This document shows, piece by piece, positions 1 to 64,000 of a stretch of DNA of 64,000 bases. This stretch comes from a virus (taxonomy: Duplodnaviria; Caudoviricetes), in IMG/VR virus record IMGVR_UViG_3300017707_000735, positions 12,322 through 76,321 of that record. One strand, given 5' to 3'. The position numbers were made by a program, and so were the translations under genes. The notes beneath the pieces were generated by a model, which was given only the letters and a program-made list of their open reading frames with translations, ran no database searches and was not told the DNA's origin. Numbering within the stretch: the stretch's first letter is position 1; each line of letters starts with the position of its first letter.

Positions 1-84
1 GGTAATGTAGTAGGTGGTGTTCTTGGAGCAGGAGCTGCAGGTGCCGGTGGTTACTTTGCTTATAAAAAGCTTAAGAAACAATAG
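1..84 (+). CDS. 3' end of a CDS (partial) with a Gly-zipper hydrophobic segment and basic tail
   Basis: Frame 1 reads GNVVGGVLGAGAAGAGGYFAYKKLKKQ* (TAG 82-84), followed 2 nt later by the next ATG. Not in the ORF track because it has no start in the window. Confidence 0.75.
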   Translation, partial: GNVVGGVLGAGAAGAGGYFAYKKLKKQ

Positions 85-86
85 TT

Positions 87-629
87 ATGAAATCTCCTAA
101 AGTTAAAGTTACTGCAGGTGGAGAAAAACATGTAGTATACAAGAAGACTACAAAAAGAGGTGAGGGAAAGGTTGGCAACATTATGGTCAACCACCCAACC
201 AAAGATAAAGGGCAGTGGGACACAATAGATCTTACTGCCAAAGGAAGAGCAAAGACAATTAAACAGGGTGTGGCAGCTACAAAGAAATGGCATAGAGATA
301 ACCCTGATTATGACTATAAAGGCAAAGGGTTGTCAAAGATGAAGTCTGGTGGAAGCACTGCAGCTTGGACACGCAAAGAAGGTAAGAATCCAGAGGGTGG
401 TCTTAATGCTAAAGGTGTAGCAAGCTATAGAGCAGCTAATCCAGGTAGTAAACTTAAGACAGCTGTAACTACTAAACCTTCAAAGATTAAACCTGGAAGT
501 GAAGCTGCAGGTAGACGCAAGTCTTTCTGTAGCAGAATGTCAGGGATGAAGAAAAAACTAACAAGTGCAAAGACAGCTAATGATCCTAACTCAAGGATTA
601 ACAAGTCTTTAAGAAAGTGGAATTGTTAA
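87..629 (+). CDS. Basic phage protein with C-terminal DUF6321-like domain
   Basis: 180 aa, Lys-rich. The C-terminus AAWTRKEGKNPEGGLNAKG...SFCSRM...RINKSLRKWNC resembles a widespread small phage family I recall as DUF6321. Confidence 0.7.
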   Translation: MKSPKVKVTAGGEKHVVYKKTTKRGEGKVGNIMVNHPTKDKGQWDTIDLTAKGRAKTIKQGVAATKKWHRDNPDYDYKGKGLSKMKSGGSTAAWTRKEGKNPEGGLNAKGVASYRAANPGSKLKTAVTTKPSKIKPGSEAAGRRKSFCSRMSGMKKKLTSAKTANDPNSRINKSLRKWNC

Positions 630-650
630 ATTTTATATATATAATTAATC

Positions 651-1199
651 ATGGCAACAACAAAAAAAACCAGTCCTACAAAAATGGCTACCACGGCTAT
701 TAAGAAAAAGAAAGCTTCTTCTAAAAGAAGTACCTTAACACCTAATGCTCATACTTACCGTTCTAGAAAAGATGGCTCACATGTGTTTAAATCAACTAAT
801 GAGAAGGGTAAGATTGACTACATTGGTAGTAGTCAAGATAGATCTAAAGGTGCCGGTATGAAAAGTAAAACTTTTTATGCTGGTTATGATGGTGGTGTTA
901 CTGGTTATGCTAAGAAACCTGTGAGTTATACAGTAACAAGCAGTAGTGATAGTAATAAGTCAGGGACTAAACACTTTGAAAAGAGTATTGATACTACAGG
1001 ATTTGCTGCAGGTAAGAAAAACTTTACTGTTGTAAGTAAACAAAAGTTGCCGGGAGGTAATATGTATAAAATTACAAAGTCTAAGACTGATAGAAAAGGT
1101 GCTCTAGATACTATTAATAGAATGAAGAAGAGAGCAAGAAAACCTTTCACATCTTCAAAAGCAACTAGCTCTAAACCATTAACTACCAAAAAGAAATAA
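651..1199 (+). CDS. Lys/Ser/Thr-rich basic hypothetical protein
   Basis: 182-aa ORF, tightly packed, AT-rich leader (aattaatcATG), basic N- and C-terminal tails. Confidence 0.8.
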   Translation: MATTKKTSPTKMATTAIKKKKASSKRSTLTPNAHTYRSRKDGSHVFKSTNEKGKIDYIGSSQDRSKGAGMKSKTFYAGYDGGVTGYAKKPVSYTVTSSSDSNKSGTKHFEKSIDTTGFAAGKKNFTVVSKQKLPGGNMYKITKSKTDRKGALDTINRMKKRARKPFTSSKATSSKPLTTKKK

Positions 1200-1201
1200 T
1201 C

Positions 1202-2275
1202 ATGGCAAAGATGGCATGCGCTCAATGTGGTGGCGCAAAAAGAATGCAAGATGGAGGAACTGCTTCTAAGAAAGCAATAAGACAAGGTATGCGTGCAGTA
1301 AAAAAAGCAGACCGTCAGGATAAGCGTTACATGAATAAATATGAAAAACAAAAAGCTGAAGAACTTATGAAATCTAAAAGATTCCAAAAAGGTGGTATGA
1401 CTGGTATTATTGGTATGCCTAAATATGGTAATAATCCAAATACTCAAGAAGGACGTATGCTTAAGAAGGGCGGCTCTGCTGCATCTAAAGGTTGTCCTGA
1501 TGGATATTACTGGACTATTGATGGTTGTCAACCAAAGTATTCTGGTTATAAAGGACCATTATCATCTATTGGTGCTAAATTAGGTGTTGGTTCTGGAATT
1601 GCTGCGGGCATTGGTATAGCTGCAAAAGCTATTAGTGATAGAAAGAAAAGAAAAGCAGCAGAGAAAGAAGAATCAATGAAGTTGGTTAACGATGCTAAAA
1701 AAATCAAAGACAAGTTGGCTCCTAAAAAACATGGGGGTCTTGCTAAAGCTGATTCTGGTATGCAGGTAAAACGTAATATCACTAGACCTCTTCCTCCTAA
1801 TACATCTGGTGTAAGAAAGAAATACGCTAATGGTGGAGTAACACAATCATTTGCTCAAAACCGTGCTGTAATGGCGTCATGTAAAAATGGAATGGTTAGA
1901 GATGCTGGTGGTAAATGTGTTATGGAACGTAAGATGTCCAAAGGTGGTTTAGCAAAAGCACAAACTGGTACAACTGTACCGGCAGGAACTGTGGTAAAAG
2001 GAGGTAAGGTCTGGAATGGTAAAGGATACAATCCTGCCCCTGTAAATCCAGCACCTGCTAATACTGTTCCTGTAGGAACTGTTATCAACGATGGCAGAAT
2101 CTGGAATGGAAAAGGTTATGATCCAGCTCCGGTAAAAGGAAAAAGAGGTGGTACTAAAATGGCTAAAGGAGGTATGACCAAAGCAAAGAAGTTTGCTGCA
2201 CTAGCTCCACCATATAACAAAGCTACAGCTGCTGATAGAATTGCAGGCGCTAAGAAGAACTCAAGAAAAAAATAA
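1202..2275 (+). CDS. Basic modular protein with about 8 xxxGG motifs; putative internal virion protein
   Basis: 357 aa. Contains MQDGG, FQKGG, LKKGG, KKHGG, YANGG, MSKGG, KRGG and MAKGG, a Gly-rich hydrophobic stretch LGVGSGIAAGIGIAA, and an internal tandem repeat. Confidence 0.8.
   Translation: MAKMACAQCGGAKRMQDGGTASKKAIRQGMRAVKKADRQDKRYMNKYEKQKAEELMKSKRFQKGGMTGIIGMPKYGNNPNTQEGRMLKKGGSAASKGCPDGYYWTIDGCQPKYSGYKGPLSSIGAKLGVGSGIAAGIGIAAKAISDRKKRKAAEKEESMKLVNDAKKIKDKLAPKKHGGLAKADSGMQVKRNITRPLPPNTSGVRKKYANGGVTQSFAQNRAVMASCKNGMVRDAGGKCVMERKMSKGGLAKAQTGTTVPAGTVVKGGKVWNGKGYNPAPVNPAPANTVPVGTVINDGRIWNGKGYDPAPVKGKRGGTKMAKGGMTKAKKFAALAPPYNKATAADRIAGAKKNSRKK
1973..2134 (+). repeat. Tandem duplication (90-nt period) encoding TVPxGTVxxxGxxWNGKGYxPAPV twice
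   Basis: TVPAGTVVKGGKVWNGKGYNPAPV versus TVPVGTVINDGRIWNGKGYDPAPV. Confidence 0.9.
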
Positions 2276-2282
2276 TACTGTT

Positions 2283-3047
2283 ATGAAAAGTTCATTACCT
2301 AAAGCTAGATTTGGAAAAATAATCAAAGCCGTTGCTACAACAGGTAAAGCTGCTAAAGTTGTTAGATCAACTAGAAAAGTTGCAGGTACTACTATGGCTA
2401 AAGATGCCATAGCTGCAGCATCTAAAAGAACAACTGCAGCTAAGAAGGTGACAACAGCAGCTCCTAAAAAAACAACAGCTCAGCTAAAAGCTGAAAAATC
2501 TGCTGCTGATAAAAAGGCTAAAAATGTTGCACATGAAAAAACTGTGGCAGAAACTAAAAGAAGATCTGCTAAAAACACAGCTACCATTACTGCTAAACCT
2601 AAGTTAGAATCTGTTCCTAAACCAGCAGATGTTAAAAAAGCTAAAGGACCTAAAATCAGTAATAGTGTTTTGAAGAGTGCTCTAGAAGAAGCTTATGGAA
2701 TTCCTAAAGCTACTAGAGGACGTCCAGCTAAAGCTAAAGTAGAAGCTCCAAAAGCGGAAGCACCTAAAGCTGAAACACCAAAGCCTGCAGAAGCTAAACC
2801 AAAAACTCCAACAACTTCAAAGAAGAAAACTACCACAGCTACTTCTAAGAAAAAACCTGAAGCCAAAAAGAAGGAAGATCCTAAGAAAAAGGAAAAGCCT
2901 ATGACTAAAGAGGAGATCAAAGACAACGCTGCAAAGTGGAAAAAAAGACTTGGTCTTAGTGTAGGTATTGCTGGTGGTCTTGGACTTTGGGCAGCATCTA
3001 AAAGTAAAGCAAAGAAAAAAGAAGGATGGAATCCACCTTATAAATAA
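2283..3047 (+). CDS. Histone H1-like Lys/Ala-rich protein with a C-terminal hydrophobic segment
   Basis: ATG at 2283 preferred over the upstream overlapping start at 2241. Contains AAKK/APKK/EAPKAEAPK repeats and C-terminal LGLSVGIAGGLGLWAA. Confidence 0.8.
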   Translation: MKSSLPKARFGKIIKAVATTGKAAKVVRSTRKVAGTTMAKDAIAAASKRTTAAKKVTTAAPKKTTAQLKAEKSAADKKAKNVAHEKTVAETKRRSAKNTATITAKPKLESVPKPADVKKAKGPKISNSVLKSALEEAYGIPKATRGRPAKAKVEAPKAEAPKAETPKPAEAKPKTPTTSKKKTTTATSKKKPEAKKKEDPKKKEKPMTKEEIKDNAAKWKKRLGLSVGIAGGLGLWAASKSKAKKKEGWNPPYK

Positions 3048-3052
3048 TTGAG

Positions 3053-3751
3053 ATGTTAAATAGTGTATTAACCATAAAAGTAAAACAACGCCTGAACAAA
3101 TTAGATTCTCAGGACTATGACAACATTGAATGTTGGCAGATAGTAGAGGCATTTAATAAAGCTCAGGTAGAGTGGTCTAGAAGACAGCTTCATGGTTTGA
3201 ATATAGTTAAAGAAGGTGATGAACAGTCAACAAGAAGAATTGATGACCTTCAAGCCTTGCTTATTACATCTACTATACCTGCTACTGATGAAGAGATATC
3301 ATGGTCTATTGCTATCCCGGAAAATTATTTCCAGTGGAAAAGAGTAGATGCTTATGCTAATCAAGGTTGTTGTTCAGATAGACGCATGGTAGTTTACTTA
3401 GCAGAAGAAGCTAACTTGAGTCAACTACTTAGAGATGATGCAAAGAAACCTAGCTTTGAGTGGGGTGAAACTTTTGCTACCTTAAAGAATAACAGGATTT
3501 ATGTTTACACTAATGGTGAGTTTAATGTGTCATCTATGGCGTTAACTTACTACAGACAACCGCAAAAGATTCAAGTTGAAGGTTGTGTAGATCCATACAC
3601 AGGAGTGCAGTCTACTACAAATGTAGAATGTGAATTCAAAGATGATATAATTGAAGTAATAATTGATGAAGCAGTGAGCATACTTGCTGGAGATATTGAG
3701 TCAGGAAACCAATTCTCTAGAGGTTCAGAAACTGCAGAACGTAACAACTAA
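3053..3751 (+). CDS. Head-tail adaptor / tail ring protein 1-like (crAss R1, P22 gp4-like)
   Basis: 232 aa. N-terminal helical motif KQRLNKLDSQDY...VEAFNKAQ, middle YxxxP motif and C-terminal CEF...IIDEAV, as in crAss-like ring proteins. Position in the structural module fits. Confidence 0.65.
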   Translation: MLNSVLTIKVKQRLNKLDSQDYDNIECWQIVEAFNKAQVEWSRRQLHGLNIVKEGDEQSTRRIDDLQALLITSTIPATDEEISWSIAIPENYFQWKRVDAYANQGCCSDRRMVVYLAEEANLSQLLRDDAKKPSFEWGETFATLKNNRIYVYTNGEFNVSSMALTYYRQPQKIQVEGCVDPYTGVQSTTNVECEFKDDIIEVIIDEAVSILAGDIESGNQFSRGSETAERNN

Positions 3752-3756
3752 TAGTA

Positions 3757-4206
3757 ATGGACAAACCAAGAATGTTAAAAAGAAATCCTGAGCCCGCAGC
3801 AAGTTATTCAGCACCGGCAGGAGGATCAATTGATTCAATGACGTCAGCATGTGTATCAGAGTTAATGAATGCTGCAACAAGCTTTCACAAACTTCACCTT
3901 AAAGTAACTGGTATAGGATCACATGCTGCACATACAGCGCTTAATGATTTGTATGATGCATTACCCGGACACGCGGATAGTTTAGCAGAAGGATATCAGG
4001 GAGCATCAGAAAAACTACTAGAGTACCAAGATGTATCTCCAAGATCACTTTCATCTGTAGAAGATGGTATAAGTTACCTTAGAGATATGTATGCAATGGT
4101 GACTAGCTTGCAAGCTAAGATGCCTTATTCTGAGATTGTAAATTCATTAGATACCCTAAAGGATAGCATCAACTCAGCTAAGTACAAACTTATTTTCTTA
4201 AAATAA
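3757..4206 (+). CDS. Dps/ferritin-like four-helix protein (DUF5856-like)
   Basis: HKLHLKVTG...HxALNDLYD...ADSLAEGYQG matches the Dps ferroxidase pattern (HWNVxG...HxxLDExY...DxxAER). Confidence 0.8.
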   Translation: MDKPRMLKRNPEPAASYSAPAGGSIDSMTSACVSELMNAATSFHKLHLKVTGIGSHAAHTALNDLYDALPGHADSLAEGYQGASEKLLEYQDVSPRSLSSVEDGISYLRDMYAMVTSLQAKMPYSEIVNSLDTLKDSINSAKYKLIFLK

Positions 4207-4239
4207 TTTGGAAATCTTAATTTGATTTCCTATATTATA
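4207..4239 (+). promoter_or_regulatory. Putative late promoter TTTG-N20-TATATTATA
   Basis: TTTG 4207-4210, 20-nt spacer, TATATTATA from 4231. Resembles the Bacteroidota -33/-7 consensus TTTG / TAnnTTTG. Confidence 0.6.
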
Positions 4240-4271
4240 GTGTATATATTTATTAACTAAAAACAAAAACA

Positions 4272-5894
4272 ATGGCTTATTTTAATCACGCCTTTAACAA
4301 AGTGTTCTTGGGAACAGGAAAAACAAATAATGATCTTCAGTTACCTGTAGGACTTGTTAGTACCGTTGAGGGTTACGTAACAACAGAACATTCAATTCCT
4401 ACTTATGGATTGAACCAATTGCATGACTATGCAATGCAAAGTGGTAGTCCTTACGAATCTGGATACTTTGGAGCATTCTACTCTACAGGAGCTAATGCTA
4501 ACAAATCTTGGACAGCTACTGACAACTGCTGCAGCATTTACTTTGCTGGTTCAGCTATCTACTCTAGCGACAAGATTGGTCCATTTGCTGGAGGTTACCA
4601 AGAGACTAACAAGTCTAAAATGGTTAACCCTAAGTATGTCTCTAGATTCTACCGTGTAGATCCTTGTCAACCATCTAACAATGTAATCAACATTGGTCAT
4701 ACACCTTACACTAGCTCACGTGCTTTATCACTTGCTATTACAAATGATGGTGTTGATTTGGTAAACGGGGTTTATACAGATATTCCATTGGTTGATACAA
4801 CTGCTCCAACAGGATCAGGTCTTATTGTTACAATTACAGTTTCTGGAAACAATGTAACATTTGTAGAAATTACTAATGGTGGTACAGGATGGGTAACAGG
4901 TGATATTGTTACTACATCAACTGAATTGATTCCATATACAAACCCAGGTGGTGAAAATGCTCAACCTACATTTACAGTAACTGCTGGAATTGGTGCTGAC
5001 TGTTGTAGAGAATTCTTGTGTGGTGAAACTTATACTCTACGTGTAGACATCAAAGGTTCTCCAGCACTACGTTATTTGAACCACAATGCTTATATCCTTG
5101 CTGATTACTATACAGGATGTTGCCCTACAGGAGATATCGCTCCTACACCAGTAGACTCAACATTGGTAATGATTGGATGGGCTAACCGTATTGTTAACTA
5201 CCCAGTAGTTAATCCATTTGTTCTTCCTATTGTAATTGATGAAGCAGGTAATGAGTGGTACAAGCCAGGAACATTGAATAACCTTGGACAACCAGTAGCT
5301 AATACTTGGGATAAATATGTATCTACAGGACACGCTGAAGGTGAGTGTGCAGGTTTGATCCTTAACGGAGCTTATGTTGATACTAAGTTTGGTGATTGTA
5401 CTTTCCAAGTATCTGACTTCTATGAAAAAGAGCCTGTACGTTTGTACGCTTCTGAAGTTGACTTGAATGGTGACCCATGTGAATTTAGTGGAGTATGTGT
5501 TATCACTGAGTGTCAACCTATCCAAGCACAAGGTTTTGGTGAGACAGTTCTACGTGAGTTGATTCTTTCTGAGAAATACCGTCAGAACTTCTTCCACAGT
5601 GACTTCCGTATCCGTGAGATTACTCAAGGAAACCAGATTGTAAATGTTATTGACCGCAATGCATTGTATTTTAAGTACTACTTATTGCACAATGTTCCAC
5701 GTTTCAATAACCCATCAAGTACATTTGACAATGATCAATACTTGCTTGAGTTTGTAACTAATGCTCGTATTAATTCATTTGAAGCTGATATTACTGATTG
5801 GTTAGATACATGTGGTAACTTGTGTGAATTTGAAACATATGAGTGTGAATCTTCTTGTACACCAGTAGTACCAGTAGTACCAGTTGTTGGCTAA
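4272..5894 (+). CDS. Structural protein, probable auxiliary capsid (decoration) protein
   Basis: 540 aa, beta-rich and Cys-rich. It has its own promoter and terminator, consistent with high expression. Contains an inserted TITVSG..VEITNGGTGWVTGD beta module. No HK97 major-capsid motifs recognised. Confidence 0.5.
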   Translation: MAYFNHAFNKVFLGTGKTNNDLQLPVGLVSTVEGYVTTEHSIPTYGLNQLHDYAMQSGSPYESGYFGAFYSTGANANKSWTATDNCCSIYFAGSAIYSSDKIGPFAGGYQETNKSKMVNPKYVSRFYRVDPCQPSNNVINIGHTPYTSSRALSLAITNDGVDLVNGVYTDIPLVDTTAPTGSGLIVTITVSGNNVTFVEITNGGTGWVTGDIVTTSTELIPYTNPGGENAQPTFTVTAGIGADCCREFLCGETYTLRVDIKGSPALRYLNHNAYILADYYTGCCPTGDIAPTPVDSTLVMIGWANRIVNYPVVNPFVLPIVIDEAGNEWYKPGTLNNLGQPVANTWDKYVSTGHAEGECAGLILNGAYVDTKFGDCTFQVSDFYEKEPVRLYASEVDLNGDPCEFSGVCVITECQPIQAQGFGETVLRELILSEKYRQNFFHSDFRIREITQGNQIVNVIDRNALYFKYYLLHNVPRFNNPSSTFDNDQYLLEFVTNARINSFEADITDWLDTCGNLCEFETYECESSCTPVVPVVPVVG

Positions 5895-5917
5895 TTAATT
5901 TATCACAAACTAGAATC

Positions 5918-5960
5918 GGGAGAGTGAGAGTTCCAAACTCTTCTCTCCCTTTCTTTTTTT
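5918..5960 (+). terminator. Intrinsic terminator
   Basis: Stem GGGAGAG(T)GAGAGTT-CCA-AACTCTTCTCTCCC followed by TTTCTTTTTTT. Confidence 0.85.
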
Positions 5961-5971
5961 ATATTACACCC

Positions 5972-6514
5972 ATGGCAAATCATGTATTAAGTTTAGAGGT
6001 ACCTACGGTAATGAATAACTGTATCTTGTCTATCAATGATACAAGTGTTTATGCTGACTTAGTACCCGTTACCTGTGCTACACTAAATGTGACAGTACCA
6101 GGTTTTACTTATTCTAATCAGATTGATGTAACACCTGGGTTTAACCAGATTCTTACAGGATGTGATTTAGGATTGCAGTCTACAAACTGCGGGACTACTT
6201 ATGTACCGCTAGCTGATGGTATCTATATAATCAAGTATAGTGTATCACCAAATGATATAGTGTATGTAGAGTACAATCATTTAAGAATTACACAAGCTCT
6301 TATTAGATATAACAAAGCATTATGTTCTCTAGATCTTGCAGCATGTGAGCCACCGGCTAAAACTCAAGAGAAACTAGAAAGACTGAGAATGATCAGAATG
6401 TACTTAGATGCTGCTAAAGCTAAAGTAGAATTTTGTCATGAGCCGCAAAAAGGTATGAGCTTGTATAACTATGCAATCAAACTTTTGAATAAATTTGACT
6501 GTAAAAATTGTTAA
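5972..6514 (+). CDS. Tail ring/collar protein (crAss ring 4/5-like)
   Basis: ATG at 5972 lies after the terminator; the track's 5855 start runs through the hairpin. Beta-rich N-terminal domain (YIIKYSVSP) plus a C-terminal helical pair ending in Cys residues. Confidence 0.55.
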   Translation: MANHVLSLEVPTVMNNCILSINDTSVYADLVPVTCATLNVTVPGFTYSNQIDVTPGFNQILTGCDLGLQSTNCGTTYVPLADGIYIIKYSVSPNDIVYVEYNHLRITQALIRYNKALCSLDLAACEPPAKTQEKLERLRMIRMYLDAAKAKVEFCHEPQKGMSLYNYAIKLLNKFDCKNC

Positions 6515-6532
6515 CCATAAAAAACCAACAAT

Positions 6533-6736
6533 ATGTCAAAATGTTTAAACTGCGGAGCTCAATTAACCTGTGGATGTCAAAAGAGAAAAGCATCTGATGG
6601 TAAACAAGTATGTGCCAATTGTGTTGGCAGATATGAGGCAGGGGCAACACAAAAGATTATTAAACCATTGGCTAAGCCAACTATCACTGTTCCTCAGCAT
6701 AATGCTTGGGGACCAAACAGATATAAGAAAACCTAA
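6533..6736 (+). CDS. Small Cys-rich (CxxC..CxC..CxxC) zinc-finger-like protein
   Basis: MSKCLNCGAQLTCGCQ...VCANCV, 67 aa, in operon with an A/C-rich leader. Confidence 0.75.
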   Translation: MSKCLNCGAQLTCGCQKRKASDGKQVCANCVGRYEAGATQKIIKPLAKPTITVPQHNAWGPNRYKKT

Positions 6737-6741
6737 GTAAG

Positions 6742-8568
6742 ATGGCATACGCATATTACCCAGTCATACCTTGTGGACAACAGTCTTCAATTGCTTTCAT
6801 TAGTAATGAAAGACTTGCTGGATACCCAGGATTCTTTATTAGATTTACTTCAGGTGTTCCTGCAGAATTTCTGGGTGTATGCTTCCATGTAGATCCAGGA
6901 GCATCTAATACTCTTATTGATACTACTATAAATTGGCTTACCGCAACATATGAAACGTTTACAACATGTGAAGCATGTGGGTCAGCACCAACTCTTAACA
7001 ATCCAATACCAACATACCAGTTTGATGCATGCTGTGGTGGACAACCTCAGATATACAGTATTGATACTAATACAATAGTAGACGGGGGTGTGTATATGTA
7101 TGGGGGTCCTTCTGTAGGACCTTTGGTACCGGGATGCTATACTCTAACAGAAGTACAGAGTATCACCCCTTTTCCATTTGTAGATGTAGATGACTTAGCT
7201 TTACAAGGAGACTGTACAGATGTAGCATGTCAAGCTTACTGTAATCCGTGCCAATGCTATAGTTTTACTGGAGGAAAAACAGGTGGTCTTGTAGAAGCTT
7301 TAGATTGTAATGGGGATCCTATCTCTATTGTAATAGCTGGTGACGAATTAACAGACAAGTATTGTTTGTCAGCTATTGTATCTATAACTGGAGCTACTTC
7401 TACAGCATACGGTTTATGTCAAGATGTAAACGGTACATTTGAATGTGCTGCTTGTTACACCTTACTAGACTGTGCTGGTATAGAAGAACCAATAGAAAGC
7501 ACTAACCCTAGCTTAGCTCAATATGCTGGGACTGGTATAGCTATACAAATAGCAGGATCCACGGTTTGCTGGAATGTTATTTTATCTAACAAAACAGTTT
7601 GTGATTGTGCTGTAAATGTTACTATACAGTTTGTCTATCAGACATGTATAGAATGTAACTATCCACAAGCATATAAAGTTACAGAGTGTACTACTGGTGA
7701 TGTAATCTATACAACATCAGATTTATCAGCTTACGTTAATACAGGAGCTACATTAAATTTAGACTGTGGTGGATGTTGGTTCATAGAACCTATTGAAGGC
7801 ATACCACCTTCAAATCAACCAGTAGTTGTTGAAGCCTCTTTTGAAGATTGCCCAACTTGTAACTCACAGTTCTATGAACTAACAGACTGTCTAGGTAATG
7901 AAGATTCTATAATCACTATAAATGATTTATCAGAGTATGTAGGAAAAGTAATACAGCTTCAGTTCTGTCCTGATATTTGTTGGTTGGTTACCGAAACAGA
8001 ACCACAAACCCTTTCAGGTAATGTTCTTATAGAACAATCTTTTGATACATGTCCTATATGTCTTGAAGCTTTATTAACACCAAAGTGTGCAAGTTTTGAG
8101 AATACTGGAATCACACCCGCAACAATTACTTATACCAATCTAGCAGGTATCACGGGACTAAGATTTACAGCTCAACCAGGTGAAATTATACCTAAGAGTT
8201 GTTACCTAAGTTGGAGCGTACCGTCTACTGTATTAGTTACAGAATATGGAGATTGTATTGATGGGCAGTGTCCGCCTATACCATCACCACTTTTATATAG
8301 AGCTGTAACTCCAGGATATGGTACGCCCGCGTGTACAACAGAATATTATGAGACAGTAGAGTGCGCATACTCTGAATGGATGTACAAAGATGTACTTGAA
8401 AAAAGATATGGAATTTCAAATTGTTGTCCAGATGAACTCATGAAATGGGAAATCAAACATGAGATGTTAATGCTGGACATACTAGTTAATCCAAACTATG
8501 TATGCCAAGGGGTAAGTGGATGTGGTTGTAATCAAACACATACTCCACCACCTCCTTGCAATTCTTGA
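6742..8568 (+). CDS. Cys-rich repeat structural protein (tail hub / fibre-associated)
   Basis: 608 aa with repeated YxLxxC..DLSxYV..CW units and FxxCxxC motifs. C-terminal KRYGISNCC domain. Confidence 0.6.
   Translation: MAYAYYPVIPCGQQSSIAFISNERLAGYPGFFIRFTSGVPAEFLGVCFHVDPGASNTLIDTTINWLTATYETFTTCEACGSAPTLNNPIPTYQFDACCGGQPQIYSIDTNTIVDGGVYMYGGPSVGPLVPGCYTLTEVQSITPFPFVDVDDLALQGDCTDVACQAYCNPCQCYSFTGGKTGGLVEALDCNGDPISIVIAGDELTDKYCLSAIVSITGATSTAYGLCQDVNGTFECAACYTLLDCAGIEEPIESTNPSLAQYAGTGIAIQIAGSTVCWNVILSNKTVCDCAVNVTIQFVYQTCIECNYPQAYKVTECTTGDVIYTTSDLSAYVNTGATLNLDCGGCWFIEPIEGIPPSNQPVVVEASFEDCPTCNSQFYELTDCLGNEDSIITINDLSEYVGKVIQLQFCPDICWLVTETEPQTLSGNVLIEQSFDTCPICLEALLTPKCASFENTGITPATITYTNLAGITGLRFTAQPGEIIPKSCYLSWSVPSTVLVTEYGDCIDGQCPPIPSPLLYRAVTPGYGTPACTTEYYETVECAYSEWMYKDVLEKRYGISNCCPDELMKWEIKHEMLMLDILVNPNYVCQGVSGCGCNQTHTPPPPCNS
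7453..8061 (+). repeat. Three degenerate ~70-aa Cys-rich protein repeats
   Basis: CYTLLDC..SLAQYAG..VCWNV..YQTCIEC; AYKVTEC..DLSAYVN..GCWFI..FEDCPTC; FYELTDC..DLSEYVG..ICWLV..FDTCPIC. Confidence 0.85.
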
Positions 8569-8587
8569 GAATAATTAGTATATTATA
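8555..8587 (+). promoter_or_regulatory. Putative late promoter CTTG-N20-TATATTATA
   Basis: CTTG 8555-8558, 20-nt spacer, TATATTATA from 8579, just upstream of ATG 8602. Confidence 0.55.
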
Positions 8588-8601
8588 AATATATGTAAAG
8601 T

Positions 8602-10266
8602 ATGAGACCGTTAAATTTAGATAACTCACCATGTACACCAATTGCAAGTAATTGCGTGATTTGGACTGGACCAAGTATTTCATGTATCAAACTATGTACA
8701 GGTGACACAGTCTCTGATGTAGTATTTAAACTTGCTACAGAATTATGTACACTGCTTGATCAAACAAATGTTACAACATATGACTTAGCTTGCTTTAATC
8801 TAGCAGCATGTCCTCCAACTACATTTGATCAGTTGATTCAACTATTGATTGATAAGATCTGTGCATTAGAAAATATTACACCTACAACCACAACTACAAC
8901 AACTACAAGTACAACTTCCCCAGGCAAAAGCACAACAGCCAGCGCACTTGTATCTGATTACTTGCTTACGGCAGCACCTTGTCTGGGTGGTGGTACTGTT
9001 GGATTGGTTGACTATGTGAATATGATTGCTGCAAAGATCTGTGACATTGTTACTCAGATCACAATCATCAATGCGGAGATTAACTCATTAGACATTAGAG
9101 TTACTGCACTTGAGACAGCACCAATTCCAGTATTCACATTACCTACATTCACAATTCAATGTGCAATCAGTACATTGCCGGCATTATCTGTACAGGCAAT
9201 AGATACTGTATTAGAAGCATTCATTAATGATGAGTGGTGTCCTTACAAAGTAGCATTGGGAACATATAGTGATTTGTCTACTGCAGTTAGTTCACAGTGT
9301 GTATCAGGATTAGATACAGCTTTGGTAACACAGTACACTACGTCAACTATTATGCAGGTGTACTATCCAAGTTATGTAGGAACACCTACTACAGTAGCAG
9401 AAGCATTATCCAATCTATGGATTGCATTATGTGATGTAAGAAATGCAGGTAAAGCAGAAACAACAGTTACGGCAGGAGATAATGTTACAGTAACTCCTAC
9501 AGTAACAGTAGTAGGAAACAACCAAATAACAGATTACCTAATTGATGCAAAAGATACAGTAGTTGCGGCAGGAAATAATATCACTATTACACCAGCTGGA
9601 CCAGTTGCAGGAGTGACTACTTATACAGTAAATGGACTTAGCTCAGTAGTAACTGGAGCTGATGACATTGTTGTTACACCAACAGGACCAGTAGCGGGAG
9701 TTACAACTTATGCAATCTCAAGACCTAAACAAAACTTCTTTAATCAAGTAGTAGGGTGGGCTGATGTACAATTTGATCCAGGACCAGCAACTTACCATTT
9801 TCCATTAGGTTATTCAGGGTTAACTTATACAAATGCTACTGGAGCAACTAAGACGTTTGCGGTTCATGTAAGTTATGATACAAGTTTAACAGGTCCCGGT
9901 ACAGCATTAAATAATAACATTAACTTGATTAACTGGTTAGATGGTGCTATCATTAAAACTGTTGTCGGTGTTGATACTGTACAGTATGAAAGCTTTGCCG
10001 GAAGATTAGATATCAGTGGTTCATTATTTAATGGAATACTAGCAACAGACATTGTAAACTTGACTAGTACAGAAACTGTAGTAACTACACCTGGTGTTGA
10101 TCCAGTTGAGTTTAGATTTTTGAATGGTGAGATACAAAGAAACATTGCTTTTTTCTCTATGGTAACTTTGAATAATGGAGAATCAGTTAGTCTTAAGTTT
10201 AAGGCAAAGGATGCGCTGACACCGGCACTCCTTGGTAGAGCTCAGATTCTTGTAACAGAATTATAA
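8602..10266 (+). CDS. Tail fibre-like protein
   Basis: 554 aa. Cys-rich N-terminal attachment domain (CTPIASNCVIWTG), poly-Thr linker, coiled coil (EINSLDIRVTALET), AGxN(V/I)TxTP..VTTY repeats and a C-terminal beta-sandwich. Confidence 0.65.
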   Translation: MRPLNLDNSPCTPIASNCVIWTGPSISCIKLCTGDTVSDVVFKLATELCTLLDQTNVTTYDLACFNLAACPPTTFDQLIQLLIDKICALENITPTTTTTTTTSTTSPGKSTTASALVSDYLLTAAPCLGGGTVGLVDYVNMIAAKICDIVTQITIINAEINSLDIRVTALETAPIPVFTLPTFTIQCAISTLPALSVQAIDTVLEAFINDEWCPYKVALGTYSDLSTAVSSQCVSGLDTALVTQYTTSTIMQVYYPSYVGTPTTVAEALSNLWIALCDVRNAGKAETTVTAGDNVTVTPTVTVVGNNQITDYLIDAKDTVVAAGNNITITPAGPVAGVTTYTVNGLSSVVTGADDIVVTPTGPVAGVTTYAISRPKQNFFNQVVGWADVQFDPGPATYHFPLGYSGLTYTNATGATKTFAVHVSYDTSLTGPGTALNNNINLINWLDGAIIKTVVGVDTVQYESFAGRLDISGSLFNGILATDIVNLTSTETVVTTPGVDPVEFRFLNGEIQRNIAFFSMVTLNNGESVSLKFKAKDALTPALLGRAQILVTEL

Positions 10267-10276
10267 TATTTAAAAG

Positions 10277-10942
10277 ATGGCAAATAATTGTACAAACTGT
10301 GGATGCAGTAAAATAAGCTGTGGATGTGGAGATTCATTTCTTACCACTCCACCACCATGTCCTACACCAGTAGACTGCCCAACAGCACAACCATGCTCTG
10401 AAGTATTTGATGCGCAGTGTGTAGTATATACAGGACTTGACATAGAATGTGGAACAGATGTGGTTGTTGCTACAAATGATTCAGTAGCCGATGCTTTACA
10501 AAATGTAGTAGATTACTTCTGTACAAAACCAGAATCTGATATTACAATTGTTGAGGCTGGAGATAATGTAAGCGTAGATGTGGTTACTGTAGGTAACACA
10601 ACTACTTACACGGTCAATGCAATTATTCCATGTCCAATGGATGTGACTATTGTAGATAGTATAGTTATACCTAGAGGTTACTTTGCTGATGTAACAGGAG
10701 GTACCGCTCCATACACTTATCAATGGACTCTTGCTGATAATAGAGGCTTGATCTTATTTACAACAGCAACAAACCAGGCTGATGTAAATATAGGTGTAGA
10801 CAATACCGACCCATGTAGATTTGACACAGGTGGTTTTACAAATAGAGGTAGCATAGGAATGTTTAAAGTAACCGTAACGGATGCCAACGGTTGTATTGCT
10901 AAAGACACATTTATGTGGATAGACTATAATTGTGGTATGTAA
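10277..10942 (+). CDS. Short fibre-like protein with an SprB/PKD-like Ig domain
   Basis: Cys-rich N-terminus paralogous to the 8602 protein (DAQCVVYTG), one AGDNVSV..TTTYTVN repeat, then VTGGTAPYTYQW...VTVTDANGC, typical of SprB/PKD repeats. Confidence 0.7.
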   Translation: MANNCTNCGCSKISCGCGDSFLTTPPPCPTPVDCPTAQPCSEVFDAQCVVYTGLDIECGTDVVVATNDSVADALQNVVDYFCTKPESDITIVEAGDNVSVDVVTVGNTTTYTVNAIIPCPMDVTIVDSIVIPRGYFADVTGGTAPYTYQWTLADNRGLILFTTATNQADVNIGVDNTDPCRFDTGGFTNRGSIGMFKVTVTDANGCIAKDTFMWIDYNCGM

Positions 10943-10983
10943 AATATGTCGCAGGTTGTTGGTTTCTGTGGCTGACAAGTGGA

Positions 10984-11013
10984 GACCCCGGGCAAATGAG
11001 CCTGGGGTTTTCT
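10984..11013 (+). terminator. Intrinsic terminator
   Basis: GACCCCGGGC-AAATGA-GCCTGGGGTT (G-U pairs included) followed by TTCT and a T-rich tract. Confidence 0.75.
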
Positions 11014-11025
11014 ATATTTAGTATA

Positions 11026-11058
11026 TTTGCTTAACTTGATTATTTTTCGTATATTAAA
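11026..11058 (+). promoter_or_regulatory. Putative promoter TTTG-N20-TATATTAAA
   Basis: TTTG 11026-11029, 20-nt spacer, TATATTA from 11050, upstream of ATG 11069. Confidence 0.6.
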
Positions 11059-11068
11059 TAAGTATAGC

Positions 11069-11653
11069 ATGGCTACAGAATTTAGAGTACCAGATGTTAA
11101 AGCCCCACGGTTTAGACAGACAGCAGTGAACATAATAGACACGGAGTTCATTGCAAGATTTTACGAGAAGCACCCTAAGCATAAGAACTTGAGTGCATCT
11201 CAAATTAGAAAGATTATCAAGAGCTTCAATGAAGCGCTTTGGGAAGCAGTCTTAGAGAACCGAGATGGTGTAAGACTACCTGAAGCATTGGGCAGTCTTT
11301 TTATTGGAACATGTAAAGGAACCAATGGGAGAAACATAGACTACGCCAAGTCAAAGAAGTATGGTGTGGTTGTGAGTAATAACAACTGGGAGACTGATGG
11401 AAAGCTAGCCAAGATATTCTATACAAGTTACTCAAGCAAATATAAGTTTGCCTTCAGAGAATGTTGGAGCTTTACTGCCTGTAGAAACTTTAAGAGAGGA
11501 GTTGCTAAAGCTTACCCTGAGAACTGGAACATGTATGTCCAGGTAGATTCTACAAAAAAACTCAGAAGCTTGTACAATGTAGCAATGACAAAAGAAAAGA
11601 AGATAAGAGAGCAAAATGCTCAATTGAAAACATATAATGAATTTGATCTATGA
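11069..11653 (+). CDS. IHF/HU-like DNA-binding protein
   Basis: ATG 11069 preferred over TTG 11027. LSASQIRKIIKSFNEALWEAVLE..GVRLPEALGSLFI fits the HU/IHF helix-helix-strand pattern. IHF-like genes are known in crAss-like structural modules. Confidence 0.7.
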   Translation: MATEFRVPDVKAPRFRQTAVNIIDTEFIARFYEKHPKHKNLSASQIRKIIKSFNEALWEAVLENRDGVRLPEALGSLFIGTCKGTNGRNIDYAKSKKYGVVVSNNNWETDGKLAKIFYTSYSSKYKFAFRECWSFTACRNFKRGVAKAYPENWNMYVQVDSTKKLRSLYNVAMTKEKKIREQNAQLKTYNEFDL

Positions 11654-12321
11654 CAACTGTTGGGGAAGCAATAACAAGAGTTAGAGCTGCGTTAAAGGCA
11701 GTGAAGGAAGATCCGTTCTTAACTGATAGAAACATATACTATGCAATAAGCAAGTATGGGAAGACATTACTTAAGAGAGAGGACAACCAATACAGATTGA
11801 TGAAGATTAGTTCACTCTTCACAGTGCTTCCTTATGTAGAACTTATTGACATTGACAAAGTAGAAGCAGGATGTACTGGAGTTTACTCTGGTTGTTATTT
11901 CAAAAGAAGCAAGGATAAGTTACCAAAACTGTTTGAAGGTGCAATAGGACCAGTGATCCGTTTGGCTAGTTCAATTGATGGATCTATCCAGTTGTTCAAA
12001 ACTGAAAGACCTACTTTTGCTTCTATGGCAAAGACAACTACATTCAAGTATAATAAAAGACCTTACTTCTGGTATCTTGACGGTTACATCTATGTGCCTA
12101 ATGTAGAGTGGGACGCAATTAGACTAGAAGGAATTTTTGAAGGAGACACATCTGATTTCTTGTGTCCGTCAGATCAATCTTGTACATTGAAGCAAGACCA
12201 GCAATTGCCATTTCCTGATTACTTGTTTTCAGAAATTGAGCAGTATGTAATTAAAGAATTTTCAATTACTATGCAGATTCCAGTTGATGGTTCTGATGAT
12301 AGTCAAAACGTACTTAGATAA
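11650..12321 (+). CDS. Tail ring protein 2-like
   Basis: 223 aa. MTTVGEAITRVR..LTDRNIY N-terminus, YFWYLDGYIYVPN, C-terminal PFPDYL..IE. ATGA overlap with the upstream gene. Confidence 0.65.
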   Translation: MTTVGEAITRVRAALKAVKEDPFLTDRNIYYAISKYGKTLLKREDNQYRLMKISSLFTVLPYVELIDIDKVEAGCTGVYSGCYFKRSKDKLPKLFEGAIGPVIRLASSIDGSIQLFKTERPTFASMAKTTTFKYNKRPYFWYLDGYIYVPNVEWDAIRLEGIFEGDTSDFLCPSDQSCTLKQDQQLPFPDYLFSEIEQYVIKEFSITMQIPVDGSDDSQNVLR

Positions 12322-13361
12322 TGGACTTCAACTACACATTAAAATACAGAACATTTGATGAGTTACTCAATGATGTTCTTGTAGACTTCCAGGTATTCTC
12401 ACTTGAGAATATGATTGATCCACAAACTCTAATCAAAGTAGCTAGAAGGCTTAACTATGATTTGGGTCTGAGAATTAATCAAACCAAGGAAGTGATATTG
12501 GAAGTAGAACACAATAAGGTAAAGCTACCAGATGACTTCTATGTTTTCAATTACGCACTAGTGTGTGGTGAATACTCTGTAGCCGTAGGTAATGACATGG
12601 GTGGTACTCACATTGAAGAAGTACCCTATGTAGAAACACCTTCTACAGTTGACTTTTGTGCAGCACCTACAGTAAACTGTTCCACATGTAATGCAAATCC
12701 ATGTAATAATACAGCAGCATGCGTAGGTTCTGTAAGACCACCAGAGAATTATATCCCTGGACAGTATGATCCTAATAACCCTTATGGTGATACATGTATA
12801 AGACCACGCGTGTTTATGAACTGTAAGGGAGATAAGTATGAGTTAGTCCAGATTATAAAACCTGGAGTGACTCGTACATTTAGAGTACTCATTCCGTTGA
12901 GAATGAAGCCTAGTCAAAATATAGATTGCCAATGTCCTAACCTGTATTGGAATTCTCCTAATGAGGGTTGGATTAAAAATGGTTTTCTACATACAACATT
13001 TGATTGTGGTAAAGTATATCTAAACTACCAAGGGGAACTAGAAGATGAAGATGGTAACATGATGGTACCTGATCATGCTTTGCTTAATGACTACTATGAG
13101 TATGCATTAAAACAAAGAATTCTAGAGAATCTATTTATGAATGGTGAAGATGTAAGTCAAAGAATACAGCTTATTGAACCAAGAACAAAAGCTGCTAGAA
13201 ACCAAGCTTTAGGTTTTGTGAATACACCAAACTTTGAAGAGATGAAGAAACTCTGGTGGGCTAATAGAGTTGCTCAATATGGTAAGTACTATAACATGTT
13301 TAAGAGCTACCCTATTGACCCAGCTTACTTCAGATATTATACAGGATCAAGAGTAATATGA
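12321..13361 (+). CDS. Tail ring protein 3-like, with a Cys-rich insertion
   Basis: 346 aa. KVKLPDDF motif, YLNYQG..DEDGN.MVPD and YYEYALKQRILE. TAATG coupling. Confidence 0.65.
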   Translation: MDFNYTLKYRTFDELLNDVLVDFQVFSLENMIDPQTLIKVARRLNYDLGLRINQTKEVILEVEHNKVKLPDDFYVFNYALVCGEYSVAVGNDMGGTHIEEVPYVETPSTVDFCAAPTVNCSTCNANPCNNTAACVGSVRPPENYIPGQYDPNNPYGDTCIRPRVFMNCKGDKYELVQIIKPGVTRTFRVLIPLRMKPSQNIDCQCPNLYWNSPNEGWIKNGFLHTTFDCGKVYLNYQGELEDEDGNMMVPDHALLNDYYEYALKQRILENLFMNGEDVSQRIQLIEPRTKAARNQALGFVNTPNFEEMKKLWWANRVAQYGKYYNMFKSYPIDPAYFRYYTGSRVI

Positions 13362-13362
13362 T

Positions 13363-16300
13363 ATGGCTAAAGAATCACAAGGTATTGATCAAAATCAATT
13401 AAACACTTTCATCAAAGGTCTTAATAAGGACCTTGATCCGTCATTTGTATCTGAAGGTATGTGGACGCATGCGCGTAATGCTACTAACAATACAAGAGAA
13501 GGAGATGCAGGAAGCTTATCCAATGAGCCTTCTAACATCTACTGTGGACAAGTTGCTGCTGATATTACAGGATCAAAATTTATTATTGGTGCTATACATT
13601 TGTTTAGTGACAAGTGGATTCTCTTTACAGCAGTACATCTGAATGACACATCTAACACAGTGGTGGGTTGTGAGATTGGATTGTATGAAGAAGAACTTTG
13701 TAAGTACAGACCTATTGTTCAAGACAACTGTCTCAAGTTCAGTAAATGGAATTTGATTACAGGAGCAGCAAGAAAAGTTAATGATTGCTCTTGGCAAGTA
13801 TACTTTGCTGACTCTAATAATCCAGATAGAGTAATTAATGTGGGAGATCCAAACACTTGGCCGCCAGAAGGGTATCAGTGGATGGGTAATAATCAATACT
13901 CTAATGGACCAAATACAATTCAATGGCCAGGTGTAGCATGGAAACAATTGTGTCATACTGATGAGGGATGTCAACAAACTGAACCTGGAGTATGGCCAGC
14001 TGGTTGTCCAGGAGTTAATGCATGTATCTCTTGCGATGACTATCCTGAACTAGACTGTGATCAATTAAGATTAGCAAGACTTGTGCAGACACCCTGCATA
14101 CATGTATCTCCAGGTAAAGCTGGTGGGAATCTTAGAAATGGTTCTTACATGGCATTGGTAGCATATTCAATTGAAGGTGTGAAAGTTACTGACTGGTATT
14201 CACCAAGTAATGTTCAACCTATTTGGTATACTAATGAAACTTCAGGAGCTTTAGAAATTGATCTTACAGTAGACCAAGATAACTTTGATGAGTTCATACT
14301 AGTTATTGTAGCTACAGTAAATCAAGCTGCTGTTGCAAAACAAGTTGGTATTTATTCAACAAGTACAAACAAGATCTACATTGATCAGATTAAAGAAGAT
14401 ATTCCGGCATATCCACTAGAGCAATTGCCTTTACAGAATCCGGTGTATGAAACATCAGATCAGATTGTAGAGGTAAACAATTACTTGTTGAGAGTTGGAC
14501 CAACTACTAAGTTTGATTTTAACTACCAGCCATTAGCTAATCTTATTCAGACTAACTGGGTATCTGTAGAATATCCTTCTGACTATTATACTAAAGGAGG
14601 TTACAAACCAAGTTACTTAAGAGATGAAGTATATACTTTCTTTATTAGATGGATATACAATACAGGTGATAAATCTGCAGCATATCATATTCCAGGAAGA
14701 CCAGCTAAGAGTGATTTTGTTGAACCATGTACTCTACAAGAATTAGCTGAAACAGATATTGCTGTAGGTCCAAATACATTATTTGATCCTGAGAGAATCT
14801 TTGAAGTATACAATACTGCAACAGTTACAGAAACTCCTACTAACGAAGTACTCCCTGATGGGGGTGTAGTGGTGGCAAGAGGTGAAATGGCATATTGGGA
14901 ATCTACCGAGAGATATCCAGACAAACAACCGGAGATATGGAATCCTACCGCACACTGTTGGACAAATGAAACAACAGGTATGTATGATCTATGTGGTAAA
15001 CCAATCAGACATCATAAGTTTCCAGATACAGGTGTAGGGAATACAGGACAGGCATCTTTACTATCTCACTTTAGAAAAAACACAACCAACGGAGACACCT
15101 ATATCAGAATACTAGGTGTAGAGTTTGGCAATATTATTTACCCAAAAGATAATAACGGTCAAGACATACCAGGTATAGTAGGTTATGAAATCTTAAGAGG
15201 TTCAAGAGAAGGTAATAAGTCTATTGTTGCTAAGGGTATGTTGAATAACATGCGTCCTTATAACATCAATGGACAGCAGACAGATAATCCAAACAGAAGA
15301 AGAGGTCTATATCCTAACCATCCATTTAATACAATCAAACCTGCTAACCCGCAGAATAGCCAGCAGTATGGTGTATTAAACCCAGGTAACCAGATCAATG
15401 ACCCTTATATTAAAGTTATTGATGAGGAAGGTGAAAGACAGAATGTAAATTTAGGTGACATGCCTAAAAACATCATGACTTTCCATTCACCAGATACTAA
15501 CTTTAAAAACCCATACATATCAACACCAGAGTTGAAGATCTACGGTAATCTCCGTGGTGTAGCTACTAACAACTTTGTGGAACCGGAGAAACATCCACAA
15601 CACAAACTGATTAGTAACCAAGCAGCCTACACAGCATTCCAAGGTGGTGCTGTTGAAGCTATCATATCTCAAATTGGTAAACAAAGTACTAGAACTTCAG
15701 GTGCTGGTTACACAAGAAAGTTTGGACCAGACTATACACAAGAAGAAATTGGTGGAGGTAGTGGTGACATGAATTTCAATTTCTTTGGTGCTTGGTCTCC
15801 TGTGTTTGGTTCTCAAACAGGAAGTGGTAGCGGTAACTGGACAGACTTAGAAGGCAATGATGGAAATACAGAAGAAGATGAGTACACAGAGAATGGTGAA
15901 GATACGGATCCTGACGGTGCACAGAATACAGGCGACTTTATAGATGGGCCACTAGCTGACTTTAATAATGATTTTACAGCATGGAGTGGTTTTAATGAAG
16001 CATGGGGCAACGGTGACTCACTAGCTGATATCTATGACAGATTTAACAATGAGGGTGGATTCTTCCGTGGTGGTTATTATACAGCACCATCTGGTGATAT
16101 GGAGTTATCAAAATTCCAGTACTTCAAAGATTCACCTTTACAAACTGCATTATCTTTAGTAGGTGTATTAAATCCATTGTTGTACTATTTCTCTGAAGGA
16201 GCTACAATCACATTAGATATAATCTATGCGTTGTTACCATTTAGACAATACGCTTTGCAATTGCAAGCACATGGTTTCTATGATGTGTTTGTTGGGCAGG

Positions 16301-18948
16301 CATGTAACACAGACTTTAGATTTAAGATTGAAGATTCTTTTTACTTGAAAGATTCAGTTCAGGATGCTAAGCCTTACTTTGATGGAGAGCAAAAATTCTA
16401 CAGAATTAATAACCTCAAGAGACAAACAACTTTTGTTGTTAGAACTGTAGATGGGGATGGAAATAATACCGGACCTGATTATATTACAGATACAACATCT
16501 ATTACTGGTTATGCTGATACATCTCTAGTAACCGTAGGAACGGCAATTAATAATCAGTTGGCACCAGCACCGTCCGCGGCTGTGCCAGGTAACTTGTTTA
16601 AGAATGATCATAACAATGATACTTTTAATACAGCTATAGCAAGTCACTATGCTGGATTAAAATACAGAATTGTAAATCAGTATGGTCAGCTGGATTCAAT
16701 CAAACTGATTCCAATCACACCATGTGAACAGACTATTGGGGACATAGATGAAACTATAACAAGTACATTCTGTACAGGGTACACTGAATACAATGTACCT
16801 TACCTCTATCAGTTAAAGCAAAAAGTGCTGCCTAAGACAATATCATTGTTTAATGGAGATACATATATCAATAGATACACAGAAAAGAATAGTATGTTCT
16901 TCTTCTATGATTGGTTGTATGATCAGCCTGATGGTATTGAGTATAATTACTTTAACCGTCAAATGTTGCCTGAGCCAAGATTCTGGATGAACTCAGCAAG
17001 ATATGAGGTGAGTACTTTGTTTACAGATCCATCAACTTGGTTTACTAACCTTAACGGTATCATGCCAGGTACAGGAGTATTACCAAGAGGATTCTATAAT
17101 CTAGACCATGGACCACCAACAGCAACTGCATGGTTAAGCTTCTTGTTCCCACAAGGATATAATTATTCTAATGACAACTCTGGAGATACACCAGGTATAT
17201 TTGGAGTAAAAGATTCTTACTTCTATTTAGCTACATCAGCTATTAGAGACTTCTTTGTGGAGAGTGATGTTATAGTAGACTTTAGAATTGCCGGGGATGA
17301 ACAGTGGCAGAAGTTTTACAATCCTTATGAGTATACGGATCTAGGTAGTTTATTTAACATGAATCCTGATATTATTCAGAGAGGTAACTACTACAGATAT
17401 GATTACTCATTGAGTATCTCAAAACTATTTACTCAGTACTTTAGTCAGGGTAACTTACAGTCAAGATACTACAGTCCTTCTGTAGCTAAGCTTTGCTATA
17501 CGTATTATCCAAACAGGATCTTGTATTCTTTACCACAGAATGATGAGTCATCCATTGATTCATGGTCTTTATTCTTGACTAACAATTACAAAGACTTTGT
17601 TGATAATATATCTGGAGTTAAGAACTTTGCTAAGACGGGTATTTTTATAACATTTAAAAACTCAAGCCCTTTAGCTTTCCAAGGAATAGATCAAATTGAG
17701 ACAACTTCAGGAACTAAAGTTACTTTAGGAGATGGTGGTTTGTTTGCACAAACACCACAAGCTATTGTTATTGCTGATAAGCCATATGAGTATGGTTCAT
17801 CACAAAGTAGTAGAAGTGTTATGTCAACACCGGCAGGCTTGTTCTATGTATCTCAAAACCAAGGAAAGATCTTTACTTATGCTGACGGTCTTACAGAGAT
17901 ATCACAGCAGGGTCTTAAATGGTGGTTCAGTATATTCTTGCCATACAAGATTCTAGAAGACTTCCCAGACTATCCGCATATTGACAACCCGGTAGCGGCA
18001 GTAGGATGCCAGTCTATCTATGACAATCAGAACTCTATCATATACTTCTCTAAAAAGGACTATAAGCTTAAAGAAGAGTTTCAAGGAAGAATCTATTATG
18101 ATGCTGTAACTAATGTATTTAGATTAGATAAGGCACAAGTATACTTAGGTGACCCTAACTTCTTTGATGATGCTTCTTGGACTATCAGTTATGATCCTAA
18201 GTCACAGTTCTTTATTTCATTCCATGACTGGCACCCAGATATGGTGATCCCTAATAAGATTACTTTCCTGAGTACAAAGTTTGGTACACTGTGGAAACAC
18301 AATACTTCATGTTCATCTTACTGTACTTTCTATGGGGAAGATAAACCATTTGAGGTAGAGTTCCCTATTGTCAGTGGACAGACTGTGGTAACGAAAAGAA
18401 GTACAGAGTATATTCTAGAATGTTATAGACGTTCTGACTATAACTGTGTTGATCAGTTCCAAGTATTGGATTACAACTTTGACCAGGCTGTAGTGTTTAA
18501 TGCAGAGCAGGTTTCCGGGTATCTGAATCTAAACATATTCCCAAAGAATAACGTCACACTTAGCTTACAGTATCCACAGGTAAATCTAAACTCTATTGAC
18601 ATCTTATTCTCTAAAGAAGAGAATAAATATAGATTCAATCAGTTCTGGGATATTACAAAAGACCGTGGTGAGTTCCCTATTGGTTCTAACTATCCACCAA
18701 CTGGGCCGGTGGTACCAGGAACAACTGTATTGCAAGGACCATATGCTCAAGAGTTCTTATGGTTAACTGAACCTAATGGTTATATCAAATCATTAAACCC
18801 AGCAAATCTGGACTACCAGAAGCCTGAGCTGCAAAGAAAAAAATTCAGACATTATTTAAATTTCTTAAATTTATCCAAGTCTGTCTCAGGTAATACTAAC
18901 ATGGTACTCAAGATAGTAAACAGTAAGAATATAATTTCTCCAAGATAA
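13363..18948 (+). CDS. Muzzle / tail stabilisation protein (P22 gp10-like)
   Basis: 1861 aa. N-terminal FIKGLNKD..W..ARN motif, YxRDEVYxF, GYEILRG, WTISY..SFHDW.P and C-terminal NKFR-like motifs typical of crAss-like stabilisers. Confidence 0.8.
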   Translation: MAKESQGIDQNQLNTFIKGLNKDLDPSFVSEGMWTHARNATNNTREGDAGSLSNEPSNIYCGQVAADITGSKFIIGAIHLFSDKWILFTAVHLNDTSNTVVGCEIGLYEEELCKYRPIVQDNCLKFSKWNLITGAARKVNDCSWQVYFADSNNPDRVINVGDPNTWPPEGYQWMGNNQYSNGPNTIQWPGVAWKQLCHTDEGCQQTEPGVWPAGCPGVNACISCDDYPELDCDQLRLARLVQTPCIHVSPGKAGGNLRNGSYMALVAYSIEGVKVTDWYSPSNVQPIWYTNETSGALEIDLTVDQDNFDEFILVIVATVNQAAVAKQVGIYSTSTNKIYIDQIKEDIPAYPLEQLPLQNPVYETSDQIVEVNNYLLRVGPTTKFDFNYQPLANLIQTNWVSVEYPSDYYTKGGYKPSYLRDEVYTFFIRWIYNTGDKSAAYHIPGRPAKSDFVEPCTLQELAETDIAVGPNTLFDPERIFEVYNTATVTETPTNEVLPDGGVVVARGEMAYWESTERYPDKQPEIWNPTAHCWTNETTGMYDLCGKPIRHHKFPDTGVGNTGQASLLSHFRKNTTNGDTYIRILGVEFGNIIYPKDNNGQDIPGIVGYEILRGSREGNKSIVAKGMLNNMRPYNINGQQTDNPNRRRGLYPNHPFNTIKPANPQNSQQYGVLNPGNQINDPYIKVIDEEGERQNVNLGDMPKNIMTFHSPDTNFKNPYISTPELKIYGNLRGVATNNFVEPEKHPQHKLISNQAAYTAFQGGAVEAIISQIGKQSTRTSGAGYTRKFGPDYTQEEIGGGSGDMNFNFFGAWSPVFGSQTGSGSGNWTDLEGNDGNTEEDEYTENGEDTDPDGAQNTGDFIDGPLADFNNDFTAWSGFNEAWGNGDSLADIYDRFNNEGGFFRGGYYTAPSGDMELSKFQYFKDSPLQTALSLVGVLNPLLYYFSEGATITLDIIYALLPFRQYALQLQAHGFYDVFVGQACNTDFRFKIEDSFYLKDSVQDAKPYFDGEQKFYRINNLKRQTTFVVRTVDGDGNNTGPDYITDTTSITGYADTSLVTVGTAINNQLAPAPSAAVPGNLFKNDHNNDTFNTAIASHYAGLKYRIVNQYGQLDSIKLIPITPCEQTIGDIDETITSTFCTGYTEYNVPYLYQLKQKVLPKTISLFNGDTYINRYTEKNSMFFFYDWLYDQPDGIEYNYFNRQMLPEPRFWMNSARYEVSTLFTDPSTWFTNLNGIMPGTGVLPRGFYNLDHGPPTATAWLSFLFPQGYNYSNDNSGDTPGIFGVKDSYFYLATSAIRDFFVESDVIVDFRIAGDEQWQKFYNPYEYTDLGSLFNMNPDIIQRGNYYRYDYSLSISKLFTQYFSQGNLQSRYYSPSVAKLCYTYYPNRILYSLPQNDESSIDSWSLFLTNNYKDFVDNISGVKNFAKTGIFITFKNSSPLAFQGIDQIETTSGTKVTLGDGGLFAQTPQAIVIADKPYEYGSSQSSRSVMSTPAGLFYVSQNQGKIFTYADGLTEISQQGLKWWFSIFLPYKILEDFPDYPHIDNPVAAVGCQSIYDNQNSIIYFSKKDYKLKEEFQGRIYYDAVTNVFRLDKAQVYLGDPNFFDDASWTISYDPKSQFFISFHDWHPDMVIPNKITFLSTKFGTLWKHNTSCSSYCTFYGEDKPFEVEFPIVSGQTVVTKRSTEYILECYRRSDYNCVDQFQVLDYNFDQAVVFNAEQVSGYLNLNIFPKNNVTLSLQYPQVNLNSIDILFSKEENKYRFNQFWDITKDRGEFPIGSNYPPTGPVVPGTTVLQGPYAQEFLWLTEPNGYIKSLNPANLDYQKPELQRKKFRHYLNFLNLSKSVSGNTNMVLKIVNSKNIISPR

Positions 18949-21353
18949 TGTATAATAAGCGCTCCTTATCTAAAGATACTAAAGCTTCTAAAGCTCCTAA
19001 GTCTATATCTAAACCTAGATATATTATTACAGATCCTATGGGTCAGTGGAAACACCCGGGTAAGAACACTAGAATACCAAGTAGTGATATTACGATGAAA
19101 GGTGTTCCTTATCCCGTGTTAGGAGTAGGCTCTAACGGTCAGAAACAAATGATGTATCCTGGACAAGAGTATACATTCCCTGGAGCTGATTATGTAGATG
19201 AGTATCCGCAGATGCGTAAGGGAGGTGGTCTAAAGTCTAAGAAGTATTCAAGAGACTTAGAAGCTACTAACCAAGTATTCCATGAGTCACCTTTGTTTAA
19301 GAAGAAGAAGTCTAAGAAGAAGAAGATCTATAATCCAAAGGCTAAGTATTATCAAGATGGAGGTACACCATATAACTACAATCCGTTTGTATCTACTGAA
19401 CCAGAAGTTCCAGAACAACCACAACAGTTTACACCAATAAGAACTGAGAATGATCCGGAGGACTATGATCAATTCTTGAACTACTCACAGACAGCTCCAG
19501 AAAACAGAAGACCTACTGAAGGATATACTTATGGTGACCCTAATGATTATGACCACTATGGTATGTGGGATGCATTAGGAAAACCTAAAGATTTTAATCA
19601 GGCTCTTGAGATGAATCCAGACTGGACTCCAGATCCTTATGATGGCTCTTATCACGGCTTCAGTGTTAATCCTAACACAGGAGTATTTCTTAAATCAGGT
19701 AAACCTGGATTCAAACCTGGGGATACTACTTGGATGGAAGTAGCAGGACATTATATGAGTCCAAGAGCTGATATGGATACACCTGTCTATGATCCAGAGA
19801 TGGGTAGATTCAAATATGTTCCTAATGAGAACTATATAGAAACAGAACTTACACCAGAAGAAATACAGCAGTATAGAGATGGTGGGTACATAGTAGAAGA
19901 GTTAAATGACTATAAAGCAGGAGGCTCTTTACTTACTAAGAAAGTAACATGTAAAAAATGCGGTTGGGAGTGGGATGCTGCTGATGGTGGTGATGATGTT
20001 ACTACATGTCACAAGTGCGGTGGTCAAGGATTAGTGCATGCACAGAAAGGTGGTACAAAACCTAAGTCTGAATCTAAACCTGATTTAGGAAAACAAGTTT
20101 ATACCTATGAAGATAGACCAGAAGCCAAGTATAAGAAAGACTCAAAAGGCAACTGGCATATTATGTTACCATCTACACACGGTAAGTATGTTCCTATTAA
20201 AGATCCAGATAAGAAAAGATCAGGAGAACTTAATGAGAAAGCTAAACCTGTAAAACCACCACAGTGGCAACAGGATAAAAAGAAGTATGGGAAAGACAAG
20301 GTAGAATGGTATGAAAGTTACAATCCAAATGACTGGTTCCTGAATGACTATTCAAAGTATAGCTCATACAACTCTGCTTTTAGAAACGCTAGAGAATCCG
20401 GTGAAAAGGAATTCTTATACAAGGGTGAAAGATATAATACTAAACTAGTAGACAAGAAACATTCAGATAGATACTGGGATAGTAAGAAATTTGTAGAAGA
20501 GTATTACAAAAACCAACCTTTAACACCGGGTGATTTACTAGACTTAAAAGATGCTTACATACAAAAAAAGCATGGAACAAACTGGTATGACTATTATAAT
20601 AATGTAGTGATGAATGATCCTATAAATAAAGACTACAATAAATGGAATAAAACAAGATATGAGGAAATGCAAGATTCACTAGATATGTTAGACCCAAACA
20701 ATCTTCCTACTGATGATCCTGATTTCTTGAAGTTTGCTCAAAAAAATAAGTACAAGACTCAGTTAAATGCACTAAAGAAACCTACTTATTTTTCAATAAC
20801 AGACTATAAACCTTCTGATATGTCAGAAGATGGTTACTGGGATGCTATGAAAAATAAAATGTTCATGACTACAAAAGCAGATCCTGGTCAACTTAATACA
20901 ACCTTTGTACATGAGTTAAGTCATAAAGCTGATGATTATGATATTTATAGTAAAGTACCAGAACACAATACAAAAGAATGGCAAAAGACTTCTTGGGCAG
21001 AAGGATGGGATCAAGACAAATATGACTATGTATCAAATCCTAGTGAGATAGAAGCAAGAAAACTATCTACGCTTTATTGGTTTAAAGAACATGGATGGCC
21101 GTACCAACCAGGAAAAATTAGAGAAGAAGGTTTAGATAGATTATATGACGCAAAACTTAATGACAAGATCCCTTATGATATAGATCAGTTGTTGGATTTT
21201 TATGGTAATCAATATGATGATTTATTAAGATACCTTAATAGTGATTATACTGAAAAAAGAGAGTTAGGTGGAAGCATAGGAGATGAAGTAGATTTAACTC
21301 CAGAGCAAGAAGCACATTTAAGAAGACTAGGATACAAACTTGAAAGAATATAA
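18948..21353 (+). CDS. Modular putative virion/cargo protein with a Zn ribbon and a C-terminal zincin (HELSH)
   Basis: 801 aa. Modules separated by MRKGG, YQDGG, YKAGG, AQKGG and RELGG. CKKC..CHKC ribbon. FVHELSH (20910-20924) plus a distal EIEAR. Confidence 0.75.
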   Translation: MYNKRSLSKDTKASKAPKSISKPRYIITDPMGQWKHPGKNTRIPSSDITMKGVPYPVLGVGSNGQKQMMYPGQEYTFPGADYVDEYPQMRKGGGLKSKKYSRDLEATNQVFHESPLFKKKKSKKKKIYNPKAKYYQDGGTPYNYNPFVSTEPEVPEQPQQFTPIRTENDPEDYDQFLNYSQTAPENRRPTEGYTYGDPNDYDHYGMWDALGKPKDFNQALEMNPDWTPDPYDGSYHGFSVNPNTGVFLKSGKPGFKPGDTTWMEVAGHYMSPRADMDTPVYDPEMGRFKYVPNENYIETELTPEEIQQYRDGGYIVEELNDYKAGGSLLTKKVTCKKCGWEWDAADGGDDVTTCHKCGGQGLVHAQKGGTKPKSESKPDLGKQVYTYEDRPEAKYKKDSKGNWHIMLPSTHGKYVPIKDPDKKRSGELNEKAKPVKPPQWQQDKKKYGKDKVEWYESYNPNDWFLNDYSKYSSYNSAFRNARESGEKEFLYKGERYNTKLVDKKHSDRYWDSKKFVEEYYKNQPLTPGDLLDLKDAYIQKKHGTNWYDYYNNVVMNDPINKDYNKWNKTRYEEMQDSLDMLDPNNLPTDDPDFLKFAQKNKYKTQLNALKKPTYFSITDYKPSDMSEDGYWDAMKNKMFMTTKADPGQLNTTFVHELSHKADDYDIYSKVPEHNTKEWQKTSWAEGWDQDKYDYVSNPSEIEARKLSTLYWFKEHGWPYQPGKIREEGLDRLYDAKLNDKIPYDIDQLLDFYGNQYDDLLRYLNSDYTEKRELGGSIGDEVDLTPEQEAHLRRLGYKLERI
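20100..20252 (+). repeat. 51-codon module, copy 1 (paralogous to 22486-22638)
   Basis: YTYEDRPEAKYKKDSKGNWHIMLPSTHGKYVPIKDPDKKRSGELNEKAKPV. Confidence 0.95.
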
Positions 21354-21354
21354 A

Positions 21355-24156
21355 ATGGCAAAGTTCAAGATAACAGGATTACCTAAAGCACAAATAGGTG
21401 GTAAGACAGCTACCAGTTTATTGTTTTCACCATATGAACAAGGGATGTTTAGCAATAGCTTGCATTCAATTGGTGGTGCAGATCCTTCATTTATTTTAGG
21501 TGCTGAAAGATCTAACCTGTTTCCAATATGGGGACACAACAATGGTGTGCGTTCATCTTTATCAGGACAAGTACAGATTCCTTATGCTATGAATCAGATA
21601 CCTGGAGTTAAAGGAAGATGGACAAGTGAGTATTCACCAAATGCCGGAAAGTCTCCTGTTCAATTTACAACCACAGGACAGCTTGAAGGTGGATACAACC
21701 CAGATCAAGGATTTAATGCAAGTATAATGGGATGGCCTCATGTATGGGGATCTACTGTAGATGTATCAAGATGGAGAAATCCTGAAAAATATTATGCAGG
21801 TGCTGTCCGTGCAGGTATTGGTCCTCAGCTTGGTGGATCTTATATGTCAGGAATGATGAACTCATCAGGACCAAATTATATTAGCGGTACAGATCAAATG
21901 AATACTAATAAAGGAAGTGTTCATATTGGTGGTAGAGGTTATGTTGAGTATACGCCTACTGACTGGTTAAAATTAAGACTTGATGCACAGGGAATGTTTG
22001 ACCCTCTTACAAAAAAAGTAGCAGAGGGAACTGACGCAGGAAATGCAGCTGAAACAGAAAATGTTAATCTAAAGTTTTCTCCAGGAGTACAACTTACAGC
22101 TACAGTTCCTATTAAAGCTTTAGCAAGTAATAAGAAGAAAGCTTCAGAAGAGAAGGTTAAAATGGATGCTGTTAAAGCTGATGATAAAAATATCATGGTT
22201 GAAGCACCTGTTATGACAGGACCTGGAATAGATTGGGAGTACAGACAAAAACAACAAAGTACTGGAGTACCAGTAGGACACTTGCCAGGATATGAACCTG
22301 AAACAGGAAGACAACTCACTGAAGCAGAATTAATGCAAAGATACGGTCAAGGACCACGTTTAACAAAAGGTGGAACAGCTAATGATATCTATCTTGATCT
22401 TGATGATGATGAAATAGAACAGTACAGAAACGCAGGTTACATAGTAGAGGATTTACCAGAAGCACAGAAGGGTGGTGAACAGACATATACCTATGCTGAC
22501 AGACCTGAAGCTACTTATAAAAAAGATGCTAAGGGTAATTGGTTAATCAGTCTTCCATCAACTGATGGAAAGTATGTACCTATCAAAGATCCATCAGGTA
22601 AGCGTGCAGGAGAGTTAAATGAAAAAGCTAAGCCTGTTGAGAAGCCTACTCTTATGACAAAGGCATACAGCTCTGTAAAAGACTTCAACCGTTTGCCAGA
22701 AGCAGACAAAAAAGCTAGAGCATCTATGTATGCATTTAATGAAAAAATGCGAAACTCCGGAATGTATTATGGGGCTAATGGATGGCAAAGACCTATGGCA
22801 AGTGGAGCTGCTCAATCTGCTGACTGGTTCTGGACACTTCCGATAGCATTACCTGCTATAACACAAACACTAGGAGGTATCGGAGCTATGTCATTACCCG
22901 GTATGGCGTCTATACCTGGAGCAACTGTAGGTAACCTTGTTAATTCTGGGTTTATTGCTAGTAGCTTAATGGGTGCTCCTGGAAATGTTATGGATTGGTA
23001 TAATGTAATACAAGGTAAAAAAGATTGGAAGGATGCGGCAATGGATAGTGCAGATATAGCATTAGGGTTTATTGGTTCTGGTTCTGGATGGAAATCACTA
23101 ATACAAGATGCAAAAACATTGAAAGCCCCATCTAAAATAGTAAGCAAAACTCGTAGCACTGTGGGTAATGTAATAAAGCCAGGTGTATTATCAGCAAAAC
23201 CAAATCAGTACTCAATTGCAGGTCAACGTGGTGCTGCAGGTAAAACTGGGTTAGATGCATCTCATGTAGAAGACGTAAGAAAAAAAGCTATTGCTAGATT
23301 ACAGTCAGATGACTATCTAAAAAAGAGAATGGCTAATACTGGAGAAACTGAAGAACAGGTTAGAGCGGATGTGAAAAAAATAATTTCTGAAGCTGAGGAT
23401 GCAAAGTATAATTTGAATGCATATATTAGCACAGAAGGAGTGCAGACACCAAAAGGATTGCAAAACTTATGGAGATATCCTACAGTAGATATATCAAAAA
23501 ATGCAGAGAATCCTATAACTACTTTGATTCATGAGAATAATCACTTGTATTCTCCTGCTGGTTACTCACAACATCTAGGACGTATGGTTCAGGGTCGAGG
23601 TAATCCAAATATTGCTTCAATCCCTTTTGGTAAAAAGAGAGGTGTTTATGCTAATTATCCTCAACTAGGTGTAACGGATGACATTGGTGAGTATGAAGCA
23701 AGAGAATGGGAACAACAAGTTAGACACTTGAACGCAAGAGATCAAATTATTTCAGCAAATAATCTAGCAGAAGATGCTAAAGTAACACCAGAAATGGTAG
23801 AGAAGTTTGCAGGTGATTGGTTTAAACGTATGAAGACTGAAGGTGCTGTTGGAGAAGATTATGATCTTATTTGGAATTCTGAACTAAGGAACGTAAGAGA
23901 AACTTTGGCTAAAGAAAAAGGTTATGCAAATACTGCAGAACTTGAGAAAAATTTAACAGAAGCTGATAAAGCAGCATTCCTAGCAGAGGTTAGAAAGAGA
24001 TTTTCAGAAAAAGTTGCTGGTGTATTAAACAATGCATGGATGGGTGTTCCTGCTGTAATAGGTGCCGGTGCATTAGGTGCAGGAGCTACAGACGGTGAGT
24101 TTAAAAAAGGTGGTTTCCCAAAGAATATAGGTAAACTTAAAAAGTTTATCAGATAA
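21355..24156 (+). CDS. Modular putative virion/cargo protein with a beta-rich N-terminal domain and a zincin (HENNH)
   Basis: ATG 21355 preferred over TTG 21340. Contains AQIGG, LTKGG, AQKGG and FKKGG motifs, LIHENNH (23530-23544) and a C-terminal GAGALGAGA segment. Confidence 0.75.
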   Translation: MAKFKITGLPKAQIGGKTATSLLFSPYEQGMFSNSLHSIGGADPSFILGAERSNLFPIWGHNNGVRSSLSGQVQIPYAMNQIPGVKGRWTSEYSPNAGKSPVQFTTTGQLEGGYNPDQGFNASIMGWPHVWGSTVDVSRWRNPEKYYAGAVRAGIGPQLGGSYMSGMMNSSGPNYISGTDQMNTNKGSVHIGGRGYVEYTPTDWLKLRLDAQGMFDPLTKKVAEGTDAGNAAETENVNLKFSPGVQLTATVPIKALASNKKKASEEKVKMDAVKADDKNIMVEAPVMTGPGIDWEYRQKQQSTGVPVGHLPGYEPETGRQLTEAELMQRYGQGPRLTKGGTANDIYLDLDDDEIEQYRNAGYIVEDLPEAQKGGEQTYTYADRPEATYKKDAKGNWLISLPSTDGKYVPIKDPSGKRAGELNEKAKPVEKPTLMTKAYSSVKDFNRLPEADKKARASMYAFNEKMRNSGMYYGANGWQRPMASGAAQSADWFWTLPIALPAITQTLGGIGAMSLPGMASIPGATVGNLVNSGFIASSLMGAPGNVMDWYNVIQGKKDWKDAAMDSADIALGFIGSGSGWKSLIQDAKTLKAPSKIVSKTRSTVGNVIKPGVLSAKPNQYSIAGQRGAAGKTGLDASHVEDVRKKAIARLQSDDYLKKRMANTGETEEQVRADVKKIISEAEDAKYNLNAYISTEGVQTPKGLQNLWRYPTVDISKNAENPITTLIHENNHLYSPAGYSQHLGRMVQGRGNPNIASIPFGKKRGVYANYPQLGVTDDIGEYEAREWEQQVRHLNARDQIISANNLAEDAKVTPEMVEKFAGDWFKRMKTEGAVGEDYDLIWNSELRNVRETLAKEKGYANTAELEKNLTEADKAAFLAEVRKRFSEKVAGVLNNAWMGVPAVIGAGALGAGATDGEFKKGGFPKNIGKLKKFIR
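22486..22638 (+). repeat. 51-codon module, copy 2 (paralogous to 20100-20252)
   Basis: YTYADRPEATYKKDAKGNWLISLPSTDGKYVPIKDPSGKRAGELNEKAKPV. Confidence 0.95.
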
Positions 24157-24176
24157 ATTTAAAATAAGTATATTTA
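24145..24176 (+). promoter_or_regulatory. Putative promoter TTTA-N20-TATATTTA
   Basis: TTTA 24145-24148, 20-nt spacer, TATATTTA 24169-24176, upstream of ATG 24194. Confidence 0.5.
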
Positions 24177-24193
24177 GTATATAGCATGCTATT

Positions 24194-27100
24194 ATGAAAA
24201 GAAAAGTAAGAGTTTACAAAGCAGAAGACGGACAAGGTCAATACCATAACCAAATGTCCCAGTTCTTAAAAAGAGCTCAGATGGGTATGGAACAACAAGC
24301 TCAACAGCCAGACATGCAACAAATTGTAATGCAAGTTGCTGGAATGCTAATGCCACCACCAGATGGTCAGGGAGCAGATGCAGAACAAGTGTATCAGTCT
24401 TTGATTCAATCATATGGTGAAGCGGCAGCAACTCAGATTATTAATGTTGCTGTAGGTATGGTACAACAATCTTCAGGTTCTGAACAAGCTGCCGGTCAAG
24501 AGATGGCACAAGAAGAAGAGGAGTCTGTAGATGATCTTACTATGCAAGAAGAACTTATTAGAGAAGAGCGGGAACGTCAGCAAGAACAAAGAGATGCTGA
24601 GTACATGGCTGAAGATGACGAGTTCATGTATGATTTGTTGTATGGTGATGAAGAAGCTCAACAAGAAGAACAGCCTGAAGCTAAACATGGTGGTGCTCAT
24701 CATAAAAAGTTTGTAAAGAAAGCAATGAAACTTGCTAGAAAACAAATGGGTGATGCCGGCAACGGTCAAGGTAAAAACAAAGCAGACATTTTTGATGGGG
24801 CTATGAAGAGATCAGAAGACTTCACCAACAATCTTAAAAATGAAGCTACCTTATCTTTATTAGAAAAGCAGTTTAAGAATATGTCACAAGCTGCACCTCA
24901 AATGAATGCAGGACAGCAGTTTGCATATGGAGGATCACAGTTCGGTGGGATGACTGGATATGGTCTAGATAGATTTGTATATGGTGGTTATGATCCGTCT
25001 GTACCCGATTTAACAGAGGCCATGTATGGTTATCAAACCGGTGGTATGATTGCTATCAATGATAAAGATGGTAACAGAAGATATGTGACTCAAGAAGAAG
25101 CTGACAACTGGAACAATGCTATTAAAGATGATCCTGATATGTTATTGTCAGACTTATCATTCAAGAGTGAAAGTCCTATGAATGATCCTAACTATAAAAT
25201 GTGGAGTGATCTTAAGGACAAAGGTGTAAATGTAGGTGATTACCGTCAGGGAATAAACTATAAGCAGTTTGCTAACTCTGGAAATAAAAACACAAACTAT
25301 AATTATGTTGAGAAACCATACTCAACAGATAATATCTGGGATGCTCTTATTCCTAATAATAGAATCTTTGGTAAGAAGTATACTATGTATGGTCCTATGA
25401 ATCATTTAGGACTACCTTTTACAGGGCCATTCAATCCAATGAGTATGATGAATGGGTTTGATGTAGATAAACAAAGATTAGGTTTTGGTCATAAGCGTTA
25501 TACATTTACACCAAAAGGTGCATCATCCGCTAGCGGTACCGGAATGGGTACAGGAGCAGGTAGTGGTGCAGGTTTTGTTCCAGGTCCTGGGCAAGCAGTA
25601 GATGCTATGGGCAAACCAGTTACATCTCAGAAACAACTTGAGATGTCATACTTAAATCCAGCATACTTACGTCAGTCAGGTAAAGAGTTAAAAGATCTTA
25701 ACTTACATCCTTATAGCAAACAAGAAATGAGAAATGCTAGACAGGACTTAAGACAGTATGACAGAGCTGGCAGAAAAATGGATAGGAAAAGTGATTGGGC
25801 TCAAGATAAATTTGGAAATAATGGTCAAAAACAAAAGGGTGACTTTTGGCCAAGATTAGCTGGATTCTTAAGAACAGCAGAGAAAGCTAGAGATGGTTTA
25901 CAAACTTTCCAAGGTAACGTGAATGGATCTTCTGTAAATAATCAAGAGACTCCTATTGAATTTAAACCTAGAACAGCAAAAGAAGTTTGGGATAAATATG
26001 AGCCAGAACTTAGAAAACAATGGGGTAGTAAGATTGGTCAAGAATCAGAATTAGAAAAAGGTACACCAAGTTTTCGAGTTGATGAGGAAAACTATTTCAA
26101 TGGGGAGAACTTTTTGAATATGGCTAACCCTATGCTTAAAGGTTTGACTAACCTGTTTAACAGAGGTGAAAAGAAAAACTTCTTTGGTTATCAAAACAAT
26201 ACTTCAGATGATCTAGCTGATGTAAATGAGCAAAGATTTCATGGTAACTACAATCCTTTGTCAGGTGATTTTAGAGAAGATTTACAAGGTCAGAATTGGC
26301 AAAGTAAATATGGTGGTGTACCTCATATGAAAATGGGTGGACCTAAAGGTAGAACTGGGCAACAGGTAGATTACTCATTAGGTATTTTCCCTACAGCTAT
26401 GGGAGGCTCAGACATCAACCAGTATATTGGAAAAAAAAAGCCAGAGATATCAAGTACACTAAAACCCGTACCAAGAGATAAAGCAAATCTAGAAGCTGAG
26501 AAAGGTGAAACTGCATACGGAGATCTTAATGGAGATGGATTCCCAGAACACTATGAGATTGGCGGCAAGCGTCACTACCAAGGTGGTACACCATTAGATC
26601 TTCCAGATGATACATTTATCTTTAGTGACACTAGATCTATGAGAATTAGCGACCCTAAGATTCTTAAGATGTTTGGTAAGTCACCTAAGAAAGGTGGTTA
26701 TACACCTGCAGAACTTGCTAAGCAATATGATATCAATGCATACCGTAAGATTCTTGATGATCCAGATTCAGATGTAGTAGATAGAAAGACTGCAGAGCAA
26801 ATGATTAAGAACTTCAACATTAAACTTGGAGCTCTGGCACTTGCACAGGAATCTAAGAAAGGTTTCCCTCAAGGTATTCCAGTTGTGGCAAAACCATATA
26901 TGGAGACTATGGGAATCAGTGAAGAAGATATCTTACCTAAAGAAGAAGAAGCACAACAAATGGCTCAACAAATGATGGGTCAACAAGGAATGCCTCAAGG
27001 TGAACAACAAGCTATGATACCGGAAGAGCAAATGGCAATGGCTTCACAAGAAGGTATGATGGCTAGCCCAGAAGAAATGGGAATGAGTCCTGAAGGTATG

Positions 27101-29503
27101 ATGAGATATGGTGGTATGCGTAGATTGAGAAGAGCTCAAGAAGGTATGGCACAAGGTCAACCATCTCCTGAAGAAATGGCTATGATGCAACAACAGCAAC
27201 AACAAGGTGGTGGTGATGAGATGGCGCAAGTAATGCAACAGGTACAACAAGCTCTTCAACAAGGAGCACAACCTGAAGAAGTTGCTGCGCAGTTAATGCA
27301 AAACCAAATGCCGCCAGAAGCTATAATGCAAATCTTTATGCAGATTGGCATACCACAAGAAGAAGCTGCGGGTATTATACAATCAGTAATACAGGGTGCT
27401 CAGCAAGCACCAATGGCTGCTTATGGAATGCAGATGGGGGGTTACGACATGCCTTTTGCACAAGAAGGTACGTTTGTAATGCCTAATCTTGGTGATCCTT
27501 TAGAAATTGAAAAGCGCAATCAAGAATGGGCTACAAGACTGGAGAACAATCCTATTAAACTTAATGTTGCTAAAGATGATACAAAAAGTGATTTTACTGA
27601 TTGGAGAGGTGACACATATCATGCTTCAAAACATGGTTATGCTGATGAGCCATGGTTTAATATGGGTCTAACTCATGATCAATTAAGAAATTTCTACCAG
27701 CATCGTGGTGATAATATGTTACCAATTAATCATCCTAACAACACTAACTATTTTTGGGACCCGTCTAAGATGGCTTATGGAGGATCACTTGATAGATACC
27801 AAACTAAAGGTGAGGTAAAACAAAAAGTATATACTGAAGATAACTTACCTGAAGGTGCTGTTATTGTAGAAAAATATACACGCGGAAAAAAACCAGGTGA
27901 CTTTGAACTACAAGAAGATGGTACTTATAGAAAGGTGACTAAGTATGACCTTAAACCTTCTGCATCAAGTGCAACTAAGCAGCAAACTGCAGCTGATTTT
28001 GCCGCACAGTCTGAAGAAAATAAAAAACTACTAGAGCAGGCTAATGCAATTATTGCAAGAGAAATTGGTAAAGGAACTATTGAAGGTGATGCGGATGGCG
28101 GTGATATTAAACTACTAGGTAATCTTAGCTTACCATTCAATGAAAGAATCATTTTAAGTAAAGCACTTAACTCTAATAAAGATTTTGGTACTGATAAGTT
28201 TAAGGTAACTAAACAAAGTGCTACCACAGGTTATTCTCAAAAAAGTAGCAGAGGTGACTATAAAGGTACCGGATCATTTGTAGCAGGATTTACTCCAGAA
28301 GATTATGAGAAGCGCTACGTATATGAGCAGTTAAAAGGAATGGGTGCAGATGATGAAACAGCATTTGCTGAAATTGATAAAATTTATTCTGACCCTAAAC
28401 AAAAAGCAGGAGCAAGAAGAGAGTATCTAAACTTCTTAGGTGTTACAGCACCAGCAGATGATGCTGAGTTACTAGATGCTAACTTCTATAAGACACGTTA
28501 CAAAGATGTGACAACTGCTATGGAAAGATTGGATGAGAGTACGTTTAGAACATCTAAAGCTGGAGGTAATGACTTGATTTCAGGGTTTGACCACTTTGAT
28601 GCAATGGGTTTTGAATATAATCCAGAGTATGAGGCTGAACAACAAGAGCAAGAAGAAGAAGAAACTGATGAAGAAGGTGATGTTACAGAAGATGTAGAAG
28701 TACCTGTTCCTAAGTATGCACCATGGTGGTTGCAAGATACTATAAAAACAGCAGGAGCATTTGGTGATCTTATGGGTGTTAAGAAGTATTATCCTTGGGC
28801 GCCTAAGTACAATCCGTCAATTCCGGATCCAACATTCCTAGATCCTACAAGATCTATTGCTGCACAAAGTGAACAAGCAAGAATCCTTGGTGATACAATG
28901 TCTAAGATAACTCCTAGTTCTTCTATGGCGGCTTCTAGATTAGCTGGTCTACAAGGAGAGTTGGCTAAGGGTGCTGCAGACACTGCTAATCAATATGACA
29001 AAGCTAACGTAGAGATAGCAAATCAATTTGCACCTATGCAAGCTGAGATGTCTAACAAAGCTCAGGAATACAATCTTGGTCAGACTAAAGCACTATATGA
29101 TGCTAATACGTTGATGAACCAGCAGTATGATAACTCTAAGCGTGCTATGAAGCAGAACTTGCTTAACCAGTACACTAATGCTATCACTAACCGTTGGAAG
29201 ACAGATGCTATGAATCAGTTGTATCCTCAGTACGCTGTTGACCCAGCAACTGGTGGTAGACTTGATTTCAAAGGAGGTAAAAAACAGAAACCTACAGTTG
29301 CTAAATCATATGGTGACTATTACAATGAAGCATTTGAGATTACTGGTGACAGTGATGCATCAGCTAAATATGCATTGCTTGCTTGGAAACAAAGTCAAGG
29401 TGAAGATATTGGTGGAGGTGCTGAAGCTGTAATGAGCATGTATCAAAAGAATGGCGGTACCTTCACAATAGGACCAGGAATGCTTCCACCGTTTATACTG
29501 TAA
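24194..29503 (+). CDS. Large putative internal virion (cargo) protein, Gln/Met-rich
   Basis: 1769 aa. Central ANLEAEKGE..IGGKRHYQGG..FIFSD domain recalled from crAss-like cargo proteins. Many xxYGG/MGG motifs plus Q/M-rich and acidic low-complexity tracts. Confidence 0.7.
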   Translation: MKRKVRVYKAEDGQGQYHNQMSQFLKRAQMGMEQQAQQPDMQQIVMQVAGMLMPPPDGQGADAEQVYQSLIQSYGEAAATQIINVAVGMVQQSSGSEQAAGQEMAQEEEESVDDLTMQEELIREERERQQEQRDAEYMAEDDEFMYDLLYGDEEAQQEEQPEAKHGGAHHKKFVKKAMKLARKQMGDAGNGQGKNKADIFDGAMKRSEDFTNNLKNEATLSLLEKQFKNMSQAAPQMNAGQQFAYGGSQFGGMTGYGLDRFVYGGYDPSVPDLTEAMYGYQTGGMIAINDKDGNRRYVTQEEADNWNNAIKDDPDMLLSDLSFKSESPMNDPNYKMWSDLKDKGVNVGDYRQGINYKQFANSGNKNTNYNYVEKPYSTDNIWDALIPNNRIFGKKYTMYGPMNHLGLPFTGPFNPMSMMNGFDVDKQRLGFGHKRYTFTPKGASSASGTGMGTGAGSGAGFVPGPGQAVDAMGKPVTSQKQLEMSYLNPAYLRQSGKELKDLNLHPYSKQEMRNARQDLRQYDRAGRKMDRKSDWAQDKFGNNGQKQKGDFWPRLAGFLRTAEKARDGLQTFQGNVNGSSVNNQETPIEFKPRTAKEVWDKYEPELRKQWGSKIGQESELEKGTPSFRVDEENYFNGENFLNMANPMLKGLTNLFNRGEKKNFFGYQNNTSDDLADVNEQRFHGNYNPLSGDFREDLQGQNWQSKYGGVPHMKMGGPKGRTGQQVDYSLGIFPTAMGGSDINQYIGKKKPEISSTLKPVPRDKANLEAEKGETAYGDLNGDGFPEHYEIGGKRHYQGGTPLDLPDDTFIFSDTRSMRISDPKILKMFGKSPKKGGYTPAELAKQYDINAYRKILDDPDSDVVDRKTAEQMIKNFNIKLGALALAQESKKGFPQGIPVVAKPYMETMGISEEDILPKEEEAQQMAQQMMGQQGMPQGEQQAMIPEEQMAMASQEGMMASPEEMGMSPEGMMRYGGMRRLRRAQEGMAQGQPSPEEMAMMQQQQQQGGGDEMAQVMQQVQQALQQGAQPEEVAAQLMQNQMPPEAIMQIFMQIGIPQEEAAGIIQSVIQGAQQAPMAAYGMQMGGYDMPFAQEGTFVMPNLGDPLEIEKRNQEWATRLENNPIKLNVAKDDTKSDFTDWRGDTYHASKHGYADEPWFNMGLTHDQLRNFYQHRGDNMLPINHPNNTNYFWDPSKMAYGGSLDRYQTKGEVKQKVYTEDNLPEGAVIVEKYTRGKKPGDFELQEDGTYRKVTKYDLKPSASSATKQQTAADFAAQSEENKKLLEQANAIIAREIGKGTIEGDADGGDIKLLGNLSLPFNERIILSKALNSNKDFGTDKFKVTKQSATTGYSQKSSRGDYKGTGSFVAGFTPEDYEKRYVYEQLKGMGADDETAFAEIDKIYSDPKQKAGARREYLNFLGVTAPADDAELLDANFYKTRYKDVTTAMERLDESTFRTSKAGGNDLISGFDHFDAMGFEYNPEYEAEQQEQEEEETDEEGDVTEDVEVPVPKYAPWWLQDTIKTAGAFGDLMGVKKYYPWAPKYNPSIPDPTFLDPTRSIAAQSEQARILGDTMSKITPSSSMAASRLAGLQGELAKGAADTANQYDKANVEIANQFAPMQAEMSNKAQEYNLGQTKALYDANTLMNQQYDNSKRAMKQNLLNQYTNAITNRWKTDAMNQLYPQYAVDPATGGRLDFKGGKKQKPTVAKSYGDYYNEAFEITGDSDASAKYALLAWKQSQGEDIGGGAEAVMSMYQKNGGTFTIGPGMLPPFIL

Positions 29504-29513
29504 ACTTGTGAGG

Positions 29514-29545
29514 TTTATTAAACTTATAAAATTTTGATATTTTTA
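29514..29545 (+). promoter_or_regulatory. Putative promoter TTTA-N20-TATTTTTA
   Basis: TTTA 29514-29517, 20-nt spacer, TATTTTTA 29538-29545, in the intergenic gap before ATG 29567. Confidence 0.45.
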
Positions 29546-29566
29546 CAATACAAAGAATACTAAAGC

Positions 29567-32500
29567 ATGGCAACGTATTTACAAGGAGTCACGGATTATA
29601 TACCAGAGTTTCAGCCCTTTCAACCGGACTTAAATTTCTATAATAACGTCCTGCAGACAAAGCAAACTCAATATGATTCAAACTGGAAAGCAATCAATAA
29701 TGTTTACGGGCAGTATTTCTATTCTGATTTAACTCGTGATAACAATATTGAAAAGAAGGATGAGTTGATGAAACAGATTGATTTTAATCTTAAGAGAGTA
29801 TCTGGATTAGATCTATCACTTGACCAGAATGTTGAGCAAGCTACACAAGTATTCAAACCTTTCTATGAGGATAACTTTCTTATGAAGGACATGGCTTGGA
29901 CAAAGAATTATAAGACCAATAGACAAAGAGGTGTTGCTCTTAAAAATTCTAAGAACAAGGAAGACCGTGGTATGTATTGGGATACTGGTATCCGCTACAT
30001 GGACTACATGAGAGAGGACTTTAAAAAAGTATCTGATGAAGAGTCACTAGGTTTTGATAATGTTACTTACACACCTTATGTAAACTCCATTAAAGAGTTC
30101 CAACAGATTGCAAAGGACTACGGAGGTATAGATGTAGAGCACCCTTCTGAGGACGGTAGATATATGATCAGAGAAAAGAATGGTCAAAGACTTATTGCAC
30201 CTCTTACAGCATTGTTTGAAGCAAGTGTAGCTAATGACCCAAGAATGGCTGATGTCTACAGAGTTCAAGCTATTGTAAATAGAAAGGACTATGTATATTC
30301 AAAAAAGGATTCTGAGTTTAAAGGTGATGAGAAGGCTGCGGAGACAGCATACTTATCACAACAGAACAAGACTATCCAAGAATATATCCGTAGAAAGAAA
30401 GAGTCTGCTAGTAAAGATGTTGCTGTTACTAATAACAACATTACAGATGCACAGAATGCGGTAGAGACTGGTAATGATAATCCATTGACATTTGATTACC
30501 TTACACAGTTACAGAAAGCGCAGGGTATCTACCAAGCAGTTGAAGCCCGAGCAGATGACTTAGATGCGCAAACATCTAACGGTTCTTCTACAATGACTAC
30601 ATCATCCTACATACCGGATGACCAATTAGACCTAGAAGCTCTCAGATCTAAGGTAGATGTAGGTACGGCAGCAATGCTAATGGACCAAGACATCCAACAG
30701 GCAGCTAATCTATTTGCTTATAGTGACTATAAGTATGAGATGACTGCTGACCAGTTTGCTTTAGAGAGTGTAAGACAACAAAATAGAAAAGCTCTTCAGA
30801 ATGATAAAGAAGCTTTTGATATGAAGAAGATGGCTATTGAAGAAGGTTTAAAAACCGGCTTCTATCTATTTGATCAAAAGACTCAATCTATAATTCAGAA
30901 TCCTATATACCAAACTACTAATGTTAAGAAAGGTGCTGGAGGTTCTGGAGGTACAACTGATGAGCCTACAACGGCAGCAGAAGAGAATGCAAGAATAGAA
31001 GAAGAACAATCTCAGGATTATGCTGATGGTTGGTTCTCTACTGTAGCACAGATATTAGGAGATAGTGAAGCTACTGATAGAGTAACTGCAAAAAGGCTTG
31101 CACAAATACTTGCACCAAGTTCTGGTGATAAAGATGCGCCTGTTAAAAACGTAAGTTCTTATGTTGATAAGGAAACAGGACAGACTCTTTATAGATATGA
31201 TGAGCCTAAGTATAGTCAATCTGAGAAAGAAGCTTTCATTGAAAAAACATATGGTAAAAACTTTGCTCAACAAATAAAGAATAAGTCACGTCAGTCTGGT
31301 GAGAAAGCTCTTAAAGCATGGAGAAAAGATCCTAAAGCTTACTTTGCTGGTCTTGATGCTAAGGCTATGAAGAATGTTAAGTCTAAGATTGATGCTTTCC
31401 TTCTAGAGAGAACTGCAGCAGGCGATGTTAATGCAAAAGAACAACTTCTTAGCAAGAGTAATGTCATGATGGATATGTTCATTATAGGCAAAGAAAGTGA
31501 TGAGCTTATCAATCAGAAAAATGAAAAGACTCTTACTACAGCTATGTTAGGTAGTTTACCGTTCCCTGATAAGAATAGTAAAGATCTAGTTAAACTCTAC
31601 TACAATAATGGAAATCCATTGAGTGAGAACATGTTTAAGATGATGGCTAAGAATTTTGTTAAGGCTCCGCAAAGAGAAATTTGGGTAGAGGCAAGAGACT
31701 ATTCTATCAGACCAATGTCTGAAACATTTACTTCAAGAGATGAAGAAGAGAAGGGAACATTTGCTAATAGACAGAAGTATAACATTAATACAATGTTTAA
31801 GAATGGTGACTTAACTTCTTCTAACATTGATGTATTTATGAAAAGAGACTTGATGCATAACATGCCTAAAGAGCAATATATTGCATTAAGAAAACAGATC
31901 TTGTCCGCTCAACAAGAGAAAAAACAGTTAATGAAAAAAGTTGAGGATGGTGACAAACTTTCTTTCAAAGAAGAATACACATTAAAGAGGTCACGTGATT
32001 TAGGTACTCTAATCAACAACTTTACATCTACTCAAAATAACTGGGACCAACAATTATCTACTACTTATGAAGCTTTGTCTGGTGCCTTAACTAAAGACTT
32101 TGTATCTACAAAGATGCTTTCTAAAAGTAACCTTATTGATTACGGTAAAGAAGGTAGCAAGTTTTCAACAGCTGCAACAGACTATTCTGGTCAACAGGTT
32201 AATACAAAAATTGTTGGTACGTTTGGTTTTAAAGCCTTTCAACAAATGATGTCTCAGGATCTTGCAAAAAATGCATGGACAAATGACACACGTACATTTA
32301 GAGTTTCTTGGGATGGTACAACAAGATCTGGTTTTGAACCTGAATCAGACAGTGATGAAGGAGAGAATCCAAAATTTAGAGCACAGGTTACTGATATGGT
32401 CTTAAGACACCTTCAATCAAAAATAGGTACGGAAGCCGTTGATTTCGGGTTGTATCAAGCTCAGATTGCAAATGAACACAGGGGAACTGGTGCAATGATT

Positions 32501-32986
32501 ATTTACCCTACGTATGAGACTCTTAAAGCAATGGATATCATTGGAACTGACAAAGCACCTAAGTTAATTACAGAAGGTCAAGCTAGACGTATTGTGGCTA
32601 ATGGTATGGCAATTGCCGGACCAAGAACTATGTGGAAGAATGACTTATTTATGGATAACAAAACAAGTCCAGCTGAAGGTGTCTTAAATGCATTAGGTGA
32701 AATTAAGTATGAGCACCCACTAGGAGCAGGTGGTTATACAATTACCAAATCAAAAGGGGGTGCTGCACCGTATAGCGTTAATGTAACCTTCAATGGTTAT
32801 GATCCAATTACTGGTAAAAAAGGCGGTAAAAGTTATACTGTAGCTTATACAGACTTTGGTAACAACTTAGATGAAGCTATCTTAAATTTAAGATACAATC
32901 TGGATATTACATCAACAGAAATGTGGGATGAATGGGCAACAAACCCACTAGTCAAAAAGAACAATCAATCTATGCGCAATAGATAA
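29567..32986 (+). CDS. Putative ejection/cargo protein
   Basis: 1139 aa. N-terminal YIPEFQPFQPDLNFY..LQTKQ.QYD motif and helical body, first of the giant genes around the vRNAP as in crAss-like phages. Confidence 0.7.
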   Translation: MATYLQGVTDYIPEFQPFQPDLNFYNNVLQTKQTQYDSNWKAINNVYGQYFYSDLTRDNNIEKKDELMKQIDFNLKRVSGLDLSLDQNVEQATQVFKPFYEDNFLMKDMAWTKNYKTNRQRGVALKNSKNKEDRGMYWDTGIRYMDYMREDFKKVSDEESLGFDNVTYTPYVNSIKEFQQIAKDYGGIDVEHPSEDGRYMIREKNGQRLIAPLTALFEASVANDPRMADVYRVQAIVNRKDYVYSKKDSEFKGDEKAAETAYLSQQNKTIQEYIRRKKESASKDVAVTNNNITDAQNAVETGNDNPLTFDYLTQLQKAQGIYQAVEARADDLDAQTSNGSSTMTTSSYIPDDQLDLEALRSKVDVGTAAMLMDQDIQQAANLFAYSDYKYEMTADQFALESVRQQNRKALQNDKEAFDMKKMAIEEGLKTGFYLFDQKTQSIIQNPIYQTTNVKKGAGGSGGTTDEPTTAAEENARIEEEQSQDYADGWFSTVAQILGDSEATDRVTAKRLAQILAPSSGDKDAPVKNVSSYVDKETGQTLYRYDEPKYSQSEKEAFIEKTYGKNFAQQIKNKSRQSGEKALKAWRKDPKAYFAGLDAKAMKNVKSKIDAFLLERTAAGDVNAKEQLLSKSNVMMDMFIIGKESDELINQKNEKTLTTAMLGSLPFPDKNSKDLVKLYYNNGNPLSENMFKMMAKNFVKAPQREIWVEARDYSIRPMSETFTSRDEEEKGTFANRQKYNINTMFKNGDLTSSNIDVFMKRDLMHNMPKEQYIALRKQILSAQQEKKQLMKKVEDGDKLSFKEEYTLKRSRDLGTLINNFTSTQNNWDQQLSTTYEALSGALTKDFVSTKMLSKSNLIDYGKEGSKFSTAATDYSGQQVNTKIVGTFGFKAFQQMMSQDLAKNAWTNDTRTFRVSWDGTTRSGFEPESDSDEGENPKFRAQVTDMVLRHLQSKIGTEAVDFGLYQAQIANEHRGTGAMIIYPTYETLKAMDIIGTDKAPKLITEGQARRIVANGMAIAGPRTMWKNDLFMDNKTSPAEGVLNALGEIKYEHPLGAGGYTITKSKGGAAPYSVNVTFNGYDPITGKKGGKSYTVAYTDFGNNLDEAILNLRYNLDITSTEMWDEWATNPLVKKNNQSMRNR

Positions 32987-33003
32987 TTTAATAAAAAACT
33001 ATA

Positions 33004-36000
33004 ATGGCTGAAAATCAAACACCAGAACCAGAAGATATTTCTGGAGGGGCTCAGATGATTAATCAAGGTAGCACAGACATTGATAATTTTTTACCATTTG
33101 GTGGAGACAATCCTATGGGTGGCGTAACACCTACCTATAATCCGTCTCCGCTTAGACAAGCTTTTCCTAGAATCAGTAGTCTTGATAACTCTACTTATCC
33201 AGTTAAAGATAATGTAACTGGTTTAGCGCCATTTACTACTAAGCCAAATCAAGCTGCACCAATATCTTTAAATGATAAGCTTGATGCGCGCTTTGCCCAC
33301 ATGAATAACCAGCTCCGTGGTTTACAAGATAATAATGCATATGCAAAGATTCAAGCTTATGATGCATCTTCAGCCGGAGCACACAGAGCTAGATATAAAG
33401 CCTATGGTCAAGCAACGTTTGACAAGATTGGATTCAACCCTGAGTTAAACAATGAGGAATTATTTAATGCTGGTACAACTGGTTTTGATGATTTTGCAAG
33501 ATGGGCAACTGTATCAGCGTGGCCATTATTCTCAAGAGGTTTCATTGCTAACCCAAAAAGCTACGGTGGATTATTTACCGGGGACTTTGGACAAGACATA
33601 GAAGAAGCTAAAGCATATGAAGAATACAATGCTATTGGTTACTCAAGTAAAGGTGGTATAGGTGCATTTATGACTAATGCTCTAAACAGCTTTTCCTATA
33701 CAGCAGGTATCATTGTAGAAGCTATTGCTGAAGAAGCATTAGTAGGTGGTATCATTGGTGCGGCCGGTGGTCCGCAAGGAGCTGCTGGAGGTACTTTTGT
33801 TGGAGGTGCTGTGGGTGCACTCAAAGGATTGGCAGCTGTACCAAAAGCTCTATTCCAAATGGGGAGACAGGGTGCTACATTAGCGGCTAACCTTAGAAGA
33901 CTGGATGAGATGAGTGAAGCAAGAAGACTCTTTAATGATGCTTCTTCTACAGTAGGTAACTTCCTTAACCCATTTGACAATACTACAAATGCTGTTACTG
34001 CTGGTCTAAACAATGCTAACAACATAACACGTCTAGCAAGATCTGCTAACACCTTTGGCGGTTTCTATAATGACATCAAGAATGTAAACATGGCCCTTTC
34101 TGAGGGTAGACTAGAAGGTGGTTTTGTGGAAAACAATACATACAAAGAACTGTATGATGATTATTATGCTAAGTTTGGTGTAGCACCTGATGATCAAAAG
34201 CAAAGAGAGTTCCGTGATGTAGCCAGAAAAGCTGGAGCTGATGCAACTTTCTACAATACACTATTGATTAACTACTCTAACAAGTTGGTTATCCCTAATG
34301 TAATGAAGGGTGGTGTACTTAGATCATTATCTGGATACACAGATGATATTGCAGACTTTGGTACACATAGTATTGTACTTAACCCTAAGAAAGGATTTGA
34401 GCTTGTAAGAAACAACTTGGTTACTTCTTTAAAAGCACTTAAGAATCCTGCAACTTACGGTAAAGTATCACTTAATTACTTTAAGAGAAACGTAACAGAA
34501 GGTATTCAAGAGAATGCTCAGGATGTGATAGCGGATTATCTACAGAGAAGCTACATTGCTGCCTATAATGATCCTGCTAAGACTAATCATGACTATGCAA
34601 AAGCTATCTTGAAGAATGCTGTATGGAAACAATTCAGTGCTCAAGGTCTTGAAACATTTGCTTCAGGGTTTGTAATGGGTGCGTTTGCAGGACCATTGAA
34701 TAACATTCCAAAGTATGCAGGTATTGGATACAATAAGTATATCAAGTACCGCGGTGAGTATGATAAGTATGTTACTGAAAGAGGTGAGTCAGGAAAACAA
34801 TTGGTTGATACACTTAACCAGATTTACAATGACCCTAAAGAGTTCTTCAAACACAGATACTTTAACTATGGTAACCAGTCTTTAGCATCTAAGATTGCTG
34901 ATGATGACAAGACTACTCCAGGAGAGTACATGGACCAAAGAGATGCTGCATTTATTTCTCAAATGCAAACTGTCCTGAGTACAGGTACAATGAAATACTT
35001 CATTGATCAGATTAAGAGCTACCAACAGAGAAGTCCTAAAGATGTAGAGGATGCGCTTGGTCTTGCAGAAGGAGAAGGTATGAAAGCCATACAACGTGTA
35101 GACACTCTTGTAGCTAGAGCTAAGAGAATGGAAAGAAGATACGACTACTTTAAGAAGAAAGTTGGAAAGAATCCTGTAGACCTTAGTTTGTTTGATAAAG
35201 ACTCTGATGATTATAGAAAGGCAGCTCTTTTGCATAGTGCATGGGAAGTTGGTGTAAACTCTCAGCTATTTATGGGTGAGTCATTTGACAGAAACCTAGA
35301 AAGAATTGCGGGTATAACAGATACATTTGGTCAGATTAGCCAGTTCTCTAATATTCCGAGCTCTGCAGTTATGCCATTGCTTGACCAACAACGTTTAGCT
35401 AATGAGTTTGACTTACTTAAAAGTGAGATATCAGTATTAGAGCAAAGTGGTAAACCTCAGACAGCTGAGTTATCTAAGAAGAAACAACAACTCGAAGACC
35501 TTAGTGATTTTCAAAAGTCTCTTGCTGCAGTACAACTTACAGTTATTCAAAAAGAAGCTATTCAAATACGAAAGCAAGAGCTGATTGAGCAAGGGATGAC
35601 ACCTAAAGACGCTGCGGTACAAGCTGAACAAAAGTTTGAAGAAGACTTTGATGATCTAGCTAATGAACTGATCAGTGACCTAAAGGAAACAGTGACTAAG
35701 TACTTACTTAATCTTTCTGGTTCTGAGGTTGAGTATACTAAGTTGATGAATAAACTCCAAGAAGAAGGAGAGATAGAAGGTATTGACTATGCAATGACTC
35801 AGCTAATTGACTTACATAAGTTAACTTATGAGAATCAAGCCTTAGTTAAGTATATCAATGTGCTTCAGGATCCTGTAGAGTTTGCTATTCATGTGAATAG
35901 AAACTTGGAGTGGATGACTGAGATGTATAACAACAAGACTGAGTACTTCAAAGATGTAGTAAATAATACTGTTGAGCAGAAAGAATACAATGACTTACTA

Positions 36001-39000
36001 CAAGCATTAGCTGATAAAGGTATCTATGTAGACCTAGAAGAGTTTGCTGATTGGATTGAAGATAAAGAGAAGTTACCTTCACAGTTTGAAGATGCTGTTA
36101 ATAAGCGTGTCATCAAAAAGGGTAGCATTCTATATGATGAGTATGCTAAAATGTTCCAGCAAATAGCTGACATGCAGTTAAAGAAACCTGCTGGAGAAAA
36201 ACTAGATGTAGACGGACAGCTTAAAGCTGAGATTGAAAAAGCAGAGGAAGCAAAAGCAGCTAAGCTAGCTAAAGCTAAGAATGACTATGATGAGAAGTTA
36301 AAAGAAGCTATTGGTTATACAGAAGAAGAATACGCAGCACGTGTAAAAGAAACTACTTCTGAACTTACGCCTGAACAAAAAGAAAGGTTAGATGATCTCA
36401 CTGCATTAAAAGAACGTGTAGATAATACTATAGTAAATTCAGATGAAGACATAGAAGCTATGCTAGCAATATCTAAAGACTTTAAGAGTCTTGATCTTCT
36501 AGAATTGTATACTATGCAACTACTTGCTCTTAGTAAAGACAGAGCAGGTAAGAAAAAAGCTAAAGAATTTAATAGTGAAACGTCAGAAGAATTTTTTAAA
36601 GAAAAGGTTTCTGACCCAGAAGAGAAGAATGATTTCTATGCAGCCTATTATGGGCGTTATGTAGCAAGTACTCTTCTAGAAAAAGAGATTAAAAAACTTG
36701 AAGATCTAGCTGGTGAAACAGAAGAAGATACTGCAGAAGAAATAGTAATCAAAGAACAGCCTGCTTACATTGAGTATCAAGAGATTGTAGCTAAGATTAA
36801 TGAAGAGTATGAAAAGATCTTTGCTGAGATTATTGAACGTTATAAAGAGAAAGGTTCAAAGGTAACATCTGTGGATGATGCTAAAGCTGTACCTGCTAAG
36901 TCTACCATTACAGTAGACACACCATGGAATGAATTACCAAAGGATCTTCAGAAATTACTACAGCCTAAGTTTAATGAGTATACTAAGAAAAGAAAGTATG
37001 CTAAAGAAGATGCTGCTACTAAAGCTAAGATCAGAGAAAACTGGTTAAAGACTCCGGAAGCGCAAGAGATAGTTAAAGATTATCTGAATGCACAGATTGG
37101 TACGGAAGAAGAAGTAGAAGTGCTTCTTGAAGAACCACCAACATTGTTGTTTGAAAAGAAAACTCCATTAGAGTTGTCTCAAGCAAGCTTTCAGGAATTA
37201 CAAACACTTATTGATTCTCTTCAAAAAACTGTTAACACTAAACAAAAATTTGACAAAAGAACCAAGAAGTATGTCTCTGCAACTGCAAAAGAGCTTAATA
37301 ATGCAAAGGAAGATTTAAAAAATCTTAAGGCTTATATTGCATTTAGAAGATCAATCACTCCGGTTAAACCAGAGGCAGAACGTGTAGCGGCAGTACTTAA
37401 GCGTAATATTCTTGATAGACAAGGTGAAGTTACAATAGATAGAGATTCTGAAGGTGAAACAATTGGTAGAAGAATTGAGGGTGTAGAGTATGAAGATGGA
37501 GAGTATGCAGCACGTGTAACACAAGAAGTGGAAGATGTATTGCAAGATATTAATCCTGACTATGAGCCTTATCTATACTCAGGTTTAAAACCAAAAGTCA
37601 ATGCTCAAACAGGAAAAGTTCAACCAAGTACAATTGATACTGTGCTTATTGAATTAGATGCTTATGTTACTTCTGGTAAAAAGGATAAGACACTAGACGA
37701 AAAAGTTACAAAACTTACAGATCTATTGTCTACCTATTTTAAACGAGGATTGCTTAAAAGATTTGGTACTGAAAAGAAATTAAAGCTTGTACGAGAAAGA
37801 TTTATACTGAATGGCAAAGCAACCGGTTTAGAATTTACTGATGATAATATCAAGAAAGTTATTCAAGAGTATGCTGACTGGGGCAGCTCCTTTGCAGGAA
37901 CAACAGTAGATAGATTAGGACGTGACTTCTTTATGGATAAGAAGCTCACTAAGCCTGATAACATGTCACCTGAAGCATTCAAGTCTTTATTAGAAATACT
38001 TAACCGTTTTGCTAACCAGATCCGGGACAGAAATATGGTTGTGATTTCTGAGAACATGCTTGTCTTTGATAAAGATTACAAAGGTAAAAATGGAGATAAG
38101 AAAGGTATAGTAGGTGAGATGGACTTACTTGGCTTCAGAGAAGATGGTAGCTTTATCATTATTGATATGAAGACCGGTACTTCAGCACGTTGGGAGAACT
38201 TTAATCCTCCGGCAGATATTAATGTTGACTTGCTTAAAAAAGCCAGCTTTGGTAAAAAACCAATTCTAATCAATGAGTCAATCATTAACTGGAAGAAAAC
38301 AGGTTTTGAAAGCATTGATGAAGTAACAGATAGAGTTGGAGAAATTGATGCCATTGTTCTTAAAGAAACCTATGGTGAAGATAAAAGAGGAAATGTTACC
38401 GGTTTAGTAGAAATTGAAGGAGATGGTGGAACTATTGATGTAGAAGTTACATTCAATACTGATAAGTATACAGCTAAAGGTACTCCTGATAAGTATAGCA
38501 AAAGACCTAACTATAGTGTTCAACAGACATTCTATAGAAATAGCTTCTTTAATATGTCAGGTGAAATGCCTGATGGTATATTCTTATTGGGCTTTGAAAT
38601 TGAAGCTGATGAAGATGGTTACATCAAGTCACTTAAGTTGCCAGAAATTGCAGATGAAAAAACAATGCTTATTGAGCTTGAGCCAGTAGAAGAAGTAAAC
38701 AACTATTTGCCTCTTAAGACTGCTGCTCCTCAAGAAGGTGGAGGTGAAACAAAGAAAGGTAGAAAGAAAAAGAAAGCTCCAACCAATCAATCAGACATAG
38801 AGACTAAGAAAGCTGATGTAGAAAAAAGGAGAAAAGAAGCGTTGAAAGGTAGTGAGATTAATTTTGAACCCCTCACGAGTACAGTTGATGGTAGTTGGAA
38901 TAAAGCCAAACCCATTAATGATGAATTAGAAAATAGATTCAGAAACTCTTTAGAAGAAGGTGATAAAATAATTACTGGCAATAATGAAACTATTTTTTTT

Positions 39001-40899
39001 AGAAATGGTAAAATTGTAAAAAAAGATGGTAAAGATTATGGATTCTCAGATATTCCTGTTACAGCTATTTTAATGAGGGGAGCAAAGATAGATAGAACAG
39101 ATAAAATCAATGCTAAATACGATGCAGAACTAGCTGCTTTAAGTGAAGAACAAGAAGAAGAGCCAAGTGAAGTTATAGAATACAAACCTAAATCACCATT
39201 CCTAAAAGACAATGTAGGTAAACAGATCCTATTCAATGGTAGACTTGGTACGCTGGTATCATTCCCACATGACTATGGTGACTATGGTTTAGAGACAGAA
39301 GATGCAGTATACTCTATTCAAGGAGATGCAGAACAAACTCTAAGTGAAGCCGGGGTATCTACTGTAAGAGTTAATGGTAAAGATGTCTTTGGTGATCCTG
39401 TTGTAGCTGGAGAGATCTATGAGATTGAGTTTACTGATGAGTCTGAGACAAATGCTGTGATCAACGGTGTGGAATATACAGTTGAAAGAAATGCTAAAGG
39501 TGGTGTTAAGTCTGTAAGATACAGAAAGAATGACAAGGCTATCAGTGATATATCAATTCAGATAAATGAACTTAAAGCTAAAGCTGCGGACTTAATAAAA
39601 CAATATGACACTCTTTCAAAGAAAGATCCAGAGAATATTACTTTGGCTCCTTTGTTTGTCAATATAATGAGTACTGAGAATAAGGTTGAACTTTTGGAAA
39701 GCAGGAGAGATGTTCTTATTGATGATAACATAGAAGTAATAAGTAGAGATAAGAATATTATTCAAGCTCTTCAAAGTTTATCTAGTACTTTCAAGAACTC
39801 AAAAGGTAAAGATGAAGAGAAGGATGATCTTGAAAGTATAAAGAACAAGGCAGTCAACTCAGGCGCTATTGAAGCTATGGCAAATATAATGGATGAGGGA
39901 TACCCTGAGAAGTTTGATATGCTAATAACTAACCCTGCATCACTCACAAAAATAGACATAATTAGATTCAGAGCATATCTTGAGAAGTGTCAAGATGCCT
40001 TTGAAGAGTTAAGAGTAAGAGAAGCTGCCGCATCAAAACTTACAACAGATATAGAAAAAGGTATTGCCCAATTGGGAATTTTGTTAAATTATATTAAGAA
40101 CCTAGAGTATACTCAGAATGGAAAAGTTAAAGCAAAGCAGTCAGCAGAAACCCAAGGACTCAGACAACAGCTACAAGAAGATGAAAATCAATCTGTTGTT
40201 CAGGACACTATCGGAAGACAACCAGGAGAAGTTCCTGCAGGAAAAGCTCCACGGGGAAGAAAAGCCAAAAACACAACGGAGCTAAAGAATTCCCTGAAAG
40301 CAGGCTTGGCTGGTAAGAGTCTTGAAGAGTTAAACCAAGAACTTGATGAAGAGAATGAAGGTGTCAGCATTGATGACATAAGGGATGCCTTTGAGAATGC
40401 TACTAGAGAGACTTTAGATGAGCTTTACAAGTTTTACATGAGCGAGATCCAAGAAGGAAACATTCAGATTGGTGATCCTAATCTTATTACAGAAATGTAT
40501 AAAAGACGTGATCTAGAGTTAGGTACTAAAGTGGATAAAAATTCTATTGAAGTGGGTACTAAACTTGCCCGCAAAAATGGTAAATTTACAGAGGTTGTGC
40601 AGGTAACAAACATAGTTGAGGACGAGTACACCATACTACCAGTAGGAGGTGAAGAAAGGGTTGTAAGCTTGAAAACACTTCAGAAATATAAAATTGTTAG
40701 TGATATGACAGACGAGGAAGAAGACGTTGAAACTTTTACAGATGAAACTGAAGAGTCAGCACAAGAAACACCAGAAACAATTACTGATGCACTTAAAAAT
40801 GAGGCTGTGATAAATGATGCCATTGAGAAAACTAGTAAAATGACTAGAGCAGAACGCAGAGCTCAGATGGCAGAGGAAAATAAAAACTGTAAATTATAA
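33004..40899 (+). CDS. Giant cargo/ejection protein with a Gly-rich hydrophobic segment and a PD-(D/E)XK nuclease-like domain
   Basis: 2631 aa. GGIIGAAGGPQGAAGGTFVGGAVG membrane-like stretch, long coiled coils, GEMDLL..IIDMKTG..YSVQQTFY nuclease motifs. Ends in NCKL*. Confidence 0.8.
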   Translation: MAENQTPEPEDISGGAQMINQGSTDIDNFLPFGGDNPMGGVTPTYNPSPLRQAFPRISSLDNSTYPVKDNVTGLAPFTTKPNQAAPISLNDKLDARFAHMNNQLRGLQDNNAYAKIQAYDASSAGAHRARYKAYGQATFDKIGFNPELNNEELFNAGTTGFDDFARWATVSAWPLFSRGFIANPKSYGGLFTGDFGQDIEEAKAYEEYNAIGYSSKGGIGAFMTNALNSFSYTAGIIVEAIAEEALVGGIIGAAGGPQGAAGGTFVGGAVGALKGLAAVPKALFQMGRQGATLAANLRRLDEMSEARRLFNDASSTVGNFLNPFDNTTNAVTAGLNNANNITRLARSANTFGGFYNDIKNVNMALSEGRLEGGFVENNTYKELYDDYYAKFGVAPDDQKQREFRDVARKAGADATFYNTLLINYSNKLVIPNVMKGGVLRSLSGYTDDIADFGTHSIVLNPKKGFELVRNNLVTSLKALKNPATYGKVSLNYFKRNVTEGIQENAQDVIADYLQRSYIAAYNDPAKTNHDYAKAILKNAVWKQFSAQGLETFASGFVMGAFAGPLNNIPKYAGIGYNKYIKYRGEYDKYVTERGESGKQLVDTLNQIYNDPKEFFKHRYFNYGNQSLASKIADDDKTTPGEYMDQRDAAFISQMQTVLSTGTMKYFIDQIKSYQQRSPKDVEDALGLAEGEGMKAIQRVDTLVARAKRMERRYDYFKKKVGKNPVDLSLFDKDSDDYRKAALLHSAWEVGVNSQLFMGESFDRNLERIAGITDTFGQISQFSNIPSSAVMPLLDQQRLANEFDLLKSEISVLEQSGKPQTAELSKKKQQLEDLSDFQKSLAAVQLTVIQKEAIQIRKQELIEQGMTPKDAAVQAEQKFEEDFDDLANELISDLKETVTKYLLNLSGSEVEYTKLMNKLQEEGEIEGIDYAMTQLIDLHKLTYENQALVKYINVLQDPVEFAIHVNRNLEWMTEMYNNKTEYFKDVVNNTVEQKEYNDLLQALADKGIYVDLEEFADWIEDKEKLPSQFEDAVNKRVIKKGSILYDEYAKMFQQIADMQLKKPAGEKLDVDGQLKAEIEKAEEAKAAKLAKAKNDYDEKLKEAIGYTEEEYAARVKETTSELTPEQKERLDDLTALKERVDNTIVNSDEDIEAMLAISKDFKSLDLLELYTMQLLALSKDRAGKKKAKEFNSETSEEFFKEKVSDPEEKNDFYAAYYGRYVASTLLEKEIKKLEDLAGETEEDTAEEIVIKEQPAYIEYQEIVAKINEEYEKIFAEIIERYKEKGSKVTSVDDAKAVPAKSTITVDTPWNELPKDLQKLLQPKFNEYTKKRKYAKEDAATKAKIRENWLKTPEAQEIVKDYLNAQIGTEEEVEVLLEEPPTLLFEKKTPLELSQASFQELQTLIDSLQKTVNTKQKFDKRTKKYVSATAKELNNAKEDLKNLKAYIAFRRSITPVKPEAERVAAVLKRNILDRQGEVTIDRDSEGETIGRRIEGVEYEDGEYAARVTQEVEDVLQDINPDYEPYLYSGLKPKVNAQTGKVQPSTIDTVLIELDAYVTSGKKDKTLDEKVTKLTDLLSTYFKRGLLKRFGTEKKLKLVRERFILNGKATGLEFTDDNIKKVIQEYADWGSSFAGTTVDRLGRDFFMDKKLTKPDNMSPEAFKSLLEILNRFANQIRDRNMVVISENMLVFDKDYKGKNGDKKGIVGEMDLLGFREDGSFIIIDMKTGTSARWENFNPPADINVDLLKKASFGKKPILINESIINWKKTGFESIDEVTDRVGEIDAIVLKETYGEDKRGNVTGLVEIEGDGGTIDVEVTFNTDKYTAKGTPDKYSKRPNYSVQQTFYRNSFFNMSGEMPDGIFLLGFEIEADEDGYIKSLKLPEIADEKTMLIELEPVEEVNNYLPLKTAAPQEGGGETKKGRKKKKAPTNQSDIETKKADVEKRRKEALKGSEINFEPLTSTVDGSWNKAKPINDELENRFRNSLEEGDKIITGNNETIFFRNGKIVKKDGKDYGFSDIPVTAILMRGAKIDRTDKINAKYDAELAALSEEQEEEPSEVIEYKPKSPFLKDNVGKQILFNGRLGTLVSFPHDYGDYGLETEDAVYSIQGDAEQTLSEAGVSTVRVNGKDVFGDPVVAGEIYEIEFTDESETNAVINGVEYTVERNAKGGVKSVRYRKNDKAISDISIQINELKAKAADLIKQYDTLSKKDPENITLAPLFVNIMSTENKVELLESRRDVLIDDNIEVISRDKNIIQALQSLSSTFKNSKGKDEEKDDLESIKNKAVNSGAIEAMANIMDEGYPEKFDMLITNPASLTKIDIIRFRAYLEKCQDAFEELRVREAAASKLTTDIEKGIAQLGILLNYIKNLEYTQNGKVKAKQSAETQGLRQQLQEDENQSVVQDTIGRQPGEVPAGKAPRGRKAKNTTELKNSLKAGLAGKSLEELNQELDEENEGVSIDDIRDAFENATRETLDELYKFYMSEIQEGNIQIGDPNLITEMYKRRDLELGTKVDKNSIEVGTKLARKNGKFTEVVQVTNIVEDEYTILPVGGEERVVSLKTLQKYKIVSDMTDEEEDVETFTDETEESAQETPETITDALKNEAVINDAIEKTSKMTRAERRAQMAEENKNCKL

Positions 40900-40910
40900 A
40901 AGTTCTTAAG

Positions 40911-43900
40911 ATGGCTTGTAAAATAACTGAACAGCAGGTAATTCATATATATACTGATATCTATGAGGAATTAAAAGTAGGAATGGACAACCCGTCTGTT
41001 CCTGTTTTTGATATTAATTCATACATGAAGGACCTTTATGATGATTTAGTAGATGCCGCTGACCCAGATTCAGTACAGAAGACAATGCTTACAATACAAG
41101 CTGTTCCTGAGATTTATCAAAAGGTAGCCTTAAGATCAGATGTTAAAGCTTACATACTTAGTAAACCTAAGTTGAAGAACTCTTTTATGGATGTTATGCA
41201 GATGTCTCAAGACTTTGCTGACCTAAATAATGTTGCTCAGTTTTTAAAAAAAGCTAAGGTATCTAAGAAGTATGTTGATGCTGCTGTGCGTGTGTCAAAT
41301 ATGGCTAAAGGCCGTATGCAGATTATCAATGATGTTAACATGATTCTCAAAGAAGTGTTGATGCGAAGTGAGGCTACAGGTAGAATGAAGCCAATATCTG
41401 CATGGACACTGACTGGTCAAGAGTATATGCCCATTAATCCAGAGGGTGCTACTGATGAACAAAGAAATGCAATTATTGATGAGTCACAAATTCTTACATA
41501 TAAAGTAATCCGTGAAATAGTTAATAATGCTAAAAAGGCTACAGAAGAAGAGCAGGTTACATACCGTGGTATTCCTGTAGTTATTCAAGCAATGCGTAGC
41601 TCTGACATTGATATCAAATTCTTTGATGATTCTACTAGAGCAAAGTATGCTGAGAACAGAATTATAAACAGCGTACCTTTTAGAAAACTGCATGCAGAAG
41701 GTGTATCAGCTGTAATTTCAGATACAGATGGTAACGTTCTTTACTTTGATGAAGAGGGAAATATAGCTGATGAAGAATCTGGAAGACCGGTAATTCAAGG
41801 CTTTAGAAAAACGGCTATTAAAAATGGTAAACTTACTCTTAGTAACAATGCCAACTTTGCTACTGTATTAGTATCCCCAAAAGAGATAGCGGACAGACAA
41901 CAAAGGGAAGCCTTAGCAATGGGTATTGATTTCACTGCTTCTCACTATGATTATATTGTAAAAAGAGAAACTGAAAGAATTGAAAAAGAAGTAAATGATC
42001 TACATCTACTTAGAGAAAAGGTTTTAAGTGAGGAGAATGCAGGTGTACTATTACCTATCACAGGGGGTACGTTTGGTATTGTAGGAGAGAAGTTTGTACC
42101 ACTGTATACTACTAGTATTAAATCAGAAGACATTGCTGAGATACAAACTGAAAACATTAAAGAAGAAGGTGGGTATGCTTACTTTACTTTGAAAAGTGAT
42201 CCGGATGCAGGGCGTATTTATATGCAGCGTGCTAATATGCCTGAAGATCTTATTGATAGAATTGTAGATGTACTTAGTACAGATGCTAAGTTTAAAGGTG
42301 GTAAAACACTTACTGCAAAACAAAGAGTAGACTTTGCAAAAATCTTTTTAGGACCTTCTCCAAAATTACAAAACTATAGAACAACACCTATTTACATTAA
42401 GACTGTTGAGATAGACGGTGTTGAAGAGCTAATGGTATTGGTTAATGGTATTCCATTAGACATGGAAAGTGAAGATGAGATAGAATTTTTAAGAGACCAG
42501 CTTAAAAATCAAATTGTAGGGAAAGAAAAAACTTTCAGTGCTCCATTAAACTACTCATCTGATTATACAAACAAGACTTTTATTGATTATAGAATTGAAG
42601 GTGACAAGATAATAGCGGAAGAGGTTGACTATTTTGATTTCATCAAACCCTTTATCAATGTACTTTATACAGAAGAGTCTGCTCCATTTGTACCTGCCCG
42701 CAATGCTTATTTGAGTTATGCAATCCCAACAGAAGTACTAGGTGACTTTGAATTAGAAAAAGAGGAAGAAGCTCCTACTAAAAAAGAAACCAAAAAAGAA
42801 GAAGAGGAAGCTGAAGCTGGTACAGAAGACATTGGTAAAATCAATTTCTCACAACATACTGTAGCTGGATATGCTCCAGTAAAACAAGAAGTGATTAAGA
42901 AGGCTGATCTTGTGTTAGCTTTCAATCCTAGATTTACATCAGCATCTTCTATAGTTACAGCGAATGCAGTAGATAGAGCTGGTAAAGATTATTTCCCACA
43001 ACCTTTTGCAAAAAGTGGGGGTAAACTAGAATTGAAACAGGCTGCGATCAATGCTATTGTAACTCAAATCAATGCAGCTCCAGGTGGAGTGATTACTATT
43101 ACAGGTGATGATATCACAGAGCTAAAAGGATACTCTCAGGACGTATTGAACAACTTTATGTATAATACACTTAAAGCTGTTGTAGAGTCAGACAAACTTA
43201 AGATAGATATCACTAATATCATTACCACAGGTCAAACAGGTATTGAGCAAGCAGCAACTATAGCGGCAGCAAGACTAGGTCTAGAAGTTACTGTGATTGC
43301 ACCTAAAGGCTGGCAGTTTAAAGAATATGTAAAAGCACCAGCTAATACTAAATTTCAAAAGGGTACATTTAATAAAAGAGCTGACAAGCGTTCACCTGAG
43401 ACTAAGTTCAAAGCAAGGTTCAAGGTAAACAAACGTACTGCAAAAGCTGCAACTACTACAAAGAAAACAGCTGCTGAACAAAAAGCAGCAGATCAGGAAG
43501 TCTTAAATCAACCAACATCAGGTAGATTCAACATGGGTAAATTTAAAAGATCCATGAGTGTTGGGACTTTCTTTGATAAATACTTTATTACAGAAGCAGA
43601 TAAGAAAAGAGCTGATAACTGGTGGAGTAACTCTCCTTTGTCTACAGCTAAAGATGCTGATGGTAATTTGCTTATACCAGTTACTGTAATTACTGAGATA
43701 CTTAACTCTGATGCATTTGCAACTTGGTCACGTGCAGGTATTACGCTTAATCAAGCAGATGGTGGTACATCTGTAGACCTTTACCATGAAGCATGGCATG
43801 CATTCTCTCAGTTGTACTTAAGTATAGATGAGAAGACTGCTTTGTATGAAGCAATGAGAAAGTCTCCTAAGTGGGCTGATGCAGAATTTATAGAAATAGA

Positions 43901-46900
43901 AGAAGCAATAGCAGAGGACTTTAGAGATTTCATGCTTGGCAAAACTAAGCCTAAAGGTATCATTGGAAGAATCTTTGACAGAATTGCAAAAGCCATTAGA
44001 CTCTTGTTTGGTAAACTTACCAGAAGAGATATGGTTAGACCAAGGGACATAGCTGAAGTAAAAGGATACTTTGATGCTTTGTACAAGGGTGAGATTAATC
44101 ATCTTACTCCATCTGTAGAAAATGTAATGCCTGAGTTTGATGTATTGAACAGATCTAAGACCATCAATGTATTAAAACAGGAGACTAAGAACTACAGTCC
44201 ATTTACAATTGATGATTCTAAAAGAGTTACTGATGCTATTGATAGTGTCTTTGCGGAACTCTTCTTAAATTTTAATCAACACTTTGGTACATCTTCTGGA
44301 ATGTCTAGACTTCTTGATAACTCTTTTAATAGACAAGGGGCATATGAAAATGTTCTAGATGATTTTATCCGTAGAAGAGATGAGGCTCAAGCTGAATTAA
44401 AAGAACTAGCTGCGGAAAACAGAAAGTCTGACAACCCTGATCTAGATGCTGAGGCTGTGCTATCTGATAATCTATTACTATTAAGTAAAGTAATAGACAA
44501 CTTTGGGGACATTCCAAACTCTTTAACAGGAAAAGAAAAGAAAGGTGTGGTTGCACATCACATCAATTCTACAAGATTTAATGTACTCAAGGATACATAT
44601 GTAGAGCTTGAAGAAGATCCTGAAGCAACAGAAGAAAAAGAAGAAGAAACTAATAGTGTTGGTCAGACCATTCAATCAAGTGACGGTGGTAACATTAAGT
44701 CATCTAAAGAACTTGCTTCAGAAGAAACTCTAATGCTTATCTCTAGCATATTCAAATTAGAGAAAATAAAAGAAGGCAAGACTATTAGATATGAAAGAGT
44801 AAAAGACAAACTAGGCTTTTATGTTCTTGAGTCTAAAGACATCATGTGGAATAAACTAGCAAGAACTTTAGCTGGGTCATTGACTGAAAAGGATATTTAT
44901 AGTAGACTGATAAAGTTTGCTGATAACTATCCTGAGTTCCGTCAGATTACTGACTTGCTGCATAATCCTACTCAAGACTACGTTGATAGTAAAGAGTTTA
45001 ATACAGAAACAAAGTTCTGGCAGGATTTCAAGAAGCCAAGAATCCCATATGTGCAGTTAAACATTACAAAGAAAGTAACACCTTCATTAGAAGAAGGAAG
45101 AGATACAGTAGAGTTTTCATCAAGCATTGTAAATGCAAGCTTTGATGTATATGCTATTTACAAAGTGTGGTCATCCAACTTTAAAATGGCAGACCCAGCA
45201 GATAGTAGATTCATTAGTTCAGATAAAATTTCTAACATACTTGATGTTGAATTACTTGTAGCTGAGTTTGGAAAAAATGGAAAGCTAGACCCAAAGAGAA
45301 GCTTTGACTTCTTAGAAGCTCTTGGTATTACACTAGATAAAAATAGTGCTGAGATCAGTGCAATGATGGCTAAACCTAAGTTTGCTCAAGTATATGGTGT
45401 TGAGTATATCTATAGTTTGCTTAGAATGGTGAGTAAAGCTCTTAAGTCAGCTGATGAAGAAAAGGTGGCTGCAGCTAAGAAGTTTACCCGTAATCCAATT
45501 GAATATTTGATGAACGGTTTACCAGAAGCATTGAGAACAGATGAAAAGAATACTGAAGATGTAAGAGCAAGACTAAGAGCATTAGCAGAAATCAATATTC
45601 AATTCTCCGATAACTACTCTAACTTTAGTGTATTAAGTCCTGAGAAGAACCGTGTATGGGAACACTTCTTAGACAGTACTTTGACACGTGCCATGGGTGC
45701 TATTAATAAAGCAAAAAACCTGAAGTACCTGATTGATGAAGATGAAAATGAGTTTGACCTAGATGGTGAATTTAGACATATGCGTTGGTTAAAGGATTCT
45801 AATAATCCTCATATCAAGTACAGTGTTAATATGAACTCTATGTTCTTTATGAATGGACCTAATTTTGGGGACAGAAGAAAAATAGGAACAGACACTGAAG
45901 AAGTAAATCAACTTCTTTTGAATAATGTTGCTGGTACACAAATCTTAGAAGAGGGTAGTATAGAACCTGAAGATGGTGTGTCAACAAGTTCTGCTGATGC
46001 AACAACTAAGTTCTTACAAGAGATGAATACTATGTTGCTACGTGGTATTCAAGAGTTTATGCGTCATGCATCTAAATCAATGTCACAGGGTATCAGAGCA
46101 GAGAAGATCAATACTGCTTTATATGGTAACCAAGGTAAAGCTACAGATTACTTATACGTTGATATTGCTGACTTCCGTCCTATCCGCAAAGGAGAAGGTG
46201 AGTTAGAAGCATTTGAAATCATTAAGGGTTATGTAGCAGGTGAGCTTGAAAGAATTCAAAGATTCAAAGCTAATCTTAATGACAAGACTATTACTGATCC
46301 AGCTTTACAAATGAAGAACTGGGCTGGCTACAATAGAAAAGTCAGAAAGAAAGATGGGACTATTGTAATGGCCGGGGAAATCTTTACAGCATTTGATGAT
46401 GTTCTTAGTGAAGAAACTAAAGAAAAGTTATATGCTATTAAAGGTAACTTACTTGATGCCTTAGAGGCAGACGATGATCTATATCAGGATGTAAAAGCTG
46501 ATGTGGATAGCTACTTTGAAAAGCAAACAAAAGCAAATCTTGAAAGACTGTCTGAAGCTAGATATGTAGATCCGGCTCTTACTGATATTGCTTACCAAGA
46601 AGGTTTGACAAAAAAGCAAACAGATAAGGTTCTTGTAAAGGCTTACACATACAACTCTTGGATTCATAACTATGAGACTGTGATTCTTACTTATGGTGAC
46701 TTAGCACAGTATAACCATGAGAAGGAAGAGTTCCATAAGCGTAATGCCGGTATGACAGCACCGGGAAGAGGATTCAGAGCAGACCAAAGAGCTAGAAACT
46801 TCATAAACAGCAGTCTGTTCCAAAGATTATATGCAGAAAAGAACAATTACCAAATAAGAAATTATGATGGTAGATTACATACTGCTATTATCAAAGAGAA

Positions 46901-49900
46901 GAAAGTAGACTCTATCATGTATGAAGAGTACAAAGAGACTCTTTACCAAGATATCTTAGACCGTCTTAAGAATAACAAGACTATTAAGAACAAAAAAGAC
47001 TACGCAAAAAAGCTTGCTGAAACAGAAGCTAAAGAGTACTTAGGAATGAAAGAGGGTGATGGACAAGGTCATGTTACTTTGGAATCATACCGCATGCTTA
47101 AGACTCTTGAAGGTAACTGGTCAGATGAGCAAGAAGCCCTGTACAAACGTATTGTGAATAAAGAAGAGATTGGGGTACAAGATATCATTGAATACTTCCC
47201 ACCTTACAAATTACAGTACTTTGGAAACATGGATACAAAAGGTTTGTCATTAACTTCATTCCATAAGTTCTCATTGGCGCCATTAATTCCTTCAGTGAAT
47301 GGATCTTCAGTTCTCAATGAGCTGCATGACAAGATGATGAAGGATAATATTGACTATGTAGTATTTGAAACTGGTTCTAAGATTGGGCACATTGCACCTG
47401 ATGGAAAAGGTGATAATGTCTTTAATGAAGATGGTACTATAAACAAAGCTTCTACATTTACTGTAAATAAAGTATTTGCTGAGTTCTTAAAGAACCAGAC
47501 AGAAGTAAACAGCTCATTCAAAGAGAAGTCAATCTTCTCTACTCAGTTGCGTAAGTTAATTCTTGAAGGTCTTTATGAGAGAGGTGTAATTCAATCTCCT
47601 GATGAAAGTGAGATTACAAATGATAAAGTAAGAAGATACATTGACAACGTAGCAGAGTATACCGGCATTCTAAAATTAGAACTTCTAGAACAAGTTGGTT
47701 ATGATGAAAGAGTGATCAATGGTAAATCTGTTTATACACCAAGAAGCAAAGAAAGCACTAAGAAGCTAGCAGAACTTATCCGTAAAGAACTTGAAAGAGA
47801 TGATAAGTTAGGAGACCACTTGATTGAAGGTTTTGTGGATGTGACAGCGGACGGGTCATTAAGAAATGACTTATCACTACACCCTGAAGCACCGAAGATT
47901 GAGAAGTTACTACTTTCTATAATCAACAAAAAGATTATTAAGCAAAAGGTAAAAGGTGAGCCATTGGTTCAGGTATCTGCTGCTATGTATGAAGGTGTCT
48001 TTGGTAATCCATTAGATAAACTTAAGGAGGCTACTGATGCTGAAAAGAAAAAGTATAGGGGTTCTAACTTCCTTCCTACATATCATAGAAAGATTATTGA
48101 TTTAAATGCTCTCTATGAAAATGCTGATGTAGATGCTCTTAAGGCTTCCCTGAAAGAAAAGAAAAGAATACTTGAGGAGCAGTCAGCTTATTGGACACCT
48201 ACACATCAGAATGCTCTAAGAGATGAGATTCAGTATTTGGAAGATAAGATTGCTGGTAGAAAGCCAAAAGTAACTACAACTACAGATGGTACTACCTCAG
48301 CTATGAAAGTTATGATTGCTTTGCAAGGCGACTTCCAGTATCTACTGAATCTTAAGCATAATGATGGAGAAGAGATTGGTACAATTGACCGTCTCAATGA
48401 AATGATTAAGAATGAGGCATGGTTAGATAAAGACACTAACCGTAAGAGTATTACTATGGCCGGTGTAAGAATTCCAGTACAGGGTCTTAACTCTATGGAA
48501 TTCATGGAGGTGTATCACTTCCTTCCGCCAGAAGCAGGTAACATTATTATTCCTCCATCTGAGATTGTAGCTAAATCAGGGGCTGACTTTGATATTGATA
48601 AGTTGACTATTTTCATGCCTAACATTGGTGAAGACGGTGCTTACAAAGGTAGACTACTTAAAAAAGGTAAAACTAAAGAAGAGAGCATTCAGATTCTAAA
48701 AGATGCCATTGAAGAAGCTAAAACAAATAAAGAGTCTACTAAAGATATTATTAAGGCTCAGAAGGCAGCATTAGAAAATGAACTCATAGAAGATATCAAA
48801 AACATTCTTGAGCTTCCACAAAACTATCCTTCTTTGATTAGACCAAATGGTACCTATATTCTGAAGCCAATTGCGGATGAACTTGCACAGTATGTGATGA
48901 AGTATAATCCATATACTAACATGTCTTCTGAGTCACTTAACTATAAAGTATCTGATGATAATGGTGTTAAAACACTCTCTAAAATCATTAGTCCTACACG
49001 TGTTCTTGAAGTAGGTTACAACATATATAAGCATGAATCTAATGAGATTGGTAAGAAGACACTTGGTTTAGGAGCTGTTGAGAATACTTTCAACGTGATC
49101 ATGAACTCATTGGGCGCTAAGATGCCAGCTACATATCTACATGGTAAAGATAAGAAGCCAAGAAATATGGATCTATTCTTAAGACACCACACTATGCAGA
49201 ATGATGAAGGAGAAGAAGTTATTTCCCTGTCTAGTAGATATGATGTAGATAATGTATATAAGGTAGCCGATTTATTCTCTCAGATGATTAACGGATGGGT
49301 GGATGTTGAAAAAGATGCATGGATTTTCTTCATTCAGGGGAACTATGAGTTGGCACCAACCTTATTATATCTACTTAAAACTGGCGTACCTGTAGAAGAA
49401 GCTATTAGCTTTATGTCACAACCTTTAGTAAGAGAATATGTAAAAGAACAAAGACTTGGTAAAAGTACATTTGCCGAACCTCTTGGTAAAAAATCTTTAT
49501 ATGCATCAAAGGTTAAACAAGATGCTGCAAGTCGTGTGCTTAAAAAATACTTTGGTACAGATATTCCTGAGAAAAGATACTACTATGAAAGAAATGTTCT
49601 TTCAGATAAGTACTTTGCTGATAAAGAAGACAAAAACTTTACTAAAAAAGAAATGATGGATTTGATTAAAGGTTCATATCCAGATCTTGATAAAGCTTGG
49701 GATAGGTTTGTTGAGAAAAACAAAAGAGATCCTTACATGTATGAGTATAAGGATTTGATAAAAGAGTCTGAAGCGGAGGCAACTAAAAATGCATCTAGTG
49801 ACTTATCAAAAGTAATGTTTTTGCACTTCTTAGAGATTGAACAACAGATCAGTGGTCTTACTAAGTTAAAGATCAATTCAAATCCAGATACAGCAACTCA

Positions 49901-51848
49901 ATCATCATTTGCTGAAGTGGAGATAGTGGAATCTACAAGAGAAGACTTAGAGGAAGAAACAAAAATTGATCAGGAGTTAAGACGTGGATTAAGAGAGGAT
50001 GCTGTAATCAGTCCAATGTATAACAACGATCTTGCATTAGCATTGGTAGAGCCGTTGATGCCATTAAGATATCATGAAAATGTTTCTCAATGGATCATTA
50101 CAAACCTAGCAGACTTTAGAAATAATCTTGATGATACATTTGGTCCAGGAAAATTGACTCAAATGATTGATACTTTCAGAAATGACATGGTCAACATGCT
50201 TCTTCAGAATGCATTGAGAAAGTTCAATCTGGGACCTGCATACAAAGGTTATAATACAGAAACAGAAATTCCTGTAAATCTAGTAGACTACTTAAAGTTT
50301 GGCGCCTACGTTAAGAAGAATGCCAAAGGTGAAGACACTTTGTACATTGATGAAAGACAACTTAAGGAAGACTTTAGATATTCCCTATGGGAAAAAGATT
50401 CAGAGTATGAAGGTTCTTATGAAGATAGAGGTTTATATCCATTAGATGGACCATACTTCAGCAGCAATGCAAGAACAAATGAAGCTGCATACTTTGCGTT
50501 TGTAGCAGAACGTGAATACCTACGCTCAATCTTACCTGTTACAGATGTGGTTGAAACGAGAGAGTATAAAAAAGAGCTACGTGATACTAAGATGATACAT
50601 CCTGAAATGTCTGAAGTAGAACAAGGTAGATTCACTTATGAAAAGATTTTGGCAATGAGGGCATTGGATAATACGTTCAATCCTTACAAGTTGTTCCAAG
50701 ATCCTGAAAATGCATATGCTATCAAGTACAAAGAACTTATGGATAGAGATGCTGAAGTATACGGGGGTAAGCTTAAACAGGAGTATCCTGTACTAAGCAG
50801 ACTTATGATGGATACTAACTCTAATCAAACTTTCTATAACTTGTATGTAAATGAGAAAGACTATGATAATTCATTGTCCAATCTTTACAAGAAAAACATT
50901 GCAGACTTGGGTAATCCAGGTGTTGTTAAAGTAGCAGATCCTGAAGAGAACATGATGATAAGTGACTTCTTTGCAAGGTTACCATTGATCTCAATGATTC
51001 AAACAGGTTTAAACAAAACAAAGTTAAACTTCAATAATGTAGTTCCTCTAGAGCAGTATATAGACATCATGCGTGAGCAGACAGAAGAGTTTATGGATAT
51101 CTTAGAGGATGAAGAAAAAGCTGATAACTTCTTAGACAAATTCTTCTATACGTTCTTAGCTGCCAATAGAAGCAAAGCTGGTATGGAGGGTGGTTCAATT
51201 AACTCTAACAAAGGCAGATTTAAAGATTTATTCTTTACAAATAAACTAGAGAATGCTACTGAAAAGAAACTTAAAGGTGATGAGGCTGCTAAGAAGTTCT
51301 TAACGCCTACTAATACAGAAGACTTGTATGTATACTCTGAGGGTAATAAGACTCCAAAAGTGTATGAAGCAATGGCTAAGTACAATCCGGATGTCATCTT
51401 TGTTGTAAATGCTCCTAGATCTATGATGCTTGATAGAGAATTGAGGTTTAATGGTCAAGCAAGATTAGCAAACATAGAAGATGCAATGTCAATCATTTTC
51501 CCAACTTCTAATAAGTCACTAACTGATAACTACACAGGAGTTAAATCTGACAAGTATGAAGTAGTAAAAGCTATCTTTGAAGATGCTATTCAAAGAATCA
51601 AAAAAGAGCAAATGTATGGGAAACCAATTGCTTTTCCTAGATCAGGATTTGGGGATCCGAGCATCATGCCTAAAGAATTATTTGTATATTTATCTAAGAG
51701 ACTCTATGAAGAGTTTGGTTATGTAAATCCAGGCTCTACAATGTACAAAGAACTTGTTCAATTGATTACTGAGAAGCAAGGTATTACTGATGCAGAAATA
51801 GAGTTTAATTTTAATGAGGAGAATAATCCGTTTAAATGTGAATTGTAA
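40911..51848 (+). CDS. Virion-packaged single-chain DNA-dependent RNA polymerase (crAss/phi14:2 gp66-like) with accessory domains
   Basis: 3645 aa. RIPVQG...KSGADFDIDKL (DFDID at 48585-48599), upstream EGDGQG and FHKFS motifs, HEAWH zincin (43785-43799), a SLOG-like segment and a C-terminal macro-like segment. Confidence 0.93.
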   Translation: MACKITEQQVIHIYTDIYEELKVGMDNPSVPVFDINSYMKDLYDDLVDAADPDSVQKTMLTIQAVPEIYQKVALRSDVKAYILSKPKLKNSFMDVMQMSQDFADLNNVAQFLKKAKVSKKYVDAAVRVSNMAKGRMQIINDVNMILKEVLMRSEATGRMKPISAWTLTGQEYMPINPEGATDEQRNAIIDESQILTYKVIREIVNNAKKATEEEQVTYRGIPVVIQAMRSSDIDIKFFDDSTRAKYAENRIINSVPFRKLHAEGVSAVISDTDGNVLYFDEEGNIADEESGRPVIQGFRKTAIKNGKLTLSNNANFATVLVSPKEIADRQQREALAMGIDFTASHYDYIVKRETERIEKEVNDLHLLREKVLSEENAGVLLPITGGTFGIVGEKFVPLYTTSIKSEDIAEIQTENIKEEGGYAYFTLKSDPDAGRIYMQRANMPEDLIDRIVDVLSTDAKFKGGKTLTAKQRVDFAKIFLGPSPKLQNYRTTPIYIKTVEIDGVEELMVLVNGIPLDMESEDEIEFLRDQLKNQIVGKEKTFSAPLNYSSDYTNKTFIDYRIEGDKIIAEEVDYFDFIKPFINVLYTEESAPFVPARNAYLSYAIPTEVLGDFELEKEEEAPTKKETKKEEEEAEAGTEDIGKINFSQHTVAGYAPVKQEVIKKADLVLAFNPRFTSASSIVTANAVDRAGKDYFPQPFAKSGGKLELKQAAINAIVTQINAAPGGVITITGDDITELKGYSQDVLNNFMYNTLKAVVESDKLKIDITNIITTGQTGIEQAATIAAARLGLEVTVIAPKGWQFKEYVKAPANTKFQKGTFNKRADKRSPETKFKARFKVNKRTAKAATTTKKTAAEQKAADQEVLNQPTSGRFNMGKFKRSMSVGTFFDKYFITEADKKRADNWWSNSPLSTAKDADGNLLIPVTVITEILNSDAFATWSRAGITLNQADGGTSVDLYHEAWHAFSQLYLSIDEKTALYEAMRKSPKWADAEFIEIEEAIAEDFRDFMLGKTKPKGIIGRIFDRIAKAIRLLFGKLTRRDMVRPRDIAEVKGYFDALYKGEINHLTPSVENVMPEFDVLNRSKTINVLKQETKNYSPFTIDDSKRVTDAIDSVFAELFLNFNQHFGTSSGMSRLLDNSFNRQGAYENVLDDFIRRRDEAQAELKELAAENRKSDNPDLDAEAVLSDNLLLLSKVIDNFGDIPNSLTGKEKKGVVAHHINSTRFNVLKDTYVELEEDPEATEEKEEETNSVGQTIQSSDGGNIKSSKELASEETLMLISSIFKLEKIKEGKTIRYERVKDKLGFYVLESKDIMWNKLARTLAGSLTEKDIYSRLIKFADNYPEFRQITDLLHNPTQDYVDSKEFNTETKFWQDFKKPRIPYVQLNITKKVTPSLEEGRDTVEFSSSIVNASFDVYAIYKVWSSNFKMADPADSRFISSDKISNILDVELLVAEFGKNGKLDPKRSFDFLEALGITLDKNSAEISAMMAKPKFAQVYGVEYIYSLLRMVSKALKSADEEKVAAAKKFTRNPIEYLMNGLPEALRTDEKNTEDVRARLRALAEINIQFSDNYSNFSVLSPEKNRVWEHFLDSTLTRAMGAINKAKNLKYLIDEDENEFDLDGEFRHMRWLKDSNNPHIKYSVNMNSMFFMNGPNFGDRRKIGTDTEEVNQLLLNNVAGTQILEEGSIEPEDGVSTSSADATTKFLQEMNTMLLRGIQEFMRHASKSMSQGIRAEKINTALYGNQGKATDYLYVDIADFRPIRKGEGELEAFEIIKGYVAGELERIQRFKANLNDKTITDPALQMKNWAGYNRKVRKKDGTIVMAGEIFTAFDDVLSEETKEKLYAIKGNLLDALEADDDLYQDVKADVDSYFEKQTKANLERLSEARYVDPALTDIAYQEGLTKKQTDKVLVKAYTYNSWIHNYETVILTYGDLAQYNHEKEEFHKRNAGMTAPGRGFRADQRARNFINSSLFQRLYAEKNNYQIRNYDGRLHTAIIKEKKVDSIMYEEYKETLYQDILDRLKNNKTIKNKKDYAKKLAETEAKEYLGMKEGDGQGHVTLESYRMLKTLEGNWSDEQEALYKRIVNKEEIGVQDIIEYFPPYKLQYFGNMDTKGLSLTSFHKFSLAPLIPSVNGSSVLNELHDKMMKDNIDYVVFETGSKIGHIAPDGKGDNVFNEDGTINKASTFTVNKVFAEFLKNQTEVNSSFKEKSIFSTQLRKLILEGLYERGVIQSPDESEITNDKVRRYIDNVAEYTGILKLELLEQVGYDERVINGKSVYTPRSKESTKKLAELIRKELERDDKLGDHLIEGFVDVTADGSLRNDLSLHPEAPKIEKLLLSIINKKIIKQKVKGEPLVQVSAAMYEGVFGNPLDKLKEATDAEKKKYRGSNFLPTYHRKIIDLNALYENADVDALKASLKEKKRILEEQSAYWTPTHQNALRDEIQYLEDKIAGRKPKVTTTTDGTTSAMKVMIALQGDFQYLLNLKHNDGEEIGTIDRLNEMIKNEAWLDKDTNRKSITMAGVRIPVQGLNSMEFMEVYHFLPPEAGNIIIPPSEIVAKSGADFDIDKLTIFMPNIGEDGAYKGRLLKKGKTKEESIQILKDAIEEAKTNKESTKDIIKAQKAALENELIEDIKNILELPQNYPSLIRPNGTYILKPIADELAQYVMKYNPYTNMSSESLNYKVSDDNGVKTLSKIISPTRVLEVGYNIYKHESNEIGKKTLGLGAVENTFNVIMNSLGAKMPATYLHGKDKKPRNMDLFLRHHTMQNDEGEEVISLSSRYDVDNVYKVADLFSQMINGWVDVEKDAWIFFIQGNYELAPTLLYLLKTGVPVEEAISFMSQPLVREYVKEQRLGKSTFAEPLGKKSLYASKVKQDAASRVLKKYFGTDIPEKRYYYERNVLSDKYFADKEDKNFTKKEMMDLIKGSYPDLDKAWDRFVEKNKRDPYMYEYKDLIKESEAEATKNASSDLSKVMFLHFLEIEQQISGLTKLKINSNPDTATQSSFAEVEIVESTREDLEEETKIDQELRRGLREDAVISPMYNNDLALALVEPLMPLRYHENVSQWIITNLADFRNNLDDTFGPGKLTQMIDTFRNDMVNMLLQNALRKFNLGPAYKGYNTETEIPVNLVDYLKFGAYVKKNAKGEDTLYIDERQLKEDFRYSLWEKDSEYEGSYEDRGLYPLDGPYFSSNARTNEAAYFAFVAEREYLRSILPVTDVVETREYKKELRDTKMIHPEMSEVEQGRFTYEKILAMRALDNTFNPYKLFQDPENAYAIKYKELMDRDAEVYGGKLKQEYPVLSRLMMDTNSNQTFYNLYVNEKDYDNSLSNLYKKNIADLGNPGVVKVADPEENMMISDFFARLPLISMIQTGLNKTKLNFNNVVPLEQYIDIMREQTEEFMDILEDEEKADNFLDKFFYTFLAANRSKAGMEGGSINSNKGRFKDLFFTNKLENATEKKLKGDEAAKKFLTPTNTEDLYVYSEGNKTPKVYEAMAKYNPDVIFVVNAPRSMMLDRELRFNGQARLANIEDAMSIIFPTSNKSLTDNYTGVKSDKYEVVKAIFEDAIQRIKKEQMYGKPIAFPRSGFGDPSIMPKELFVYLSKRLYEEFGYVNPGSTMYKELVQLITEKQGITDAEIEFNFNEENNPFKCEL

Positions 51849-54800
51849 TGGGATGCAGTAGTAAGATAAACAGTCTAGACATGTTGAAAGCTGAGAATAT
51901 TATCAGCGATACAAGAGAGATTCTAGACTTTGGAAGATTTGATAATGCTAACCTAAGATTGACAGAGTTTGCCAAAGCAAGTTATGGTTTAATGCCATTA
52001 TCTGGTGAGCTTTTGTATGACACATCTAGCAGAAAAACGGATGGTAAAGTAGTTTACAGAGCAGAACCTAATGAACTGCTTTTTTCTGCACTTGATAATC
52101 TGATTGATGAGCAGGAGACTAAGTTGATAATGCAACAAAGAGATGCATCTAATGAAGATGAGGTAGCTTCTTTTATGAGAAAAGAGCAAGAGTTATCCCT
52201 ATTGGAACAGCTTAAGAACTATTTAAAAGAAGAGGACTACAGATTAAAATCACCTGCCCCATCTTGGATTACTGATCCTACAACTACTGTAGGAAGGATG
52301 TTAGAAGAAATTAACATTCCTATAGTTCAAGAGACTCTTATTTTCTTAAGAGAACAGAACAGACAAATACAAGAACTTAAATCTAATGCAGATAAAATTA
52401 CTAAGGACTTGTATAAACAAGCAGGTATCAATCCTGATAAATTATTGCAGGATGAGTCTACTCAATTAGAAAATGTTCAAAGAACTACTAGAGGTGAGTT
52501 AAGATTACCAACTCCAGAACTAGACAAACTCAATGCATTAAAAACTTCTAACAGAGATTTGTATGAACAGATTGAAGATCTAGGTGATCAGCAATTTCAA
52601 CTTACAACAAAGGCTTCTAGAAGTTTTCAAAATGAAGTTAAAAAATTCTTTGACTCATTGATGGAGTATGAGCAAATAGAGCTTGGTACTACATCTGCTA
52701 ATGTATTTGAGAACATAGATTTGAGTCAGACTGAATACTATGGAGAGAACAATGAGAGCGTACCGGTAATAGTGGACGGTGTCAAAGTTGGGGACCTTTC
52801 ATACGGACTTAGCGGGAATTATGCTGTGCTTAACTTTGCTAATATACCTGATGAATATAAGAAAAGCGGGGTACTGAAGAACGCTTTGGTTGAACTGGCT
52901 CAATCTGTAAAAACAGATGGGCTTACGCTTGTATCAGATGCATTAGATCCCTTGAGTAACATGGTATGGGCAGAGCTTATCATGGAAAACCAAGCACACA
53001 TTAGTGATGACTTAGTTTATACATACGGAGAAGGACCAGCTTTACTTGTTCCTAAAGCTGATTTAGACAATGAAAGATCTAGACTGCTAGGTAACATATT
53101 TGCTCAGAAGCTTTCTGCTGCAATGAAAACTTCCTATGAAGAAGTTACAAGAGAACAAGCTGCTAATATTCTAAAGAATGCACCTATTAAGTATAATGGT
53201 GAACCTGCATTTGTCTATGCTGGTACAGTATACTTTGTAGAAGGTGGTCTTAATTTAGATACTGCGCTGCATGAGTTTTCCCACCCACTGATATCAGCAA
53301 TCAGAAGAGATAATGGCGGGTTATTTGAAAATCTCTATGAGCAGCTTATGGGTACAACAGAGGGTGACCAACTCCGTGAGAAGATGGCTAAACTTTACCC
53401 TGAACTTAAAGAAGGTAGTGTACTATACAAAGAAGAGATCTTAGTACATGCTTTAAGTAAGAGAGCAACTAACCAGGTAACTCAACAAATAGAAACAGAT
53501 GGATTTACAAGATTCATTAGAAATCTTTTGTATGCTATCAAACAAGCACTTAAAGGTGCCTTTGGTAGAGTTAATGTAGCTGACATAAATGCTAATACTA
53601 CACTAGATGAGTTAGCACAAAGACTACTTACCGAAAGCTTTGAACTCACTGATGGAATGACGGATGAACAGTTGGTTCAGTTTGCCCGTGCAGAAAAAGG
53701 TAGGATTAACAAACTAGACAACACCAGTAAGGATCTTGCTAAAAACATTAGTGCAGATGCTATGATAGCATTGATTAATGACTTCTATTACAGAAACAAA
53801 GAAGTGCTTGATGCTGCTAAACGTGTAAGCAAGAAGAGTCCGCAATACAAGGTCTTGGAAAAAGCTATGTTTGAGAATGAAGGTGACCGATTGCTCAAAG
53901 ATATCCAAGCAAGTTTGAGAAAGTATCAGACTATTCAAGTTTCTGCAAAGAGAACGAGAGCTCAGATTGTTGATGATACAATAGATGCTGAAACAAGAAG
54001 ACTTCAGGAAGTGACTCTGCAGGCTACTACAGTAGTACACAGCTTTGCTGTAATTAACAATGTCATGGATAACATCTATGGTAGTTTAATGGAGCTTATA
54101 AAAAGTGGTGAGTATACTTCTAGACAAGGTGAAAAACTTTTGGCTGTTTATAAGAGTTCAGTATATGCATATGATGAGCTTATTAAAGATACTGACCGTT
54201 TGTTGGTAGAAGATTTTGGTTTGAAGACTGACAATCCTTTTGCACAGATGCTCAACCAAACTAGTATGACAATCCAGAGATGTAAAGATGTCATCAATAA
54301 AATTAAGTTTGAGAGAGCTACTGAATTCTACAAAGAGTACACTCAGTACATGAATGACTTTGTAAATAAAGAGCTCAAGCAAAACCTGGATCAGTTAAAG
54401 ACACGCCTGTCAGAAGAAGAGATAGAGGATCTATACAACAGAATTGTAAACAACACCATTACTGATGAAGAAGTAAATGCACTGAAGGACAAGAGTCTTA
54501 GTGCAACTGGTGTGGGTGCATTTATTGATCACTTCAGAACATACAGAATTACAGAAGATAAGATCCGTGGATTATTATCCGGTACACAGAATGATGTATC
54601 ATGGTTCAATAGAATGCTTGAAGCATACACATCTAGTAATGATCCTATAGTAGGTGCCTTTGCTATATTTGTAAATGACTTGGAGACAGAAGCCATGCAA
54701 GAAGTCATGGATGACTCTGAGGTATTCAGACAAAAGCTAGAGCCACTATTAAAGGCTATAGGCTACAATGCTAATCAGACAAGACAAATACTTGACCTTA

Positions 54801-57800
54801 CTACATTTGAAGATGAAGTTTACCACATAAACTCAGATGGTAAAGGAGAACGAGTTAAAGTTTACACTCTACAAAATGAGCATAAGAATTACCGTGCTGA
54901 TAGAGCTGAGCTGAGACATAAGTTTGAACAAGCACGTGAATCTAAAGATCCTGAAAAGATCAAAGATGCTGCGGCAGAACTCAGACAGTTATCTATTGAC
55001 TACCTGTATGACTTCTACTTACCCGAAGTATACAAAGCAGATGAACTCTTTGATACTCCTGTAGGTAGATTAGCATGGTTAGATAGACAGAAAGTACTTG
55101 ATGCTTACTCTGCAGAGACTGACAAGTACACCAATGAGATGGAGAGATTTGAACGTTACTCATCTGCCCAGGCTGCCTGGAAAGCATATGAGCAATTGTT
55201 TGAATTAAACTATATAGATGGGACACCTAAGTTTGATGATCCTTCCAAAGGTATCTATGACTTAAGTAAGACTATGGTTCTCCGTGAGTACCGTGAAAGA
55301 AACAAACAGTATATGGAGTTTGTAGAAATCCCGGGGTCTTTGGAGAGAGCATATAATGAGTTTGCTAGTCTCTTAGAAGGAGAAGGTATTAAGCGTGATA
55401 GTGATGATTGGAAAAAACGCATGTCTGACTTTGAAAAACAGAACATCCGTTTAGTATATGCTCAAGAGTACTATGATGCTAAAGCAAAAGACATTGAACG
55501 TCTACAAGAACTGCAAGCAAAACAGACTGCTTCAGCTAAAGATGTGTTTAATGTAGGTGAAGCTTATGGAGATATCTATGAATTGCTAACAGCATTCAAA
55601 GATGAGAAACGCCAGCCAGTACCATCTGAATTAGGTACAGATAGATTAAAAGTTATTAAAGATTTACAGCAACGCATTAATGACTTCAAAACTAACTTCA
55701 ATGCTAGAGCAGGTCTTACAAGAGAACAGTTATTAGAACTAGATAGTTACCGTGAAAAAATTAATGATAAAGAGCCATTAAGTCCACTTGAGACAAAGAG
55801 ATTTGTTAAGCTTAGTGAAATGCAAACAGCTGGTTTAACACCAACTGAACATGCAGAGTTAACAGGTATCTATAACAGATTGGGTGAACTATCATCTAAG
55901 GTACCTACTGAATACTACATGGATGCCATTAACTACCACTTGGTTAGAATGGGAGAACCTGAAGTAGAAGCAGAAGATGTAAATGACTTTATCAATGGAG
56001 ATCAAATCACTGAACTTTTAGATAGAGATAAAAAATTCAGCAATTGGTTTACGGCAAGTCACGTTACTAAGATCAACTACATTAAACAAAAAGGTAGAAA
56101 GAAAGCTAAAGCTGTTACTGTGTATGAAAGACTAATGGCTTACTCTGTTTCTATACCATCTAATCCAGAGCACTTAGTAATTACAAAAATTAAAGACAGA
56201 GCTACTGGAAAAGAGATTGAATTCATGGGTAAACCAAATGCCCGTCACTCTAAATATCAAGTAAAAGATGAATTTAGAACTATTCCGCTTGGTGCTAACT
56301 GGTCTGATTATGTTGGTGTCTATGTCGATAATGAAGGAGAATTCCTGCCAAGACCCTATGATCCAAAAGATCCAAATAGTGCTATTGGTGACAAGTATAT
56401 TAATCATGAGTATGAGTCATTAAAAGCAGCTAACAATGCTCAATTTAAATTGATTGAGCTTTTTAAAGAGTTTCACCATAAGAACCAAGAGGATTTACCT
56501 AGAGGATCTAAGTTATGGAATGATATGCCAAGGTTTGGTGTAAATGGAACTTTAGAAAGTATACAAGGTGGTAAGTATAGAAATAACCTTGAAGTACTAA
56601 GAGGAAGTATCAAGTATCAACTTGATAAGTCTATCTTAAACAGAAAGCTTAAAGCTGATGAGTATGAGTCAAATGCAAACTTTGATGTAAACCAACAGCT
56701 TGTGACTACAGATATGGAGGGTAACCAGTTATCTTACATTCCTATATCCGGGCTATACAACATACCTATCAATGAGGTGTCTCCAAATGTCATTGATAAC
56801 TTAATGCGTTACCAAACTTCTGCAAGAATGCAGACTAAGTTGATTGATACAGTTGACTTAGCAAAAGGTATTCTTGAGACATTAGAAGCCAATCCATTAA
56901 AACAGCCTAACAAGTATGATAAAAAGATTGCTAAGCTTACTGGTAAACTGAAGCCTGCGGGATCAGGAAAAGGAGTTACCTATAATAGACTTGAGCAATT
57001 TAGATCATTGTTTGAAAGAACATACTATGGGCGCCAGGTTGTGGGTATTGAAGAGTCTAATCCGTGGTTACATAAGTTAGTTAATGGTATGACTAAAGCT
57101 GCTGGTAGAGCAACACTAGCAGTAAACATACCTTCTGACTTGAAGAACCGTTATGGGCAGATTATGCAAAACCTTATTGAAGCTACAGGAGGTGAGTACG
57201 TTAGTTTAAAATCTTATGCTGCTGCACAACCATGGGTAAAAACTACAATGTTTGAGTGGGCTACTACAGGTATTTATGCACGAGGTGGTCAAAGTTTGGC
57301 AGTGCAATTGATTCAAAGATTTGACCCATTCTTTAAAGCTAAAGATGAACACGGTAGATCTATTACCAGAACAATGGCAAAAGATTTACTTGATGGATCA
57401 TGGATGTATGACTTCAGAAAGTTTGGGGAAATGGAAGCTGCCATGCAGTTGTTTGGAGGAGTGATGCACCATAAGTATTTAGAAATGCAAACTTCTAAAG
57501 GTACTGTGCCTATAAGATACATTGATGCATGGGAACTAGATGAAAACGGTATTATAAAACTCAAAGATGGTATTGATCCTGAGTGGGGTAATAGACAGGT
57601 TAATCACGTTTATGTTAAAGGTGAAACACTCAAAGAGATTGCGGACAAGTACTACATAACTGTAGATGAGCTTAAAGCAAGAAACAATATTACAGATGCA
57701 TCACAAGTGTCAGAAGGACAAGAGCTAGTTATTGCCAAAGGAATGAAGTTTAAACAGTTCCGTAATCAATTCCAAGCAATATCTAGAAGACTATATGGTG

Positions 57801-58573
57801 CCTATGATAAGTTTGGTCAAGCAGAAGGTAACAAGTATCTAGCTTATAGAATGTTCTTCTTCATGCGTAAGTGGGCAACGCCAGGGTTTGTAAACAGATT
57901 TGGTATGGATACCAAGAAAGAAAACTTTGGTGGTTATAGATATGATTGGGCTTTGGGTAAACCTACCCGTGGTTATTACATTGGAGCATTAGCGGCATTG
58001 AAAAAAATGCTCACATATAAATCAGATGCATATCTGTATATGACAGCACAAGAGAAGGTTGACCTTAAAAGAACTATAGGAGAAGGAGTATCTGTATTAC
58101 TTGCAGTACTTGGAATTATGTTCTTGTTTGGATATGATGATGATGATGAAGCTAGATGGGAAAAGATCCGCGCAAGATCAGGACCAATGTTTACTCCTGA
58201 ATTTAAGCTTAGAGGTTATATTGCTAATCATATGCTTTATTTATTAATGGGAGTAAAACAAGAAACATCTACTTTCATGCCTATACCCGGATTAGGATTG
58301 AATGAATATGCTAAGTTTATTGGAGTAACATCACCGGCATTTGGTTCTACTCTTAAGATGTATATCAAAATCATTGATGACTTGGCTAATATGATGCTTG
58401 GAGAAGACAGTGCTTACTATAAGAAAGATACTGGACCATATTCTTGGCAGAAAGAGGGTGCGCCAAAGGTAATCACACACTTATTATCAACAGTAGGTTT
58501 GTCAGGTAGAACAGGTGATGCGGAAACTTTGATTAAGAATATGGAGAAATACAGCAGTAGACCACCTCAGTAG
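51848..58573 (+). CDS. Giant cargo/ejection protein with GNAT-like, zincin (HEFSH) and LysM domains
   Basis: 2241 aa. TAATG coupling to the vRNAP gene. IPDEYKKSG GNAT-like motif, LHEFSH (53270-53284), and LysM VKGETLKEIADKYYITVDELKARNNI..GQELVI (~57604-57735). Confidence 0.82.
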   Translation: MGCSSKINSLDMLKAENIISDTREILDFGRFDNANLRLTEFAKASYGLMPLSGELLYDTSSRKTDGKVVYRAEPNELLFSALDNLIDEQETKLIMQQRDASNEDEVASFMRKEQELSLLEQLKNYLKEEDYRLKSPAPSWITDPTTTVGRMLEEINIPIVQETLIFLREQNRQIQELKSNADKITKDLYKQAGINPDKLLQDESTQLENVQRTTRGELRLPTPELDKLNALKTSNRDLYEQIEDLGDQQFQLTTKASRSFQNEVKKFFDSLMEYEQIELGTTSANVFENIDLSQTEYYGENNESVPVIVDGVKVGDLSYGLSGNYAVLNFANIPDEYKKSGVLKNALVELAQSVKTDGLTLVSDALDPLSNMVWAELIMENQAHISDDLVYTYGEGPALLVPKADLDNERSRLLGNIFAQKLSAAMKTSYEEVTREQAANILKNAPIKYNGEPAFVYAGTVYFVEGGLNLDTALHEFSHPLISAIRRDNGGLFENLYEQLMGTTEGDQLREKMAKLYPELKEGSVLYKEEILVHALSKRATNQVTQQIETDGFTRFIRNLLYAIKQALKGAFGRVNVADINANTTLDELAQRLLTESFELTDGMTDEQLVQFARAEKGRINKLDNTSKDLAKNISADAMIALINDFYYRNKEVLDAAKRVSKKSPQYKVLEKAMFENEGDRLLKDIQASLRKYQTIQVSAKRTRAQIVDDTIDAETRRLQEVTLQATTVVHSFAVINNVMDNIYGSLMELIKSGEYTSRQGEKLLAVYKSSVYAYDELIKDTDRLLVEDFGLKTDNPFAQMLNQTSMTIQRCKDVINKIKFERATEFYKEYTQYMNDFVNKELKQNLDQLKTRLSEEEIEDLYNRIVNNTITDEEVNALKDKSLSATGVGAFIDHFRTYRITEDKIRGLLSGTQNDVSWFNRMLEAYTSSNDPIVGAFAIFVNDLETEAMQEVMDDSEVFRQKLEPLLKAIGYNANQTRQILDLTTFEDEVYHINSDGKGERVKVYTLQNEHKNYRADRAELRHKFEQARESKDPEKIKDAAAELRQLSIDYLYDFYLPEVYKADELFDTPVGRLAWLDRQKVLDAYSAETDKYTNEMERFERYSSAQAAWKAYEQLFELNYIDGTPKFDDPSKGIYDLSKTMVLREYRERNKQYMEFVEIPGSLERAYNEFASLLEGEGIKRDSDDWKKRMSDFEKQNIRLVYAQEYYDAKAKDIERLQELQAKQTASAKDVFNVGEAYGDIYELLTAFKDEKRQPVPSELGTDRLKVIKDLQQRINDFKTNFNARAGLTREQLLELDSYREKINDKEPLSPLETKRFVKLSEMQTAGLTPTEHAELTGIYNRLGELSSKVPTEYYMDAINYHLVRMGEPEVEAEDVNDFINGDQITELLDRDKKFSNWFTASHVTKINYIKQKGRKKAKAVTVYERLMAYSVSIPSNPEHLVITKIKDRATGKEIEFMGKPNARHSKYQVKDEFRTIPLGANWSDYVGVYVDNEGEFLPRPYDPKDPNSAIGDKYINHEYESLKAANNAQFKLIELFKEFHHKNQEDLPRGSKLWNDMPRFGVNGTLESIQGGKYRNNLEVLRGSIKYQLDKSILNRKLKADEYESNANFDVNQQLVTTDMEGNQLSYIPISGLYNIPINEVSPNVIDNLMRYQTSARMQTKLIDTVDLAKGILETLEANPLKQPNKYDKKIAKLTGKLKPAGSGKGVTYNRLEQFRSLFERTYYGRQVVGIEESNPWLHKLVNGMTKAAGRATLAVNIPSDLKNRYGQIMQNLIEATGGEYVSLKSYAAAQPWVKTTMFEWATTGIYARGGQSLAVQLIQRFDPFFKAKDEHGRSITRTMAKDLLDGSWMYDFRKFGEMEAAMQLFGGVMHHKYLEMQTSKGTVPIRYIDAWELDENGIIKLKDGIDPEWGNRQVNHVYVKGETLKEIADKYYITVDELKARNNITDASQVSEGQELVIAKGMKFKQFRNQFQAISRRLYGAYDKFGQAEGNKYLAYRMFFFMRKWATPGFVNRFGMDTKKENFGGYRYDWALGKPTRGYYIGALAALKKMLTYKSDAYLYMTAQEKVDLKRTIGEGVSVLLAVLGIMFLFGYDDDDEARWEKIRARSGPMFTPEFKLRGYIANHMLYLLMGVKQETSTFMPIPGLGLNEYAKFIGVTSPAFGSTLKMYIKIIDDLANMMLGEDSAYYKKDTGPYSWQKEGAPKVITHLLSTVGLSGRTGDAETLIKNMEKYSSRPPQ

Positions 58574-58574
58574 G

Positions 58575-58615
58575 AAAAAAAAAGGGGAAAGAACAGCGTT
58601 AGCCATTCTTTCCCC
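58575..58615 (-). terminator. Intrinsic terminator at the convergence of the two modules
   Basis: Perfect 10-bp stem GGGGAAAGAA / TTCTTTCCCC with a 12-nt loop. The A9 run at 58575-58583 is a U-tract on the - strand. Confidence 0.88.
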
Positions 58616-58622
58616 CAAAGGT

Positions 58623-59774
58623 TTACAAGAAGAATTGATTGGAGTCACCCTCTTCATCATCTTCAAAATTCAAATCAAAATCAAATTCAGTTGTAGTCTC
58701 AGTATTATCTACTGAGAACTTAACTCTTTCTGGTGCTACTGGAACTAACATCTGTTCCATAATAGCATCTTCTTCTTCATCAGTAATAAAATCATCTATT
58801 ACTACTGGTGCTTCAAAAATATTACCTGCAGGATCAGTGTATTCAACTACATCTGGTTCAGGTTCACCTTCAATCTCAGCTACACGTTCAACATACTCTT
58901 GATCTGACTCAATGTGAATTACTATTTCCTCAGATGTTTCTCCTGTAAGCTCAGCAATCTGATCTAGGATATTAGTCTGATTAGGAATAGCATTTAATGG
59001 ATCTATCATAGGTACAGTAATCTCTACTGCTGGTGTAATAGGTGCCACAAGAACTTTACCTAAGTTGAACTCATTACTAATGAACCAGTGTAGCATACGC
59101 TGATCTTCCATCCATGTTCTTGGGTGAGACTGTTGCAATGCTACGGTAGCATGGTTATAGAAAGACCACAGTGTATCCTTACCTCCGTTATAGAAGAAGC
59201 TTGGCTTATCCATCTGCTGGCGGATAATACTTGCCTGCTCAGTAGTCAATATCTCATATTCTGCAAAGAGAACACCGAGAATTTCAGCTTGTCTTCTTGA
59301 ACTAATAGATACTACTTTCATAGCATCTTTATCAGCAACTAGGTTATCATAGTACATCTGTGCATTAGTCAGGTGAGTCTGCATCATTGCAATTGTATCA
59401 GCATCTGCAGTTCCGGTATGCTTTCTTGCATATGTACCAATCTCACCACATAACATGACGGTTTGATTAGCATGCACATAACCACCTACTGCACATTTAA
59501 ATCTTATTTGTTTATTATAACTGTTTGTCCATGCAAACATAAGGGACATCTCTGGGTCTGAATTATAATTCAGCTGGTAGATACCTTGAGCAATTTGCCC
59601 ATCATGGGTAGCTCTATATTCTTCACTGTGTACAGTGAAACCCATTGCAGCAATCTCTGCAAGGGCATAATCCATAATTGATTTGTGAGAAATAACTGTG
59701 TACGTAGCAGCGTGAACTGGCAACGGAACAGCTTCCAGAGTAGCTCTGGTGATGTCTTGAATTTTTCTTGGCAT
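58623..59774 (-). CDS. DUF932-like phage protein with an acidic C-terminal tail
   Basis: 383 aa. YTVISH..FAWTNSYNKQIRF..GGYVHA..RKHTG and TLWSFYNHAT resemble the DUF932 family. The C-terminal third is Glu/Asp-rich. Confidence 0.65.
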   Translation of the reverse strand: MPRKIQDITRATLEAVPLPVHAATYTVISHKSIMDYALAEIAAMGFTVHSEEYRATHDGQIAQGIYQLNYNSDPEMSLMFAWTNSYNKQIRFKCAVGGYVHANQTVMLCGEIGTYARKHTGTADADTIAMMQTHLTNAQMYYDNLVADKDAMKVVSISSRRQAEILGVLFAEYEILTTEQASIIRQQMDKPSFFYNGGKDTLWSFYNHATVALQQSHPRTWMEDQRMLHWFISNEFNLGKVLVAPITPAVEITVPMIDPLNAIPNQTNILDQIAELTGETSEEIVIHIESDQEYVERVAEIEGEPEPDVVEYTDPAGNIFEAPVVIDDFITDEEEDAIMEQMLVPVAPERVKFSVDNTETTTEFDFDLNFEDDEEGDSNQFFL

Positions 59775-61951
59775 TAGAATAAACTTAATTGGTTTATAAA
59801 CGGTTCTAGATTATAAATTTCCTTCATAATCTTCTCTAGATAATAATCATAATTCAAATCATAGTCTTCAATATTCTTCTCTACATAGTCAATGAACAGA
59901 GTCTGCATATACTTACCGGCTTCAGTCTGTGTAGCCCGGCCATCAGTAAAGTTCTCTTTCATTATCTTACTGCCCTTATTAGACATGTAATATCTAATAG
60001 TGTTTTGTACAGGTAATTCTACATAACTACCACCTATAGTAGGGGCAGTACGTCTAAATGCACCTTCAGTTGTTATACCAGTATTGGCTTCTTTATAAGC
60101 AGAATCACTTCTTACCCAGTTATCATCTGACCAAGACTCTTCCCAACCATTAGCAAGTAGATACTCTTTTTTCTGTTCAAGAGTATACTTTGCATATTCA
60201 GGATCTATTTCAGGTTTAAGAAACTTCTCAATAAACTTCCAATCACCTTTAATTTTCTTACCTGCACAAAAGTCAAATATGTTAGTTTGGGAATATATGA
60301 ACTCTCTAGGGTCAATACCGTGAACAAAGTAATAGAAGATACCTTTGGGAATTACTAAGTGGCTCTTGTTCTTATGTAGAGCTAAATCAGCAAACTCAAA
60401 CCTACCTTTACACTTTACAGCGCTATATTCATAAACACTAGGCATAATCTTGACAGTAGGATAATGTGGGAAGTCTTGTCTTATTCCAAGTATAGTATCA
60501 TAATCAACACGCTTTGGCATGTTTACAGCAATATAGTTATTCACATCACCTAAGATTATCTTGTCATACTTGTCATGCTCCAACTGAAGCTTAGTTATAT
60601 CCTCCCACTGTTTACAGATTTCATAATACTTCTCTTCATACTCTCTTGGAATCATAGTCTCTAGACCATCAGTATTCTGCATCAAGGGTACAGCACCCGG
60701 TATACCTTCCGCTAGCATCTCATACAGCATAGCCAGACTCAACTGACCATTAATAGTGATACGCATAGTGAATTCAGGATCATACAGGAAACTGTTAGCA
60801 TCATTACTCAAACCATAGGTTGAGTTAAGGATGATCTTGTATACATAGTTTCTGACATCTTTCTTACTGATCTTCTTTCTTTCATCAAAGAACCATTCAT
60901 ACTGTTCACAGAACTCTTTCTTGGGTAAATGCGCAGGAGCCCAGCCATTTCTAATTGCTAAGTTGGGATAATAACTGACAACATCTGAAGTCATGATAAC
61001 CATATCTGCATTAGACTTGTATACTCTACTTGCCCTGGCGCCATGAATACCACCTAAACCAAAATCAGTCTTCACTCCTTTGTATTGGATAGAATATTTA
61101 AATCCACCTTTAGTTTCTTCTGGAAATACTATGGCTTCATTAAACTTACTAAGGAGCTTCTGAAACGTTGCAGTGTTGAACTTGATATAATCTAGTATGA
61201 TATCCTTGACTATAATCTGCTCACGCTTTGTTCTAAGCTGTTTAAGCTCATACTTTTTTATTCCGGTCTTCTCACTAAGGAAATGTAAGAATAACTCTTT
61301 AGAAATCCTTGGTTCAGATGCAGAGAACAAATTAATGTTATACTCATCCGTGAGACTCTTGCGCAGCTCAATCTGCTTCTTACTCAGTTGCATGATAGCC
61401 TTGGTAGACTTAACATCATTCTTACAATAGTGAATTACTTCTTCTATCTGCTCAAATGTAGTTATCTCAGAACTATGGTGTATAGGCATATCAACTATGT
61501 TGTGCCAATCCATGGTATACTGAATCCACTTCAGGCTTGATCTCTTAGCCGGATTATCCCAGTGATTCAACTTGAATACATCTACCTGATTAATCTGAAT
61601 GTCCTTTGGACTAAACTCCAGAAAGTTACCTTCATCTTGAGACTGTATGATATTCTGTGCTTTGCCATATAGCCACTCAGCTATCTCACATCCACCCATT
61701 TCTCTGAGTTGATCAGAGTTCCGTAGGATATACTCAGTAATCTGACTGTCAAACCCAAGACCATTAAAACTTACATGCCACTCATCCAGAGTAATGTTTC
61801 TTTCTAAGAACTCTATAAGAGCATCTATGTCATTCTGCAAATCATGTACAATAAATACTTCAGTGTCTTCAGACTTTACGCTTTCAAATACTGCTATGAA
61901 ACAATTACTCAAAGTCTCATAGTCCATTACCCAATGTGTTCTCATACTCAA
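59774..61951 (-). CDS. polB: Family B DNA polymerase
   Basis: 725 aa. ExoI MDYET, ExoII SFNGLGFD, ExoIII YCKNDV. Polymerase motifs SDVVSYYPN, KIILNSTYG and QNTDG. Confidence 0.93.
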   Translation of the reverse strand: MSMRTHWVMDYETLSNCFIAVFESVKSEDTEVFIVHDLQNDIDALIEFLERNITLDEWHVSFNGLGFDSQITEYILRNSDQLREMGGCEIAEWLYGKAQNIIQSQDEGNFLEFSPKDIQINQVDVFKLNHWDNPAKRSSLKWIQYTMDWHNIVDMPIHHSSEITTFEQIEEVIHYCKNDVKSTKAIMQLSKKQIELRKSLTDEYNINLFSASEPRISKELFLHFLSEKTGIKKYELKQLRTKREQIIVKDIILDYIKFNTATFQKLLSKFNEAIVFPEETKGGFKYSIQYKGVKTDFGLGGIHGARASRVYKSNADMVIMTSDVVSYYPNLAIRNGWAPAHLPKKEFCEQYEWFFDERKKISKKDVRNYVYKIILNSTYGLSNDANSFLYDPEFTMRITINGQLSLAMLYEMLAEGIPGAVPLMQNTDGLETMIPREYEEKYYEICKQWEDITKLQLEHDKYDKIILGDVNNYIAVNMPKRVDYDTILGIRQDFPHYPTVKIMPSVYEYSAVKCKGRFEFADLALHKNKSHLVIPKGIFYYFVHGIDPREFIYSQTNIFDFCAGKKIKGDWKFIEKFLKPEIDPEYAKYTLEQKKEYLLANGWEESWSDDNWVRSDSAYKEANTGITTEGAFRRTAPTIGGSYVELPVQNTIRYYMSNKGSKIMKENFTDGRATQTEAGKYMQTLFIDYVEKNIEDYDLNYDYYLEKIMKEIYNLEPFINQLSLF

Positions 61952-61961
61952 ATTTTATACA

Positions 61962-62000
61962 TAAGAAAAGGGGAGGTAGAACTTGACAACTACCTCCCCT
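61962..62000 (-). terminator. Intrinsic terminator upstream of polB
   Basis: Perfect 11-bp stem AGGGGAGGTAG / CTACCTCCCCT, followed on the - strand by TTTCTTA. Confidence 0.8.
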
Positions 62001-62020
62001 CATCAACTGCCTGACAGGGC

Positions 62021-62401
62021 TTATTTTTTGGCTTCTAGGAATGATTTCCAATCCATGTCTTTATAGTTAATTGCAAAGAACTCTACCAAAGACGTAATAG
62101 CATCCATGTCTTCAACATAATACTCTTGGAATGTCTCAATAGTTTTTCTTTCTTCCTTAACCATTCTACCGTTAGCTCTTTTGGTTTTCAGTGGAGACGG
62201 GTCCCCGTTATCATCAAGCTTAGGCAACATATGCAATGTTGTCTTGCTTAATTTACTGATAATTACAAATACCTTGGTAGCTGGATCATAAATACATTCT
62301 ACATAAGGACAGTCTTCAGTGACAGGGATCAATCTGAATGTTTCCCCTTCATTCCACGAAGACTTGACAACGTACATGTTGCCGCCAATAACTCTACTCA
62401 T
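62021..62401 (-). CDS. Conserved-looking phage hypothetical protein
   Basis: 126-aa ORF with an A/C-rich leader. No functional motif recognised. Confidence 0.75.
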   Translation of the reverse strand: MSRVIGGNMYVVKSSWNEGETFRLIPVTEDCPYVECIYDPATKVFVIISKLSKTTLHMLPKLDDNGDPSPLKTKRANGRMVKEERKTIETFQEYYVEDMDAITSLVEFFAINYKDMDWKSFLEAKK

Positions 62402-62425
62402 ACTGTTGGTTGTTTTTAATTGTTA

Positions 62426-62457
62426 CAAATTAACCTAGAATTTTCTTGTTTTCCAAA
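62426..62457 (-). promoter_or_regulatory. Putative promoter TTTG-N20-TTAATTTG
   Basis: On the - strand: TTTG (62457-62454), 20-nt spacer, TTAATTTG (62433-62426), upstream of ATG 62401. One mismatch to TAnnTTTG. Confidence 0.45.
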
Positions 62458-62996
62458 TTGATTACTTCTGCGATTAATGTTTCTTTCTCTAGGTCTGGTT
62501 TACTACATAGTTCACCAACGCTACGTAGCAGTTGTTCATCTACCCCAAGGAGATTAGCATACAAGCTAAAATACCTTTCAGGGAACATGTAACTGTCTAC
62601 ATAAGTGTATGTACCACCATTCTTATTAAAATGATCTCTGATTTTGCGCTTTAAATCATTGTTCATCATACTGTATTTACCATTTATGAAATGGTTCCAA
62701 TCATCTTCTAAATCAGAAAAGTCAAATGAGATGAGTACCTTGTTGTCTTCAAGCGGGATATAATCACTCACTCTTTTATGACCCAATAGTACATTCTTCT
62801 CAAATGTTATGTATTCAGATTCCTCTCTCTTTTGATACACAGTAATCAATTTCTTATCCTCGGGTGTCAGGTAACCTTCCCAAGACAAATATGTCTGTTC
62901 CGGTATAGCTGGACAACCTCTTTTGATTCCAAGGAGCGGATAAAATAACACCTTGGATTTCTGGAAGTATTCCGTATGAAGCGCTTCAATAACCAT
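62430..62996 (-). CDS. Hypothetical protein
   Basis: 188-aa ORF in the replication operon, tightly packed. No motif recognised. Confidence 0.75.
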   Translation of the reverse strand: MVIEALHTEYFQKSKVLFYPLLGIKRGCPAIPEQTYLSWEGYLTPEDKKLITVYQKREESEYITFEKNVLLGHKRVSDYIPLEDNKVLISFDFSDLEDDWNHFINGKYSMMNNDLKRKIRDHFNKNGGTYTYVDSYMFPERYFSLYANLLGVDEQLLRSVGELCSKPDLEKETLIAEVINLENKKILG

Positions 62997-63001
62997 AAAT
63001 T

Positions 63002-64000
63002 CTACAATTTTACATTACCAATAGCTAACTCATATGGTAAAGTATAATCTCTGTTTTCATAATGATAGTTCAACACATTAAGTAGACCAGAGAAATTCTC
63101 CATCCATACGTTTAGCGTTTCATCTGAAACCTGGAATGGATAAACTTGGTTATACTTATCTATCACAATAAATGTAAACACAATTTTCCATTCACTTGCA
63201 TCAGATCTTTCTTTAATCAGATTATTGAACCCCATGATACAATAGATTGCCGCCTGAACATCATAGCGGTAGAATTCTAGTGTACTTGGGAAGCTTTGAA
63301 TGGATTTGTTGGTTGTCTTAAGGTCACTGATAAAGATAGTCTTGGTGTTCTCATCCACCACTATGCTATCAGCAAAACCTTTGAGACCAAACTTGAAATC
63401 AATGAGATCTGTTTTGAGTGCTACTTCATTGTAAACAGTTACGCCATTAGAGTTATCATGACCTAATTGTAGAAGCCCCATTACCCTGTCATCTGCTTTG
63501 AGGCTAATTAATGATTCTTCTGCCTTTGACTTTACAGAAGTATCAATAACTGTTTTTGATTCTTTGATTTTTAGAAATGTAAAATACTCTTTGTTGTTAT
63601 CTGTAAGTATCTTGTCAAGCCTCTGAGCATCTGTCTTGAGTGATTGATAGAGATTGTTTACGAGTAACTGATTGAGTATATCTGTGGGGAAGTCTTCCAA
63701 AGTTAATGTTTCATTTTGTAATGGCAAGTAATTGTGATAGAAAATATGTTCTAAAATTATCTTGTTACTATCTGTGGGAATCTTCCCCGGTAGCATTACA
63801 AACTGATCATCAAACTTATCTGGCTCCAGTAACAGACAGTGCAGAGCCCTACCTGCAATGAGGTGGGCATCTGTACTATCTTCTTTCTGGTTGAGAATGT
63901 AATGGTTGTAGAACCATCTTGGGGATTGTAAAAGCTTATTTATTCCTGAGTAGCTAAAATAAAACTTCTCATTATAGAACCGGGTTAAGTCCGAGTTCAG
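63002..64000 (-). CDS. PD-(D/E)XK exonuclease (RecE / exonuclease VIII-like, DUF3799-like), 5'-partial
   Basis: The frame stays open to the window end: LNSDLTRFYNEKFYFSYSGINKLLQSP..GRALHCLLLEP precedes the track's Met at 63796. Catalytic KGFADSI..ISDLKTT..YDVQAAIY. Confidence 0.85.
   Translation of the reverse strand: MNSDLTRFYNEKFYFSYSGINKLLQSPRWFYNHYILNQKEDSTDAHLIAGRALHCLLLEPDKFDDQFVMLPGKIPTDSNKIILEHIFYHNYLPLQNETLTLEDFPTDILNQLLVNNLYQSLKTDAQRLDKILTDNNKEYFTFLKIKESKTVIDTSVKSKAEESLISLKADDRVMGLLQLGHDNSNGVTVYNEVALKTDLIDFKFGLKGFADSIVVDENTKTIFISDLKTTNKSIQSFPSTLEFYRYDVQAAIYCIMGFNNLIKERSDASEWKIVFTFIVIDKYNQVYPFQVSDETLNVWMENFSGLLNVLNYHYENRDYTLPYELAIGNVKL

Follow-up and report, generated by a model that had tools for sequence, protein, structure and literature searches.

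What does a short double-glycine motif do when it recurs through one group of phage proteins? The question was raised by a 64,000-nt stretch of a Caudoviricetes genome (IMG/VR record IMGVR_UViG_3300017707_000735, positions 12,322–76,321; hereafter, the window), which is the structural module of an aquatic crAss-like phage. The original prediction had described an [MYFAL]xxGG motif in putative internal virion proteins, lying between unrelated modules and near termini, and had proposed that it was either a polyprotein cleavage site or a packaging tag. The idea of a junction stood up to analysis, and the two mechanisms, as stated, did not. An uncut joint appears a likelier reading of the motif than a site of proteolysis, with neither proven. 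The motif-carrying genes discussed here, and the muzzle gene from which we count positions +1 to +3, are as follows:

87..629, + strand: small basic protein (180 aa) with an N-terminal extension, MKSGG (aa 85–89, nt 339–353), and a C-terminal DUF6321 domain
1202..2275, + strand: basic Gly-rich protein (357 aa) with AQCGG, MQDGG, FQKGG, LKKGG, YANGG, MSKGG, and MAKGG
13363..18948, + strand: muzzle protein (Pfam crAss_MUZ, 9.5e-29), the anchor gene and negative control, with 0 strict motifs
18948..21353, + strand: putative cargo gene +1 (801 aa), a string of modules defined by an AlphaFold2 (AF2) model, homology breakpoints, and alignment columns
21355..24156, + strand: putative cargo gene +2 (933 aa from the ATG at 21355), with an N-terminal signature, a beta-barrel-like module, an internal C-signature with PEAQKGG, and later modules
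24194..29503, + strand: putative cargo gene +3 (1,769 aa), with a leader, motif copies, and a hydrophobic C-terminus

Every string listed in the original prediction was found in its ORF: besides those given above, MRKGG, YQDGG, YKAGG, AQKGG, and RELGG in 18948..21353, AQIGG, LTKGG, AQKGG, and FKKGG in 21355..24156, and nine in 24194..29503. The variants LAKAQTG and LAKADSG (in 1202..2275) and RRAQEG were found as well. RELGG and SKYGG fall outside the predicted residue class. Further copies were AQCGG, YRDGG, AADGG, and YEIGG; the clearest lie outside the window, in an ORF at record positions 10292–11290, and the motif is also present in another at 12124–12405. The consensus could be sharpened to K-[M/Y/A/F]-[Q/K]-x-G-G (also written K-Φ-[Q/K]-x-G-G). 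We defined a focal set of seven proteins, the small basic ones downstream from the capsid gene and the products of the three genes downstream from the muzzle gene. Enrichment over composition was confirmed there: the loose form, [MYFAL]xxGG, occurs 35 times against 11.6 expected, a count reached by 0 of 2,000 composition-preserving shuffles, and the strict form, [MYFA][QK]xGG, 21 times against 1.55. Outside the set, the same shuffles gave 23 against 19.4 expected for the loose form and 1 against 1.6 for the strict form (∼20,500 residues). ORF 1202..2275 by itself has seven copies against 1.68 expected (p = 0.001), and a weight matrix trained only on the small proteins transferred modestly to the cargo proteins (Mann–Whitney p = 0.014). 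In 36 relatives, genes +1, +2, and +3 past the muzzle gene carry 3.7, 3.8, and 2.5 strict motifs per 1,000 aa, compared with 0.25 in the muzzle proteins and about none in roughly 90,000 aa of upstream tail and ring proteins; the predicted absence from ring, muzzle, and fibre proteins was thus borne out both here and in the relatives. The motif is real and widespread.

A lack of specific function, with the motif arising from Gly-rich composition or serving as a recombination signal in the DNA, is hardly tenable. The focal proteins are indeed Gly-rich (7%–14%), but composition-preserving shuffles never reach the observed counts, GG dipeptides of other proteins have no comparable sequence context, and the motif glycines are the near-invariant columns of a mosaic family (in gene +1, the only such columns are G92, G138, G139, G325, and P170). 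The distribution in the 36 relatives also contradicts this reading. Gly codons within the motif are used as in the genome background, and selection is therefore on the peptide, not the DNA.

The cargo genes were dissected further:

18948..21353, + strand: gene +1 modules, cupin-like (aa 25–91), aa 160–293, Zn ribbon (aa 331–358), aa 376–437, and HELSH zincin-like (aa 464–768), joined by motifs with their second Gly at aa 93, 139, 313, 326, 369, and 775
19836..19925, + strand: gene +1 internal junction, a C-terminal-type signature (aa 297–319; helix, YRDGG, acidic strand YIVEEL; C-signature HMM i-E 3.7e-11), then NDYKAGG
21279..21350, + strand: gene +1 terminal C-signature (…DLTPEQEAHLRRLGYKLERI-stop; HMM i-E 3.5e-07), with a single Gly, as is usual among terminal copies
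21355..21402, + strand: gene +2 N-terminal signature MAKFKITG-LPKAQIGG, a basic strand and then the conserved cassette start; the ATG at 21355 is supported by relatives, which begin MAKFKITG…
21409..22110, + strand: ten-stranded beta domain (aa 19–252; AF2 pLDDT 80–94), predicted to be outer-membrane-barrel-like, with nearly all Foldseek matches to outer-membrane beta-barrels (best E 5e-5, TM-scores low)
22396..22476, + strand: gene +2 internal junction, a C-signature (…EIEQYRNAGYIVEDL) with PEAQKGG directly behind (HMM i-E 9.5e-07)

The later modules of gene +2 include HENNH (nt 23530–23544), and FKKGG lies 17 residues before its end. Gene +3 opens with the leader MKRKVRVYKA…FLKRAQMG (nt 24194–24286) and has nine loose and four strict copies, and YQKNGG precedes its hydrophobic C-terminus.

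In the AF2 model of gene +1, six of seven motif GGs fall in segments of pLDDT <50 between confident modules, as do all three motifs in the model of the 21355 module, which puts the motif in linkers that connect folded modules and are predicted to be disordered. Internal homology breakpoints lie within three residues of the motif in 27% of cases (5.3% expected), and HSP ends peak exactly at its second Gly. Close relatives differ by whole-module insertions with motifs at their bounds. The barrel cassette was found at seven different positions across different proteins and always starts with LPKAQxG(G/K), regardless of the preceding sequence. In ORF 87..629, MKSGG joins the N-terminal extension to the DUF6321 domain (Pfam match at aa 99–178, 1.3e-19), and homology to cyanophage and pelagiphage proteins begins at aa 91–92, directly past GG. 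Domains in the relatives' proteins include SET, ADP-ribosyltransferase, glucosaminidase, VanY, lysozyme, and amidase. These breakpoints, the two models, and the natural termini described below confirm that, as predicted, the motif sits where modules meet and close to termini. The modules that it separates are unrelated and can be swapped independently of one another, and the proteins that carry it stand at the position of the packaged cargo of crAss001.

Synteny with crAss001 suggests that the window's motif proteins are packaged and ejected. The crAss001 cargo protein C1 (gp45; Pfam crAss_CARG1; PDB 7QOG series; Bayfield et al. 2023, PMC10172136) is likewise encoded directly past the muzzle gene; it is packaged, and some parts of it dock in the tail barrel, others on the portal (PMC10172136). 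Sequence homology between gp45 and the window's cargo proteins is not detectable, and the link consists of gene position and a related motif: gp45 has an A[Y/F]GG motif of its own, with four copies against 0.1 expected, and the other proteins of the virion module (11,224 aa) have none. Its aromatic residue is at −1, that of the motif here at −3, and this lineage's 24-aa C-terminal signature is absent from crAss001. In the gp45 model, the portal-bound domain is built from A425 through F-G-G-W, and the barrel-bound helix begins four residues past SAYGG-210 (PMC10172136), so that the motifs flank parts that dock separately, in what is regarded by the authors as a single chain (PMC10172136). The motif is not mentioned in that structure paper (PMC10172136); our literature search found no published description, and it is apparently undescribed so far.

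The motif is also the core of larger signatures at protein ends. The C-terminal end-piece is a helix, G(G), and an acidic strand (…LTxEEIxxYxxGG-YIVEEL), and the N-terminal end-piece is a basic strand followed by LPKAQxGG. N-terminal leaders of 10–32 aa end in AQxGG, and C-terminal tails reach 5–9 aa past the last motif. Among 323 unique copies of the C-signature, GG is kept in 161 of 186 internal copies (87%) versus 36 of 137 terminal ones (26%; odds ratio 18, p = 3.5e-29, where p-values overstate independence because the motif counts are drawn from related sequences). Natural C-termini align with internal junctions immediately past the acidic strand: elements equivalent to junction 19836..19925 are natural C-termini in relatives, and in relative L019 the module matching junction 22396..22476 stops directly past the strand. 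No protein naturally ends at GG among 118 long relatives or among 36 short relatives on long contigs. Natural boundaries fall outside GG, never at GG.

Could these be sites of cutting? A maturation protease of unassigned fold, or a host enzyme, would then cut after Φ-[Q/K]-x-G-G, within the head or once the proteins have been ejected, and so free the modules and small basic peptides. It would also strip off the N-terminal leaders and short C-terminal tails used for incorporation. We consider this possible but unlikely. Conservation is one-sided, with 0.55–0.87 bits at −3 to −1 and 0.16–0.34 past GG, and GG is kept at internal copies and relaxed at terminal ones. In its strict double glycine, the motif agrees with the sites of GG-specific proteases (adenain, Ulp/DUB, PLpro, and C39). 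Adenain, the adenovirus protease, cuts (M/I/L)-X-G-G|X in core and cement precursors; here, too, a hydrophobic residue and then Gly-Gly recur in internal virion proteins, including small basic ones, with tandem sites a few residues apart, and, as in adenovirus, basic proteins that probably associate with DNA would be among the substrates. The leaders ending in AQxGG and the short tails resemble two elements that proteases remove, the capsid-targeting leader of T4 and the scaffold tail of herpesviruses. A cut at the GG ahead of YIVEEL-PxAQxGG would leave an N-end resembling the natural N-termini of the form "strand, LPKAQxGG," and P1 DdrB, a packaged polyvalent protein that is processed, offers a precedent (PMC5512222).

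Several results count against cutting. The search for a maturation protease that the original prediction had called for returned no Ulp/C48, S78 (HK97-type), ClpP, C39, or MPTase-PolyVal, either here or in three relatives that are 99% complete, and the controls for these searches worked. No CE-clan protease was found, with the C5 search lacking a working control. The S77 search gave no match but is uninformative, since its control was silent too. No protease in Crassvirales is mentioned in the structure paper (PMC10172136) or in a review (PMC10136315). The zincins, which had been named as candidates, are sporadic, with HExxH modules in only five of 18 motif-carrying relatives. Polyvalent proteins (Iyer et al. 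2017, PMC5512222), for which processing by zincin domains has been proposed, are also large packaged proteins with many unrelated, freely recombining effector domains; they differ in MPTase-PolyVal, and no conserved junction peptide is described for them in that paper ("glycine," "linker," and "crAss" have 0 occurrences each). The near lack of cysteine in head-interior proteins speaks against a cysteine protease being packaged. Pro is tolerated at P1′, with only mild depletion directly past GG (19 vs. 27.9 expected). The hydrophobic residue is at P5, with Q/K at P4, where adenain has the hydrophobic residue. Added to the lack of natural proteins ending at GG, the crAss001 gp45 model is continuous across AFGG-W, and the giant cargo proteins of crAss001 are full-size on gels.

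A packaging role for the uncut peptide was weighed against the same data. Encapsulin cargo-loading peptides, which are short, disordered, Gly-containing, and at cargo termini, load an HK97-fold shell without cleavage. In phage T4, internal proteins carry a capsid targeting sequence that the prohead protease removes at L/I-x-E. The motif could work like the former, or like an uncleaved part of the latter, by binding a procapsid-interior site (capsid protein, scaffold, or portal) so that its carrier gets packaged, with multiple copies giving avidity; this seems improbable. The motif is confined to proteins that should lie within the particle, and, like a binding motif, it combines conservation with disorder in the isolated chain. 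It has copies near both termini and, in the small basic proteins (12.7 motifs per 1,000 aa), forms tandem doublets (e.g., KKGG-x3-KYQTGG). As in T4, short N-terminal leaders on head-internal proteins end in a conserved short motif, and DUF6321 is common to T4-like cyanophage proteins and ORF 87..629. However, Φ-x-x-G-G differs from L/I-x-E and is mostly internal and repeated, and the likeness to encapsulin peptides breaks down in consensus and in placement, which is mainly between modules here. A universal packaging tag is further at odds with the four largest cargo-block proteins (nt 29567–58573), which lack the motif although their crAss001 counterparts are packaged, and with the loosening of GG in free-standing modules and at termini, the very places at which a tag would be expected to persist (free-standing copies of the small basic module start with the decayed motifs YTTGK and TKSG). 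In crAss001 gp45, moreover, the docked, resolved parts are modules, with the motif at most at their edge.

Alternatively, K-Y-Q-x-G-G in lysine-rich small proteins might be a repeated DNA-binding hook, as are SPKK/AT-hook units, its presence in cargo proteins reflecting packing against DNA. The motif is densest in very basic proteins beside the capsid gene, and these have basic tails downstream from the last motif. But such contacts would leave unexplained the homology breakpoints and module boundaries at the motif, the acidic C-terminal signature with the same core, and the asymmetry between internal and terminal GG, and we found no similarity to a known DNA-binding motif. We regard this reading as very unlikely.

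The explanation we favor, tentatively and at somewhat less than an even chance, is an uncut intermodule joint with charged end-connectors. Each module (e.g., an outer-membrane-type beta-barrel or a zincin-like domain, cupin-like domain, or zinc ribbon) would fold separately, and a short disordered K-Φ-[Q/K]-x-G-G peptide would tie it to the next. The double glycine would free neighboring modules to fold and dock at different particle sites and may let them traverse the portal and tail channel one after another. The conserved residues ahead of GG would be recognized at the protein level by some factor, and the joints would remain uncut. Since the joints are all alike, modules could be inserted, lost, and exchanged at them, making the proteins strongly mosaic. 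Against this, a simple hinge could do without conserved side chains from −4 to −1 and without a strictly kept double glycine, and information content concentrated on one side is typical of protease sites with P-side specificity. That GG is kept only ahead of another module is as compatible with cutting as with bending.

Where a multimodule gene is split in two, the upstream product ends with the acidic strand and the downstream product begins with a basic one; if these strands pair, as their co-occurrence and charge suggest, separate cargo proteins would still act as one chain. The end strands have pLDDT <50 in the AF2 models. An acidic C-end followed by a basic N-start was found at 22 of 22 junctions, compared with 0 of 143 upstream junctions, with net charges of −2.8 and +4.9 at acidic/basic junctions versus −0.55 and +2.05 at the others.

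The window represents 64 kb of a 76.3-kb contig (estimated completeness 64%) from a crAss-like phage. Genes for the large terminase, the portal, a 412-aa Cys-free putative scaffold protein, and the crassvirus major capsid protein (Pfam Crass_capsid) are followed by an array of small lysine-rich proteins, by tail and ring genes, by the muzzle gene, and then by seven large, co-oriented genes encoding proteins of up to 3,645 aa. The following features are discussed below (window coordinates, except where the genome record is named).

87–629 (+): protein with DUF6321 at aa 91–180
3757–4206 (+): protein with PHROG matches to "starvation-inducible transcriptional regulator" and "DNA binding protein" (1.7e-18)
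13363–18948: muzzle protein (Pfam crAss_MUZ)
18948–21353 (+): first gene after the muzzle gene, 801 aa
21355–24156 (+): second gene after the muzzle gene, 933 aa
24194–29503 (+): third gene after the muzzle gene, 1,769 aa
Genome 11296–11463, upstream of the window: unlisted 55-aa gene, a free-standing copy of the module in ORF 10292

The 18948–21353 gene directly follows the crAss_MUZ gene. The order is the same in crAss001, where the genes right after the muzzle gene encode the packaged cargo proteins gp45 and gp46, both found in virions, and the subunits of the virion RNA polymerase (Bayfield et al. 2023, PMC10172136). From this position behind the muzzle, we infer that the 18948, 21355, and 24194 genes probably encode cargo delivered with the DNA. 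The first of them shares with the crAss_CARG1 family (crAss001 C1, or gp45) its place in the gene order but not its sequence: None of the three proteins had a Pfam match at E ≤ 0.01, and thus none to crAss_CARG1; there was no PDB sequence match; BLAST against gp45 gave E ≥ 0.12; and no sequence similarity to gp45 or gp46 was seen. For the second gene, the mechanical ORF start is a TTG at 21340, and the ATG at 21355, 1 nt past the stop of the 18948 gene, is the likely start because relatives begin MAKFKITG…. We also noted that crAss001 has an HU/IHF-like gene (gp42) in the tail-gene block equivalent to that holding 3757–4206.

The original prediction described a recurring [MYFAL]xxGG motif in putative internal virion proteins, and all the pentapeptides it listed are present. 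In a focal set of seven proteins (the small basic ones after the capsid gene and the three putative cargo proteins), the GG has a characteristic context, with K at −4, M/Y/A/F at −3, Q/K at −2, and T/S/M/Y following; the GG dipeptides of other proteins have no such context. Against composition-preserving shuffles, the looser pattern was enriched in the focal set (35 vs. 11.6 expected), and a sharper form, [MYFA][QK]xGG, occurred 21 times there (1.55 expected) and once in the remaining 20,500 residues (1.6 expected). These shuffles, together with the absence of the context from other proteins, rule out a composition artefact. The clearest copies lie in two ORFs just upstream of the window (AKYQTGG twice, AKYKMGG, ATYKTGG, and PKAQMGG). 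Because the pattern had been sharpened on the same data, a matrix was also trained on the small proteins alone, and it modestly told cargo GG sites from other GG sites (p = 0.014).

Independent confirmation of the motif is strongest from a set of 36 related contigs that share the muzzle gene as an anchor (37%–82% identity). In their first three post-muzzle genes, the strict motif has densities of 3.70, 3.81, and 2.50 copies per 1,000 aa, compared with 0.25 in the muzzle protein and a single copy across the upstream tail and ring proteins (∼90,000 aa), in keeping with its claimed absence from muzzle and ring proteins. Glycine codon usage within the motif equals the genome background, which argues that selection acts on the peptide and rules out a DNA-level recombination signal. 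The motif turned up in none of the literature searched, and reviews of ejection proteins note their mosaicism without any junction signal. Among cultured phages, tblastn gave no match to the small basic module and one weak match to the N-terminal module of the first post-muzzle gene.

In the small-basic-protein family, a conserved module of ∼60 residues lies between YKTGG and PKAQMGG, and the last motif falls five to nine residues from the end in 56 of 120 members. Each of the three near-complete relatives encodes the motif-bounded module. Where it forms a separate small gene, the start lies just before a decayed motif (YTTGK or TKSG); the 55-aa gene, with YTTGK upstream, ends …APKKC-stop. Many relatives of genome ORF 10292–11290 (P0121–P0240) also end in cysteine (…PKAKMGG-AMKRKSC-stop or …KGKKC-stop), and some have a hydrophobic, TM-like N-terminal segment. 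DUF6321 is common to more than 500 deposited phage genomes, including T4-like cyanophages, pelagiphages, a T7-like cyanopodovirus, and a Methylophilales phage, and is found either alone or at the C-terminus of proteins of widely differing length. Most copies displayed end W-N/K-C-stop; one reads W-K-C-R, and the Methylophilales copy extends past the domain. At the equivalent boundary, cyanophage DUF6321 proteins read …VSE-EAW… or …QNEG-AAW…, suggestive of a T4-type site but not clear-cut.

The motif was also predicted to sit at boundaries between unrelated modules, and homology breakpoints, inserted modules, and predicted linkers all fall on it. A search with the 801-aa protein returned 634 relatives at E ≤ 1e-5, nearly all of them partial matches. 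Their alignments most often stop at the second glycine of the motif itself (45 at offset 0) and most often begin three to five residues ahead of it, and 27% of internal breakpoints lie within three residues of a motif (5.3% expected). Relatives whose flanks are 77%–89% identical differ by whole inserted modules, each beginning after one motif and ending with another. In a 44-sequence alignment, the only near-invariant columns are G92, G138, G139, G325, and P170; the GG is invariant in the motif by definition, and its glycines stand among these columns. An AlphaFold2 model based on this alignment is a string of confident modules. Its low-confidence segments (pLDDT < 50; 17% of the chain) hold six of the seven motif GGs, and the seventh forms a turn after a helix. 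All three motifs in the modeled first 380 residues of the 21355 protein likewise lie in low-confidence linkers. The individual modules and domains discussed below are as follows.

19020–19220 (+): small cupin-like beta module, aa 25–91 of the 18948 protein
20337–21251 (+): helical module with HELSH, aa 464–768 of the 18948 protein
21409–22110 (+): ten-stranded antiparallel beta domain, aa 19–252 of the 21355 protein
23530–23544: HENNH of a second HExxH module
57617–57733 (+): LysM domain, aa 1924–1962 of the 51848 protein, the last giant

Relatives of the 18948 protein carry different effector domains at the same joints, among them SET (PF00856), ART-PolyVal (PF18760), ADP-ribosyl exotoxin-like (PF03496), glucosaminidase (PF01832), VanY (PF02557), phage lysozyme (PF00959), amidase (PF01510), and histone H1-like (PF07382) domains. 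The ten-stranded domain, confidently modeled by AlphaFold2, matched nearly exclusively outer-membrane barrels in Foldseek (OmpA, porins, OmpG, NspA, and autotransporter beta-domains; best E 5e-5, with low TM-scores). This cassette is shuffled, occurring at seven different positions in other proteins. It always starts L-P-K-A-Q-x-G-(G/K) and is preceded by the acidic strand of a C-terminal signature described below, by a plain Φ-x-x-G-G, or by MAKFKITG, a natural N-terminus. The domain has no signal peptide and so may act as a pore former within the ejected set. No other part of the first post-muzzle gene is as widely conserved as the cupin-like module (Z up to 5.5), which invariably lies at the N-terminus and could serve for docking behind the muzzle.

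The relatives' cargo proteins have a 24-residue C-signature in common, [D/E]-L-T-x-x-E-I-x-x-Φ-x-x-G(G)-Φ-x-V-E-E-L-stop, in which a helix, the motif core, and an acidic strand follow one another. An earlier rigid regular expression matched no internal copy; a profile HMM built from natural C-termini matched 36 C-termini, 35 internal sites in cargo ORFs, and no muzzle or upstream ORF. In the window, the 18948 protein has an internal copy (aa 297–319) and a terminal one (aa 778–801), and the 21355 protein has an internal copy. A candidate at crAss001 gp45 aa ∼583–603 was rejected, as the HMM had no significant match among 18 crAss001 proteins. After an internal copy comes PEAQKGG, NDYKAGG, or SVPxLTKAQxG(G), and N-terminal leaders end in AQxGG. 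The further claim that the motif occurs near termini fits the 36 signature-bearing C-termini and the leaders and tails just outside the motif. In several relatives, the natural C-terminus lines up with an internal junction of another protein, and the boundary lies past the acidic strand, six to seven residues beyond one GG and just ahead of the next motif. No gene pair aligned to a fused gene of another phage in a strict search of the 36 loci; a relaxed search matched natural C-termini to internal junctions and only one natural N-terminus. Among short free-standing relatives on contigs of at least 10 kb, 22 of 36 end in the acidic strand.

Across 323 unique C-signature copies, Gly-Gly is present in 161 of 186 internal copies (87%) and in 36 of 137 at natural C-termini (26%), the rest having a single Gly (odds ratio 18, p = 3.5e-29, a generous value since the sequences are related). 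The double glycine is evidently required where another module follows. This pattern points to a joint, one that bends or is cut, and speaks against a docking tag that works on its own. Encapsulin-type cargo-loading peptides are terminal, bind the shell interior, and are kept wherever the cargo is free-standing. In contrast, the Gly-Gly here is relaxed both at termini and in free-standing modules, and we consider a docking tag quite improbable; a role in contacting DNA seems very improbable.

Where a gene ends in the acidic strand, the next gene starts with a basic strand (M-K-K-K-V-R-I-Y-K or M-A-K-F-K-I-T) at all 22 non-redundant junctions, a combination seen at none of 143 junctions upstream of the muzzle. 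Net charges average −2.8 and +4.9 at these ends, compared with −0.55 and +2.05 elsewhere. Judging from sequence, the charged ends may pair split cargo proteins end to end. A joint that stays uncut, with the charged ends as connectors, is the reading we favor, at a little short of an even chance.

The alternative raised in the original prediction, a site cut by a maturation protease, would account for the one-sided conservation that stops at GG, for the strictness of the double glycine and its retention only where a module follows, and for the short leaders and tails just outside the motif. We nevertheless regard cleavage as somewhat unlikely. Adenain-type sites, (M/I/L)XGG|X, share Gly-Gly at P2–P1 with our motif but have a hydrophobic M/I/L at P4, as P4 is hydrophobic in Ulp and C39 sites; here, the hydrophobic residue (M/Y/F/A) is at P5 (−3 from the first Gly) and P4 is Q/K. 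T4-type capsid targeting sequences are N-terminal leaders that end in L/I-x-E and are removed by the S77 prohead protease, whereas the cargo leaders here end in AQxGG. Proline directly after GG is tolerated (19 vs. 27.9 expected), and there is no natural terminus at GG (0 of 36 short free-standing and 0 of 118 longer relatives).

Nor was a suitable enzyme found. Of the CE clan suggested as a search target, the C48 family was absent: The contig and three 99%-complete relatives contained no Ulp/C48 (PF02902), HK97-type S78, ClpP, C39, or MPTase-PolyVal (PF18818) match, with positive controls working. Searches with PF00770 (C5, adenain) and PF03420 (S77, T4) gave no match, but as their positive controls were silent too, these two carry no weight. 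As for the zincins named as candidates, HExxH modules occur in just five of 18 relatives, and the others still have nine to 14 motifs. The HELSH and HENNH modules are both sporadic cassettes and only weakly zincin-like. The HELSH module (pLDDT about 90) resembles ∼12 HExxH metallopeptidases of the M1, M13, M9, M34, and PPEP families at Z 3.8–4.4, and Foldseek with the whole 801-aa model returned nothing at E ≤ 0.001, so the assignment stays weak. The head-interior proteins (window 18948–58573, +; genome 6270–9153) are almost Cys-free (the 21340, 24194, and 29567 proteins, the capsid protein, and the putative scaffold lack Cys altogether), making a packaged GG-specific cysteine protease very unlikely. 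In the three giants, cysteines lie mainly at the ends (…NCKL-stop; MAC… and …KCEL-stop; MGC…), with lone internal ones at C2329 (33004 protein) and C812 (51848 protein). Cysteines are plentiful, up to 45, in tail and fibre proteins. A cutting enzyme may have a novel fold or come from the host.

The crAss001 data also bear on cleavage. Its gp45 has an A[Y/F]GG motif of its own, and in the published model (PMC10172136) the barrel-bound helix starts four residues past SAYGG-210. The portal-bound gp45 model starts at A425 and runs continuously through F-G-G-W, and gel bands at 150, 270, and >300 kDa indicate that the giants are intact, the gp45 band being unstated (PMC10172136). None of the gp45 mass spectrometry peptides quoted in that paper spans a motif, so they do not discriminate cut from uncut. 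Neither the structure paper nor a 2023 review (PMC10136315) mentions a protease or processing.

The cargo proteins fit the concept of polyvalent proteins, which are delivered into the host with the DNA (Iyer et al. 2017, PMC5512222), in being single polypeptides with several unrelated, freely recombining domains, as judged from their predicted modules, mosaic homologs, and varying cassette positions. Unlike the proteins here, those in that paper are described without a junction peptide.

A broader and, in our view, unlikely proposal is that crassvirus cargo forms one "ejection train." Any module flanked by Gly-Gly joints would be accepted into the chain; chains split into separate genes would re-join non-covalently as the acidic strand ending one protein paired with the basic strand at the start of the next; and the entire set, beginning with the protein right behind the muzzle, would leave the particle in gene order. 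If so, the joints would amount to a portable code of general use, by which new effector modules could be loaded into the virion. The mechanisms of crassvirus assembly are "yet to be established" (PMC10136315), and a portable joint marking exactly the internal proteins would offer a concrete handle on how megadaltons of protein are loaded into the head and injected. The joint peptide would define module boundaries in otherwise unannotated proteins, explain the extreme mosaicism of cargo, and predict which uncharacterised proteins ride in the particle. Cut joints would imply an undiscovered crassvirus maturation protease with adenovirus-like logic; uncut ones, a natural design rule by which protein cargo is strung together and delivered.

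Finally, we noted that the LysM domain of the 51848 protein (Pfam, 9.4e-07) lies near a weak PHROG match to a transglycosylase, which suggests a peptidoglycan-binding or -cutting part of an ejected protein.

Follow-up and report, generated by a model that had tools for sequence, protein, structure and literature searches.

Crassviruses have to pack, order and eject some 0.7 MDa or more of cargo protein in each chain, and on the order the crAss001 structure paper goes no further than naming packing and mutual interactions as its probable basis (PMC10172136). The locus considered here raises the question of how they do so in a particular form, since three consecutive genes for giant proteins, which we call A, B and D, have most of their very few cysteines at the protein ends that face each other across the gene junctions. 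The locus lies in a stretch of 64,000 nucleotides (the window) from a caudoviricete genome, IMG/VR record IMGVR_UViG_3300017707_000735, positions 12,322 to 76,321. Its relevant features are as follows.

21340..32986, + strand: three giant Cys-free proteins of 938, 1769 and 1139 aa (ORF call and Cys count), the 938-aa protein at 21340-24156
33004..40899, + strand: protein A, 2631 aa, gp47-like, RNA polymerase-associated cargo protein (ORF call and blastp)
39988..39990, + strand: internal Cys2329 of A, not conserved
40888..40890, + strand: Cys2629 of A, codon TGT, third from last (N-C-K-L-stop; sequence read)
40911..51848, + strand: protein B, 3645 aa, virion RNA polymerase (ORF call and blastp)
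40917..40919, + strand: Cys3 of B, codon TGT (M-A-C; sequence read)
48585..48599, + strand: DFDID catalytic motif of the two-barrel RNA polymerase, B residues 2559-2563 (alignment A2)
51837..51839, + strand: Cys3643 of B, codon TGT, third from last (K-C-E-L-stop; sequence read)
51848..58573, + strand: protein D, 2241 aa, gp49-like (ORF call and blastp)
51854..51856, + strand: Cys3 of D, codon TGC (M-G-C; sequence read)
54281..54283, + strand: internal Cys812 of D, peculiar to this phage

Judged by sequence similarity, A, B and D of the window make up a crAss-like RNA-polymerase cargo block. In blastp searches, A matched crAss001 gp47 (E 6e-11), B matched phi14:2 gp077 and crAss001 gp50 (E 2e-9 to 5e-9), and D matched crAss001 gp49 (E 3e-8) and phi14:2 gp076 (E 3e-6); phi14:2 gp078 is the homologue of A. 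The phi14:2 polymerase gp077 matches PDB 6VR4 across the full 2180-residue length, and the D-F-D-x-D columns are invariant in the alignment of B with crAss001, phi14:2 and p-crAssphage (alignment A2). The homologous blocks of phi14:2 (gp078-gp077-gp076, also g067-g066-g065, with gp66 as PDB 6VR4) and crAss001 (gp47-gp50-gp49) thus hold the same DFDxD polymerase, although the proteins of the window are 1.3-1.7 times longer than their counterparts and the A, B and D genes are co-linear here, whereas gp47 is inverted in crAss001. Mass spectrometry detected the cargo proteins in virions of crAss001 (PMC10172136) and, according to the record annotation, of phi14:2, and by analogy A, B and D are most likely packed in the head and injected by this phage. 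The crAss001 LC-MS/MS set includes a virion sample that had not been reduced. The 938-, 1769- and 1139-aa proteins encoded upstream are probably also cargo, outside the chain proposed below. Other searches were less informative: megablast of the region against phage records gave no match, PHROGs and Pfam gave only a LysM domain in D (residues 1924-1962) and one unnamed PHROG in B, with no PHROG family for the three upstream proteins, and phmmer searches with A, B and D found no usable match among PDB sequences, where the weak haemagglutinin HA2 matches to D (E 0.1-0.4) are coiled-coil noise.

Together A, B and D contain six Cys in 8,517 aa. Four of these lie at the two junctions, each as residue 3 or as the third-last residue of its protein. 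An earlier note on this DNA, made by reading the letters, had placed the terminal Cys at the end of A, both ends of B and the start of D, and the ORFs and sequence agree with it exactly. Its manual tally also proved right on computed counts: A has Cys only at residues 2329 and 2629, B only at residues 3 and 3643 and D only at residue 3 and one internal position, 812, and the 1769- and 1139-aa proteins have none, which gives six Cys in 11,425 aa (the note had about six in ~11,400). Adding the 938-aa protein, which that tally had left out, brings the length to 12,363 aa, with zero Cys in the 3,846 aa of the three upstream proteins. The outer ends of the block (A start, MAENQTPE; D end, KYSSRPPQ) lack Cys, again as had been read. 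Cys makes up 0.86% of residues window-wide and up to 2.5-7.4% in tail proteins of the same window; at the window frequency, the probability of six or fewer Cys in 8,517 aa is 3e-24, and that of at least four of six Cys falling in the four facing 5-residue zones is 5e-10. The two internal Cys are recent by comparison with close relatives, in which these sites are occupied by Ser, Ala or Gly, with Ser or Ala at A 2329 in relatives at 69-77% identity and Ser at D 812 in relatives up to 92% identical.

The terminal Cys are conserved in homologues of the locus, so that the proposal passes in full the check set by the earlier note, conservation of M-x-C starts and C-x-x-stop ends, and no swarm of missed internal Cys came to light. 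Among B homologues, Cys3 is present in 117/120 and a Cys among the last 4 residues in 120/120; 114 of the 120 have exactly two Cys, both terminal, and only three internal Cys occur across 423,121 aa. Homologues of D have a Cys at residues 3-7 in 93/101 cases and a C-terminal Cys in 1/101, and homologues of A have one within the last 10 residues in 88/90 and within the first 8 in 0/90. A single terminal Cys marks the end proteins and a pair of them the middle proteins, the signature, at the level of sequence, of a linear chain. This conservation reaches down to 22-25% identity, and in two 48-sequence alignments with a mean column identity of 12-13% the C-terminal Cys of B (alignment A3) and the N-terminal Cys of D (alignment A4) are the sole invariant columns. 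Cultured phages follow the same rule: phi14:2 gp078, gp077 and gp076 have 1, 2 and 1 Cys, all terminal, and in crAss001 the sole Cys of gp47 is the third-last residue (..RCNS), the 2412-residue gp50 has Cys5 (MSKRC..) and Cys2404 (..ICGANTLYEL), and gp49 has only Cys5 (MAKKC..). The rule is kept in p-crAssphage as well.

Across 79 metagenomic loci with 124 distinct junctions, Cys were two-sided at 123, one-sided at none and absent from both sides at one. The single Cys-less junction is a pseudo-junction within a frameshifted B (L028/L016), whose second frame is already open where the first one stops and which has no Cys at the break. In another exceptional locus, L004, D is frameshifted too and its real start reads MAC, and where a B or D homologue lacks an N-terminal Cys, its start mostly looks mis-called or truncated. 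The exact position of the terminal Cys varies, from residue 3 to 6 and from the last to the tenth-from-last residue, and both TGT and TGC are used, mostly TGT. In crAss001 (gp47) and cr128_1 the A gene is on the opposite strand to B and D and the rule is still kept. Thus, of the earlier note's proposal that Cys pair up across gene junctions, the pattern of Cys at facing protein termini stands, while the tie to gene junctions does not.

The terminal Cys also change when the cargo genes fuse or split: both junction Cys are lost on fusion (A+B, B+D), and both are gained on splitting (four cases). In the A+B fusions (loci L087 and L096, and gp076 of the Suoliviridae phage cr1_1), the C-terminal Cys of A and the N-terminal Cys of B are gone and those at the B C terminus and D N terminus stay; in the B+D fusion, p-crAssphage gp44, the converse pair is gone. 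Flavobacterium phage Fpv1 gp33 is probably another A+B fusion, given its size, B-like core and missing N-terminal Cys, although no A-like segment was detected in it. The fused forms (p-crAssphage gp44, cr1_1 and probably Fpv1) have the same modules in the same order, joined by a peptide bond in place of the Cys pair, whereas in the window TAA stops (40897-40899 and 51846-51848) part the A, B and D ORFs, so that this is not a single-frame polyprotein, and the Cys pairs are present. In the split cases (L046, L098, L030 and L070), the extra middle protein has exactly two Cys, one per end. On a tree of the polymerase core, the fusions and splits fall in separate clades with adjoining relatives of other architecture, and by this measure there are at least seven independent coupled gains or losses of Cys. 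That Cys are gained or lost on both sides at a split or fusion is a strong argument for an interaction between the facing termini.

Alternatively, the terminal Cys might fix each cargo protein to a virion component other than its block neighbour, such as the portal barrel, the inner capsid or other cargo. In crAss001 virions many disulfides join structural proteins, and gp45, one of the cargo proteins, is attached to the portal (PMC10172136); the p-crAssphage homologue of gp45, gp47, has its sole Cys second from last with no obvious partner. Such anchoring nevertheless seems unlikely, as it fails to predict two Cys in middle proteins and one in end proteins, the joint loss or gain on fusion or splitting, and the complete lack of one-sided junctions.

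A bond of the kind suggested by the facing termini has been seen once. The earlier note knew of no description of such a mechanism, a statement that now has to be qualified: in the pre-ejectosome of cyanopodophage A4 (Anabaena phage A-4L), cryo-EM revealed a disulfide between gp27 Cys1715 and gp26 Cys5, with the C-terminal helix of gp27 docked in gp26 (PNAS 2025, PMC12002296). As at both junctions here, these are consecutive giant ejection proteins, gp27 (1717 aa) having its sole Cys third from last and gp26 (1114 aa) its sole Cys at residue 5. A4 belongs to a different family from the phage of the window (Saffermanviridae, with a 42-kb genome), and its single link joins two proteins, neither of which was identified as a DFDxD polymerase. 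Since blastp at E 0.01 matched gp26 and gp27 neither to A, B or D nor to their crass relatives, we treat the precedent as an analogy, a resemblance in mechanism and not in family membership. The A4 paper describes one bond in one structure and reports no conserved rule, multi-link chain or coupling to fusion and fission (PMC12002296). A terminal-Cys disulfide as such is therefore already known; what our sequence comparisons appear to add is a conserved crassviral rule with several links, tied to gene fusion and fission. We found no published description of such a linkage in Crassvirales, and the papers on crAss001 and phi14:2 make no reference to the terminal cysteines or to covalent linkage of these proteins.

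In light of the sequence pattern and this precedent, we consider it likely that disulfides tether A, B and D into one thread in the particle. The Cys near the C terminus of A would form a disulfide with Cys3 of B, and the Cys near the C terminus of B would do so with Cys3 of D, producing a linear thread of about 8,500 residues that would be a redox-cleavable functional equivalent of the polyprotein in fused relatives; the corresponding crAss001 thread would come to about 694 kDa (262.5, 276.9 and 154.5 kDa). For those relatives, the phi14:2 preprint proposed that the fused polyproteins get cleaved into components. As the linking Cys are within about 10 residues of the ends, the joint would be barely thicker than a single chain. 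The crAss001 cargo must partly unfold for tail passage, and the virion tail contains disulfides (PMC10172136); internal Cys may have been purged to avoid wrong disulfides in such partly unfolding proteins. Packaging at 1:1:1, uninterrupted and ordered passage through the tail, and release of the polymerase once the reducing host cytoplasm opens the links would be expected consequences. The C-terminal tail of B would dock on the N-terminal domain of D. In the AF2 models, the last folded domain of B is followed by a tail of low confidence (pLDDT about 50 over the last 20 residues) that holds Cys3643, and D opens with a compact domain (residues 5-95; pLDDT 97-98 over residues 11-90) whose helix 1 comes just after Cys3. 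Foldseek searches of both models against the PDB, with a cut-off of E 0.001, gave no match, and the A4 proteins were absent among the matches listed. The few terminal residues of recombinant phi14:2 gp66 could not be traced in its crystal.

Several observations weigh against the disulfide thread. Gut crassvirus hosts are anaerobes with a reducing cytoplasm, and oxidation would have to occur after release or inside the particle. The Cys purge is not absolute, as p-crAssphage gp44 has seven internal Cys. Nor is a tether a general need: coliphage N4 ejects its giant vRNAP, gp50, with the accessory proteins gp51 and gp52, and although Cys avoidance is shared with the cargo of the window, none of the three has any Cys, so no thiol-based tether is possible there, and the 2026 structural paper on N4 is silent on disulfides.

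Facing Cys pairs could also interact without a disulfide, through a shared metal ion or other thiol chemistry such as a zincin cysteine switch. B and D both contain a zincin HExxH motif (residues 959-963 and 475-479, respectively), phi14:2 gp65 has been described as zincin-like, and covariation with splitting and fusion would suit any pairwise interaction. We hold this to be about as improbable as anchoring, for two thiols alone make a poor metal site, the zincin module changes protein by lineage (it is in A in p-crAssphage) while the Cys rule is constant, and A4, the only case with a structure, has an ordinary disulfide. Less probable still are disulfides of another topology, in which B is cyclised (Cys3-Cys3643) or linked to further copies of B, and A is bonded to D. 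B has both end types and sequence cannot distinguish the partners, but the A+B fusions and the B+D fusion each remove only the pair at their own junction, the extra split-off proteins carry Cys at both ends, and in A4 the bond runs from the C terminus of one protein to the N terminus of the protein encoded by the next gene. The abutting or overlapping genes (TAATG at 51846-51850 for B/D) and the prevalence of TGT might suggest that the Cys have no function and reflect chance, shared ancestry or a nucleotide signal such as translational coupling, but we dismiss this as highly improbable, and reject the nucleotide-motif reading, given chance probabilities of about 1e-9 or lower, the invariance of Cys alone in otherwise divergent alignments, the varying codons and positions, the repeated coupled changes and the survival of the rule with the crAss001 A gene on the other strand.

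The disulfide thread, if correct, would turn one cyanophage bond into a general, evolutionarily enforced rule and give annotators a simple signature by which to recognise chained ejection proteins, and a conserved covalent tether would be a concrete mechanism testable in the cultured phages crAss001 and phi14:2. It would explain why these giant proteins have been purged of Cys, how the block can be fused in some lineages and split in others with function retained, and how a 1:1:1 ratio, which is a prediction alongside published cargo copy numbers that are volume-based estimates only, might be kept. We suggest more tentatively, and as somewhat short of an even chance, that throughout Crassvirales and their relatives the vRNAP is delivered as a disulfide pseudo-polyprotein whose links set stoichiometry and ejection order and whose reduction frees, and perhaps activates, the polymerase. 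The first infection step of the most abundant human-gut phages would then be redox-gated.

In cr108_1, a B-like protein of 2967 aa is without terminal Cys and no Cys-tipped A was seen, and the following junction keeps its Cys pair (..LCK / MANVC).

Three giant cargo-block proteins of the crAss-like window, here called A, B and D, are encoded by ORFs that run co-linearly on the + strand, and computation gives the following cysteine positions.

33004-40899, + strand: A, gp47-like protein, 2631 aa, Cys 2329 and 2629
40911-51848, + strand: B, virion RNA polymerase, 3645 aa, Cys 3 and 3643
51848-58573, + strand: D, gp49-like protein, 2241 aa, Cys 3 and 812

The cysteine counts of an earlier note, made by eye, agree exactly with the computed ones, and the codons it located at the facing ends (TGT 40888, TGT 40917, TGT 51837 and TGC 51854) are all in place. 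The outer ends of the trio lack cysteine, and the 1769-aa, 1139-aa and 938-aa (21340-24156) proteins of the window have none. Cysteine averages 0.86% in the window and reaches 2.5-7.4% in its tail proteins. At the window frequency, A, B and D should contain about 73 cysteines in total; the probability of at most 6 is 3e-24, and the probability is 5e-10 that at least 4 of the 6 lie by chance in the four 5-residue zones that face each other. The two internal cysteines (A 2329 and D 812) are recent substitutions: the corresponding residue in close relatives is Ser, Ala or Gly. Elsewhere in the window, the outer virion and tail proteins at 4272-13361 are extremely cysteine-rich (as many as 45 Cys among 608 residues, or 7.4%), sharply opposite to the cargo block, and a 180-aa protein at 87-629 has Cys as its last residue.

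The source assembly is a single 76,321-bp contig and, because cultured crAss-like genomes reach about 100 kb, presumably covers only part of the phage genome. Residues 2559-2563 of B read DFDID, and the D-F-D-x-D columns are invariant when B is aligned with crAss001 gp50, p-crAssphage gp44 and phi14:2 gp077, the 2180-residue polymerase of PDB 6VR4. By blastp, A matches crAss001 gp47, B matches gp50 and gp077, and D, which contains an HExxH motif and a LysM domain, matches gp49 and phi14:2 gp076. The three phi14:2 proteins are virion components according to record annotation from MS/MS; the crAss001 counterparts are virion components placed in the capsid cargo zone, and the cargo proteins must partly unfold to exit through the tail (PMC10172136). 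Another HExxH (YHEAWHAF, window 43785-43799) lies at B residues 959-963, and since B residues 905-1034 align with crAss001 gp47 residues 2105-2231 (E 8e-5, blastp), it seems that some lineages carry a zincin-like module in A and this phage carries it in B. An additional HExxH occurs at 23530-23544 within the 938-aa protein.

The earlier note had proposed examining whether the terminal cysteines are kept in homologues of the polymerase locus, and among homologues from a collection of 5.8 billion proteins they are. In B homologues (38-73% identity), Cys3 is present in 117/120 and a cysteine among the last four residues in all 120; 114 have exactly two cysteines, and internal ones total 3 in 423,121 residues. 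D homologues, down to 22% identity, have Cys at residues 3-7 in 93 of 101 cases, exactly one Cys in 80 and a C-terminal one in a single case. A homologues have Cys within the last ten residues in 88/90 and within the first eight in 0/90, with exactly one in 82. In 48-sequence alignments of the last 350 residues of B and the first 450 of D, mean column identity is 12-13%, and the sole invariant column in each is the terminal cysteine.

Every junction of consecutive giant ORFs was scored in 79 IMG/VR loci retrieved with the polymerase core, taking the first ATG per frame as the start. The scoring covered 124 distinct junctions: Cys is present on both sides in 123, on one side only in none and on neither side in one; the last is no real protein boundary, because the B gene there is broken by a frameshift. 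The cysteines lie at residues 3-6 on the N side and from the last to the tenth-from-last residue on the C side, and both TGT and TGC are used. Frameshifts without flanking Cys interrupt the B gene at 10738-10891 of L028 (the same locus as L016) and the D gene at 16651-17463 of L004, and may reflect errors of assembly or true pseudogenes.

The pattern extends to cultured phages.

phi14:2: gp078 (A-type), sole Cys the last residue; gp077 (B-type), only Cys3 and Cys2179; gp076 (D-type), sole Cys3
crAss001: gp47 (A-type), sole Cys third from last; gp50 (B-type), Cys5, Cys2404 of 2412 and one internal; gp49 (D-type), sole Cys5

In crAss001, gp47 is encoded on the strand opposite to gp50 and gp49, and cr128_1 has the same layout, which ties the rule to the proteins and not to DNA junctions. 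In p-crAssphage, gp47 (5588-8161; a homologue of the crAss001 cargo protein gp45) carries its only Cys at the second-from-last residue; an obvious N-terminal partner is absent nearby, and the next protein, gp46, has no Cys. The chain may thus have one more member, or another partner, in some lineages. In cr108_1 (12921-29658), a B-like 2967-aa protein lacks a terminal Cys and is followed, after a 290-nt gap, by an ORF of 798 aa whose annotated start is Leu and whose end, ..LCK, faces MANVC in the protein that follows; the polymerase gene may contain an intron or a recoding event here, or may be mis-annotated.

Fusions and splits serve as natural experiments. The B+D fusion p-crAssphage gp44 keeps Cys3, facing the penultimate Cys of gp45, and has no Cys pair at its seam and none at its C-terminus. 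A+B fusions (L087, L096, P0310 and Suoliviridae cr1_1 gp076) lack Cys at the seam and N-terminus and keep the C-terminal one, facing the N-terminal Cys of the next protein. Flavobacterium phage Fpv1 gp33 (4401 aa, sole Cys second from last) has the same pattern; we infer that it is an A+B fusion, as blastp picked up only its B-like core. Conversely, four lineages have an extra protein (655 aa in L046, 689 aa in L098, 396 aa in L030 and 583 aa in L070) with exactly two cysteines, one per end. That of L046 has a C-terminal end like that of B in its sister L047, where B is not split; that of L030 holds the N-terminal domain of D, the rest of which restarts with MAC. Between the halves of the split D gene in L030 lies a 197-aa ORF with three Cys (15745-16338), which may be a mobile element behind the split. 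On a quick FastTree of the polymerase core, in which some deep placements on long branches are unsure, the split forms L030, L046 and L070 (L098 is absent) and the fused L087, L096, cr1_1 and p-crAssphage gp44 fall in separate clades, each adjoining relatives with the other architecture, indicating at least seven independent events with both cysteines changing concordantly in each. Throughout, end proteins have one terminal Cys and middle proteins two. This count is what a linear chain predicts, and a model in which the cysteines are independent anchors does not predict it.

The simplest chemistry at the facing cysteines would be a disulfide, the partners being read from covariation. A precedent comes from the cyanopodophage A-4L (A4), in which cryo-EM revealed a disulfide between gp27 Cys1715 and gp26 Cys5, with the C-terminal helix of gp27 docked in gp26 (PMC12002296). 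In the A-4L genome, these are the sole cysteines of gp27 (1717 aa) and gp26 (1114 aa). No similarity was detected between the A4 and crass proteins, so the parallel is one of mechanism, not homology. In coliphage N4 (L103, 34523-47523), gp50 (3500 aa), gp51 (644 aa) and gp52 (150 aa) are all Cys-free; thus, avoidance of cysteine is general in ejected proteins and the tether is not.

AlphaFold2 (AF2) models D residues 5-95 (window 51860-52132) as a compact domain with a small helix and beta-hairpin (pLDDT 97-98), with Cys3 just before its first helix, and the end of B as a 20-residue segment (pLDDT about 50) after a confident domain. These models are compatible with a docking-plus-bond arrangement like that of A4, and the N-terminal domain of D is a candidate docking site for the tail of B. 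This domain, which had no clear PDB match in Foldseek (weak hits are winged-helix-like), is kept down to phi14:2 gp076 and in L030 is separated onto its own Cys-tipped protein.

The links may form inside the particle or after it leaves the cell, and would keep the proteins in equal numbers and their passage continuous and ordered. Short overhangs would make a thin joint, purging of internal cysteines would keep proteins that have to unfold from being wrongly cross-linked, and the host cytoplasm would reduce the links. For fused relatives, separation of the components has been proposed to occur by proteolysis (phi14:2 polymerase preprint).

The earlier note knew of no description of such a mechanism. 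For crassviruses this stands: full-text literature searches found no description of the Cys rule, nor are these cysteines discussed in the crAss001 structure paper (PMC10172136), the phi14:2 polymerase preprint or a 2026 N4 paper. It does not hold in general, given the published gp27-gp26 bond (PMC12002296). As that bond is the only published case found, the new part would be a chain of several links, with the polymerase at its centre, that is enforced order-wide and tied to fusion and fission of the genes.

The last 350 residues of B (window 50796-51845) form a confident C-terminal domain in AF2. Foldseek did not support a macro-like reading of it; the weak hits, at E 0.05-0.2 and TM no higher than 0.45, are dual-specificity and tyrosine phosphatases. 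JGI names one homologue as a protein-tyrosine-phosphatase. B has no internal Cys, which makes a CX5R-type active site impossible.
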